In this document: positions 1 through 64,000 of the stretch, one piece after another
Numbering within the stretch: position 1 is the first letter of the stretch
How the letters are laid out: each line of letters starts with the position of its first letter
Assembly: GCF_006345805.1 (NCBI RefSeq)
Contig: NW_021833706.1
Location: 1-64,000, forward strand
Length of the DNA: 64,000 nucleotides
DNA from: Octopus sinensis
Lineage: Eukaryota
Reading direction: 5' to 3'
The notes under the pieces: generated by a model
The model's input: the letters and a program-made list of their open reading frames with translations, nothing else
Told to the model about the DNA's origin: nothing
Database searches by the model: none
Program-made: the position numbers and the translations under genes

Positions 1-168
1 ACAGAAGAAAGGGAAAGTTGTAGCGAAAGAGTACAGCAGAGATCACAACAACCCACTTCCTGAGACACGTGGAGCTTTAAACACACAAACCCCCAATCTG
101 GGAATCGAAACCGAGATCCTACAACCGTGAGTCCGCTGCCCTAAACACTGGGCCACTACGCCTCCATA
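1..168 (-). mobile_element. tRNA-derived SINE (head and body, cut by window edge)
   Basis: Minus strand begins with tRNA-like A box (TGGCCCAGTG) and B box (GTTTCGATTCC). Same element at the same position in other array units (18613-18906, 31974-32252, 54686-54938). Confidence 0.75.
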
Positions 169-171
169 CGG

Positions 172-210
172 ACATATATATATATATATTATATATATAT
201 ATATATATAT

Positions 211-290
<80 letters not shown>

Positions 291-331
291 TATATAATAT
301 ATATATATATATATAATTATATATATATATA
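172..331. repeat. (TA)n microsatellite, insertion site of the Penelope-like element
   Basis: Direct reading. TA tract resumes at 5712-5775 on the other side of the element. Confidence 0.95.
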
Positions 332-398
332 GGTCCCGCTTGATTCGGGGTTAACCACAGTAAGTAAGGTACTCAATACATAGCAGAGTAAAATTAAT

Positions 399-933
399 TT
401 ATTATATAGAAGGAGCTTCTACAGGACTAGTACTGTTTCATTCAAGAGAAATCTTCAGGAAGCTATTTAAAAGAATTGTATTAGCATTTATACATTTAGG
501 TAGGTTTAAGGAGTGGTGGTGGGGGACTTTTTGGGGGTAGGCATAGCGCAAAATATCATACTTGGGGGAGTGGTCAAGGAGTCAGTGGTAAGTTAGATGA
601 AAGAATAGATAAATAAAAAAATAAAAAAATAAAAAAATAAAAAAAAATAAAAAAATAAAATAATAAAATATAAAAAATAAAAAATTAAAAATAAAATAAA
701 AAAAAAAATAAAAAATAATAAAAATGCACACACAACACACCTAGTTCCCTATATACAATATTTACACCTATATATACACATACACCCACATACGCATATG
801 TACATACATATACATATATATACATATACACGCATACATATATATACATACATGTGTGCACATACATACACACACACACATACATACACATACACATACA
901 CATGTGTACCTATACATACCTACACACACACAC

Positions 934-964
<31 letters not shown>

Positions 965-1043
965 CAGTCCAATACAGACCCATTCCCTAATTTTAATTTT
1001 ATTGTCTTCATTTATTACTTTTGTTATCTTGGCTATGGCAGCA
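399..1043 (-). repeat. Left arm of ~650-bp inverted repeat (inverted pLTR)
   Basis: Reverse complement of 5053-5711, including the A-rich tract and the (TACA)-type microsatellite. Confidence 0.95.
414..464 (-). ncRNA. Type I hammerhead ribozyme motif
   Basis: Minus strand: stem I AGCUUC/GAAGCU, core CUGAAGA, stem II UUC-UCUU-GAA with a U.U base pair position, GAAA, stem III ACAG/CUGU, GUA cleavage triplet. Confidence 0.7.
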
Positions 1044-2741
1044 GACGACGCAGCGCTGACTGAAACCAACTTGGCCGGGAAAGAGATTGCCACCTCCCTT
1101 AAAATCGACGACCGAACAGAACCCCTGAGGGTGAAGTCCCACACTTCACCCTGAAAGACCACAAAGACCATTTCGAAAATAAACCGTCGGTCCGCTTGAT
1201 TAACCCAACCAGTCTGACATCGGATCCGTCAGCAAGAAGATCCTGGACAGGATTTTACCAAAATGCGTGAAGCTTCACCCCTTCCACTCTGGAATAGGAC
1301 CTCCGAGGCAATAACCTGGTTCCGGGATTTACCAGATAAAAGCAACACCCGATTCCTACAACTGGATATCGAGGATTACTACGCCTCTATATCGGAGAGC
1401 TTGCTGATCGATGCGATTAACTTCGCCAGGAGGTCCTCCACCATCACCGAGGCCGAGCAAGATGTGATCCTCCACGCACGTAAGACTTTTCTTTCTATGA
1501 CGGATCCCACTGGATCAACAAAAAATCTGTGACCCCCTTCGACGTCAGCATGGGTGCTAACGACTCTGCTGAAATAAGTGACCTAGTGGGCCTTTTCATC
1601 CTCCATAGGCTGAAAACCCTATTCACAGGCCTCTCCGGTGGTCTTTACCGAGATGACGGCCTTTTCGCCCTTCACAATATAAACCCCAGGACTACGGATG
1701 GGTTCCGGAAAAATCTTCACACCTTCTTTAAAAACTTAGGCCTTAGGATTACCCTAGAATCCAACTTAACAAAGGCTAACTTCCTAGATGTCACCCTCGA
1801 CTTAAAAACCTCACTTTATTACCCGTACCACAAACCAAATGAATCCCTTAGATATATAGATATCAATTCCAACCACCCCAGAAATATATAGATAACTAGT
1901 AAAAAGTGTCTCAATTAGAATCTCTAGCCTGTCCGCCACGGAAGATATCTTTAAGGCCGCAGCCCTATTACAACGAGGCCCTGGCCCGCAGTGGTTTTAA
2001 GATAAGATTACCTACACCAGTATAGCCCCACGCCAACCCAGGAAAAATAGACGAAGACACATTAGCTGGTACAACCCCCCCTTCAACCGTGAGGTCGCTA
2101 CACCTGTAGCTAAGATCTTTTTCACTCTCCTACAGAAACACTTCCCCACCAACATAAGTACTACACTATCCTAAATAAGAACACTATTAGACTCTCCTAC
2201 TCTACCACGCCCCAATCTAGCCAGGAACCTAGCCAACAACAATGTGAAAAAACTTAACATATCTACTTTCTCGGGGCCCATCCAACGTCCGATAGCAACT
2301 GCATTGCCATGATAAAACCACCGCCCCTTCAACAACAACTGCCTACAGAAGGACCTAGTATATAAATGCGAGGTAAGATCAGGCCTTGACGATTAAAGTA
2401 AATCCTACATTGGAATGACGTCAAACAGCTTTAAGACCCGCTGGTACGCACATACACACTCGTTCCGGCGACAGGATAAATCCAACCAAACTACCCTCGC
2501 CGCCCACATCTGGTACCTTAAAAGGAACTCAATCCCCTTCAAGACCAAGTGGAAACTACTACAGAAGGCGCGCTCGTACACAGGAGGACATACCTGCTGT
2601 GACCTATGCATATCAGAGAGCCTAGAGATCTTGTTCGCCAAAGGCCCTCTCCTTAACAAATTTTCAGAACACTCCCCAAATTGCATGCATAAGAAGTATG
2701 CGAACTACAAGAACTATAGACCTACCCGGCAACCTGATTGA
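1044..2741 (+). pseudogene. Penelope-like reverse transcriptase + GIY-YIG endonuclease, frameshifted and 5'-truncated
   Basis: ORF pieces FLQLDIEDYY, MGANDSAEISDL, YRDDG, FLDVTLDL, NSNHP, SYIGMTSNSFKTRW..H, C.LC..E..EI match PLE RT and GIY-YIG motifs; several frameshifts. Confidence 0.92.
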
Positions 2742-2823
2742 TGCAACCCCCCCCCTAACCCCCCCCCCCCCCCAACCCCACTGTTCCACTAGCACCCCCG
2801 ATTACCTTTTCTCCTAAGACCTT

Positions 2824-2978
2824 TCAAATATTATATGTGCACGCTTGTATATGTGTATCGTATGTAGGTATATATGTATAGAAATGCATGGGTACAGTAG
2901 GAATATACGCATGTATTATGTGTGTGTGTATGTATGTATGCATGTAAAAATATATATGTGTATATATTTGCATATATA

Positions 2979-3011
<33 letters not shown>

Positions 3012-3673
3012 TATAATATATGTTGTGCTTGTATGTGTGTGTGTGTGTATATGTGTATATGTGTTTGTTTGTATGTATATGTGTATATATGTATATGCAT
3101 ATGTATGTGTATATGTATGTGTTTATGTATGTGTATGTATAAAATATTATATAATTAGGGCTTAGTAAAATAAAATAAATTACTTTGCCACATACTAAAC
3201 TTTCTAGAAATAGCAGCCAATAAAGTTTTTTAGCCTCTTCCACTACTTAGAGAATTTTTTCCCTCTAACTTTGTTGACTCAAATTAATAATGGTCCCTTT
3301 ACATACTGAACACTTGATGTAATTGATTAATAACTAATTAACTTCACCCTCCCTTGTTGATAAATATATATGTGTGTGTATGTATATGTGTATATGTATG
3401 TATATATGTGTGTGTGTGTACGTGTATATGTATGTATTTGTATATATGTGTGTGTGTATATGTATGTGTGCGCGTGTATATGTATGTATACTTGTATACG
3501 TATATGCATGTATATGTATATATATATATATGTGTGCGTATATGTGTATTATGTATGTATTTATATAGATATGTAATTTATATATATGTATGTATATGCA
3601 TATGTCTGCGTGCGTGTATGTGTATATATGTGTACCATTATTGCGTATGTATGCATGTATATATGTATATGTA

Positions 3674-3721
<48 letters not shown>

Positions 3722-3834
3722 TATATATATATGTATATGTATGCGTATGTGTATGTACATGTATATGTATATATGTGTGTATGTGTATATATGTTTATAT
3801 ATGTGAGTATGTAGAGATATAAGTATATGCATGA

Positions 3835-3872
<38 letters not shown>

Positions 3873-4382
3873 GTATGGATATGTGTATCAGTGTATATGT
3901 GTATATGTATATATGTATGTGTGTGGGTATGTATATGTATGTATATGTGTATATATGTATGTGTATATGTGTATATATGTGTATGTATGTGTATGTGTAT
4001 GTATATGTATATGTGTATGTATGTGTATGTATGTATGTATATATATATATGTATATATATATAATATATATATATATTAGTGTATGTATATATATATATA
4101 TATATATGAGTGCGTGGGTGTGTATGTAGGCATATGTATGTATGCATGTTATGTGTATGTATATATATGTGTGTAAGTGTGTGCATATATGTATATGTAA
4201 GTATGTGTGCGGTATGAGTATGTATGTATGCTTGCACACGTGTATATATAAGTGTGGGTGTATATATTGGATGCGTGTGTGTGTGTGCACGTGTATGGGT
4301 ACGTATGTATGTGTGTATGTGCGTGTATGTGTATACGTGTATGTATGTATGTGTGTGCGTATATTTGTATATGTAGGTGTGA

Positions 4383-4436
<54 letters not shown>

Positions 4437-4566
4437 AGATGGGTGTGTGTATGCGTATAAATGCATGTAAGTATGGATGTATGGATGTATGTATGTATGT
4501 ATACGTATGTATGTGTGTATGTGTGTATGTATATATATATGTGTGTGTATATATGTTTGTGTATGT

Positions 4567-4597
<31 letters not shown>

Positions 4598-4664
4598 TAT
4601 GTATGTGTGTGTATGTGTGTGTGTGTATGTGTATGTATGTATATATATATGTATGTATGTATAC

Positions 4665-4696
<32 letters not shown>

Positions 4697-4783
4697 GTGT
4701 GTATGTGTATGTATGTATATATATATATATATATATAGGTATGTATCTGTATGTAGGAGTATATATATATGTGTGTGTGTGTA

Positions 4784-4830
<47 letters not shown>

Positions 4831-4850
4831 TTATTGTTGTATATGTATAG
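2824..4850. repeat. Compound (TA)/(TG)/(TATG) microsatellite array inside the PLE 3' region
   Basis: Direct reading, interrupted by a unique block at about 3140-3365. Confidence 0.9.
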
Positions 4851-5052
4851 ACTAGCCTCCTAAAGTGTAGACACGAATCTGTAGGTACGAGTACGTATGT
4901 GTATATACGTGAACGTATGTAGATATTTGTAGGTATGAATATTACGCGTGCGTATGTGTATGTGTATGAGTGTACGAATGGGTGAATGTACGTGCTAACG
5001 AGTGTGCGTGCGGGAATGAGTACTTGCCTTCTAGTAGACAGACAAATGGACA

Positions 5053-5131
5053 TGCTGCCATAGCCAAGATAACAAAAGTAATAAATGAAGACAATAAAAT
5101 TAAAATTAGGGAATGGGTCTGTATTGGACTG

Positions 5132-5162
<31 letters not shown>

Positions 5163-5711
5163 GTGTGTGTGTGTAGGTATGTATAGGTACACATGTGTAT
5201 GTGTATGTGTATGTATGTGTGTGTGTGTATGTATGTGCACACATGTATGTATATATATGTATGCGTGTATATGTATATATATATATGTATATGTATGTAC
5301 ATATGCGTATGTGGGTGTATGTGTATATATAGGTGTAAATATGTGTATATAGGGAACTAGGTGTGTTGTGTGTGCATTTTTATTATTTTTTTATTTTTTT
5401 ATTATTTTATTTTTTTATTTTTTTATTTTTTTATATTTTATTATTTTATTTTTTTATTATTTTTTTATTTTTTTATTTTTTTATATTTTTTTTATTTATC
5501 TATTCTTTCATCTAACTTACCACTGACTCCTTGACCACTCCCCCAAGTATGATATTTTGCGCTATGCCTACCCCCAAAAAGTCCCCCACCACCACTCCTT
5601 TAAACCTACCTAAATGTATAAATGCTAATACAATTCTTGTTAAATAGCTTCCTGAAGATTTCTCTTGAATGAAACAGTACTAGTCCTGTAGAAGCTCCTT
5701 CTATATAATAA
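5053..5711 (+). repeat. Right arm of inverted repeat (PLE 3' end / pLTR)
   Basis: Reverse complement of 399-1043. Confidence 0.95.
5646..5696 (+). ncRNA. Type I hammerhead ribozyme motif
   Basis: AGCTTC 5646-51 / GAAGCT 5691-96; CTGAAGA 5652-58; GAAA 5671-74; ACAG/CTGT stem III with ACTAGT palindrome in loop; predicted cleavage after A5690. Confidence 0.7.
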
Positions 5712-5722
5712 TATATATATAT

Positions 5723-5773
<51 letters not shown>

Positions 5774-6085
5774 AATACATATCAATGTATAGGTATACAC
5801 GTATACTCAAGCATACACACCATAAATATCACAAATATACGTATCTACTTATACGCATACACACACACAAACGCACACATATATGTGAGTGGACATACAC
5901 TGTATAGTGTGATTGTTCGTGTACAATTGAGCACGTGTGTCTGTGTGCGTGCGTATGTGTGTGTGTTTGTGTTTATTTGGGCGTGTGTTTGTCCGTGTGT
6001 CTGTGTGTATGTATTTACATTCGTTCTTACATATTGTCATATATAAAAACCAACGTGAATTACAGTCAAACGTTACGAAATTCAC

Positions 6086-6162
6086 CGATCTACATTGGCA
6101 CTCGCACGTTTTATTTTCAGTTGGAAAGAAAAGATTCAAAAAAACTCGCCTCACTTCCGTTC
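6086..6162 (-). CDS. Candidate internal exon, copy A (GTEVRRVFLNLFFPTENKTCECQCRS)
   Basis: Acceptor tttctctccatcag, donor GTGAAT, 77 nt, single open frame with a CxCxC motif. Phase (1 to 0) does not join directly to exon 1 or the RWGR exon. Confidence 0.5.
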
Positions 6163-6525
6163 CTGATGGAGAGAAATAGATAAATGTGTGTAAATATGTA
6201 CGTATTCCTATGTGTGTGTGTGTGTGTATGTTTGCATGTGTCTGTTTCTGTGCGTGTGTGTAAGTGTTCGTCTAGATATAATACTTAACACTAATATTAA
6301 TAGGGCTAAAAGTTGCAGCGACAGGGCATGGCCATGCTAGAACCCCACCATTACATTATGTCTGGTGGAAGAGCGATCGGACAGGAGTACAATTCCACCC
6401 TCTTTGTGTTTAATTGGGATGTGTGTATGTATGTATATATGGATATAGTTATATAAATATATGTATCCATATACATATTATATATATATTATATATATAT
6501 ATATATATATGGATAGATAGATAGA

Positions 6526-6556
<31 letters not shown>

Positions 6557-6744
6557 AGATAGATATGTAGATAAATAGATTGATAGATAGATATGTATGT
6601 ATGTACATACATACGTAACTATAAACGTGTGTATGTATATATGATATGTATATATATATATATATATAGATGTAAGTGTGTGTGTGTGTGTATAGCACAC
6701 ATAGTGTGTATGTATCTATGTTTTATGTATGTGTCTGTTATTGT

Positions 6745-6925
6745 CGCACCACTATCGATTCTCAACTGATGTCGGTGTGTTTACGTCCCCGTTACATAGT
6801 GGTTCGGCTAGAGATACCGATAGAATGAGCACTAGGCTTACAAAGAATAATTCCTGATGTCGATTTGTCCTACTAAACGCAGTGCTCTAGCATGGCCGCA
6901 GTCAAATGACTGAAACGGGTAAAAG
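6745..6925 (+). mobile_element. SINE 3' fragment (common octopus-type repeat)
   Basis: Recognised motif ...ctagcatggccgcagtcaaatgactgaaac.... Present at the equivalent site in units at about 20170, 34090 and 56725. Confidence 0.65.
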
Positions 6926-6942
6926 ACTGTATTTATATACAA

Positions 6943-6995
<53 letters not shown>

Positions 6996-7015
6996 TACAT
7001 ATATATATATAGATA

Positions 7016-7241
7016 GGCGGCGAGCTGGCAGAAACGTTAGCATGCCGGGCGAAATGCTTAGCGGTATTTTGTCTGCCGCTACGTTCTGAGTTCAAATTCC
7101 GCCGAGGTCGACTTTGCCTTTCATCCTTTCGGGGTCGATAAATTAAGTACCAGTTCACTGGGGTCGATGTAATCGACTTAATCCGTTTGTCTGTCCTTAT
7201 TTGTCCCGTCTGTGTTTAGCCCCTTGTGGGTAGTAAAGAAA
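7016..7241 (+). mobile_element. tRNA-derived SINE with MetaSINE-like core, unit-A-specific insertion
   Basis: B box GAGTTCAAATTCC, core gcctttcatcctttcggggtcgataaattaagtaccag. Absent at the equivalent site in units B, C and E. Confidence 0.75.
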
Positions 7242-7676
7242 TATATATATATATAGATAAATAGAGAGAGAGATGTATAGACAGAGAGATACAGTGATAG
7301 ATACACACACGCATATATTTGTTTGTATATATATATCTATATATGTTCATGCACTATATATATGAATATATATGTATATTTATATATACATATTTATGTA
7401 TATTATATATACAAATATACGTATATGAATATATATGTATGTTTAGGTGTGTGCGCCTGTGTGTTCGTGTGTGATTACATGTGTGATCTTATGTGTGTGT
7501 GTGTGCTCAATAGGAACATATGTACGTGATTCATGCATACATCCTTACATCCATCCATCCATCGGTACGTACATACATCCACATATTAATACATACATAC
7601 GTAAATGCATACATACATACATGCATATATAAATACATAAAGACATACATATATTAACACAAAATCCATGACTTAC

Positions 7677-7820
7677 CGTTTTCGATTTCTCTTCCATTTT
7701 TCCTATTCTTGAATCTTGATGAAGAATCACGATCGTCAGAACGAGAAGAACCCCAAAAGCTATGAGAGAAGAAATGGAATAACGCTGCGAAATATTCCTG
7801 GACAGTTGTGCGAAATCCAT
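7677..7820 (-). CDS. First coding exon, copy A: signal-anchor/TM segment (48 aa)
   Basis: ATG preceded by an in-frame stop; hydrophobic LIAFGVLLVLTIVIL; donor GTAAGT at 7676-7671 (phase 0); upstream acceptor at 7901-7902. Confidence 0.75.
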
Positions 7821-8231
7821 TCTGGTGACAGTTGTCGGTCGTACGTGATACTTCGTGTGGCTTCAACAAAAGATCGAGATGCGAGGTTTAAGCTGAAGAC
7901 CTGTAACTGAATTCCTCGTATTTATGAGCGAACAACAACCCAGCTCTGGCATAGATCTATCGTAAATTTATGAACCAATGCGATTGGTGGAACTGTAAAA
8001 GCGGGTGTGAACTTGTCTGACAGGTTTAATTATTGGAAAGAGATGGGTTGATATTGTCACACAATAATTAGCAAAATATTTTGATGAATGAGAGACACGT
8101 GTAAAGTGAAATGATTCCTGTTTCTGGATATATTATGATATATTTATTTACTAATGTTGTTATTTAATTTTCTTTGTTATTCTTGGGAAACTGTTTTAAT
8201 ATTCAGTGTGGGAAGTATTTCGTTCAACAGA

Positions 8232-8789
8232 CAAATACACAGACACACACACACACACTGACAAAAACACACACACTGACACCACACACACACACTGACA
8301 CACAACAAACACACGTACACTCACACACACATACAAACCCTACTCAAACACACACATACAAACATTGACACACACACACGTACACACTGACATACATACA
8401 CACACCACACACTGACACACACAAACACACTTATATACACAGACACACACACACACACTGACACGCACTAACATACACATACACAAAAACTGACCACACA
8501 TACACACAGACAAACACACACACACTGACACACACACTGAGACACACACACATTGACACACACGTACTGACACACACACACACACTGACACACACTGACA
8601 CACACAACACACACTGACACATACACACACGTACATGCTGACACACAGACTGACACACACACGCACACACAAAACTGACATACACACACAAACACATACA
8701 CACTCACACACATACACACACACACACAACCACACACACAAACACACACATAGTGACACACACACACACACATATACACACACATAGTG

Positions 8790-8830
<41 letters not shown>

Positions 8831-8880
8831 CAATCACACACACACAATCACACACACTGACACACACACACACACACAGA
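8232..8880. repeat. Degenerate (CA)n / (CACACTGA)n tract
   Basis: Direct reading. Equivalents at about 21605-22385, 35315-36015, 42190-42562 and 57917-58567. Confidence 0.9.
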
Positions 8881-9023
8881 AGGAAAGATGCGGGCCCGTA
8901 CGAGCGACCGCAGTTACTGTTGGGCACAAGGTTGAAGTCAACTCCTCTAGCGAAGAATTATCAAAGAGAATACCGCAGGGAGGTAACTCACGACAGACTC
9001 CAGCCTGGCGCTCTAATGGCGTC

Positions 9024-9300
9024 ACTTACTCGTTGTTGTTGACTATGTTTAAGTTAAAGCTATGGCTTTAAGTTTGTCCAGATATTCCCTCTTCGGTATT
9101 TTCTTTTGATAACGGTTGAACTGGAACCCGATAGGGAGCAACACTGGACTGATATGCTGTTTTTGCAGCTTTTTGCACTGAATTATGTCTTTAGAGTTTG
9201 AAATATGCCATTAGAACATTTTAACGAACCTAAAAATTGCTTATGCCTAATACTGAGCGCTAATACTGTTCACTGGAAACGCCATGTTGAATGTTTCCAT
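9024..9300 (-). promoter_or_regulatory. Putative non-coding first exon and promoter region of copy A
   Basis: Donor GTAAGT at 9029-9024, conserved at 22538-43, 36168-73 and 58718-23, upstream of the acceptor at 7901. No transcript evidence. Confidence 0.35.
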
Positions 9301-10261
9301 ATATTCATTTGTCAATTTGCATTTCGTACTTTCATATTACTTAATTATTATTCTTTTTCTTTAGCTTTTTCACAATTGAGCATTCTTATGGCACGCAATT
9401 AATCGGACAAAAAACGTGCTGCCACCCACAGATCCCTCTTTCCACGGATACCTTCGTTTATGTGGCAGCCATTCTACAAACTCCCACATACAAGGAGCAA
9501 TCATGCTGGGTAGAGTGTGAAAGACTCAACATGTTGCACTGATTCCACCTAATGTATATTTTATAAGTGGTGTTCCTTTCCTTACTAAGTCGTTTATGTG
9601 TGTTACAGTTATTGTATTCATGTATCTCGAAGCAAGTTCCTCTTCTGCGAGTTTGATAGTTTTATGTTACAGATGGAGATAATTTGTTGAACTCGATGTT
9701 TTGTGGTGTTGCTGTAGATTCGGTTGATGCTGTTCCTGAAGTCTACTCATATTTCTTGGTGGTTCATATTTTATTTTGGCTCATCAGTTTTCAGGGAACG
9801 ATGAGAGGCTGCGTGTGTAATGTGATGCAAGGCTATGTTGTGTGTGATTTTGTAGAAGAGTGGGAATATGTGAATGTAGGTTGAAAATAGTTAATCGTGG
9901 GACGTGTACTGGTACCCTTTTCGAAAGCGTTTCGTGAAAATTTCAATGTGTTAGTAACCTGACAACTCGTTAGGTAGTCAACATTTTGTGGTATTTCTTC
10001 AGTGGATATCAAATATCCTTCATTAGGTAATATCCGCGATTGGATTGCAGAGATTTCATCGCATCGATTGTAGTTACAATGATGCGTATGGGAGTAAATT
10101 TTTTATTAACCCATCATGATTTAGTGATGTTAGTTATAAGCTTTTTTCGTGTTTTCTGAAGATTGATCATGAAAGGGTGATATATTTGTACGGAGGTGTT
10201 TCATTTGGGGATTGTTTTCATTTTAAGACGGAATACAACACACATTTAATCGAATCATCAT

Positions 10262-10267
10262 TTTATT
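10262..10267 (-). terminator. Candidate polyadenylation signal (AATAAA), copy B
   Basis: About 265 nt past the stop. Retained in D (37411), F (59951) and in the otherwise diverged flank of E (47489). Confidence 0.35.
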
Positions 10268-10529
10268 TCAACTTTGAAATTTGATAAACTGAACCTCATA
10301 CAATGTATTCTAGAATCATTCCCTGAGGATTACATCGTTCTGTTAAGCTATTTGTCACATTCTATGACGTCTCTGTTGTTTCGTTTTGAATATTTTCTGA
10401 AAACTTGTAGCAGCAATTTATTTAACGATATATATTAGTCGTATAAAATTTTGCGAAACACAATTACAAGAAACGTATATGTTGCTTTATTATATTATAT
10501 TTTATGATTCGCCGAATGTAAATTTCTAT

Positions 10530-11027
10530 TCAATATTTACTGCACACAACGCAGGTTAATTCTCGACCATTGACATACGGTGGACATGGCAATGAACCAC
10601 AAGCAGCCTGAACGAAATATAATAGAGCTCCGTCTTCGTTACTGTAACCCGCTGGATCAGCTTCTGGTGCGTAGTCCACACAACATATTAAAGTCTGCCC
10701 TTATGATCATGACGCGCGGTCATCAAATATCCTGAAAATTCAATCGTCCAACCAGGGTAACAGCGTGTCCTAGCTGGTAAAAATCATTACAACAGCAGGT
10801 TGTCGTGTCAAACAGACAGCGCACGGAACGTTGTGTTCATAAATTGATTCAGCGTTAGCAAAAAGAAAGAGTTTATTAGTTGGGTATAATTCGAATTGAT
10901 ATTCACTGCCATAAATGTAACCACATTTTTCTACTTCTGTCGTATAATTGGCCCAAATGGGATCGTTAGGTAACACAAGAGATTACTACCGCCACCTGTG
11001 TGGTCAAAGAATTGTCCACCACCACAC
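10530..11027 (-). pseudogene. Last exon, copy B: short-chain collagen C4/NC1-like domain, disrupted
   Basis: GGGSNLLCLPNDP..VPCAVC..GYLM..CGSLPCPPY..TCVVCSKY motifs. Acceptor AG>AT, GAA>TAA nonsense change and several 1-nt indels. Confidence 0.88.
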
Positions 11028-11257
11028 ATAGAATTGGTAAGAATAAATCAAATAAAAAAAGATGTAAGCAAAATTATATATGAAATAACGGAAACATTCA
11101 TTACAATTTGACCCTTAAAGAAGTCGTTTAGCCACGTGTGAACGAATTGTGGTGTATATGTTAGTGTTATATGAGTGTAAGCTGTGTGTTGGTGTATGCT
11201 TGAGATCATAGCTGTGCATTTGCATTCTCTTCATATATATATATATATATATCGAAG

Positions 11258-12179
11258 TAAGCAACAAGGATATCCAGAGATAATGCAGTACGATTGTTTC
11301 ATGCAACTCCATTTAATTGAACAATACAATCATTACATCAATTTAAAATATAGAGGAATCTTCAGCTGCACAAATACATAGGATTTAATTCAATTAAAAC
11401 AGATTGACAAATTAGTATAATTATACCCAAATCTCCAAGAAGTTAAGGAGATACACAAAGAACATGTTGTCTCTACTTCAGCATAGTAGTTAATAAAATT
11501 ATCAAAAAATTTATGAATACTTATGAATATAAAAAATATTCAACAATTTCTATCCTTTGTTATATATTCTTCTAAATAATTCTTTGGAAACCCTAAACTT
11601 CAACTGTATTCATAGCAACATTGTTTAAAATATTTTAACTATAATAATGATAAGACCTTCCGTTTCATTGTCAATTGTCTGCCAGTGTGCGACCCCCTTA
11701 ATTATCAGCTAACACCTTGTTTTAAGTTTTCCCTTACTAAATCTCATAGTATTGCTTATAATAATTCTTGAATTTTTATGACTATATACCAACTAGAATG
11801 TCTATCTACTGCCTGAGCCCTCCCCCTAACAGATACTGCCCTATGTTCTCTCAGGCTTAGATATACAAAGGATTTGTAAATTAGTCTATAAATTAAAACT
11901 GACCCCATAAAGACAAAAATCAGTGGTAAGTTGAGTCTTCTTTATAATTTTTAGTAACTGCTATGCTGAAGTAGAGACAACATGTTCTATGTAATATTTG
12001 GAGATTTTAAGTATAATATACAAATGTGTCCATCTGTTGAATTCAATTAAATCCAACGTATTTTGCAGCTGAAAATTGCTCTAAATTTTAAACTGATGTA
12101 ATGATTGCATTGTTCAATTAAATGGAGTTGCATGATGAAACGAACGTACTGCATTATCTCTGGATATCATCGTTGCTTA
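11258..12179. mobile_element. MITE-like foldback element with ~250-bp terminal inverted repeats
   Basis: 11258-~11505 is the imperfect reverse complement of ~11941-12179; no coding capacity. Confidence 0.8.
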
Positions 12180-13489
12180 TTTTAATTTTAATCACCTTAA
12201 TTTGAAATTGTATGGATAATGTCGTACTAAATTCTGGAGGATCAACTTAAGTGCCATATTCATCTGAATCAAATATATATATTTAATATATATATATATA
12301 ATATATATGTAAGTATATGTATATATATATGTTGTGTGTATATACGGGCAAGTATTTGGGGATATGACGTGGATTATTATGTAATTTGCATGGGGAAGTG
12401 TATTTGCGTGGATGTTAATAGAAGGAGAAAAAGAAGGAATTCGGTAACGCATGTACTCGTGTTACCCGAAATGGAAAAGGTGTTCACGAGTGAACGGGGA
12501 TATTTTTGTTGTGATGGAGTCGGCGACCGATAAAATATACGTATAGGATTTATAAAGAGCAGATTCAGAGCATTTTAAAGGAATGTGAGGTTGATTGGGG
12601 ACGCAGCTTGTAGCAGCAGTTTTGAATTGGAAGTTTCGGAATTACCTTACAAAGATATCCTGGATAATTATTGAGGTGATGTGGTGCATGAAAAGAGCAA
12701 GGTTTTAGCGATAGGACGATTTCGGTGAGGCGGAGAAGAATAGAAGTGCATTCTGTACTCTGTTGCGTTCTCTCACTAATATTTAGTCTCTCTCATTTTA
12801 CTTAATGAATAAAGTCCTTAGCTTTTTCCATCAGTTACATGTGGCTTGTCCAGTCCTCATTCTACATTGTGCGTTCATTTCATTAATCGTTTACAGTCAC
12901 TGTCATCAATTATAATAGACTCTATTCAATTTAGCCCACACCTACGATCATGGGCACTCTAGTTAATGATAGTCAAGTGGCCACTTTTTCAGCTCTGGTC
13001 ACTCACGTACATACCACCATCCGTAGCCTGGACAATTGATCACCAGTTAGCAGCCTCGGTATTTGATATATACAATCAAAAGCTGGTCAGCCAGAAATTC
13101 TTGATCGCCATGGTGGTTTTCAGTCGCCCCTATCTGTATTTTTAACGTAGAGATATCTATATTCTGTGGTTAGACAACATCATTTTCATTTGGTCCGTAG
13201 TAGATAACATATAATATTCTGATTTGACCAAATACCTACAAAGGAGTAAGCAGTTCTTGGAGTTTTTGTTTGTTTAGTTAGGTATAGACGTTTGAAACGT
13301 GACATATCGTAAGAGGATTTGAAAACGTTTATGTCAGACAACCCGACAAAGGTGAGTGTGTGTGCATGTGCGTGAGAGAGAGGGTGAGAGAGAAAGGGAG
13401 GCAACAAAAAGAGGGAATGAGAGGTATAAAAAGAGAACAAGAGAAAGACAAAAAAGAGAATGAGAGGTCAGAAATATAAAGTATACAAC

Positions 13490-13563
13490 CGTCATATACA
13501 AGGTTTGAATAAGGAGGACAAGTTGTTCTACCCACCGGGTATACAATGATCCGAGACCGGGTT
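13490..13563 (-). pseudogene. RWGR exon, copy B (1-nt deletion)
   Basis: 74 nt versus 75 in C, E and F; one G lost in TGGGGT; donor GTTGTA. Confidence 0.85.
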
Positions 13564-15199
13564 CTGTGAAATTAAAATGAAATAATGTAGTTTAAAAGAA
13601 AGAATTGGGGGATCATTTACAAAGTATGTTTTTTGGATGGGAAGAATTGATGGAGAAGAGAGAAATATAGAATTTAAGAAAAGAACGAGTGAATGAATGA
13701 AAGTCAGAACGAAAGATGTAAATAATAAGAATAAATTGTAAAGAAGAAAGAAGACATTTGTCTGTTGAGCTTGTTGGTGACGTTGATGTCAAAGATTTGA
13801 GAGATTAATCTCAGAATATCAGAATGTGTATCGGTCTCCGCTATGAACGGATGTATGTATGATACGTAAATTGGGTATGAGTATATATATCTCAATAGAA
13901 TAATGATAAAACTCAATAGAATAATGATAGAAATTCGCCATGTGCGAGTATTCATCGGTCAATTACAAATATCAGTTGGAACTCGGCGCAAATAAGGCCA
14001 TCATAACTACAATATGAAAATAACAACTATACCGCATCATTTGTCGATTTAGTTAAAAGATATCGCATCCGGATCTCGAGTAGAGGGGTCCGTTCGATAA
14101 ATGTATAGCACAACCCACCCAATACCGGTGCAACCAGTAAGAAGCCAGCAACTTAATCTGGGGTGTGTGAGGTGGGAGCACAAAATTGACGGTCTCAGGA
14201 AACCAAAGCAGATGAAGAAGGGAACAACCTTTAATAATTGAGAATTAAAACATCAAAATTGTTAGATATAATCTGCCTGTAAGATATAATCGGTGTCTCC
14301 TCTACAAAATTTCGTTTCTCCGATAGCGTACACCTGGATATAGGCTTGAAACTCCACTACGCAACTGTGGTGCCAACAATGTCTGCACAGGTGAGATTAG
14401 GATACTCTCAATACCCAGCTTTCGGATTGTATTATGCAGTGAAACCGACTAGGTGTGAGGGTTCACCTCTTGAAGCTAAGGCTGAATATGAAGGACCACT
14501 GTGGCTGCTGTAAGTATAATATATGCAGCAAACAGCGGGGTCAAATACATATCCTTCCTAAGCAAATCACCTCAGCTTTAGATATATTTGGGGTAAAGTC
14601 ATTTGTCCTGCAAGGAGACTTCAGTGTCACTTGGCACTGATAACCGTGAGAAGGGTTGATTGGAAGAAATGTCGTCAGTGAACTTAATGGACAGGTCATA
14701 GTAGACTTTCTGCAGGATACACACTCTCATCTCTTTGGTATGGATATTATTTAAGACAGGGATATTTATAAGGGTACCTGGTATAGAAATTCTGAGAGAT
14801 TTCAGTCATCTTTCACTCTTTGATGAACGTTCGGGTTTTGACTACCTAAATGTCTGAAAACCTGAAAATTCCTACAGTCTGCCGAACACTGGCAATTGGT
14901 AAGCCGTGGATGTTGCGATCAGAAACAAAATGTGTAGACTTTTGCATCCAAATGAGAGTGTCCCTCCTAAATTAAGTTGGATATCGAAATACATTCGTGA
15001 ATGTATTATTTTTTTCGGTAGGTTCTTCTTCGTTTGAACGCTTATTTGAGCTAAACTCACTTAAATGTGATAAAATGCTTGTGAAAAGCACGTTCGGGTT
15101 GATATTTTAGAAGCCATAAATACAGATGTATTCTCTGAGTGTCCCATGTACGCTAGGTCGATAAGGCCTCTGGAAAAACACCAAGGCAATGGTAATATG

Positions 15200-15930
15200 G
15201 GGTGACAATCACAATTTTTTCAAACAAAGACCAAAGAGTGTGTTTAATTATAGAAAAGTCTAAACTAGATTTCAGGAAAAGATATGTAGGGAAGTTATCG
15301 CGCCAAAGGTTACTGTCCGGGACACAGTACACCCGACCAGAGAGTCATTCAAAGACAGATCTTCCAGCAAACGTTGAAGCATTTCAAGAGGAATACGCTG
15401 TAAACCACGAAAAGGCACATGATCACGTGCCCTGAGGCATGTTGTGGGATGGTTTACCAGGAAGGTGAGTTTACTGGGCAAATACTGGTTGCCATAAAAT
15501 ATATATGGATGTTCAATGATTGTATTTATGTAAAAGTGGAAAGTTTTCAACGAGAAGTTTTCACTTAGTTGAAGTGTGCATTGTTAATGCCCCTTCTCAC
15601 ATTCTATTTTGTGATCTGGTTGAATATGCTCAGCCATTGTGGTAGAGGTATCCCATTCATCTCTACGTGATCGGTCGACTGTTATTTGTAGACGACAAGC
15701 TGCTACCTAATTTGTCTGATTGTCACCAACAACGTGCACTGAATGGGTTGGCTGCCGAGTACACCAAGGCAGGATTGACAAATATGCACTGTGTAGGAAA
15801 GTGGAAATCATTATTTCGGGTCTCTATTCGCGAATGATTGGAAGCACAAGAGTTGACAGAATGCTGAATTGTAGATATAAACGCAGTGATGCGCCAGCTC
15901 GGGCATTTGATTCTCAGATGAAGAAGGCAT
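15200..15930 (+). mobile_element. Degenerate RTE-type LINE reverse transcriptase fragment
   Basis: Paralogous units read HEKAHDHVPW..LFW..IKYLY, RLLFVDDMLL..QQRAL. Remnant probably extends from about 13960 to 16070. Confidence 0.75.
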
Positions 15931-16079
15931 TCATGCTTTTCGTATGCAAGCCGGTGGGCTCGCTCTGAGCACTCTAATGTTTTTCACAGTGAATGTACCG
16001 GCCGACTAGGACACTCGGCAAAGAGCTCCCTCAGAGGAAACGTGCGGGCCGAAACAATTCTCGACGTTGCACTGCATAT

Positions 16080-16357
16080 TTTATTTATTTGTTTTTTATT
16101 TATTAAATTTGGCTCAAAGCAAATAGCAAGGCCATGTAGTGGGACATGGAGTTAAGTACAGGGTGGTGTTCATGTGAAGAGTTCAGGCCACTTGAGGTCC
16201 AGGGAGGCTTTGAACAAAGCGGTCGTCGGCATCTTCACATCTCTTCTGGCAGCTTGTTCCACGGATCGGCAACCCGGACGGAGAAACGCTCCTCTCCTTC
16301 GATTGAGACGAAATCGTCGCAGGTAGAGCTTTTCGGAATGACCCCGCAGCCGACGCT
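16080..16357 (-). mobile_element. 5'-truncated CR1/L2-like LINE 3' end, unit-B-specific
   Basis: RLRGHSEKLYLRRFRLNRR...FKASLDLKW resembles the CR1 ORF2 C-terminus; A-rich tail; CATAT flanks both sides; empty site in C and E. Confidence 0.8.
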
Positions 16358-16719
16358 CATATATATACTCATATACACACAATAAATGGCCATAGTATAT
16401 TAGAATAACATTATATTTAGGGAATCTTGTAAAGTAGAACATATTTTGAAATAAATTCAGGCAAGTGTCTGAGTTTATATTATTGTGGATATATGGATAG
16501 TAATAGTAATGTGGAACTAATTCAAAGTTGGTAAAATTTTAAATCATTAGTTAAGGAGACACGGGTAAAAGACTTTAGCCATAAAATCAGTTTACTTGGC
16601 GTATCATCAGGTTTATCGTCGAGAGATTTCTTGGAGATGAAACGGTTCTGTGAAAAAATAGAAATAGCATCATATAAATAGAACTTCAGTGTATTATTAT
16701 CGGACGGATCATTGCAGAC

Positions 16720-17000
16720 ACTACCATCTCAACCCTTAGGAATATTCTAGAAGGCGCTTCAATCGAGTCGAACGATTTTCTGAACAATCAGACAATAAAA
16801 ATCTGAATTTCAAATGACATCGTTTGGTGAATCTAAGAAGATAGATAAACATGAATTACGCCGACGTGAAAGTTCAAGGCAAGTCTATCCCCTCATGGTT
16901 CCCTGGTACCCGCGAATGAACAACCACCGTTCTCCAAACTTACTCTATAAGTGATGTAGGACAACAAACCCGACGTGAGGTGTCAAAATTTCCGATGATG
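16720..17000 (+). mobile_element. Helitron Rep N-terminal fragment (degenerate)
   Basis: Unit C copy reads FLKNVRKYNSAFQMTSYG..FTPTSK, matching the Helitron IRKYNSAFQMTSFG..PTFK region. Confidence 0.75.
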
Positions 17001-17399
17001 GGTCGTGTTAGACACAGCGCACACTGCTGCAAAGGAGAGTATATCCACTGACAGCTTTCGGTGCGTTCAAAAATCACTCTAACTCCACCTCCAATTTTGC
17101 ATGACAGGTTAGGGCCTGAAACACTCCAAACGGACGCTTAGCATGTTGCTTAGTCGAATTAGCCCAGCATTTACTCTACAAATGTTTTGTTGTCAATGTT
17201 GCACTTTCCCATATCACCTGTTTCAAAATGACTGGAATATATTATATACCATCTTTGCCATTTTAATCCCCTGCAATGCCGGGTATGACTGCTAGTACAC
17301 ACACACACACACACACACAAATATATATACACACACATATTTCTACATATATATATATATATATATCTACACACATGTATATATATAGTTAAATTTAAT

Positions 17400-17660
17400 C
17401 CAAACAAGAAAGCACAAAAAAAACAACAACGCGAGGACGTGGAACAAATATATTATTACTGGACGCTCAGTAGAGAAGGAAAGAAGGAGGGTTTAACGTT
17501 TCGGGTGGAGCTCTTCGTCGGAAACTTACGAGAAGGAAAGATCCAGAGGAGGGAAAACGGAAGACAAAAATCGCCAATGGTACACACGCGGGCGCATTTT
17601 GAATAACGGAAGGGAAATGGGAGAAGTAGTAAGATCTTTCAAAGACAGGAGAGAGGTAGA
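17400..17660 (-). mobile_element. Old PLE-like terminal remnant with decayed hammerhead-like motif
   Basis: Minus strand GTTT-CCGACGA-AGAGC..C-GAAACGTT-AAAC. Also at about 30810 and 53870. Confidence 0.4.
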
Positions 17661-18612
17661 GGAGGAGGGATGTGTGTGTGTAAGTGGATAAGAGCGTGCG
17701 CGGAGGTCTGCGTGTGCGTGTGTGTATGTGAGTATGTGGTATGGTGCAATGATGACAAATGTGTGTGTGGTGCATGTGCGTGTGTAAAGTGTGGGTGGTG
17801 GGCTGTTAATCTTTGCGTGTGTAGGGTTTAGAGTGTTAAGGTCAAGGAAGAAGGAGAAGGATTTGGGCGTGGCTCCTTTTGTCTCTACCACAGGTCAAGT
17901 AGTAGGTACTGCTAGTTTGATGTATGTGTGTGTGTGCGTGTATGTATATGTATCATGTGTGTATTGTTTGTAGTGTGTGTGGTGTGCATGTGTGTGTGTT
18001 CGTGTGTGTATGCGTAGAGTTTGGGTTTGTAGCGAATAACTGTGCGTATGTGTGTGTACATGTATGTATAATTGTGCGCGTGTATGTATGGGACGTAGTG
18101 TGGGTTCATTTGTGTGTGTGTGTATGTATGTGCGTGCGTCTCGTATGTGCGTGTGTGCATGTACGTGTACGTTTGTATGTGTGTGTGTAAGCGTATATGG
18201 GTTGTATAGCGTGTATCCGTGGGGTTGTGAGTTTTCGGTGTGTGCATTAATGTGCGTGTGTACGTGCGTATGTGTGCGCATGTTTTTGCGTGCGTGGTGT
18301 GTGTGTGTCTCTGTCTATATGTGTATACGGATGTGTATGTGAGTGCGTGTAGGCATATATTGTGTGTATGTATATGTATCGGTGTGTATGTGAATTTGTA
18401 CATGCATGTGTGTTTTGGGTTTTTCTGGAGTTTTGTGGGTGTAATGTGCGTGCGTGTGTGCGCTTAAGTACGTGTATGTGCGTGTGTGTCTGTGCCCATG
18501 TGTGTATAAGTCTGTGCGTATCTGTATAAAGGTATATGTGGACATCTGTGCTGGTGTGTGTGTATGTACGTGTGTATGTGTGCGTGCGTGTTTTGTGTGC
18601 GTATGATACATA

Positions 18613-18906
18613 TATCTCCGTGATCACCGTCACAGACCAGGCTATCAGTTGTTGCTATACATCGCTGGTCACAATGCGCTTCGCGTTGTTTTAGCCTTCA
18701 AATGACGCCACCCCGCTGGCTAAGCGAGCAGGCCAACAGAAGAAAGGGAGAAAGTTGTAGCGAAAGAGTACAGCAGAGATCAACACAACCCACTCCCTGA
18801 GCCTCGTGGAGCATTAAACACTCATAACGCCCAGTCTGGGAATCGAAACCGCGATCCGACAATCATGAGTCCGCTGCGCTAACCACTAGTCCACTGCGCC
18901 TCCACA
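18613..18906 (-). mobile_element. tRNA-derived SINE
   Basis: Full-length homolog of 1-168; B box GTTTCGATTCC on the minus strand. Confidence 0.75.
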
Positions 18907-19210
18907 CAGACATATATATATATATACATACATATCAATATATATATTACACATAATATCACAAATACACATATCTACTTATACGCATACACACACACAA
19001 ACGCACACATATATGTGAGTGGACATACACTGTATAGTGTGATTGTTCGTGTACAATTGAGCACGGTGTCTGTGTGCGTGCGTATGTGTGTGTGTTTGTG
19101 TTTATTGTGCGTGTGTTTGTCCGTGTGTCTGTGTGTATGTATTTACATTCGTTCTTACATATTGATATATAAAAACCAACGTGAATTACAGTCAAACATT
19201 ACGAAATCAC

Positions 19211-19287
19211 CGATCTACATTGGCACTCGCACGTTTTATTTTCATTTGGAAAGAAAAGATTTTAAAAAACTCGCCTCACTTCCGTTC
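19211..19287 (-). pseudogene. Candidate internal exon, copy B (in-frame TAA)
   Basis: Homolog of 6086-6162 reading GTT TTT TAA. Confidence 0.45.
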
Positions 19288-19520
19288 CTGATGGAGAGAA
19301 ATAGATAAATGTGTGTAAATATGTACGTATTCCTATGTGTGGTGTGTGTGTGTTTGTAGGTCTGTTTCTGTGCGTGTGTGTAAGTGTACATCTAGATAAT
19401 ACTTAACACTAATATTAATAGGGCTAAACGTTGCAGCGACAGGGCATGGACATGCTAGAACCCCACCATTAGATCTTTTCATACGCACTTATTTCCCTCT
19501 CCAGGATTATGTCTGGTAAA

Positions 19521-19758
19521 AGAGCGATCGGACAGGAGTACAATTCCACCCTTCTTTGTGTTTAATTGGGATGTGTGTATATGTATGTATATATAGATAT
19601 AGATATATATATCCATATACATATATATATATATATATATATAATATATATATATATGTATATGGATATATATATCTATATCTATATATACATACATATA
19701 CACACATCCCCATATTAAACACAAAGAAGGTGGAATTGTACTCCTGTCCGATCGCTCT
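19521..19758. repeat. 238-bp palindrome centred on (TA)n
   Basis: 19521-~19620 recurs as its reverse complement at ~19656-19758; unique to unit B. Confidence 0.9.
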
Positions 19759-20608
19759 GTATATATATATAGATAGATAGATAGATATATAAGAAAAAGG
19801 GACAGGCAAACAGGTTACTGAACTTTACAGAAGTTCCTGCCGCTAATCGGCTATATTTACATACCGAATTCTACCAGTAAATAATTGAGGTTTTTTTAAA
19901 AGCCTTTATAGAAATTATTTACTCTTATTATTATATGGATAGATAGATAGATAGATATGTAGACAAATAGATTGATTGATAGATATGTATGTAGTTACAT
20001 ACGTAACTATATATGTGTGTATGTATATATGATATGTATATATATATATATAGATGTAGTGTTGTGTGTGTATGTGTGTGTGTATGGGTGTGGTATAGCA
20101 CACATAGTGTGTATGTATCTATGTTTTATGTATGTGTCTGTTATTGTCGCACCACTATCGATTCTCAACTGATATCGGTGTGTTTACGTCCCTGTTACAT
20201 AGCCGATCGTCTAGAGATACCGATAGAATGAGCAATAGGCTTACAAGGAATAATCCTGAAGTCGATTTGTTCTACTGAACGCAGTGCTCTAGCATGGCCG
20301 CAGTCAAATGATGAAACGGTTAAAAGAATATATTTTATACAAACACACCACATATACACACACACACACATACAAATATAATAGATAAATAGAGAGAGAG
20401 AGGGATAGACAGAGAGATACAGTGATAGATACCACCACACAATGTATTTGTTTGTATATATATATCCATATATGTTCAGGCACTAATATATTCATATATA
20501 TGTATATTTAATATACATATATATGTATAATATATATCCACAATATACGTATATGTATATATATGTATATTTAGGTGTGTGCGCCTGCGTGTTCGTGTGT
20601 GATTACAC

Positions 20609-20643
<35 letters not shown>

Positions 20644-21047
20644 GATAAATGGAGAGAGAGAGAGAGAGATAGACAGAGAGATACAGTGATAGATACACAC
20701 ACGCATATATTTGTTTGTATATATATATATATCTATATATGTTCACGCACTAATATATTCATATATATGTATATTATATATACAAATATACCTATATGTA
20801 TATATATGTATGCTTAGGTGTGTGCGCCTGTGTGTTCGTGTGTGATTACGTGTGTTGTCTTATGTGTGTGTGTGTGCTTCATAGGAACATATGTAAGTGA
20901 TACATGCATACATCCTTACATTCATCCATCCATCGGTACGTACATACATCCACATATTAATACATACATACGTAAATGCATACATACATACATGCATATA
21001 TAAATACATAAAGACATACATATATTAACACAAAATCCATGACTTAC

Positions 21048-21189
21048 CGTTTTCGATTTCTTTCCATTTTCCTATTCTTGAATCTTGATGAAGAATCACG
21101 ATCGTCAGAACGAGAAGAACCCCAAAAGCTATGAGAGAAGAAATGGAATAACGCTGCGAAATATTTCTGGACAGTTGTGCGAAATCCAT
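21048..21189 (-). pseudogene. First coding exon, copy B (142 nt, 2 nt short)
   Basis: ATG at 21189, donor at 21047; two 1-nt deletions near the 3' end. Confidence 0.7.
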
Positions 21190-22279
21190 TCTGGTGACAG
21201 TTGTCGGTCGTACGTGATACTTCGTGTGGCTTCAACAAAAGATCGAGATGCGAGGTTTAAGCTGAAGACCTGTGACTGAATTCCACGTATTTATTGAGCG
21301 CACAACACCCAGCTCGGGCATAGATCTTATCGTAAATTTATGAACCAATGCGATTGGTGGAACTGTAAAAGTGGGTGTGAACTTGTCTGACAGGTTTAAT
21401 TATTGAAAGAGATGGTTTGATATTGTCACAAAATAATTAGCAAAATATTTTGATGAATGATAGACACGTTGTAAAGTGAATGATTCCTGTTTCTGGATAT
21501 ATTAAGATATATTTATTTACTAATGTTGTTATTAATTTTATTTGTTATTCTTGGGAAAACTTTTTAATATTCAGTGTGGGATGTATTTCGTTCAACAGAC
21601 GAATACACAGACACACACAAAACACACACACACAGAACACACACACACATACTGCACACAAACCCACACTCACACACTGACACACACACACACAACACAC
21701 ATACACACGCACACATGACATACATACACACACACACACAAATACACACACCACACTGAATTACACACGACACACTGACACGCAAACACACACATACTGA
21801 CATACACTGCCACACACACACGACCGACACACCACACACCAACACTGACATAACACACACAAACGCACACAGTGAAACACACACTGACACACACACACAT
21901 CTGACATTACACACACACACACAAACACACACACACACTGACATAAAACACACACAAAAGCACCAGTGACAACACACCACTGACACACACTGGCACACAC
22001 CAGTGACACACACCAACTGACACACACACACATTTGTACACCACACACCACACACACTGACACGCACACAAACAAACACGCACCACTGGCTCACACACAC
22101 TGACAACAACACACACATACACATACAAACACATACAAACAGACACACGCACACCCCAGACACACACACGACACATGACACTCACACAAAACTGACACAC
22201 ACACACACACACACTCAGAAGGACACACACACACACACACACTGACACACCACACAACACTGACACACACAAACACTGA

Positions 22280-22313
<34 letters not shown>

Positions 22314-24061
22314 GACACACTCACACCACACTCACTGGTGCACACACACACCTACACCCACACACTGACACACACACACATACACAAATGCGGGGAAAAT
22401 GCAGGCGTACGAAGCGACCGCAGTTTCTGTTGGGGCACAAGGTTGAAGGTCAACTCCTCTAGCGAAGTATTTATGAAAGAGAAATACCGAAGGGAGGTAA
22501 CTCACGACAGACTCCAGCCTGGCGCTCTGATGGCGTCACTTACTCGTTGTTGTTTGACTATGTTTAAGTTAAAGCTATGGCTTTAAGTTTGTCTAGATAT
22601 TCCCCTCTTCGGTATTTTCTTTTGATAACGGCTGAACTGGAACCCGATAGGGAGCAGCACTGGACTGATATGCTGTTTTTGCAACTTTTGCACAGAATTT
22701 GCGTTTTAGAGTTTGAAATATGCCATTAGCACATTTTAACGAACCCAAAAATTGCTTATGCCTAATACTGAGCGCTAATACTGTTCACTGGAAACGCCAT
22801 GTTGAATGTTTCCATATATTCATTTGTCAATTTGCATTTCGTGCTTTCATATTACTTAATTATTATTCTTTTTCTCTAGCTTTTTACAAATCGAGCATTC
22901 TTATGGCACGCAATTAATCGGACAAAAAACGTGCTGCCACCCACAGATCCCTCTTTTCCACGGATACCTTCGTTTATCTGGCAGCCATTCTACAAACTCC
23001 CACATACAAGGAGCAATCATGCTGGATAGAGTGTGAAAGACTCAACATGTTGCACTGATTCCACCTAATGTATATTTTATAAGTCGTCTTCCTTTCCTTA
23101 CTAAGTCGTTTATGTGTGTTACAGTTATTGTATGCATGTATCTCGAAGCAAGTTCCTCTTCTGCGAGTTTGATAGTTTTATGTTACAGACGGAGATAATT
23201 TGTTGAACTCGATGTTTTGTGGTGTTGCTGTAGATTCGGTTGATGCTGTTCCTGAAGTTTACTCATATTTCTTGGTGGTTTCATATTTTATTTTGGCACA
23301 TCAGTGTTCAGGGAACGATGAGAGGCTGCGTGTGTAATGTGACGCGAGGCTGTGTGTCTGTGATTTTTGAAGAAAAGCGGGAATATGTGAATGTAGGTTG
23401 AAAATAGTTAATCGTGGGACGTGTACTTGTACCTTTCGAAAGTGTTTCTTGAAAACTTCAATGTTTAGTAACCTGACAGTAGTTAGGTAGTCAACATTTT
23501 GTGGTATTACTTCAGTGGATATCAAATATCCTTTATTAGGTAATATCCGCATTGGATTGCAGAGCTTTCATCGCATCGATTGTAGTTACAATGATACGTA
23601 TGGGAGTATTTTTTTTATTACACCATCATGATTTAGTGATGTTAGTTATAAGCTTTATCGTGTTTTCTGAAGATTGATCATGAAAGGTGATATATTTGTA
23701 CGGGTGTTTCTTTTGGGGATTGTTTTCATTTTAAGACGGAATACAACACACATTTAAACGAATCATCATTTTACTTCAACATTTAAATTTGATAAACTTA
23801 ACCTCAATACAATGTATGCTAGAATCATTCCCCGAGGATTATATCGTTCTGTTAAGCTATTTGTCACATTCTATGACGTCTCTGTTGTTTCGTTTTGAAT
23901 ATTTTCTGAAAAATTGTAGCAGAAATTTATTTAACGACATATATTAGTTGGATAAAATATTGCGAAACACAATTACAAGAAACGTATATGTTGCTCTATT
24001 ATATTATATTTTATGATTCGCCGACATAAAGTTTCATATAGAAACGAATGTAAATTTCTAT

Positions 24062-24564
24062 TCAATATTGACTGCACAAAACGCAGGTTAATTCTCGACC
24101 ATTGACATACGGTGGACATGGCAATGAACCACAAGCAGCCTGAACGAAATATAATAGAGCTCCATTTTCGTTTCTGTAACCTGCTGGATCAGCTTCTGGT
24201 GCATAATCCAACACACACATATTCATGTCTGCCCTTATGCTTATAATACTCGGTCATCAAATATCCCGAATCTAGCTGTCCCAACCAGGGTAACACTCGG
24301 GTAACACTTGTCTGCTGGTAACATCATAACAACAGCAGGTGTCGTGTCAAACAGACAGCGCACGGAACGTTGTGATGATGAAGTGATTCAGCGTTAGCAA
24401 AAGAAAAGAGTAGTTGGGTAAAAATTTAGTTCATATTCACTACCCATAAATGTAACCTCCTTCTTCAACTTCTGTAGTATAATTGGCCCAAATGGGATCG
24501 TTGGGTAGACACAAGAGATTACTTCCGCCACCAGTATGGCTATAAAGTTGTCCACCAACAACAC
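24062..24564 (-). pseudogene. Last exon, copy C: C4/NC1-like domain with multiple indels
   Basis: Intact acceptor, domain motifs, several 1-nt indels, a small deletion after YPT and an ~11-nt duplication (GGTAACACT). Confidence 0.8.
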
Positions 24565-24774
24565 CTAGAATTGGTAAGAATAAATCAAGTAAAAAAGATG
24601 TTAAGCAAAATTATATATGAAATAACGGATACATTCATTACAATTTGACCCTTAAAAGGAGTCATGTTTAGTTGCGTGTGAACGAATTGTGGTGTATATG
24701 TTAGCGTTTATGTGAGTGTAAGCTGTCTGTTGTTGTATGCTGATATCATAGCTGTGCATTTGCATTCTCTTCAT

Positions 24775-24863
<89 letters not shown>

Positions 24864-24865
24864 AG

Positions 24866-25790
24866 TAAGCAACAAGGATATCCAGAGATAATGCAGTACG
24901 ATTGTTTCATGCAACTCCATTTAATTGAACAATACAATGATTGTATCAATTTAAAATATAGAGGAATCTTCAGCTGCACCAATACATAGGATTTAATTAA
25001 ATTAAAACAGATTGACACATTAGTATAATTATACCTAAAATTTCCAAGAAGTTAAGGAGATACACAAAGAACATGTTGTCTCTACTTCAGCATAGAAGTT
25101 AATAAAATTATCAAGAAATTTTTGAATACTTATGAATACAATAAGTATTCAAGAATTTCTATCCTTTTGTTATAATATTCTTCTAAATAATTCTTTGGAA
25201 AACCCTAAACTTCAACTGTATTCATAGCAACATTGTTTAAAATATTTAACTATAATATATGATAAGACCTTCCGTTTCATTGTCAATAGTCTGCCAGTGT
25301 GCGACCCCCTTAATTGTCATCTAACACCTTGTTTTAAGTTTTCCTTTACTAAACCTCATGGTATTGCTTATAATAATTCTTGATTTTTTATGACTATACC
25401 AACTAGAATGTCTATCTACTCCCTAAGCCCTCCCCCTAACAGATACTTCCCTATGTTCTCTCAGGCTTAGATATACAAAGGATTTGTAAATTAGTCTATA
25501 AATTAAAACTGACCCCATAATGACAAAAAATCAGTGGCAACCTGAGTCTTCTTGATAATTTTAGTAACTGCTATGCTGAAGTAGAGACAACATGTTCTAT
25601 GTAAAATCTTGGAGATTTTAAGTATAATTATACAAATGTGTCCATCTGTTGGAATTTAATTAAATCCTACGTATTTTGCAGCTGAAAATTGCTCTAAATT
25701 TTAAACTGATGTAATGATTGCATTGTTCAATTAAATGGAGTTGCATGAAACGAACGTACTGCATTAGTATCTGGATATCATCGTTGCTTA
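24866..25790. mobile_element. MITE-like foldback element (unit C copy)
   Basis: Homolog of 11258-12179. Confidence 0.8.
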
Positions 25791-27121
25791 TTTTTAATTT
25801 TAATCACCTTAATTTGAAATAGTATGGATAATGCCGTACTAAATTCTGGAGGCCACTCATTAAGTGCCATATTCATCCAATCATATATATCAATATATAT
25901 ATATATATCTATAATATATATATATATAATATAATATATATGTAAGTATATGTATATATATATTGTGTGTATACGGGTAAGTAGTTGGGGATATGACGTG
26001 GATTATTATGTAAGTTTGCATGGGGAAGTGTTTTTGCGTGGATGTTAATTGAAGGAGAAAAAGAAAGGAATTCGGTAACGCATGTACTCGTGTTTACCCG
26101 AAATGTAAGAGGTGTTCACGAGTGAACGGGGATATTTTTCGTGATGGAGTCGGCGACCGATAAAATATACGTATAGGATATATGAAGAGCAGATTCACAG
26201 CATTTTTAAGGAACGTAAGGTTGATTGGGGACGCAGTTTGTAGCAGCAGTTTTGAATTGGAAGTTTCGGAATTACCTTACAAAGATATACTGGATAATTA
26301 ATGAGGTGATGTGGTGCATGAAAAGAGCAAGGTTTTAGCGATAGGACGATTTCGGTGAGGCGGAGAAGAATAGAAGTGCATTCTGTACTCTGTTGTGTTC
26401 TCTCACTAATATTTAGTCTCTCTCTATTTTACTTAATGAATACAGTCCTTAGCTTTTTCCATCTGTTACAGTATGTGGCTTGTCCAGTCCTCATTCTACA
26501 TTGTGCGTTCATTTCATTCAACATTTACAGTCACTGTCATCAATTCTAATAGACTCTATTCAATTTAGTCCACACCTACGATCATTGGGCACTCTAGTTA
26601 ATGATAGTCACGTGGCCACTTTCAGCTCTGGTCACTCACGTACAATACCACCATCCGTAGCCAGTACAATTGATCACCAGTTAGCAGCCTCGGTATTTGA
26701 TATCTATAATCCAAAGCTGGTCAGCCTGAAATTCTTGATCGCCATGGTGGTTTTCAGTCCAGCCCCTATCTGTAATTTAGCGTAGAGATATCGATATTCT
26801 GTGGTTAGACAACATCCTTTTCATTTGTTCCGTAGTAGACAACATATAATATTCTGATTTGACCAAATACCTAAAAAGGAGTAAGCAGTCTTGTGTAGTG
26901 TCTGTATAGTCTACAGGTATAGACGTTTGAAACGTGACATATCATATGAGGATTTGAGAATGTTTATGTCAGACAACCCGACAAAGAGTGTGTGTGCATG
27001 TGCGTGAGAGAGAGGGTGGGAGAGAAAGAGAGGGAAGAAAATGAGAGAATGAGAGGTATAAAAAGAGAACAAGAGAAATACAAGAAGAGAATGAGAGGTC
27101 AGAAATATAAAGTATACTAAC

Positions 27122-27196
27122 CGTCATATACAAGGTTTGAATAAGGAGGACAAGTTGTTCTGCCCCACCGGGTATACAATGATCCGAGACCGGGTT
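27122..27196 (-). CDS. RWGR exon, copy C (xPGLGSLYTRWGRTTCPPYSNLVYDG)
   Basis: 75 nt, ttcacag acceptor, GTTAGT donor, phase 1-1 matching the last exon. Confidence 0.85.
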
Positions 27197-28899
27197 CTGT
27201 GAAATTAAAATGAAATAATGTAGTTTAAAAGAAAGAATTGGGGGATCATTTACAAAGTAGGATGTTGGATGGGAAGGAATTGATGGAGAAGAGAGAAATA
27301 AAGAATTTAAGAAAGAACGAGTGAATGAATGAAAGTCAGAACGAAAGATGTAAATAATAAGAATAAATTGTAAAGAAAGAAAAAAGACATTTGTCTGTTG
27401 AGCCTGTTGGTGACGTTGATGTCAAAGATTTGAGAGATTAATCTCAGAATATCAGAATGTGTATCGGTCTTCGCTATGAACGGATGTATGTATGATACGT
27501 AAACTTGGGTATGTGTATATATACTTCTCAATAGAATAATGATAAAACTCAATAGAATAATGATAAAATATTCGCCAGGTGCGAATATTCATCGGTCAAT
27601 TACAAATATCAGTTTGGAGCTCAGCGCAAACAAGTCCATCATAACTACAATATGAAAATAACAACCATACCGCATCATTTGTCGATAAATGTATAGCACA
27701 CCCCACCCAATAATGGTGCAACCGGCAAGAAGCCTGCAAATTAATCTGGGGTGCGTGGGGTGGGAGCACAAAATTGACGGTCTCAGGAAACCAAAGCAGA
27801 TCAAGAAGGGAAGAACCTTTAATAATTGAGAATTAAAACGTCAAAATTGTTAGATAATAATCTGCCTGTAAGATATAATCGGTGTCTCTTCTACAAAATT
27901 TCCTTTCTCCGATAGCGTACACTTGGATATAGACTTGAAACTCCACGACGCAACTGTGGTGCCAATAATATCTGCACAGGTGGGATTAGGATAATCTCAA
28001 TCCCCAGCTTTCGGACTGTATTATGGAGTGAAACCTACTAGGTGTGAGGGTTCACCTCTTGAAGCTAAGGTTGAATATGAAGGATCACAGTGGCTCTGTA
28101 AGTATATGCAGCAAACAGCGAGGTCAAATACAAATCCTTCCTAAGAAAATTCACCTCAGCTTTAGATATATTTGGGGTAAAGTCATTTGTCCCGCAAGGA
28201 GACTTCAGTGCACATCTTGGCACTGATAACCGTGAGAAGGCTTGATTGGAAGGAATGTCGTCAGTGAACTTAATGGAGAGGTCATAGCAGCCTTCTGTGC
28301 AGGATACACACTCTTCTCTCTATGGTATAGAGATTATTTTAAGACAGGGATATTTATAAGGGTGCCTGGTATAGAAATACTTGGTGACAGAGGTTTTTGA
28401 TAGATTTCGGTCATCTTTCACTCTTTGCTGAACGTTCGGGTAAGAGGAGGGGTGGAGTTGTCAACTCGTCACTACCTAAATGTCCAAAAACCTGAAAATT
28501 CCTACAGTCTGCCGAACACTGGAAATTGGTAAGCCGTGGATGCTGGGATAAGAAACAAAAATGTGGAGACTTTTGCACCCAAATTGAGAATGACCATCCA
28601 GAATTAAGTTGGACATCGAAATGGATTCGTGATTGTATTATGTTTTTCAGCAGGTTCTTCTTCGGTCGAACGCTTATTTGAGCTAAACTCACTTAAAAGT
28701 GTTAAAGCTGCTGGTGAAAAGCACGTTCGGCTTGATATTTTAGAAACCTTAAATACAGATGGTATTCTCTGAGTGACCCATGTAAGCTAGGTGGATGGGA
28801 CCTCTGGAAAAAACACCAAGGCAATGGTAATATGGGGTGACAATCGCAATTTCTTCAAACAAAGACCAAAGAGTGTGTTCTAATTATAGAAAAGTCTAC

Positions 28900-29570
28900 A
28901 CTAGATGTCAGGAAAAGATATGTAGGGAAATTTTCGTGGCCAAGATTACTGTCAGGGACGCAGTACACCCGACCATATAGTCATTCAAAGACAAATCTTC
29001 CAGCAAACATTGAAATATTTCCAAGGTTTATACGCTGTAAACCACGAAAAGGCAGGCGATCACGTGCCATGGGACATGTTGCGGATTTGTTTACGAGGAA
29101 GGTGATTTTACTGGGCAAATACTTGTCGCCATAAAGTACATATATGTATGTTCAAATGTTTGTATTTAAGCAAATGTCGAAAGTTTTCAACGTGAAGGTT
29201 TCACTTAGTTGAAGTGTGCATTGTTAGTGCCCCATTTCACGTTCTTTTTGTGATCTGGTTGAATATGCGCAGCCATTGTGGTAGAGGTATCCCAATTCAT
29301 CTCTACGTGATCGGTCGACTGTTATTTGTAGACGACATCCTGCTACCTGATTCGTCTGATGGTCACCAACAACATGCACTGAATGGGTTGGCTGCCGAGT
29401 ACCCCAAGGCAGGATTGACAAATACCGACTTTGTAGGAAAGTGGAACATCATTAGTTCGGGTTTCTATTCACGAATGATTGGAAGCACAAAAGTGGACAG
29501 AATGCTGAATTGTAGATATAAACGCAGTGAAGCGCCAGCTCGGACATTTGATTCTCAGATGAAGAGGTCT
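28900..29570 (+). mobile_element. Degenerate RTE-type LINE RT fragment (unit C)
   Basis: ORF 29214-29621 GRLLFVDDILL..QQHALNGLAAEYPKAGL. Confidence 0.75.
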
Positions 29571-29974
29571 TGGCACAATTATCGACGTAGCACTGCATAT
29601 ATACTCATATACACACAATAAATGGCATAGTATATTAGAGTAACATTTTATTTAGAAATTATTGTAAAGTAGAATATATTTTGAAATAAATTCAGGCAAG
29701 CGTCTTAGTATATATTATTGTGGACATATGGATAATAATGTGGAACTAATTCAAAGTTGGTGAAATTATAAATCATTAGCTAATGAGTCACGGGTAAGAG
29801 ACTTTAGCCATAAAATTAGTTCTTACTTGGTGTGTCATCAGGTTTATCGTCGAGAGATTTCTTGGATATGAAACTGTTCTGTAAAAAAATAGAAATAGCA
29901 TCATATAAATAGAACTTCAGGGTATTTATAATCGTTTAGAACTTAAAACAATACAATGGATGACAACATATTCG

Positions 29975-30260
29975 GGCAGGTATCATTGCCAACAATACCA
30001 TCTCAACCCCTTCGGAATCGTCTAGAAGGCGCTTCAATCCAGTCAAACGATTTTCTGAAGAATGTCAGAAAATACAATTCTGCATTTCAAATGACATCGT
30101 ATGGTGAATCTAAGAAGATAGATAAACATGAATTTACTCCGACGTCAAAGTTCAAGGGCAACTCTATCCCCTCATTGGTTCCCTGGTAACCGCAAATGAA
30201 CAACCACAGTTCCTCCAAATTTACTCTATAAGTGGTGTAGGACAACAAACCTGACGTGTG
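29975..30260 (+). mobile_element. Helitron Rep fragment (unit C)
   Basis: ORF 29956-30189 with FLKNVRKYNSAFQMTSYG. Confidence 0.8.
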
Positions 30261-30645
30261 GTGTCAAAATTTCCGATGATGGGTCGTGTTAGACACAGCG
30301 CACACTGCTGCAAAGGAGAGTATATCCACTGACAGCATTTCGGTGCCTTCAAAAATCACACAAACCCCACCTCCAATTTTGCATGACAGGTTAGGGCCTG
30401 AAACACTCCAAACGGACACATAGCATGTTGCTTAGTCGAATTAGCCCAGCATTTACTCTACAAATGTTTTGTTGTCAATGTTGCACTTTTCCATATCACC
30501 TGTTTCAAAATGACTGGAATATATTATATACCAACTTTGCCATTTTAATCATTAGCAATGCCGGGTAATTCTACTAGTACACACGTACACACAGACACAC
30601 ACACAGACACACACACACATACAGACATATACACACACATATTTC

Positions 30646-30690
<45 letters not shown>

Positions 30691-31973
30691 TGTATGTATA
30701 TAGTTAAATTTAATCCAAACAAGAAAGCACAAAAAAACACAACAATGCGAGGACGTGGAACAAAGATAGTATTATTGGACGCCCAGGAAAGAAAGAAAGA
30801 AGAAGCGTTTAATGTTTCGGGTGAGACTCTTCGTCGGAAACATACGAGATGGAAAGATCCAGAGGAGGGTAGACAGAGGAAAAAAAATCGCCAACGTTAC
30901 ACACGCGTCACATTTTGAATGACCGGAAGGAAATGGGTGAAGAAAAGTTCTTTCAAAGGCAGGAGAGTGGTAGAGGAGGAGGAATGTGTGTGTAAGTGTG
31001 GATAAGAGCGTGTGCGGAGGTCTGCGTGTGCGTGTGTGTGTCTGTGTGTATGTGTGCAATAATGACACGTGTGTGTGTATGTGCGTGTGTATGTGTGTGT
31101 GGTTGTGGCTGTTAATCTTTGCGTGTTTTAGGGTTAGTAGTGTTAAGGTCAAGGAAGAAGCAATTGGGCGTGGCTCCTTTTGTCTCTACCCCAGGTCAAG
31201 TAGTAGGTACTGCTAGTGTGAAGTATGTGTGTGTGTGCGTGTATGTATATGTATCATGTGTGTGTTTTGTTTGTAGTGTGTGTGTGTGTGTATGTATGTG
31301 TGTGTTCGTGTGTGTACGCGTAGACTTTGGGTATGTGGCCAATAACTTTGCTTTACTTAGTGTATGTGTGTGCGTGTGCTTGTACGTGCGTATGTGTGTA
31401 CACATGTATGAAAAAATGTGTGCCGTGTGTATGGGATGTATGTTTGGGCTCATTTGTGTGTGTGTGTGTGTGTATGTGCGTGCGTGTTCGTAGGTTTGTA
31501 GTTGTGTGTGCATGTACGTGTGCGTTTCTATGTGTGTGTGTAAGTGTATATAGGTGTATATACGTATATCCGTGGGGTTGTGAGTTTTGGGTGTGTGCGT
31601 CCGTATGTGTGTGCTTGTTTTTGCGTGCGTGTGTGTGTCTGTGTCTATATGTGTATACGTATGTGTATGTGTGTGTGCGCGTGTAGGCGTATATTGTGTG
31701 CATGTATATGTATCGGTGTGTGTATGTGAATTTGTACATGCGTGTGTGTTGTGTTTTTTGGAGTTGTGTGGGCGTAATGTGCGTGCGTGTGCTTGTGTGC
31801 GTGTGTGCGCTTAAGTACGTGTATGTGCGTGTGTGTCTCTGCCATGTGTGTATAAGTGTGTGCGTATCTGTATGAGTATTGTTCGTTAAAGGTATACGTG
31901 GGCATCTGTGCTGGTGTGTGTGTATGTACGTGTGTATGTGTGTGTGCGTATTGTTTGTGTGCGTATGATGCAT

Positions 31974-32252
31974 ATATCTCCGTGATCACCGTCACTGAAC
32001 AGTTGTTGCTACATATCGCTGGTCACAATGCGCTTCGCGTTGTTTTAGCCTTTAAATGACGCCACCCGCTGGTTAAGCGAGCAGGCCAACAGAAGAAAGG
32101 GAGAAAGTTGTAGCGAAGAGTGATCACAACAACCCAACTCACTGAGCTTCGTGGAGCATTAAACACTCACAACGCCCAGTCTGGGAATCGAAACCGCGAT
32201 CCGGCAACCACGAGACCGCTGCCCTAACCCTTGGGCCATTGCGCCTCCACAC
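31974..32252 (-). mobile_element. tRNA-derived SINE (unit C)
   Basis: Homolog of 18613-18906. Confidence 0.75.
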
Positions 32253-32295
32253 AGACATATATATATATATATTATATATATATATATATATAATA

Positions 32296-32350
<55 letters not shown>

Positions 32351-32482
32351 GGTCCCGGGTTGAGTCGGGGTTAACCACAGTAAATAAGGTACTCAATACA
32401 TAGCAGAGTAAATTAATTTATTATAGAAGGAGCTTCTACAGGACTAGAACTGTTTCATTCAAAAGAAATCATCAGGAAGCTC

Positions 32483-32484
<2 letters not shown>
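32351..32484 (-). mobile_element. 134-bp PLE terminal stub
   Basis: Homolog of 332-464 joined to sequence matching 5691-5699. Confidence 0.85.
32428..32484 (-). ncRNA. Type I hammerhead ribozyme motif with 9-bp stem I
   Basis: AGGAGCUUC/GAAGCUCCU stem I, CUGAUGA core, GAAA, ACAG/CUGU stem III, GUA triplet; U.U at the stem II base. Confidence 0.7.
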
Positions 32485-32520
<36 letters not shown>

Positions 32521-32809
32521 CATATCAATATATAGGTATACACGTAAATATCACAAATATACGTATCTACTTATACGCATACACACACACAAACGCACAC
32601 ATATATGTGAGTGGACATACACTGTATAGTGTGGTTGTTCGTGTACAATTGAGCACGTGTGTCTATGTGCGTGCGTATGTGTGTGTGTGTTTGTGTTTAT
32701 TTGTGCGTGTGTTTGTCCGTGTGTCTGTGTGTATGTATTTACATTCGTTCTTAAATATTGTCATATATAAAAACCAACGTGAATTACAGTCAAACATTAC
32801 GAAATTCAC

Positions 32810-32886
32810 CGATCTACATTGGCACTCGCACGTTTTATTTTCAGTTGGAAAGAAAAGATTCAAAAAAACTCGCCTCACTTCCGTTC
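32810..32886 (-). pseudogene. Candidate internal exon, copy C (acceptor AG>GG)
   Basis: Open 77-nt frame as in copy A but ccatcGG replaces ccatcAG. Confidence 0.45.
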
Positions 32887-33214
32887 CCGATGGAGAGAAA
32901 TAGATAAATGTGTGTAAATATGTACGTATTCCTATGTGTGCGTGTGTGTGTGTTTGCATGTGTCTGTTTCTGTGCGTGTGTGTAAGTGTACATCTAGATA
33001 TAATACTTAACACTAATATTAATAGGGCTAAACGTTGCAGCGACAGGACATGGCCATGCTGGAACCCCACCATTAGATTTTTTTCATTACGCACTTATTT
33101 TCCTCTCCAGGATTATGTCTGGTGAAAGAGCGATCGGACAGGAGTACAATTCCACACTTCTTTGTGTTTACTTCGGATGTTTGTATATATGTATATATAT
33201 ATATATATATATAT

Positions 33215-33836
33215 ACAAAAAAAAGAAAATGGAGAAACATATCTAAATCAATTATCAACTATCAGAATACCCAATCAATACTTTATTAAAATTACATAAC
33301 GGCATATACATATATATTGCAAATATAACTAGACATGGAAATAGAAATAGAATATACGATTACATCATATCTGACAGATATATATATATATATCCATATA
33401 TATATATATATATAATATATAATATATATATATATATATAATATATTAAGGTATGTAGAAAATACAACATGGACAAGAACGCATAACTCTTAGAAGACGA
33501 TACAATAAACACGGACAGGACATTCGAAACCCTCAGTCTTCAGTCAAGAACCGATCATCGTGGTAATTTCGGCTGATTAATCTTGAGATTACTAGATCCG
33601 GCCAGCCCTCCAAGAAAAACTAAGCACCGAGCATTAGAAAAACTAAGCACCGAGCATTAGAAAAACTAAGCTGGGAGCGTAGATTTCCTGGAAGAAGGAT
33701 CGAATGCATACGAACACCGGGACAGCAAAAAGGACGACAATAAAAGGCAAAAAACAATAATGGAATACAGAAACATGAAATACAGAAACATTAACGGTGA
33801 AAACAACAAGTGTCTTACGACTGATAACAAGCAAAG
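33215..33836. mobile_element. Unit-C-specific insertion in (TA)n, unclassified repeat (possibly PLE-derived)
   Basis: Absent in A, B and E; contains about 2.4 copies of 23-bp AAAAACTAAGCACCGAGCATTAG at 33615-33670. Confidence 0.45.
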
Positions 33837-33846
33837 ATATATATAT

Positions 33847-33913
<67 letters not shown>

Positions 33914-34753
33914 TGTATGTACATACATACGTAACTATATATGTGTGTATGTATATATGATATGTATATATATATATATATTAATTTGTGTGTGTGCGTG
34001 TGTGTGTGTATAGCACACATGGTGTGTATGTATCTATGTTTTATGTATGTGTCTGTTATAGTCGCACCGCTATCGATTCTCAACTGATGTCGGTGTGTTT
34101 ACGTCCCCGTTACATAGCCGATCGTCTAGAGATACCGATAGAATGAGCAATAGGCTTACAAGGAATAATTCCTGAAGTCGATTTGTCCTACTAAACGCAG
34201 TGCCCTAGCATGGCCGCAGTCAGATGACTGAAACGGATAAAAGTATATATTTATATACAAACACACACACACACACACACACACATACATATATATATAT
34301 AGATAAATAGAGAGAGAGAGATAGACAGAGAGATAGACAGAGAGAGAGAGAGAGATGGACAGAGAGATACAGTGATAGATACACGCACGCATATATTTGT
34401 TTGTATATATATATCTATATATGTTCACGCACTAATATATTCATATATATGTATATTTATATATACATATATATGTATATTATATATACAAATATATGTA
34501 TATGTGTATATACGTATGTTTAGGTGTGTGCGCCTGTGTGTTCGTGTGTGATTACGAGTGTGATCTTATGTGTGTGTGTGTGCTCCATAGGAACATATGT
34601 ACGTGATTCATGCATACATCCTTACATTCATCCAGCCATCCGTACGTACATACATCCACATATTAATACATACATACGTAAATGCATACATACATACATG
34701 CATATATAAATACATAAAGACATACATATATTAACACAAAATCCATGACTTAC

Positions 34754-34897
34754 CGTTTTCGATTTCTCTTCCATTTTTCCTATTCTTGAATCTTGATGAA
34801 GAATCACGATCGTCAGAACGAGAAGAACCCCAAAAGCTATGAGAGAAGAAATGGAATAACGCTGCGAAATATTCCTGGACAGTTGTGCGAAATCCAT
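34754..34897 (-). CDS. First coding exon, copy C
   Basis: 144 nt, same 48 aa as copy A, GTAAGT donor. Confidence 0.75.
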
Positions 34898-35966
34898 TCT
34901 GGTGACAGTTGTCGGTCGTAAGTGATACTTCGTGTGGCTTCAACAAAAGATCGAGATGCGAGGTTTAAGCTGAAGACCTGTAACTGAATTCCACGTATTT
35001 ATTGAGCGCACAACAACCCAGCTCTGGCATAGATCTTATCGTAAATTTATGAACCAATGCGATTGGTGGAACTGTAAAAGTGGGCGTGAACTTGTCTGAC
35101 AGGTTTAATTATTGGAAAGAGATGGTTTGATATTGTCACACAATAATTAGCAAAATATTTTGATGAATGAGAGACACGTGTAAAGTGAAATGATTCCTGT
35201 TTCTATGATATATTATGATATATTTATTTACTAATGTTGTTATTTAATTTTATTTGTTATTCTTGGGAAACTGTTTTAATATTCAGTGTGGGAAGTATTT
35301 CGTTCAACCAACAAAAACACAGACACAAAGACACACACACACACACTGACACATACACTGATACACAAACACACACTGACACACAATGACACACACACTG
35401 AGAAACACACACACACTGACACCCACACACACACACACACTGAGAAACACACACAAACACACACACACACACGCACACACACACACACACCGATACACAC
35501 ACACTGACAAACACACATACACACTGACACACACACACACACAGTCTGACATACACACATACACACTGACACACACACTGACATACACACACACACACAC
35601 TGACATACACACACACACACACACACACTGACACACACACACACACTAACATACACACACACGCACACACACGCTGACACACATACACACACTGACATAC
35701 ACACACACACACACTGACACACAGACACACTCACACACACACACACTGGCATACTCAAACACACATACACACTGAAACACACACACACATTCACACACAC
35801 ACACATACACTGACACACACACACACACACACACATACACACTGATATACACACACACACACACTGACACACACACTCACACACACTGACCCACACACCG
35901 TGACTCACACACACTGACACACACACACGCTGACACACACACACACATCCACACACATGGACACAT

Positions 35967-36005
<39 letters not shown>

Positions 36006-37701
36006 CATACACACAAATATGCGGGAAAATGCGGGCACGTACGAGCCACCGCAGTTACTGTTGGGGCCCAAGGTTGAAGTCAACTCCTCTAGCGAAGTAT
36101 TTATCAAAGTGAAATACCGAAGGTAGGTAACTCACGACAGACTACAGCCTGGCGCTCTAATGGCGTCACTTACTCGTTGTTGTTGACTATGTTTAAGTTA
36201 AAGCTATGGCTTTAAGTTTGTCCAGATATTCCCCTCTTCGGTATTTTCTTTTGATAACGACTGAACTGGAACCCGATAGGGAGCAGCACTGGACTGATAT
36301 GCTGTTTTTGCCGCTTCCCGCACTGAATTTGCCTTTAGAGTTTGAAATATGCCATTATCACATTTTAACGAACCTAAAAATTGCTTATGCCTAATACTGA
36401 GCGCTAATACTGTTCACTGGAAACGCCATGTTGAATGTTTCCATATATTCATTTGTCAATTTGCATTTCGTGCTTTCATATTACTTAATTATTATTCTTT
36501 TTCTCTAGCTTTTTCACAATCGAGCATTCTTATGGCACGCAATTAATCGACAAAAAAACGTGCTGCCACCCATAGATCCCTCTTTCCACGGATACCTTCG
36601 TTTATCTGGCAGCCATTCTACAAAACCTCCCACATACAAGGAGCAATCATGCTGGGTATAGTGTGAAAGGCTCAACATGTTGCACTGATTCCACCTAATG
36701 TATATTTTATAAGTGGTGTTCCTTTCCTTACTAAGTCGTTTATGTGTGTTACAGTTATTGTATGCATGTATCTCGAAGCAAGTTCCTCTTCTGCGAGTTT
36801 GATAGTTTTATGTTACAGACGGAGATAATTTGTTGAACTTGATGTTTCGTGGTGTTGCTGTAGATTCGGTTGATGCTGTTCCTGAGGTGTACTCATATTT
36901 CTTGGTGGTTTCATATTTTCTTTTGGCACATCAGTGTTCAGGGTACGATGATAGTCTGCGTGTGTAATGTGAGGCGAGGCTGTGTGTGTTTGTGATTTTT
37001 GTAGAAAAGCGGGAAGATGTGAATGTAGGTTGAAAATAGTTAATCGTGGGACATGTACTTGTACTCTTGTCGAAAGTGTTTCGTGAAAACTTCAATGTGT
37101 TAGTAACCTGACAAGTAGTTAGGTAGTCAACATTTTGTGGTATTTCTTCAGTGGATATCAAATATCCTTTATTTGGTAATATCCGCAATTGGATTGCAGA
37201 GATTTCATCGCATCGATTGTAGTTACAATGATACGTATGGGAGTATTTTTTTTATTAACCCATCATGATTTAGTGATATTAGTTATAAGCTTTTATCGTG
37301 TTTTTTGAAGATTGATCATGAAAGGGAGATATATTTGTACTGAGGTGTTTCATTTGGGGTTTGTTTTCATTTTAAGACGGAATACAACACACATTTAAAC
37401 GAATCATCATTTTATTTCAGTATTTAAATTTGATAAATTTAACCTCATACAATGTATTCTAGAATCATTCCCTGGGGATTACATCGTTCTCTTAAACTAT
37501 TTGTCACATTCTATGACGTCTCTGTTGTTTCGTTTTGAATATTTTCTGAAAACTTGTAGCAGCAATTTATTTAACGACATATATTAGTCGGATAAAATAT
37601 TGCGAAACACAATTACAAGAAACGTATATGTTGCTTTATTATATTATATTTTATAATTCGCAAACATAAATTTTCATATAGAAACGAATGTAAATTTCTG
37701 T

Positions 37702-38201
37702 TCAATATTTACTACACACAACGCAGGTTAATTCTCGACCATTGACATACGGTGGACATGGCAATGAACCACAAGCAGCCTGAACGAAATATAATACAGC
37801 TCCGTCTTCGTTTCTGTAACCTGCTGGATCAGCTTCTGGTGCATAGTCCATACACACATATTCAAGTCTGCTCTTATGTCCGTTATGCTCGGTCATCAAA
37901 TATCCCGAATACTCAGCTTTCCAACCAGCGTAACACTTTGTCCTGGCTGGTAACATCATAACAACAGCAGGTTGTCGTGTCAAACAGACAGCGCACGGAA
38001 TGTTGTGGTCATGAATTCATTCAGCGTTAGCAAAAGAAAAGAGTTTATTAGTTGGGTATAAGTCTAATTGATATTCACTGCCATAAATGTAACCACCTTT
38101 TTCAACTTCTGTCGTATAATTTGCCCAAATGGGGTCGTTAGGTAAACACAAGAGATTACTTCCGCCTCCAGTTTGGGTATAATGTTGTCCACCAACCACA
38201 C
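37702..38201 (-). pseudogene. Last exon, copy D: C4/NC1-like domain with one nonsense codon
   Basis: Frame intact except TCA>TGA at 38017-38019 (ANAE*IHDH). Confidence 0.9.
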
Positions 38202-38481
38202 CTAGAATTGGTAAGAATAAATCAAGTAAAAAACATATTAAGCAAAATTATATATGAAATAACGGATACATTCATTACAATTTTTCATTTAAAGGAAGTC
38301 ATGTTTAATAACGTGTGGACGAATTGTGGTGTATATATGATAGTGTTTATGTAAGTGTAAGCTGTGTGTTGCTGAATCGCAGCTGTACATTTACCTTCTC
38401 ATCATATATATATATATATATCGTAATAAGCAACAAGTATATCCAGAAGTAATGCGGTACGTTTGTTTCATGCAACTCCAT

Positions 38482-38532
<51 letters not shown>

Positions 38533-39771
38533 GTTGTGTGTATACGAGTAAGTATTTGTGGTTGCGACGTGGATTATTATTTATGTTTGCATGGGGTAGA
38601 TGTTTTTCGGTGGATGTCAATAGATGGAGAAAAAGAAAGATATTTTATAACGCATGCACTCGTGTTTATCCGAAATGGTAAAGATATTCTTGTGTGAACG
38701 GGGATATTTAGGGTGGTGGAAATTGTTGGTGACTTGAGTAGGACAATACGGGAGACGACGAGATGCAGAGAAGTGGTGGGTAACCGTCGATGAAATGTTG
38801 TTCAGTCGATCATACGAGAGTCAGTGGCTAAACCTCTCGTTTAGACTCGGACGAATCAGGCTTACATAGACGTTATGATCACACAGACGTTATTTCATGC
38901 AATACACAGAAACGAGGTGGGAGGAAAAATTGTGAGGTTCAGTAATGGCGTAGTGCTTAAGATGAATGGACGGCGGAGTGGGCGACCGATAAAGGATACG
39001 TGTAGGGTTTATAGAGAGCAGATTCAGAGCATTTTTAGGGATTGTGAGGTTGATTGGGGAAGAGGTTTGTAGCAGCAGTTTTGAATTGGAAGTTTCGGAA
39101 TTACCTTACAAAGATATACTGGATAATTAATGAGGTGATGTGGTGCATGAAAAGAGCAAGGTTTTAGCGATAGGACGATTTCGGTGAGGCGGAGAAGAAT
39201 AGAAGTGCATTCTGTACTCTGTTGTGTTCTCTCACTAATATTTAGTCTCTCTATATTTTACTTAATGAATACAGTCCTTAGCTTTTTCCATCAGTTACAG
39301 TATGTAGCTTGTCCAGTCCTCATTGTACATTGTGCGTTCATTCCATTAACCATTTACAGTCACTGTCATCAATTCTATTAGACTCTATTCAATTTAGCCC
39401 ACACCTACGATCACTGTGCACTCTAGTTAATGATAGTCAAGTGGCCACATTTCAGCTCTGGTCACTCACGTACAATACCACCATCCGTAGCCTGTACAAT
39501 TGATCACCAGTTAGCAGCCTCGGTATTTGATATCTACAATCCAAAGCTGGTCAGCCTAAAATTCTTGATCGCCATGGTCGTTTTCAGTCCAGCCCCGATC
39601 TGTAATTTAACGTAGAGATATCTATATTCCGTGGTTAGACAACCTCCTTTTCAATTGGTCCGTAGTAGACAACATATAATATTCTGATTTGACCAAATAC
39701 CTACAAAGGAGTGAGCAGTCTTGTGTAGTGTCTGTATAGTCTACAGGTATAGTCGTTTGAAACGTGACATA

Positions 39772-41043
39772 CGAGGGACGTTCAATAAGTAATGCCTCTG
39801 ACCTACTTGCAGTTGTGTGATCTAGCTGAAATTTTGCATGTGCAATCACTTATATCTCTATAGAGTAAGTGGCAAATTACAGTTTCTGATTTACACGTGT
39901 TTGACCTGAGTCAAGTGTGAAATGGAGCCTGTTGAGTGGCGAGCAGTGATCCGGTTTTTGTATTTGAAAGGACGCACACCACGGAAGACTTTTGATGAAA
40001 TGAAAGTAACTTATGGTGATGATGCCCCATCATATGACCTTGTAAAACGCTGGCATAATGAATTCAAACATGGTCGGAACTCTGTGGAAACAGCTCTCAG
40101 ATATGGTCACCCCCTTCTGCCATTGATGAGGCATCTGTCCGTCAAGTTGAGGCTGCCATTTTGGAAGATCGACGCATAACTATTCGCCAAATAGCCCATG
40201 AGGTCAAGATTAATACCGGGTCTGTGGAAACTATCATTCATGACCTTCTGCATATGCAAAAGGTGTCTGCCAAATGGATTCCCAGGTTGCTCACATCTTT
40301 CCAGACGCAAGAACGCGTCGAGTGCTCGAAGATGAATTTGGAGATGTGCCAAGAAGATGAGTCAAAATTTTTCAAAAGTCTGATTACACAGGATGAAAAC
40401 GGTCCATCACTTTGAACCAGAGACCAAAGCCCAGTCAATGCAGTGAAAGCACTGTGACTCACCTCCTCCATAGAAGGCAAGGGTGCAGCCCTCCGCTGGT
40501 AAGGTCACGCTCACAGTCTTCTGGGACCAGGACGGAGTAGTGATGACAGATTTCCTGGCAAAGGGTACCACAATTACAGGAGCCTATTATGCTTCACTTT
40601 TGAGGAAATTAAGAGAAGCTATCAAAATCAAGAGGCGGGGCAAGTTCAACAAAGGTATCCTCCTGCTGCAGGACAACGCTCCGGTCCACAACTCGCGTGT
40701 CACCAAATCAGAACCACAGGCATGCGGCTATGAACTCCTCCCCCATCCCCCTACTCTCCTGACCTTGCATCCTCTGATTTTCACCTCTTCCCAGTCATGA
40801 AGTTGTTTTTGAAAGGAAAGCGTTTCCCAGATGATGCAGCTTTAATTTCTGAAGTCACATCGTGGTTGGAGGACCAAGCTGGGATCTTCTACAAAAACGG
40901 TCTCCAGAGCTGCGTCAAACGGTGGGAGAACTGCGTAACTCTGGGTGGTTTTTATGTAGAAAAAGACTAATAACTGTGCCAAATTTCGTTGCTCTACTGC
41001 TAAGGGAAGTGGGTCAGGGGTATTACTTATTGAACGGCCCTCG
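39772..41043 (+). mobile_element. Mariner transposon (irritans/Himar1-like), full length, defective
   Basis: TIRs CGAGGG(A/C)CGTTCAATAAGTAAT, TA target duplication; empty site GACATATCATA in other units. Confidence 0.95.
39922..40970 (+). pseudogene. Mariner DD34D transposase, frameshifted
   Basis: MEPVEWRAVIRFLYLKG, WIPR, TQDE, FWDQDG, QDNAP, YSPDLASSD motifs across frames. Confidence 0.93.
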
Positions 41044-41227
41044 TATCATAAGAGGATTTGAGAATGTTTATGTCGGACAACCCGACAACGGGTGAGTGTG
41101 TGTGCATGTGCGTGAGAGAGAGAGGGTGAGAGAGAAGAGGTCAACAAAGTGTGAATGAGAGGTATAAAAAGAGAACAAGAGAAAAACAAAAAGAGAATGA
41201 GAGGTCAGAAATATAAAGTATACTAAC

Positions 41228-41246
41228 CGTCATATACAAGGTTTGA
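41228..41246 (-). pseudogene. 19-nt remnant of RWGR exon, copy D (deletion breakpoint)
   Basis: Donor side retained, then the sequence jumps to intron-1 (GA)-rich sequence. Confidence 0.85.
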
Positions 41247-41648
41247 GTGATAGACGGAGATATACAGTGATAGATACACACACGCATATATTTGTTTGTA
41301 TATATATATCTATATATGTTCACGCACTAATATATTCATATATATGTATATTTATATATACATATATATGTATATTATATATACAAATATATGTATATGT
41401 ATATATATGTATATTTAGGTGTGTGCGCCTGTGTGTTCGTGTGTGATTACGTGTGTGATCTTATGTGTGTGTGTGTGCTCCATAGGAACATATGTACATG
41501 GTTCATGCATACATCCTTACATTCATCCATCGATCGGTACGTACATACATCCACACATTAATACATACATACGTAAATGCATACATACATACATGCATAT
41601 ATAAATACATAAAGACATACATATATTAACACAAAATCCATGACTTAC

Positions 41649-41792
41649 CGTTCTCGATTTCTCTTCCATTTTTCCTATTCTTGAATCTTGATGAAGAATC
41701 ACGATCGTCAGAACGAGAAGAACCCCAAAAGCTATGAGAGAAGAAATGGAATAACGCTGCGAAATATTCCTGGACAGTTGTGCGAAATCCAT
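41649..41792 (-). pseudogene. First coding exon, copy D
   Basis: 144 nt, one K>R change; the gene copy is otherwise broken. Confidence 0.75.
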
Positions 41793-43720
41793 TCTGGTGA
41801 CAGTTGTCGGTCGTACGTGATACTTCGTGTGGCTTCAACAAAAGATCGAGATGCGAGGTTTAAGCTGAAGACCTGTAACTGAATTCCACGTATTTATTGA
41901 GCGCACAACAACCCAGCTCTGGCATAGATCTTATCGTAAATTTATGAACCAATGCGATTGGTGGAACTGTAAAAGCGGGTGTGAACTTGTCTGACAGGTT
42001 TAATTATTGGAAAGAGATGGTTTGATATTGTCACACAATAATTAGCAAAATATTTTGATGAATGAGAGACACGTGTAAAGTGAAATGATTCCTGTTTCTG
42101 GATATATTATGATATATTTATTTACTAATGTTGTTATTCTTGGGAAACTGTTTTAATATTCAGTGTGGGAAGTATTTCGTTCAACCAACAAATACACAGA
42201 CACACGCACACACACCGACACACACACTGAAACACACACACACACACACACACGCACACACTGACACACACACACCAACAAAACACTGACACACACACAC
42301 ACACACACTAACAAACAGACACACACACACACACACACTGACACACACACACACACTCAAACATAGACACACACACTGACACACACACTGACACACACAC
42401 ACTGACAAACACACATACATTGGCATAAACACACACTCACACACACACACACTAACGCACACACATACACAAACAATCACACACACACACGCACACTAAC
42501 ACACATACACACTGACAAACACACACACACACACACTCACACACATACACACATACTCACACACTGTTTTAATATTCAGTGTGGGAAGTATTTCGTTCAA
42601 CCCACACAGTAATCGCAAGACTTAGTCTAATGAAGTCCGCTGTTCGGATTGGATTCTTCACAACAAGCGTTAATCGGATTAGAAAAGTTTTATGGGAATA
42701 TCAAAATCAAAACCTACCAATTCCCACCCACCCATACATATATACACACACACATACATACATGCATACATATATACACACATACATACACACATACATA
42801 CATACACACATACATACACACATGCTTACATGTATACATACATACACACATACATACACTCATTCTTACATATATACATACATACATACCCCCATACATA
42901 CAAATATACATACATACACACACACATATGTACATACACACATACATACACACATACATACATACAAACATACATACATACACACACATAGATACATACA
43001 TACATAGATACATACATGCATACATACATGCATACATACATGCATACATACATGCACACATACATACATATATACATACAAACATACATACATACATACA
43101 TGCAAACATACATACATACATATATACATACACACATACATACATGCATACATACATGCATACATACACACTCACGTATATACATACATATATACATACA
43201 TACCCCCATACAAACATATATACATACATACACACAAATATATATACATACATACACACATACATGCACACATACATACATACAAACATACATACAAACA
43301 CACACATACATACATACATACATACATACATACATACATTACATACATACTTCCATACATACATACATACATACATACATGCACACATACATACACACAT
43401 ACATACACACATACATACATGCACACATACATACCCCCATACATATATACATACACACACACACATATGCATACATACAAACATACATACACACATACAT
43501 ACATACATACATACGTACATACATACATACATACTTTCATACATACATACATGCATGCATATATGCATACATACATTTATGTATGTATACATGTATGCAT
43601 GAATATAAGCATGTATATATCGAATAGACACATATATACATACATACATACATACATACATACGTACATACATACACACATACTTACATCCATCCATCCA
43701 TACATACATACATACATACT

Positions 43721-44274
43721 TGGTGGCTGCCCCTTCGTTATCGAGTTGGGCCATTGCACGAAGCTTAATCAATGTTGTTATCATGCTATGCCTGTGCATG
43801 AAGTTTTTTTTGAAAGCGAGGAAAGGCTGTGCACTGAGTCTATCCCACTCACTAAGCAACACCAGCCATAATCCGAAAAAAAAACAAGTCAACATCATCG
43901 GTAACCACTGAGCCGCAGGTTTTATATCGGAGTTATCCCAGTTACCTGAGGTACCTTCTCCTAGAAGGATGCCCTAACAAAGTCTAGGAGTCCTGCACTC
44001 CCAATGGTTTAACCGCGCGATCGGGTATTCAGTCCGATTATTTCTATGTCCCCGCGAATGATACAGCCTTAAGACATATATTGGATGGCAGTTGACTCTC
44101 AAGCGTTCTACCGCCCTTTGACGGGTTTTGTTTTTCATCCCGCAGGGTGACCAATAAACTCCCTCCTCACCAAACAAGTTTGGTGGGGTTGCCGGTTTAG
44201 TCGCCGACGAACCGACAATGCAACAGGTTGTACTGGGTTACATGTTACCAGTAGCACTCGAAAGTGACCTGAAC
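43721..44274 (-). mobile_element. Probable RTE/Expander-like LINE 5' region (copy 1)
   Basis: Minus strand ggcatccttctaggagaagg...actccgatataaaacctgcggc resembles RTE-clade 5' UTRs, from memory. Confidence 0.45.
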
Positions 44275-44807
44275 TACATACATGCATACATACATACATA
44301 TATACATACATACATATATACATACATACATGCATACATACATACATACATACATGCATACATACATACATACATACATACATACATACATACATACCCC
44401 CATACATACATATATACATACATACCCCCCATACATACATATATACATACATACATACATACATACCCTCATTCATACATATATAAATACACACACACAT
44501 ATATACATACATACACACATACATACACACATACATACATACAAACATACATACACACACACACATACATACATACATACATACATACATACACACATAC
44601 ATACTTTCACACTTACATATATACATGCATGCATATATGTATACATACATACATGTATGTATACATGTATACATGCATGTATGTTTGAATATAAGCATGT
44701 ATATATCGATAGACACATATACACATACATATATATACAAACATACTTACATACATACATACATGCATACATACTTACATCCAGCCATCCATACATACAT
44801 ACATACT

Positions 44808-45360
44808 TGGTGGCTGCCCCCTCGTTATCGAGTATGGGCATTGCACGATGCTTAATCAACGTCGTTATCTTGCAATGCCTGTGCATGAAGATTTTTTTTT
44901 TTATAGTGAGGAAAGGCTGTGAACTGTGTCAATCCCAGTCACTAAGCAACAGCAGCCATAATCCGAATCGAAGTATAAGTCAACCTCATCGGTAACCACT
45001 GAGCCGCAGGTTTTATATCGGAGTTATCCCGGTTACCTGAGTTACCTTCTCCTAGAAGGATGCCCTAACAATGTGTAGGAGTCCTTCAATCCCAATGGTT
45101 TAACCGCGCGATCGGGTATTCAGTCCGATTATTTCTATGTCCCCGCGAATGATACAGCCTTAAGACATATTGGATGGCCGTTGATTCTCAAGAGTTCCTC
45201 CGCTCTTTGACGGGTTTTGTTTTTCATCCCGCAGGGTGTCCAATAAACTCCCTCCTCACCAAGCAAGCTTGGTGGGGTTGCCGGCTTAGTCGCCGACGAC
45301 CCGACAATGCAACAGGTTGTACTGGGTTACATGTCACCAGTAGCACTCGAAAGTGACCTG
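44808..45360 (-). mobile_element. Probable RTE/Expander-like LINE 5' region (copy 2)
   Basis: Slightly diverged tandem copy of 43721-44274. Confidence 0.45.
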
Positions 45361-45442
45361 ACATACATACATGCATTCATACATACATATATACATACAT
45401 ACATACATACAAACATTCATACATGCATACATACATACATAA

Positions 45443-45473
<31 letters not shown>

Positions 45474-47762
45474 CATACATACATACATACATACAAACAT
45501 TTATACATGCATACATACATACATACTTACATACATACATATATACATACATACATACATACATACATACATGCATACATACATGCATACATGCATACAT
45601 GCATACATACATTCATGCATATATACATACATACATGCATACATACATACATGCATACATACATACATTCATGCATATATACATACATACATGCATACAT
45701 ACATACATGCATACATACATACATACATGCATACCTACTTACATACATGCATACATACATACATACATACATACATACATACATTCATGCATACATACAT
45801 ACATACATACATACATACATACATACATGCATACATGCATGCATACATACATACAGACATACATACATGCATACAAAAATATCCTGTTCATGTTGTTGAA
45901 ATTCCAATGAAAGATACTTGGAACTAAGTTAGAAGCCGTCTCTCTTTCTGTTGGCCAGAAATATTCTATTAAAACCGAATAATGACATTCATACATATTT
46001 TTAGCTAGTCATTATCACTAGCTTTGAATATGTTTCTTCTTGTTTTATAAATCATAGCAAAACTTACAGGTACAGTGTCTCCCATTCGAAACTCAATTCG
46101 CAAGTGCACCTTCCGTATGGACTGCATATGTACGACGGAATTCCATAGTTATGATTAAATTTTCTTAGATGAAGCATATTAGACCTCTCAGATATAGTTT
46201 GACCTAATTTAATATATATGTGTGCGTGCGTGTGTGTGTGTGTGTGGTGTGTGTGTGTGTGTGTAACACTCACTGTTTGGCCCTCGAAATAAGGTGAATT
46301 TGAAATAAGCTACAAAATAAATCTTACAGCCATGTCAGATTTCAACAAAGTCCCATAATTTTTCCTATTGTAATGGCGGGTTGCATATGCAGCTGCGCAT
46401 GCTCTGTACAGCTTAAACACCTGGCGGTCGTTTTAACTGTCTAATTATGCCGCTGAATCAAAAGATGAATTTGAAGATCTACCAGCGTCCGTATTCTCTG
46501 CAATTGTTTACGATTTACAACCAGGAAAATATTTGTAATCTGGAGAAGCGAATGCAGATTTACCCATTAGACTAATAATAGTGGGATAGTAAACATTAAT
46601 AATCTTTAATCTTTATTGCAGCTTGATGTTCTTAACCGAACCCTTCTTTTATCTAACAAATATTCGACACACTCCAACATACTGTCATGAATCCTATTGG
46701 ATATAACGTGACGGTCACAACATCTCAGCCTTCTTACACACAGCATCCGTGATTGCCCTGACTATATTTGCTCTCTTTACTCTCACTTATATGGGTGTTG
46801 TATTCGTTTGGCATTAAATGTATTCAGCTTCTAGGATCCATCCTTTTTTCGGTTCTGGTATGTTTACGTAGATGAGTGAAAGAAATCGTCGTATTTGATG
46901 TTCTCTGCTTTCGAAATGAGGCAATTTTTCTGGTTGATTTCATTTCTTATTCTTGTATATCAGCATTTAGTGTATGACGTGTATGTTGTGGGCATCGAGT
47001 TTCGTTTTGTATCTTATTTTGAAGAGAGGTGGGAATTTTGTGATATAGATTTAGGTTGGCAGGACCAATACTCATTTATACTGTCTTTTGAAGGATTGAT
47101 CGCGTAAATTCCACATTCTCAGAGAGCTTAATTTGAACATTTTGTGATATTTCTAAAGTAGACGATAAATAGGTTTTATAAGATATGGGGTAGGAATGGA
47201 ACGGAGAGCTTTCCTGATTAATAACGTCAAATAGAATGGATTGTGTGGAAGTATCTGGTTGTTGTTGAAAGAATCAGTTAAGTTCCGTGCGAAGTAATGT
47301 AGCGGTTCATGGCTCCTCGTCAGAATCCGAGTTGTAATTTGAAAACCAAGATGTCTGAGATAGTAGCGTCGAGTATTAGAAATTCTAAGGCTGTGCATGA
47401 AAAGCTGATATAATTCTATGGTGGTACTTTATTTGGGGTTTGTTGAATCATGAGACAGAAGACAAAATACTGTTAAACAAAATAACATTTTATTTCAACG
47501 ATAAGTTTGATAAACTGAAATCTTACAAAATGTTTTCTAGAATCATTTCGACAGATTTAGACTTTTCTTGTTTTTGAGGATATTTCTTGTATTCTACGTC
47601 GCCTCTTTTGTATTGTTTGAATATCTTCTGTAAACTAGTATAACAGTTTATTGTAACGATAGACATACTTTAAAGAAAATATTAGGTAAAACAATTGAAA
47701 TTTTATGTTATTTATTGTAATTCACAGACATATTTTCATATGGAACCGAATTTAATTTCTGT

Positions 47763-48259
47763 TCAATATTTACTGCACACAACGCAGGTTAATTCTTGAC
47801 CTTCGACATACGGTGGACATGGCAATGAACCACAAACAGTCTGAACGAAATATAATAGAGCACCATCTTCGTTTCTGTAACCCGCTGGATCAGCTTCTGG
47901 TGCATAATCCACACAAACATATTCATGTCTGCCCTTATGATCATAACGCTCGGTCATCAAATATCCTGAATACTCAGTTGACCAACCATCGTAACACTTT
48001 GTCCTGGCTGGTAACATCATAACAACAGCAGGTTGTCGTGTCAAACAGACAGCGCACGGAACGTTGTGTTGTTGAAGTGATTTAGCGTTAGCAAAAGAAA
48101 AGAGATTATTTGAGTAGTGGCCTAATTCATATTCACTGCCATGAATGTAACCACCTTCTTCAACTTCAGTCGTATAATTGGCCCAAATGGGATCGTTAGG
48201 TAAACACAAGAGATTACTTCCGCCACCTGTGTGGTCATAAAATTGTCCACCAACCACAC
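47763..48259 (-). CDS. Last exon, copy E: intact short-chain collagen C4/NC1-like domain
   Basis: 497 nt, ttctag acceptor, phase 1, 164 codons then a stop, 9 Cys here plus 1 in the RWGR exon. Confidence 0.92.
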
Positions 48260-48465
48260 CTAGAATTGGTAAGAATAAATCAAGTAAAAAAGATATTAAG
48301 CAAAATTATATATGAAATAACGGAAACATTCGTTACAATTTTTCACTTAAAAGAAGTCATGTTTACTAGCGTGTGAACGAATTGTGGTGTATATATTAGT
48401 GTTTATATGAGTGTAAGCTGTGTGATGCTGTATGCATGAGAACGTAGCAGTGCATTTGAATTCTC

Positions 48466-48541
<76 letters not shown>

Positions 48542-48546
48542 CAAAG

Positions 48547-49455
48547 TAAGCAACAAGGATATCCAGAGATAATGCAGTACAATTGTTTCATGCAACTCCA
48601 TTTAATTGAACAATACAATCATTACATCAATTTAAAATTTACAGCAATCTTCAGCTGCATCAATACATAGGATTTAATTAAATTAAAACAGATTGACACA
48701 TTAGTATAATTATACCTAAAATATCCAAGAAGTTAAGGAGATACACAAAGAACATGTTTTCTCTACTTCAGCATAGAAGTTAATAAAATTATAAAGAAAT
48801 TTATGAATACTTACGAATACAAAAAGTATTCAACCACTCCTATCCTTTTGTTATATTATTCTTCTTAATATTCCTTTGGAAAACCCTAAACTCCAACTGT
48901 ATTCATAGCAACATTGTTTAAAATATTTAACTATAATATATGATAAGACCTTCCGTTTCATTGTCAATAGTCTGCCAGTGTGCGACCCCCTTAATTATCA
49001 GCTAACATCTTGTTTTAAGTTTTCCCTTACTAAACCTCATGGTATTGCTTATAATAATTCTTGATGTTTTTATGACTATACCAACTAGAATGTCTGTCTA
49101 CCCCCTAAGCCCTCACCCTAACAGATACTGCCCTATGTTCTCTCAGCCTTAGATATACAAAGGATTTTTAAACAATTAAAACTGACCCCATAAAGACAAA
49201 TAATCAGTGGTAAGCTGAGTCTTCTTGATAATTTTAGTAACTGCTATGCTGAAATAGAGACAACATGTTCTATGTAAAATCTTAGAGATTTTAAGTATAA
49301 TTATACAAATGTGTCCATCTGTTGTATTTTGATTAAATTCTACGTCTTTGTGCAGCTGAAGATTGCTCTAAATTTTAAACTGATGTAATGATTACATTAT
49401 TGAATTAAATGGAGGTGCATGAAACGAACGTACTGCTTATTTTAATCGTTGCTTA
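48547..49455. mobile_element. MITE-like foldback element (unit E copy)
   Basis: Homolog of 11258-12179. Confidence 0.8.
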
Positions 49456-50762
49456 TTTAAATTTTAATCACCTTACTTTGAAATTGTATGGATAATGCCG
49501 TACTAAATTCTGGAGCCTCAACTTAAGTACCATATTCATCTGAATCAATATATATATATTATATATATATTATATATATGTAGGTATATGTATATATATG
49601 TTGTGTGTATACGGGTAAGTATTTGGGGATATGACATGGATTATTATGTAAGTTTGCATGGGGAAGTGTATTTGCGTGGATGTTAATAGAAGGAGAAAAA
49701 GAAAGGAATTCTGTAACGCATGTACACGTGTTTACCCGAAATGGAAAATTTGTTCACGAGTGAATGGGGATATTTTGGTGATGGAGTCGGCGACCGATAA
49801 AATATACGTATAGGATTTATAAAGAGCAGATTCGGAGCATTTTAAAGGAATGTGAGGTTGACTGGGGAAGCTGTTTGTAGCAGCAGTTTTGAATTGGAAG
49901 TTTCGGAATTACCTTACAAAGATATACTGTATAATTAATGAGGTGATGTGGTGCATGAAAAGAGCAAGGTTTTAGCGATAGGACGATTTCGGTGACGCGG
50001 AGAAGAATAGAAGTGCATTCTGTACTCTGTTGTGTTCTCTCACTAATAATTAATCTCCCTATATTTTACTTAATGAATACAGTCCTTAGCTTTTTCCATC
50101 AGTTACAGTATGTGGCTTGTCCAGTCCTCATTCTACATTGTGTGTTCATTCCATTAACCATTAACAGTCACTGTCATCAATTCTAATAGACTATTTTCAA
50201 TTTAGCCCACACCTACGATCATTGGGCACTCTAATTAATGATAGTCACGTGGCCACTTTTCAGCTCTGGTCACTCACGTACAATACCACCATCCGTAGCC
50301 AGTACAATTGATCACCAGTTAGCAGCCTCGGTATTTGATATCTACAATCCAAAGCTGGTCAGCCTGAAATTCTTGATCGCCATGGTGGTTTTCAGTCCAG
50401 CCCTGTCTGTAATTTAACGTAGAGATATCTATATTCTATGGTTAGACAACATTCTTTTCATTTGGTCCGTAGTAGACAACATATAATATACTGATTTGAC
50501 CAAATACCTACAAAGGAGTAAGCAGTCTTGTGTAGTGTCTGTATAGTCTACAGGTATAGACGTTTGAAACGTGACATATCATAAAAGGATTTGAGAATGT
50601 CTATGTCAGAAAACCCGAGAAAGGGTGAGTGTGTGTGCGTGTGCGTGGGAGAGAGTGTTAGAGAGAAAGAGAGGTAACAAAAAGAGAGAATGAGAGGTAT
50701 AAAAAGAGAAAAAGAGAAGGACAAAAAGAGAATGAGAGGTCAGAAATATAAAGTATACTAAC

Positions 50763-50837
50763 CGTCATATACAAGGTTTGAATAAGGAGGACAAGTTGTT
50801 CTACCCCACCGGGTATACAATGATCCGAGACCGGGTT
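50763..50837 (-). CDS. RWGR exon, copy E
   Basis: 75 nt, ttcgcag acceptor, GTTAGT donor, open frame. Confidence 0.88.
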
Positions 50838-51902
50838 CTGCGAAATTAAAATGAAATAAAGTAGTTTAAAAGAAAGAATTGGGGAATCACTTACAAAGTA
50901 GGTTGTTGGATGGGAAGGAATTGATGGAGAAGAGAGAAATATAGAATTTAAGAAAGAACGAGTGAATGAATGAAAGTCAGAACGAAAGATGTAAATAATA
51001 AGAATAAATTGTAAAGAAAGAAAAAAGACATTTGTCTGTTGAGCCTGTTGGTGACGTTGATGTCAAAGATTTGAGAGATTAATCCCAGAATATCAGAATG
51101 TGTATCGGTCTCCGCTATGAACGGATGTATGTATGATACGTAAACTTGGGTATGAGTATATATACTTCTCAATAGAATAATGATAAAATATTCGCCAGGT
51201 GCGAATATTCATCGGTCAATTACAAATATCAGTTTGGAGCTCGGCGCAAATAAGGCCATCATAACTACAATATGAAAATAACAACCATACCGCATCATTT
51301 GTCGATTTAGTTAAAAGACATCGCATCCGGATCTCGAGTAGAGGAGTCCGTTCGATAAATGTATAGCACACCCCACACAACACCGGTGCAACCAGCAAGA
51401 AGTCTGGAACTAAATATGGGGTGTTTGGCGTGGGAGCACAAAATTGACGCTCTCAGGACATCAAAGCAGATCAAGGAGGGAACAACCTTTAATAATTGAG
51501 AATTAAACTGTCTGAATTGTTAGATATAATCTGCCTGTAAGATATAATCGGTGTCTGCTCTAAAAAATTTCGTTTGTCCGGCTTTTGCATCCAAATTGAG
51601 AGTGATCCACCTGAATGAAGTTGGACATCGAAATGGATTCGTGATTGTATTATTTTTTTCGGCAGGTTCTTCTTCGGTTGAACGCTTATTTGAGCTAAAC
51701 TCACTTAAATGTGATAAAGCTGCTGGTGAAAAGCAGGTTCGGCTTGATATTTTAGAAACCTTAAATACAGATGGTATTCTCTGAGTGTCCCATGTACGCT
51801 AGGTGGATGGGACCTCTGGAAAAAATACCAAGGCAATGAAATATAGGGTGACAATCACAATTTCTTCGGACAGAGACCAAGGAGTGTGCTCGAATTATAG
51901 AA

Positions 51903-52540
51903 ATGTCTACACTAGATGTCAAGAAAAGATTTGTAGGAAAATTGTCGCGCCCAAGATTACCGTCCGACACGCGGTACACTCGACCTTTTAGACGTTCAAA
52001 ACAGATCTTCCAGCAAATACAGAAATATTTCCAAAGTTTAAACGCTATAAACCACGAAAAGGCACACGATCACGTGCCCTGGGTATTGTTTTGGATGGTT
52101 TTCCAGGAAGGTGAGTTTAGTGGGCAAATCATGGTTGCCATAAAGTACTTATATGGATGTTCAAATGTTTGTATTTCTGTAAAAGTCGAAAGTTTTCAAC
52201 GTGAAGGTTTCACTTAGTTGAAGTGTGCATTGTTAGTGCCCCTTCTCACATTCTTTTTTGTGATCTGGTTGAATATGCGCAGCCATTGTGGTAGAGGTAT
52301 CCCAATTCATCTCTACGTGGTCGGTCGACTGTTATTTGTAGACGACATGCTGCTACCAGATTCGTCTGATGTTCACCAACAACGTGCACTGAATTGGTTG
52401 ACAAATACGCACTGTGTAGGAAAGTGGAAAATCATTATTTCGGGTCTCTATTCACGAATGATTGGAAACACAAGAGTGGACAGAATGCTGAATTGTAGAT
52501 ATAAACGCAGTGAAGCGCCAGCTCAGGGCATTTGATTCTC
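51903..52540 (+). mobile_element. Degenerate RTE-type LINE RT fragment (unit E)
   Basis: ORFs 51903-52217 and 52218-52535 with HEKAHDHVPW, IKYLY and LLFVDDMLL. Confidence 0.8.
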
Positions 52541-53069
52541 AAAAGAAGAGGGCATTCTATGCTTATCGTATGCAAGCCGGTGGGGCTCGCTCTGAGCACT
52601 CTAACTTTTTCACAGTGAACGTACCGGCCACCTAGGACACTCGGCAAAGAGCTCCCTCAGAGGAACCGTGCGGGCCGAAACAATTATCGACGTAGCACTG
52701 CAAATATGCTCATATACACGCAATAAATGGCATAGTATATTAGAATAACATTTTATTTAGGAACTTATTGTAAAATATTTTAAAATAAATTCAGGCAAGT
52801 GTCTTAGTATATACTATCGTAGACATGTGGATAGTAATGTGGAACTAATTCAAAGTTGGTGAAATTATAAATCATTGGTTAAGGAGACACGGATAAAAGA
52901 CTTTAGCTATAAAATTATTTCTTACTTGGTGTGTCATCAGGTTTATCGTCGAGAGATTTCTTGGAGATGAAACGGTTCTGTGAAAAAATAGAAATAGCAT
53001 CATATAAATAGAACTTCAGGGTATTTATTATCGTTTAGAACTTAAAACAATGCAATAGATGACAACATA

Positions 53070-53370
53070 TTCGAGCAGGTATCATTGCCAACACTACCAT
53101 CTCAACCCCTTAGGAATCTTCTAGAAGGCGCTTCCACCCTGTCAAACGATTTCTGAACAATAACAGACAATACAACTCTGCATTTCAAATGACATCGTTT
53201 GGTGAATCTAAGAAGATAGATAAACATGAATTTACGCCGACGTCAAAGTTCAAGGGCAAGTCTATCCCATCATTGGTTCTCTGGTACCCGCGAATGAACA
53301 ACCACAGTTCCTCCAAATTTACTCTATTAGTGATGTAGGACAACAAACCCGACGTGAGGTGTCAAAATTT
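53070..53370 (+). mobile_element. Helitron Rep fragment (unit E)
   Basis: Homolog of 29975-30260. Confidence 0.7.
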
Positions 53371-53670
53371 CCGATGATGGGTCGTGTTAGACACAGCGCA
53401 CACTGCTGCAAAGGAGAGTATATCCACTGACATTTCGGTGCGTTCAAAAATCACTCAAACTCCACATCCAATTTTGCAAGACAGGTTACGGCCTGAAACA
53501 CTCCAAACGGACGCATAGCATGTTGCTTAGTCGAATTAGCCCAGCATTTACTCTACAAATGTTTTGTTGTCAATGTTGCACTTTCCCATATCACCTTTTT
53601 TAAAATGACTGGTATATATTATATACCATCTTTGCCATTTTAATCCCCAGCAATGCCGGGTATGACTGCT

Positions 53671-53709
<39 letters not shown>

Positions 53710-54306
53710 CTACACACACATTTCTACATATATATATATATATATATATCTACACACATGTATATTTATAGTTAAATTTAATCCAAACAAGAAAGCACAA
53801 AAAAACAACAACGCGAGAACGTGGAACCAGCATAGTATTACTGGACGCTCAGTAGAGAAGGAAAGAAGGAGGGTTTAACGTTTCAGGTGCAGCTCTTCGT
53901 CGGAAACTTAGGAGAAGGAAAGATCCAGAGGAGGGAAGACGGAAGACAAAAAATCGCCAATGGTACACACACGGGCACATTTTGAATGACCGGAAGGAAA
54001 TGGGAGAAGTAAAGATCTTTCAAAGACAGGAGAAAGGTAGAGGAGGAGGGATGTGTGTTTGTAAGTGTGGATAAGAGCGTGCGCGGAGGTCTGCGTGTGT
54101 GTGTGGGTTTTTTTTGTGTTGTGTGGGAGTAATGTGCGTGCGTGTGTGCGCTTAAGTACCTGTATGTGCGTGTGTATCTGTGCCCATGTGTGTATAAGTG
54201 TGGGTATTGTTATATATGAGTATTGTTCGTTAAAGGTATATGTGGGCATCTGTGCTGGTGTGTGTGTATGTGTGCGTGTGCGTGTATTGTGTGCGTATGA
54301 TACGTA

Positions 54307-54683
54307 CACTTGCGTCAGAAATTAATTAGCACTTCTCAAATTTCTACATTAAATAGGTTAAATCAATTAACCTATGAGCTGTTCAAAACGTCTTACGCGA
54401 TGAGAAAACTTAGTATGGTGTGATTTCGGTCCTTGCGAGGCGCTACCTATATCTATTAAACAAAGGAAGATTTGTCTGCATCCGCACTCCAATTTGTTGC
54501 ACTGCTATGTCAACATCATAAGGCTGTAGACTCTCAAACTGCTCTGCAAACAAAGTTACGTCATCATTCTGCGCAACAGTGAACTCGCAACAAAGCAATA
54601 GTTCGAGATATGGCCACTAGGTGACAGCACATACCTTGAGTGAAGAGCAAATCAAGGGTGCTAATTAATTTCTGACGGTAGTG
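54307..54683. mobile_element. Tc1/mariner-type MITE, unit-E-specific
   Basis: ~26-bp TIR CACT(TG/AC)CGTCAGAAATTAATTAGCAC, TA duplication, empty site in unit B (about 18610). Confidence 0.88.
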
Positions 54684-54685
54684 TA

Positions 54686-54938
54686 TATCTCCGTGATCAC
54701 CGTCACAGACCAGGCTATCAGTTGTTGCTCCATATCGCTGGTCACAATGCGCTTCGCGTTGTTTTAGCATTCAAATGACAACGCGAGTAGGCCAACAGAA
54801 GGAAGGGAAAAAGTTGTAGCGAAAGGGTACATCAGTGATCACAACAACCCAATTCCCTGAGACTCGTGGAGCATTAAACACTCACTACGCCCAGTCCGCT
54901 TCCCTAACCACTAGGCCACTGCCACTGCCACGCCACAC
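54686..54938 (-). mobile_element. tRNA-derived SINE (unit E)
   Basis: Homolog of 18613-18906 with an internal deletion. Confidence 0.7.
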
Positions 54939-54939
54939 A

Positions 54940-55029
<90 letters not shown>

Positions 55030-55035
55030 ATATAA

Positions 55036-55654
55036 TCAAAAATGAGGGTGTCTGAAAGACACCAACATGCCGAAATAGCAGTCGAAATTCTGACTATAAA
55101 ACCACGAGGTAAAGCGGAGGGACAAAACATACAAGCAAAATTATTGAATAATTCAAGATCCAAGGATTTCTGGTTCTGCTTTAAATAAGCTTTACCATCA
55201 TCAATTGAATATATCAAGGGTACATAAATACAGATTTATATATGCACAGCAAACGATATACTTACACATACGAGCGTCGTGCATACATACATATGCACGT
55301 ATTGACACAGCCAGTTGAATTGCCCGCCAAAGCACCGCATAAATACGATATGGTTAAAATAAGCACCGCAGTGAATATAATAACGAATTATATAAATTTA
55401 TATATGAGGATAATATCGATATTTAAGTATCAAAATTATCAAGTGGCCAGCATGAAAGAAATACCTCACAGAGGTAAAAAATGTTTTAACAATTAAATAT
55501 GAGGGTGTCTAAAAGACACCAACATGCCGAAATAGCAGTCGAAATTCTGACTATAAAACCACGTTAAGTGTTCATATCGTACCATGAGGTAAAGCGGAGG
55601 GACAAAACATACGAGCAAAAATCATTGAATAATTCAAGATCCAAGGATTTCTGG
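55036..55654. mobile_element. Unit-E-specific insertion with ~130-bp direct terminal repeats (possible PLE remnant)
   Basis: 55042-55172 repeated at 55498-55654 (with a ~25-nt indel); inserted in (TA)n. Confidence 0.5.
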
Positions 55655-55954
55655 ATATATATACATACATCTCAATATATAGGTATACACATAAATATCA
55701 CAAATATACATATCTACTTATACGCATACACACACACAAACGCACACATATATGTGAGTGGACATACACTGTATAGTGTGATTGTTCGTGTACAATTGAG
55801 CACGTGTGTCTGTGTGCGTGCGTATGTGTGTGTGTTTGTGTTTATTTGTGCGTGTGTTTGTCCGTGTGTCTGTGTGTATGTATTTACATTCGTTCTTACA
55901 TATTGTCATATATAAAAACCAACGTGAATTACAGTCAAACATTACGAAATTCAC

Positions 55955-56030
55955 CGATCTACATTGGCACTCGTACGTTTTATTTTCAGTTGGAAAGAAA
56001 AGATTAAAAAAACTCGCCTCACTTCCGTTC
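55955..56030 (-). CDS. Candidate internal exon, copy E (76 nt; 1 nt shorter than A, B and C)
   Basis: Splice sites intact; the indel is next to a T7 run, so it may be an assembly error. Confidence 0.4.
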
Positions 56031-56343
56031 CTGATGGAGAGAAATAGATAAAACGTGTGTAAATATGTACGTATTCCTATGTGTGTGTGTGTGTGGTGTG
56101 TGTGTGTTTGTATGTGTCTGTTTCTGTGCGTGTGCGTAAGTGTACATCTAGATATAATACTTAACGCTAATATTAATAGGGCTAAACGTTGCAGCGACAG
56201 GGCATGGCCATGCTGGAACCCCACCATTAGATTTTTTTCATTACGCACTTATTTCCCTCTCCAGGATTATGTCTGGTGAAAGAGCGATCGGACAGGAGTA
56301 CAATTCCACCCTTCTTTGTGTTTCCTTGGGATGTGCGTATATG

Positions 56344-56427
<84 letters not shown>

Positions 56428-56432
56428 ATATA

Positions 56433-56479
<47 letters not shown>

Positions 56480-56491
56480 ATATATATATAT

Positions 56492-56538
<47 letters not shown>

Positions 56539-56584
56539 TGTATGTACATACATACGTAACTATATATGTGTGTATGTATATATG

Positions 56585-56619
<35 letters not shown>

Positions 56620-56926
56620 TGTATGTATGTGTGTGTGTGTGTGTGTGTATAGCACACATAGTGTGTATGCATCTATATTTTATGTATGTGTCTGTGATTG
56701 TCGCACCGCTATCGATTCTCAACTGATGTCGGCGTGTTTACGTCCCCGTTACATAGCGGTTCGGCTAGAGATACCGATATAATGAGCAATAGGCTTACAA
56801 AGAATAATTCCTGAAGTCGATTTGTCCTACTAAACGCAGTGCTCTAGCATAGCCGCAGTCAAATGAATGAAACGGTTAACAGAATATATTTATATACAAA
56901 CAAACACACACACACACACACCACAC

Positions 56927-56957
<31 letters not shown>

Positions 56958-57353
56958 GATATATATATAGAGAAAGATAGACAGAGAGATACAGTGATAG
57001 ATACACACACGCATATATTTGCTTGTATATATATATCTATATGTGTTCACGCGCTAATATATTCATATATATGTATATTTATATATACATATATATGTAT
57101 ATTATATATACAAATATATGTATATGTATATATATGTATGTTTAGGTGTGTGCGCCTGTGTGTTCGTGTGTGATTACGTGTGTGATCGTATGTGTGTGTG
57201 TGCTCCATAGGAACATATGTACGTGATTCATCCATCCATCGGTACGTACATACATCCACATATTAATACATACATACGTAAATGCATACATACATACATG
57301 CATATATAAATACATAAATACATAAATATATTAACAAAAAATCCATGACTTAC

Positions 57354-57497
57354 CGTTTTCGATTTCTCTTCCATTTTTCCTATTCTTGAATCTTGATGAA
57401 GAATCACGATCGTCAGAACGAGAAGAACCCCAAAAGCTATGAGAGAAGAAATGGAATAACGCTGCGAAATATTCCTGGACAGTTGTGCGAAATCCAT
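57354..57497 (-). CDS. First coding exon, copy E
   Basis: 144 nt, same 48 aa as A and C, GTAAGT donor. Confidence 0.78.
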
Positions 57498-60237
57498 TCT
57501 GGTGACAGTTGTCGGTCGTAAGTGATACTTCGTGTGGCTTCAACAAAAGATCGAGATGCGAGGTTGAAGCTGAAGACTGTAACTGAATTCCACGTATTTA
57601 TTGAGCGCACAACAACCCAGCTCTGGCATAGATCTTATCGTAAATGTATGAACCAATGCGATTGGTGGAACTGTAAAAGCGGGTGTGTGAACTTGTCTGA
57701 CAGGTTTAATTATTGGAAAGAGATGGTTTGATATTGTCACACAATAATTAGCAAAATATTTTGATGAATGAGAGACACGTGTAAAGTGAAATGATTCCTG
57801 TTTCTGGATATATTATGATATATTTATTTACTAATGTTTTTATTTAATTTTATTTGTTATTCTTGGGAAACTGTTTTAATATTCAGTGTGGGAAGTATTT
57901 CGTTCAACAGACGAGTACACAGACACACACAAAACACACACACACACAAACACACACACACAAACACACACACACACACTGACACACACACACACTGACA
58001 CACTGACACACACACACACACACAGACACACATACACAGGTACGCACACACTGACACACACACACACACTGACACACACACACACGCACACTGAGAAACA
58101 CACACACACTGACACACACACACCGATACACACACAAATACAAACACACATACACACTGACACACCCACACACACACACACTCTCACACACACACACTGA
58201 CACACACACACTGACATACACACACACACATACACTGACACACACACACACACACTGACATACACACACACACACACACACACACTGACACACATACACA
58301 CTGACATACACACACACACACAGACACACACACACTCACACACACACACACTGACATACTCATACACACATACACACATTAACACACACACACACATTCA
58401 CACACACACACATACACTGACGCACACACACACATACACACTGATAAACACACACACACACACTGACCCACACACTGTGACTCACACACACTGACACACA
58501 CACACGCTGTGACACACACACACACATACACACACACGGACAGATGCACACACACACACACACACATATGCGGGGAAAATGCAGGCTCGTACGAGCGACC
58601 GCAGTTACTGTTGGGGCACAAGGTTGAAGTCATCTCCTCTAGCGAAGTAGTTATCAAAGAGAAATACCGAAGGGAGGTAACTCACGACAGACTCCAGCCT
58701 GGCGCTCTAATGGCGTCACTTACTCGTTGTTGTTGACTATGTTTAAGTTAAAGCTATGGTTTTAAGTTTGTCCAGATATTCCCCTCTTCGGTATTTTCTT
58801 TTGATAACGGCTGAACTGGAACCCGATAGGGAGCAGCAGTGGACTGATATGCTGTTTTTGCCGCTTTCTGCACTGAATTTGCCTTTAGAGTTTGAAATAT
58901 GCCATTAGCACATTTTAACGAACCTAAAAATTGCTTATGCCTAATACTGAGCGCTAATACTGTTCACTGGAAACGCCATGTTGAATGTTTCCATATATTC
59001 ATTTGTCAATTTGCATTTCGTGCTTTCATATTACTTAATTATTATTCTTTTTCTCTAGCTTTTTCACAATCGAGCATTCTTATGGCACGCAATTATTCGG
59101 ACAAAAAACGTGCTGCCACCCACAGATCCCTCTTTCCACGGATACCTTCGTTTATCTGGCAGCGATTCTACAAACTCCCACATACAAGGAGCAATCATGC
59201 TGGGTAGAGTGTGAAAGACTCAACATGTTGCACTGATTCCACCTAATGTATATTTTATAAGTGGTGTTCCTTTCCTTACTAAGTCGTTTATGTGTGTTAC
59301 AGTTATTGTATGCATGTATCTCGAAGCAAGTTCCTCTTCTGCGAGTTTGATAGTTTTATGTTACAGACGGAGATAATTTGTTGAACTCGATGTTTTGTGG
59401 TGTTGCTGTAGATTCGGTTGATGCTGTTCCTGAAGTCTACTCATATTTCTTGGTGGTTTCATATTTTATTTTGGCACATCAGTTTTCAGGGAACGATGAG
59501 AGGCTGCGTGTGTAATGTGACGCGAGGCTGTGTGTGTGTGATTTTTATAGAAAAGCGGGAATATGTGAATGTAGGTTGAAAATATTTCATCGTGGGACGT
59601 GTACTTGTACCCTTGTCGAAAGTGTTTCGTGAAAACTTCAATGTGTTAGTAACCTGACAAGTAGTTAGGTAGTCAACATTTTGTGGTATTACTTCAGTGG
59701 ATATCAAATATGCTTTATTAGGTAATATCCGCGATTGGATTGCAGAGCTTTCATCGCATCGATTGTAGTTACATTGATACGTATGGGAGTATTTTTCTTA
59801 TTAAACCATCATGATTTAGTGATGTTAGTTATAAGCTTTTATCGTGTTTTTTGAAGATTGATCATGAAAGGGTGATATATTTGTACGGAGGTGTTTCATT
59901 TGGGGATTGTTTTCATTTTAAGACGGAATACACACATTTAAACGAATCATTTTATTTCAACTTTTAAATTTGATAAACTGAACCTCATAAAATGTATTCT
60001 AGAATCATTCCCTGAGGATTACATCGTTCTGTTAAGCTATTTGTCACATTCTATGACGTCTCTGTTGTTTCGTTTTGAATATTTTCTGAAAACTTGTAGC
60101 AGCAATTTAATTAACGACATATATTAGTTGGATAAAATACTGCGAAACATAATTACAAGAAACGTATATGTTGCTTTAAAATATTATATTTTAGGAATCG
60201 CCAACAAATTTTCATATAGAAACGAATGTAATTCTAT

Positions 60238-60741
60238 TCAATATTTACTGCACACAACACAGGTTAATTCTCTCGACATCGACATACGGTGGACATGGCA
60301 ATGAACCACAAGCAGCCTGAACGAAATACAGTAGAGCTCCATCTTCGTTTCTGTAACCCGCTGGATCAGCTTCTGGTGCATAATCCACACACACATATTC
60401 TTGCCTGCCCTTTTCTGCGTGATGACTAGCCATCAAATATCCTGAATACTCAGCTGTCCAACCAGAGTAACACTTTGTCCTGGCTGGTAACATCATAACG
60501 ACAGCAGGTTGTCGTGTCAAACAGACAGCGCACGGAACGTTGTGCTCATGAATTGATTCAGCGCGTTAGCAAAAGAAAAGAGTTTATTAGTCGGGTAATA
60601 CTGTAGTTGATATTCACTGCCATGAATGTAACCACCTTTTTCAACTTCTGTCGTTATAATTGGCCCAAATGGGGTCGTTAGGTAGACACAAGAGATTACT
60701 TCCGCCACCTGTGTGGTCGTACCATTGTCCACCAGCCACAC
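60238..60741 (-). pseudogene. Last exon, copy F: C4/NC1-like domain with small indels
   Basis: Domain split over ORFs 60517-60741 and 60245-60520. I saw only 1-2 nt indels and no nonsense substitution, so it may be intact in vivo. Confidence 0.7.
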
Positions 60742-60934
60742 CTTGAATTAGTAAGAATAAATCAATTAAAAAAGATATTAAGCAAAATTATATACGAAAT
60801 AACGGAAACATTCATTACAATTTTTCACTTAAAAGAAGTCATGCTTAGTCACGTGTGAACGAATTGTGGTGTATATATGTTAGTGTTTATGATGTTTAAC
60901 TGTGTGTTGCTGAATCGTAACTGTACATATACCT

Positions 60935-60981
<47 letters not shown>

Positions 60982-61011
60982 GATCAAATAAAACATGATG
61001 CCAAGGATTCA

Positions 61012-61088
61012 GCGGTACATATGTTTCGGGCCTTTATTAGGCAGATTTATAACAATGCATAATGTATGTCGTGGCCTTCTTCAGCCGC
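61012..61088 (-). ncRNA. Minimal type I hammerhead motif (left arm)
   Basis: GCGG/CCGC stem I, CUGAAGA(A), GGCC/GGCC stem II, GAAA, palindromic ACAUAUGU stem III, GUA triplet. Confidence 0.65.
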
Positions 61089-61217
61089 GCACAACAACTT
61101 CTTCCACAAGGACATGTGTTACATCAAAAATTCTTGGTTGGGGATGCAAATCCTCTCATTCGCGTACGACAAGAATTTTTGATGTAACACATGTCCTTGT
61201 GGAAGAAGTTGTTGTGC

Positions 61218-61295
61218 GCGGCTGAAGAAGGCCACAGACATACATTATGCATTGTTATAAATCTGTCTAATAAAGGCCCGAAACATATGTACCGC
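61218..61295 (+). ncRNA. Minimal type I hammerhead motif (right arm)
   Basis: GCGG 61218-21, CTGAAGA 61222-28, GAAA 61280-83, ACATATGT 61283-90, A61291, CCGC 61292-95. Confidence 0.65.
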
Positions 61296-61417
61296 TGAAT
61301 CCTTGGCATCATGTTTTTATTTTGATCAATTTATTCCACCACCTACACCACCTAACGGTATATACATGTGCTTACATTTATCAAGTACTCACCCCGAATT
61401 TCTGTACTCACTTATAT

Positions 61418-61474
<57 letters not shown>

Positions 61475-63000
61475 TATTATGTATGTATATGTATGTATAT
61501 ATATCGTAGTAAGCAACGAGGATATCCAGAGATAATGCGGCACGATTGTTTCATGCAACTCCATTTATATATATATATGTTTTGTGTATGCGGGTAAGTA
61601 TTTGTGGTTACGACGTGGATTATTATGTATGTTTGCATGGGGTAGGTGTTTTTCGGTGGATGTCAATAGATGGAGGAAAAGAACGATATTTTATAACGCA
61701 TGCACTCGTGTTTATCGGAAATGGAAAAGATGTTCACGTGTGAACGGGGATATTTTGGGTGGTGGAAAGTGTAGGAGGTTTGAGTAGGACAATACGGGAG
61801 ACGACGAGATGCAGAGAAGTGGTGGGTAACCGTCGATGAAATGTTGTTTAGTTGATCATACGAGAGTCAGTGGCTAAACCTCTCGTTTAGACTCGGACGA
61901 ATCAGGCTTACATAGACGTTATGATCACACAGACCTTTTTTCATGCAATACACAGAAACGAGGTGGGAGGAAAAATTGTGAGGTTCAGTGATGGCGTAGT
62001 GTTTAAGATGAATGGACGGTGGAGTGGGCGACCGATAAAGGATACGTGTAGGGTTTATAGAGAGAAGATTCGGAGCACTTTTAGGGATTGTGAGATTGAT
62101 TGGGGAAGAGGTTTGTAGCAGCAGTTTTGAATTGGAAGTTTCGGAATTACCTTACAAAGATATACTGGATAATTAATGAGGTGATGTGGTGCATGAAAAG
62201 AGCAAGGTTTTAGCGATAGGACGATTTCGGTGAGGCGGAGAAGAATAGAAGTGCATTCTGTACTCTGTTGTGTTCTCTCACTAATATTTAGTCTCTCTCT
62301 ATTTTACTTAATGAATAAAGTCCTTCGCTTTTTCCATCAGTTACAATATGTGGCTTGTCCAGTCCTCATTCTACATTGTGCGTTCATTCCATTAACCATT
62401 TACAGTCACTGTCATCAATTCTAAAAGACTCAATTCAATTTAGCCCACACCTACGATCACCGGGCACGTTAGTTAATGATAGTCACGTGGCCACTATTCA
62501 GCTCTGGTCACTCACGTACAATACCACCATCCGTAGCCTGTACAATTGATCACCAGTTAGCAGCCTCGGTATTTGATATCTACAATCCAAAGCTGGTCAG
62601 CCTGAAATTCTTGATCGCCATGGTGGTTTTCAGTCCAGCCCTGTCTGTAATTTAACGTAGAGATATCTATATTCTGTAGTTAGACAACATCCTTTTCACT
62701 TGGTCCGTAGTAGACAACATATAATATTCTGATTTGACCAAATACCTACAAAGGAGTAAGCAGTCTTGTGTAGTGTCTGTATAGTCTACAGGTATAGACT
62801 TTTGAAACGTGACATATCATAAGAGGATTTGAGAATGTTTATGTCAGACAAGCCGACAAAGGGTGAGTGTGTGCGCATGTGCGTGAGAGAGAAGGTGAGA
62901 GAGAAAGAGAGGCAACAAAAAGGTAGAATGAGAGGTATAAAAAGAGAACAAGAGAAAGACAAAAAGAGAATGAGACGTCAGAAATATAAAGTATACTAAC

Positions 63001-63075
63001 CGTCATATACAAGGTTTGAATAAGGAGGACAAGTTGTTCTACCCCACCGGGTATACAATGATCCGAGACCGGGTT
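63001..63075 (-). CDS. RWGR exon, copy F
   Basis: 75 nt, intact splice sites and frame; upstream exons lie beyond the window. Confidence 0.85.
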
Positions 63076-64000
63076 CTGTGATATTAAAATGAAATAATTT
63101 AGTTTAAAAGAAAGAATTGGGGGATCATTTACAAAGTAGGTTTTTGGATGGGATGGAATTGATGGAGAAGAGAGAAATATAGATTTGAAGAAAGAACGAG
63201 TGAATGAATGAAAGTCAGAACGAAAGATGTAAATAATAAGAATAAATTGTAAAGAAAGAAAGAAGACATTTGTCTGTTGAGCCTGTTGTTGACTTTGATG
63301 TCAAAGATTTGAGAGATTAATCTCAGAATATCAGAATGTGTATCGGTCTCCGCTATGAACGGATGTATGTATGATACGTAAACTTGGGTATGAGTATATA
63401 TACTTCTCAATAGAATTATGATAAAACTCAATAGAATAAAGATAAAATATTCGCCAGGTGCGAATATTCATCGGTCAATTACAAATATCAGTTTGGAGCT
63501 CGGCGCAAATAAGGCCATCATAACTACAATATGAAAATAACAACCATACCGCATCATTTGTCGATTTAGTTAAAAGACATCGCATCCGTATCTCGAGTAG
63601 AGAAGTCGATAAATGTATAGCACAACCCACCCAATACCGGTGCAACCAACAAGAAGCCTGCAACTTAATCTGGCGTGCGTGGGGTGGGAGCACAAAATTG
63701 ACGGTCTCAGGACACGAAAGCAGATCAAGAAAGGAACAACCTTTAATAAATGAGAATTAAAAAGTCAAAATTGTTAGATATAATCTGCCTGTAAGATATA
63801 ATCGGTGTCTCCTCTACAAAATATCGTTTCTCCGATAGCGTACACCTGGATATAGGCTTGAAACTCCACTACGCAACTCTGGTGCCAACAATGTCTGCAC
63901 AGGTGGGATTAGGATACTCTCAATCCCCAGCTTTCGGATTGTATTATGGAGTGAAACCTACTAGGTGTGAGGGTTCACCTCTTGAAACTAAGGCTGAATA

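Follow-up and report, generated by a model that had tools for sequence, protein, structure and literature searches.

The window (the whole stretch of octopus DNA analysed here, 64,000 nucleotides) holds a tandem array of genes on the minus strand, in which self-alignment shows repeats with a unit of approximately 12-13.6 kb (roughly 13 kb). Each gene of the array has four exons, as read from the sequence and from homologs, and the last exon of approximately 495 nt is present on the minus strand in five copies (B, C, D, E and F), one of which belongs to an intact gene (E) and four to broken ones (B, C, D and F). An additional first exon is assigned to a copy A, for which none of exons 2-4 was located further 3' within the window. 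The exons, and a transposase remnant in copy D, are as follows.

7677..7820, minus strand: copy A exon 1, intact
10536..11022, minus strand: copy B exon 4, broken, with four one-base indels, the acceptor AG lost and an in-frame TAA
13488..13563, minus strand: copy B exon 3, with a frameshift
21058..21189, minus strand: copy B exon 1, 3' end frameshifted
24065..24564, minus strand: copy C exon 4, broken by six or more indels, among them a 5-nt loss and an 8-11-nt duplication
about 27122-27196, minus strand: copy C exon 3
about 29827-29878, minus strand: copy C exon 2
34754..34897, minus strand: copy C exon 1, intact
37705..38201, minus strand: copy D exon 4, no indel, one in-frame TGA, in patch 3 (see below)
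39922..41095, plus strand: Mos1/mariner transposase remnant in copy D (Pfam HTH_48, 6.9e-9; Transposase_1, 4.2e-17)
41226..41249, minus strand: copy D exon 3 remnant, the last 8 codons and the donor
41649..41792, minus strand: copy D exon 1, one K>R change
47763..48259, minus strand: copy E exon 4 with stop codon, an open reading frame and the sole intact last exon in the window
50763..50837, minus strand: copy E exon 3 (the "RWGR" exon), 75 nt, splice sites read directly
52926..52977, minus strand: copy E exon 2, 52 nt, NRFISKKSLDDKPDDTP plus one base, charged stalk
57354..57497, minus strand: copy E exon 1, 48 codons (MDFAQ...KSKT), short cytoplasmic tail and hydrophobic signal-anchor
60241..60743, minus strand: copy F exon 4, broken by +1, +2 and +1 insertions
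about 63001-63075, minus strand: copy F exon 3 (exon 1 of copy F lies outside the window)

Copy D has additionally lost exon 2 and the 5' part of exon 3 by deletion. The five copies had been read from the sequence as members of one candidate receptor family; all five last exons are real, but four of the five are not open reading frames. Copy E is complete. Its exon 1 runs from the ATG to a GT donor with 100% identity to O. vulgaris proteins, exon 2 is bounded by an AG acceptor and a GT donor read directly and has a tblastn match, and exon 3 encodes the first strand and first Cys of an NC1-like domain. When joined, exons 1-4 encode a 255-aa protein whose best homologs show 84% identity. The predicted product is a type II membrane protein of approximately 255 residues. 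It begins with 14 cytoplasmic residues, followed by the signal-anchor helix, a charged stalk (about 40 residues) and a two-lobed NC1-like domain of about 185 residues that has 10 Cys and lacks a Gly-X-Y collagen segment. The signal-anchor is judged by hydropathy only (Kyte-Doolittle 19-mer mean of 2.67 at residues 15-33 of copy E), and a hydrophobic 19-mer occupies the same position in nearly all full-length octopod and Argonauta homologs, with values of 1.8-2.7.

The NC1-like fold proposed earlier was borne out by structure prediction. The AlphaFold2 model of the copy E protein has a pLDDT of 91.5 and a pTM of 0.88, and in a Foldseek search of the PDB ranks 1-40 were all collagen IV NC1 domains with probabilities of 0.87-1.00 (1.00 for the top 32) and E-values down to 2.8e-6, though at TM scores of 0.34-0.47, i.e. 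below 0.5. Since 40 of the 40 top matches are collagen IV NC1, the label holds. Additionally, the N-terminal and C-terminal halves of the domain are homologous to each other, as in NC1 (hhalign probability 95.7%, E 1e-8). Pfam C4 (PF01413) gave no match to the protein at E <= 1-10, and an HMMER profile of the family alignment recovered no NC1 chain among PDB sequences. The octopod domain thus resembles collagen IV NC1 (PDB 1LI1, 1M3D, 1T61, 5NAX) in fold by Foldseek, in its two homologous subdomains and in part of the Cys framework, and differs from it in the lack of a Pfam or HMMER match, in TM scores of only 0.43-0.47 and in having no attached triple helix.

The homology search returned 717 matches at E <= 1e-5, the best of which were 84% identical octopus proteins that NCBI annotates as "short-chain collagen C4-like". 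More distant matches include Amphimedon P0076 (2e-50) and Branchiostoma P0053 (9e-56), both with Pfam Collagen repeats. Across an alignment of 79 sequences C16, C44, C94, C97, C114, C141 and C184 are invariant and C168, C173 and C187 show conservation of 90% or more. For the NC1 of spongin short-chain collagens, PMC5395295 describes ten conserved Cys, seven in common with collagen IV and three that are spongin-specific. That family, found in non-ecdysozoan invertebrates and described by Exposito (1991) and Aouacheria (2006), both cited in PMC5395295, is already treated there as a variant of collagen IV NC1, and its NC1 is reported to be without the domain-swapping region and HSQ motif (Fidler 2017, PMC5395295). 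The octopod genes share with it the 10-Cys framework, the NC1-like C-terminal domain and sequence homology at E 1e-46 to 1e-56 to collagen-repeat-bearing members from amphioxus, sponge and anemone. However, those relatives have Gly-X-Y runs of 8-22 triplets, whereas this segment is entirely absent from the octopod genes: no run of at least four triplets was found in copy E or any octopod homolog, and Pfam Collagen is absent from P0005. The octopod genes also differ in having, in place of a cleavable signal peptide, a signal-anchor that begins at residue 15, in paralog-specific loops, and in forming large tandem arrays, with at least 19 O. sinensis protein clusters among the best 120 of the 717 matches. 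By homology, the window is part of an array from an octopod-expanded branch of the spongin-type NC1 family.

The sequence-only reading described five hypervariable patches in the last exon, set in an otherwise invariant scaffold. In copy E these lie as follows.

48231..48242, minus strand: patch 1 (FYDH), model M2a flags alignment columns 6 and 8
48108..48128, minus strand: patch 2 (ELGHYSN), an indel-prone loop, M2a flags columns 46 and 47
48066..48083, minus strand: patch 3 (KSLQQH), pN/pS 1.1-2.2 over six codons
47973..47990, minus strand: patch 4 (DGWSTE), the lowest variability of the patches, pN 0.14 and pN/pS 0.51
47925..47954, minus strand: patch 5 (TERYDHKGRH), M2a flags columns 105 and 108

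Every patch string quoted in that reading was recovered from the DNA alignment, including the in-frame stop of copy D in patch 3, and patch 4 of copy C (PGWTAE) is readable only after indel repair. The count of about 30 differences in 165 residues between D and E is reproduced by tblastn (31 of 165 aligned residues), and a masked codon alignment gives 29 differences, 19 of them within patches. The near-constancy reported for the rest of the gene also stands for the 48 codons of exon 1 (no difference among A, C and E, and a single change in D), for the RWGR exon (identical in C, E and F) and for the Cys framework (nine Cys columns invariant in all exon-4 copies), and D and F do share an intron-3 variant, with 4.5% mismatch over 1180 nt. 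The scaffold of exon 4 is not invariant, because 22 of the 46 variable residue columns fall outside the patches (24 in 34 patch columns and 22 in the other 132). All five patches are present, but relatives add a sixth variable patch at exon-4 residues 29-39. Of the residues said to be enriched in the patches, His is (13.7% of patch and 0.6% of scaffold residues) and Tyr is not.

The patches were defined on the window copies and tested on 16 independent copies from three other octopus genomes. Mean entropy in these was 1.29 bits in the patches compared with 0.37 bits in the scaffold (Mann-Whitney p = 8e-9), and pN was 0.31 compared with 0.06. Replacements are concentrated approximately fivefold in the patches both in the window copies and in independent paralogs. 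The patches sit in inter-strand loops of the AlphaFold2 model, with a pLDDT of 80-89 compared with 96-98, and patch 1 pairs with patch 5 in the internal repeat when the domain halves are aligned by hhalign.

Divergence between units is layered. Introns, flanks and exons 1-3 differ by 4-9%, and the four-fold sites of the exon-4 scaffold by approximately 15%, though NG86 inflates pS when transitions dominate and the gap between four-fold sites and introns may therefore be smaller than it appears. Patch nucleotides differ by 28.8% compared with 3.5-8.8% (about 6%) in the introns. Patch divergence does not merely equal intron divergence, as had been raised as a possibility, and because it lies so far above it, relaxed constraint alone is ruled out as an explanation. 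This bears directly on a neutral account, in which the patches would be unconstrained, drifting surface loops and the pattern in the window mostly pseudogene decay. Such an account is consistent with the lower pLDDT of the loops, with a patch ω near 1 when measured by the exon's own dS, with the 32% of codons placed at ω = 1 by M2a and with the broken state of B, C, D and F. However, neutral sites could not reach the 29% divergence of the patches while the introns of those units stay at about 6%, and the patch variants of the window are seen again in other genomes, in genes that are intact (B is matched by P0004, and C is similar to P0010 and Os6). Orthologs also retain their patches (pN/pS 0.26), even where broken B is set against its intact ortholog, with zero patch differences. 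Neutral drift is therefore considered unlikely.

The opposite possibility, put forward in the sequence-only reading, is that the genes encode immune, adhesion or chemosensory receptors under ongoing arms-race diversifying selection on a ligand-binding surface. The divergence of the patches at five times that of the introns, loops rich in His and charged residues, and a lineage-specific tandem expansion would all suit it. M2a compared with M1a on one tree gave an LRT of 64.5, a posterior >0.95 for eight codons spread over four patches, and classes of 62% of codons at ω 0.05, 32% at ω 1 and 5.6% at ω 4.3; approximately 5% of codons are placed at ω 2.6-5 by M2a. These tests were run with home-made approximate codon-model code with relative branch lengths fixed, and the strongest sites flank an indel-prone stretch and alignment gap. 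Recombination was detected (PHI p <= 0.0005), while PHI on the five window copies alone was not significant (p = 0.74, 26 informative sites), and the paralog tree is star-like with bootstrap values of 8-52%. Site tests are inflated by recombination, and the LRT halves on segment trees (7.8, 18.9 and 6.1), although segment 2 (18.9) stays significant on its own tree. Positive selection may have driven a few loop codons. However, the pooled patch pN/pS, which had been expected to exceed 1, is 0.81 in the window and 0.69 in the 16 independent copies, and patches are kept between orthologs. Copy B has no patch differences from its O. sinensis ortholog (Os4), which is intact, and in the O. bimaculoides/O. 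vulgaris pair Ob1-Ov6 the patches have Nd 6/95 and Sd 6/25 (pN/pS approximately 0.26); patch sets are also common to O. sinensis/O. vulgaris ortholog pairs. Unit B and its O. sinensis ortholog show about 1% mismatch in flank and exon alike, and no exon-specific hypermutation or acceleration was found in this single pair. The loops are old, copy-specific and conserved between species, and the data are thus no demonstration of ongoing hypervariation. With four of the five window copies broken, birth-and-death fits better than a prized repertoire. An arms race is doubtful on this evidence.

One caveat is the quality of the assembly. Set against O. sinensis, unit B is short of 69 single bases and carries 23 additional ones, and it shows about one indel for every two substitutions. 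The eight exon-4 differences of copy B are all error-like or disabling, and each of the three clean substitutions among them is a G>T beside a T. Other assemblies have 5 of 24 copies broken compared with 4 of 5 in the window. The pseudogene status of the window copies may therefore be partly technical, and the damage in copies B and F could in part be assembly error. Extending this to the patches themselves, indels aside, as products of an error-rich or collapsed tandem-repeat assembly is highly improbable. Patch differences are multi-base in-frame codon changes, and several of the variants were found independently in the O. sinensis and O. vulgaris assemblies. Copy E (768 nt of coding sequence) and exon 4 of copy D are free of indels, so evenly spread errors at the rate of unit B are unlikely. 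The 5-nt loss and 8-11-nt duplication in C and the exon loss with a transposon in D are also atypical of read errors.

The explanation favored here, at a probability of about 0.6, is that paralog-specific loops are maintained by selection inside a recombining array, with a loop-based specificity that would be their function. As judged from alignments and comparisons between species, the variable loops of exon 4 are old, short tracts have been exchanged between paralogs to give mosaic patch combinations, and the patch set of each paralog is held by purifying selection between species. The array would evolve by birth-and-death together with unequal crossing-over or gene conversion, and exchange would homogenise most of each unit, exon 4 excepted, a step suggested by the divergence layers only. 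A conserved β-scaffold would then present five to six or more His-rich loops, and these would fix binding or oligomer-partner specificity for each paralog, either on the cell surface or once shed. In collagen IV, partner chains are selected by the NC1 domain (PMC5395295), and by analogy the loop specificity would mirror that selection.

A bolder version, which we regard as quite improbable, would have the collagen IV chain-selection module turned into a membrane-anchored, collagen-free octopod surface code, in which the loops determine which paralogs assemble, either as trimers or, from one cell to another, as trans head-to-head hexamers. Pseudo-symmetric pairs of His-rich loops (patch 1 with patch 5, and patch 4 with the corresponding part of exon 3) would set dozens of tandem NC1-only genes apart, loop cassettes would be recombined by short-tract gene conversion, and the outcome would be cell-cell or cell-matrix recognition in parallel to the octopus protocadherin expansion. 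Returning to loops maintained by selection in a recombining array, clustered protocadherins are also an analogy for evolutionary mode, and for that only: they too are tandem cell-surface arrays with most of the unit homogenised, and in both the segments that determine specificity would be diverse among paralogs and conserved between orthologs. Their fold is unrelated, however, and the octopod genes each have their own constant exons and lack both a common constant region and alternative promoter choice. Snake venom PLA2 and cone-snail peptides are gene families with exons more diverged than introns. The octopod array is similar in that its last exon has diverged further than the non-coding DNA on either side, but differs in an overall dN/dS below 1, in conserved orthologs and in the lack of exon-specific acceleration in the one ortholog pair, and there is no hint of a secreted toxin.

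Gene expansions specific to a lineage are among the chief leads towards an explanation of cephalopod biology, and the annotation name of this family is uninformative and partly wrong because the proteins are without collagen. Should binding or assembly specificity reside in the loops, the array would amount to a naturally occurring set of loop-swapped NC1 scaffolds, which bears on NC1 partner choice and on the retention of diversity in recombining tandem arrays; if they are merely tolerated variation, it is an ordinary birth-and-death gene cluster. The literature searched contained no cephalopod study of the "short-chain collagen C4-like" family. Expression of one family member is indicated by a peptide in an O. 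vulgaris ink proteome (PMC10142993).

Self-alignment of the window revealed tandem units with a period of ~12-13.6 kb, in DNA that is eukaryotic, AT-rich and laden with microsatellites. Copy E, one of the minus-strand gene copies A-F in these units, has an open reading frame of 164 codons (47763-48257, minus strand), and 717 homologs to it were found, the top ones being octopus proteins with 84% identity that carry the NCBI name "short-chain collagen C4-like". The gene model, which is based on homologs and on splice sites read directly, has four exons:

Exon 1, minus strand, 48 codons
Exon 2, minus strand, 52 nt
Exon 3, minus strand, 75 nt, the "RWGR" exon
Exon 4, minus strand, ~495 nt

Copy E spans 57497-47763 and is intact over its full length; its 255-residue product is absent from the protein collection searched. 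For copy A only exon 1 is present (7677-7820), and exons 2-4 were not found further 3' in the window. Exon 3 is skipped in several O. vulgaris gene models.

The sequence-only reading had described exon 4 as an NC1-like scaffold, and the predicted structure agrees. No Pfam domain model matched copy E or the homologs scanned with it, and the NC1 chains of PDB were not reached by a HMMER profile search; the sequence and profile matches in PDB were to RING-finger proteins only and were dismissed as chance. AlphaFold2, given exons 3 and 4 of copy E with an alignment of 79 homologs, returned a confident model (pLDDT 91.5, pTM 0.88), and every one of its 40 best Foldseek matches in PDB was a collagen IV NC1 (E from 2.8e-6, probability up to 1.00), with TM of 0.43-0.47 for the top matches. 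The N half of the domain is homologous to its C half (hhalign 95.7%), and these halves resemble the two subdomains of collagen IV NC1. The domain also has ten conserved cysteines, which equals the count in spongin NC1 domains, where seven are in common with collagen IV and three are unique (Fidler et al. 2017, PMC5395295). However, the octopod proteins differ from classical short-chain collagen members: they lack a Gly-X-Y repeat, and where those have an N-terminal signal peptide they carry a hydrophobic anchor (residues 15-33). Both the family and its link to NC1 have been published (PMC5395295), and octopus members are already annotated; the octopod architecture is a variant of this known family.

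The sequence-only reading gave exact positions for the five exon-4 copies, all the patch strings that it quoted are legible in the alignment, and its counts were upheld for copy D against copy E, for exons 1 and 3 and for the Cys framework. The scaffold (the remainder of exon 4) is not "otherwise invariant", since the five patches contain only 24 of 46 variable residue columns and the other 22 fall outside them. All five patches are present, but relatives also vary at a sixth, exon-4 residues 29-39. An independent sample of 16 exon-4 copies, drawn from O. sinensis, O. vulgaris and O. bimaculoides (ten loci), was used to examine the window-defined patch columns. Their entropy was 1.29 bits against 0.37 bits elsewhere in exon 4 (p = 8e-9), and pN was 0.31 in patches and 0.06 in scaffold. 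The pattern is no product of having chosen the patches after the fact, because the same columns are the most variable in these independent copies. In the internal repeat, patch 1 is matched to patch 5, patch 4 to the stretch following Cys16, and patch 3 to a C-terminal V-x-G-x spot, and the variable loops therefore track the pseudo-symmetry of the fold. Across 17 intact copies, His accounts for 13.7% of patch residues (copy E patches at 47925-48242 and those of relatives) compared with 0.6% of scaffold residues, a composition that could mean pH or metal dependence.

Diversifying selection on a receptor surface had been proposed for the patches. Replacement and synonymous changes were counted pairwise and site models were fitted by marginal likelihood, with no tree-based ancestral-state counts. 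A dN/dS above 1 was not found at the patches, where pooled pN/pS was 0.81 for window copies and 0.69 for the independent ones; scaffold values were 0.26-0.27. Judged by the exon's own synonymous rate, diversifying selection is not supported. Comparison with non-coding DNA gave a different picture: among window units, intron 3 and the 3' flank diverged by 3.5-8.8%, scaffold nucleotides by 6.7%, scaffold four-fold sites by 14.6% and patch nucleotides by 28.8%. Free drift of unconstrained loops was rejected as a cause, as it could not outrun neutral flank divergence fivefold. On one tree, an approximate codon-model implementation of our own, marginalised over ancestors, favoured M2a over M1a with an LRT of 64.5; it put 5.6% of codons at ω 4.3 and flagged columns 6, 8, 34, 37, 46, 47, 105 and 108. 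However, the PHI test detected recombination among paralogs (p <= 0.0005, 10-14 sequences) and the signal was halved when each of three segments was given its own tree (LRTs 7.8, 18.9 and 6.1), so the single-tree test was dropped as proof of selection. Because of this fall in LRT, and because the strongest M2a sites border a stretch prone to indels, positive selection may have acted on a few loop codons, but this is not secure.

Comparison between species suggests that the loops are stable once established. Unit B, the array unit containing copy B, matches O. sinensis CM016876.1 at ~99% identity in unique DNA, though its neighbours are unlike those found there. The alignment with this ortholog covers 12.7 kb with ~1% mismatch in unique DNA, equal in exon and flank, and contains zero patch differences. 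An exon-specific mutator is unlikely given the equal exon and flank divergence in this one pair. No other unit had a match above 96.4% among the ten loci compared. In an O. vulgaris / O. bimaculoides ortholog pair the patches gave Nd 6/95 and Sd 6/25 (ratio ~0.26), and the scaffold Nd 6/285 and Sd 15/81. Patch sets are also common to O. sinensis and O. vulgaris counterparts. The loops are paralog-specific and then conserved, as expected of fixed specificities and not of a continuing arms race. The M2a signal and the excess of patch over intron divergence speak for selection on a receptor surface, whereas the pooled pN/pS below 1 and the retention of patches by orthologs speak against it; the proposal of diversifying selection on such a surface has partial support at most.

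The simplest reading of the difference between exon-4 and flank divergence would be one of layered ages, in which unequal crossing-over or conversion would have homogenised the flanks and exons 1-3, would have acted only in part on the exon-4 scaffold, and would have left the loops untouched. This reading draws on the recombination among paralogs, on the star-like exon-4 tree and on patch variants that recur in differing combinations among copies; one O. vulgaris copy has patches 2-3 as in copy E, patch 5 as in F-like copies and patch 6 (the sixth variable stretch) as in copy B. The exon-3 stretch after the first Cys reads PPYSN, SPYSS, PTNSS or PRNSS among paralogs of other genomes (homologous proteins P0001-P0016) and does not differ among window copies, in keeping with exons 1-3 having been homogenised locally. 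NC1 domains select the chains of collagen IV, and by analogy the loops of a surface-exposed NC1-like module would set partner or ligand specificity. On function, the literature searched offered only lists of differentially expressed genes from other phyla, and it contained no description of a membrane-anchored, collagen-free tandem expansion in octopods or of its paralog-specific loops or layered divergence.

None of copies B, C, D and F is an open reading frame. Intact exon-4 copies number 19 of 24 elsewhere and 1 of 5 in the window. The lesions are as follows:

Copy B: single-base indels, loss of the acceptor and a stop codon; further lesions in exons 1 and 3
Copy C: at least 6 indels
Copy D: a stop codon; exon 2 gone and exon 3 missing its 5' part; a Mos1/mariner remnant
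Copy F: three small insertions

One caveat is that some of these lesions could be assembly errors and not marks of real pseudogenes. Relative to O. sinensis locus L001 (40910-53500), window 7253-19702 has 69 single bases absent and 23 extra in unit B, and all three clean substitutions in copy B exon 4 are G>T beside T; such changes in unit B may come from an under-polished long-read assembly. However, exon 4 of copies E and D is free of indels, copy C has multi-base rearrangements and the lesions of copy D are structural. Copies C and D were judged to be real pseudogenes, and B and F are uncertain. The patch sequences themselves are unaffected by this question, and several recur in other assemblies. 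In the chromosome-level assemblies of O. sinensis, O. vulgaris and O. bimaculoides the arrays are located at about 4-6.5 Mb, 11.1-11.7 Mb and 41.4 Mb. Some exon-4 copies in the reference arrays of O. sinensis, O. bimaculoides and O. vulgaris are likewise broken or fragmentary (L009 1251-1745; L005 22478-22708; L007 22049-22192).

Transposon and repeat features of the window are:

399-1043 and 5053-5711, inverted pair, 97% identical
1263-1891, plus strand, two adjoining ORFs, putative retroelement reverse-transcriptase remnant, by eye
3369-4849, (TGTATA)n array of 1.5 kb, flanked by the inverted pair
8237-8878, 21605-22386, 35317-36015 and 57917-58566, imperfect (AC)n microsatellite of ~0.7 kb, per unit
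39922-41095, plus strand, Mos1/mariner transposase remnant in intron 3 of copy D (Pfam HTH_48 and Transposase_1)
41226-41249, minus strand, last 8 codons of copy D exon 3, adjoining the mariner remnant
42733-45875, (CATA)n-type repeats of ~3 kb between D exon 1 and the E 3' end

Only these 8 codons of copy D exon 3 are left, so a deletion has taken the 5' part of that exon together with exon 2. The ORFs at 1263-1891 had no Pfam match at E <= 0.01. Synteny with O. sinensis stops near 7250. The (CATA)n-type tract contains an internal duplication with an offset of 1078 nt, and the 3' flank of copy E is unrelated to those of the other four copies. The (AC)n microsatellite lies immediately upstream of exon 1, and its relative position does not change from unit to unit.
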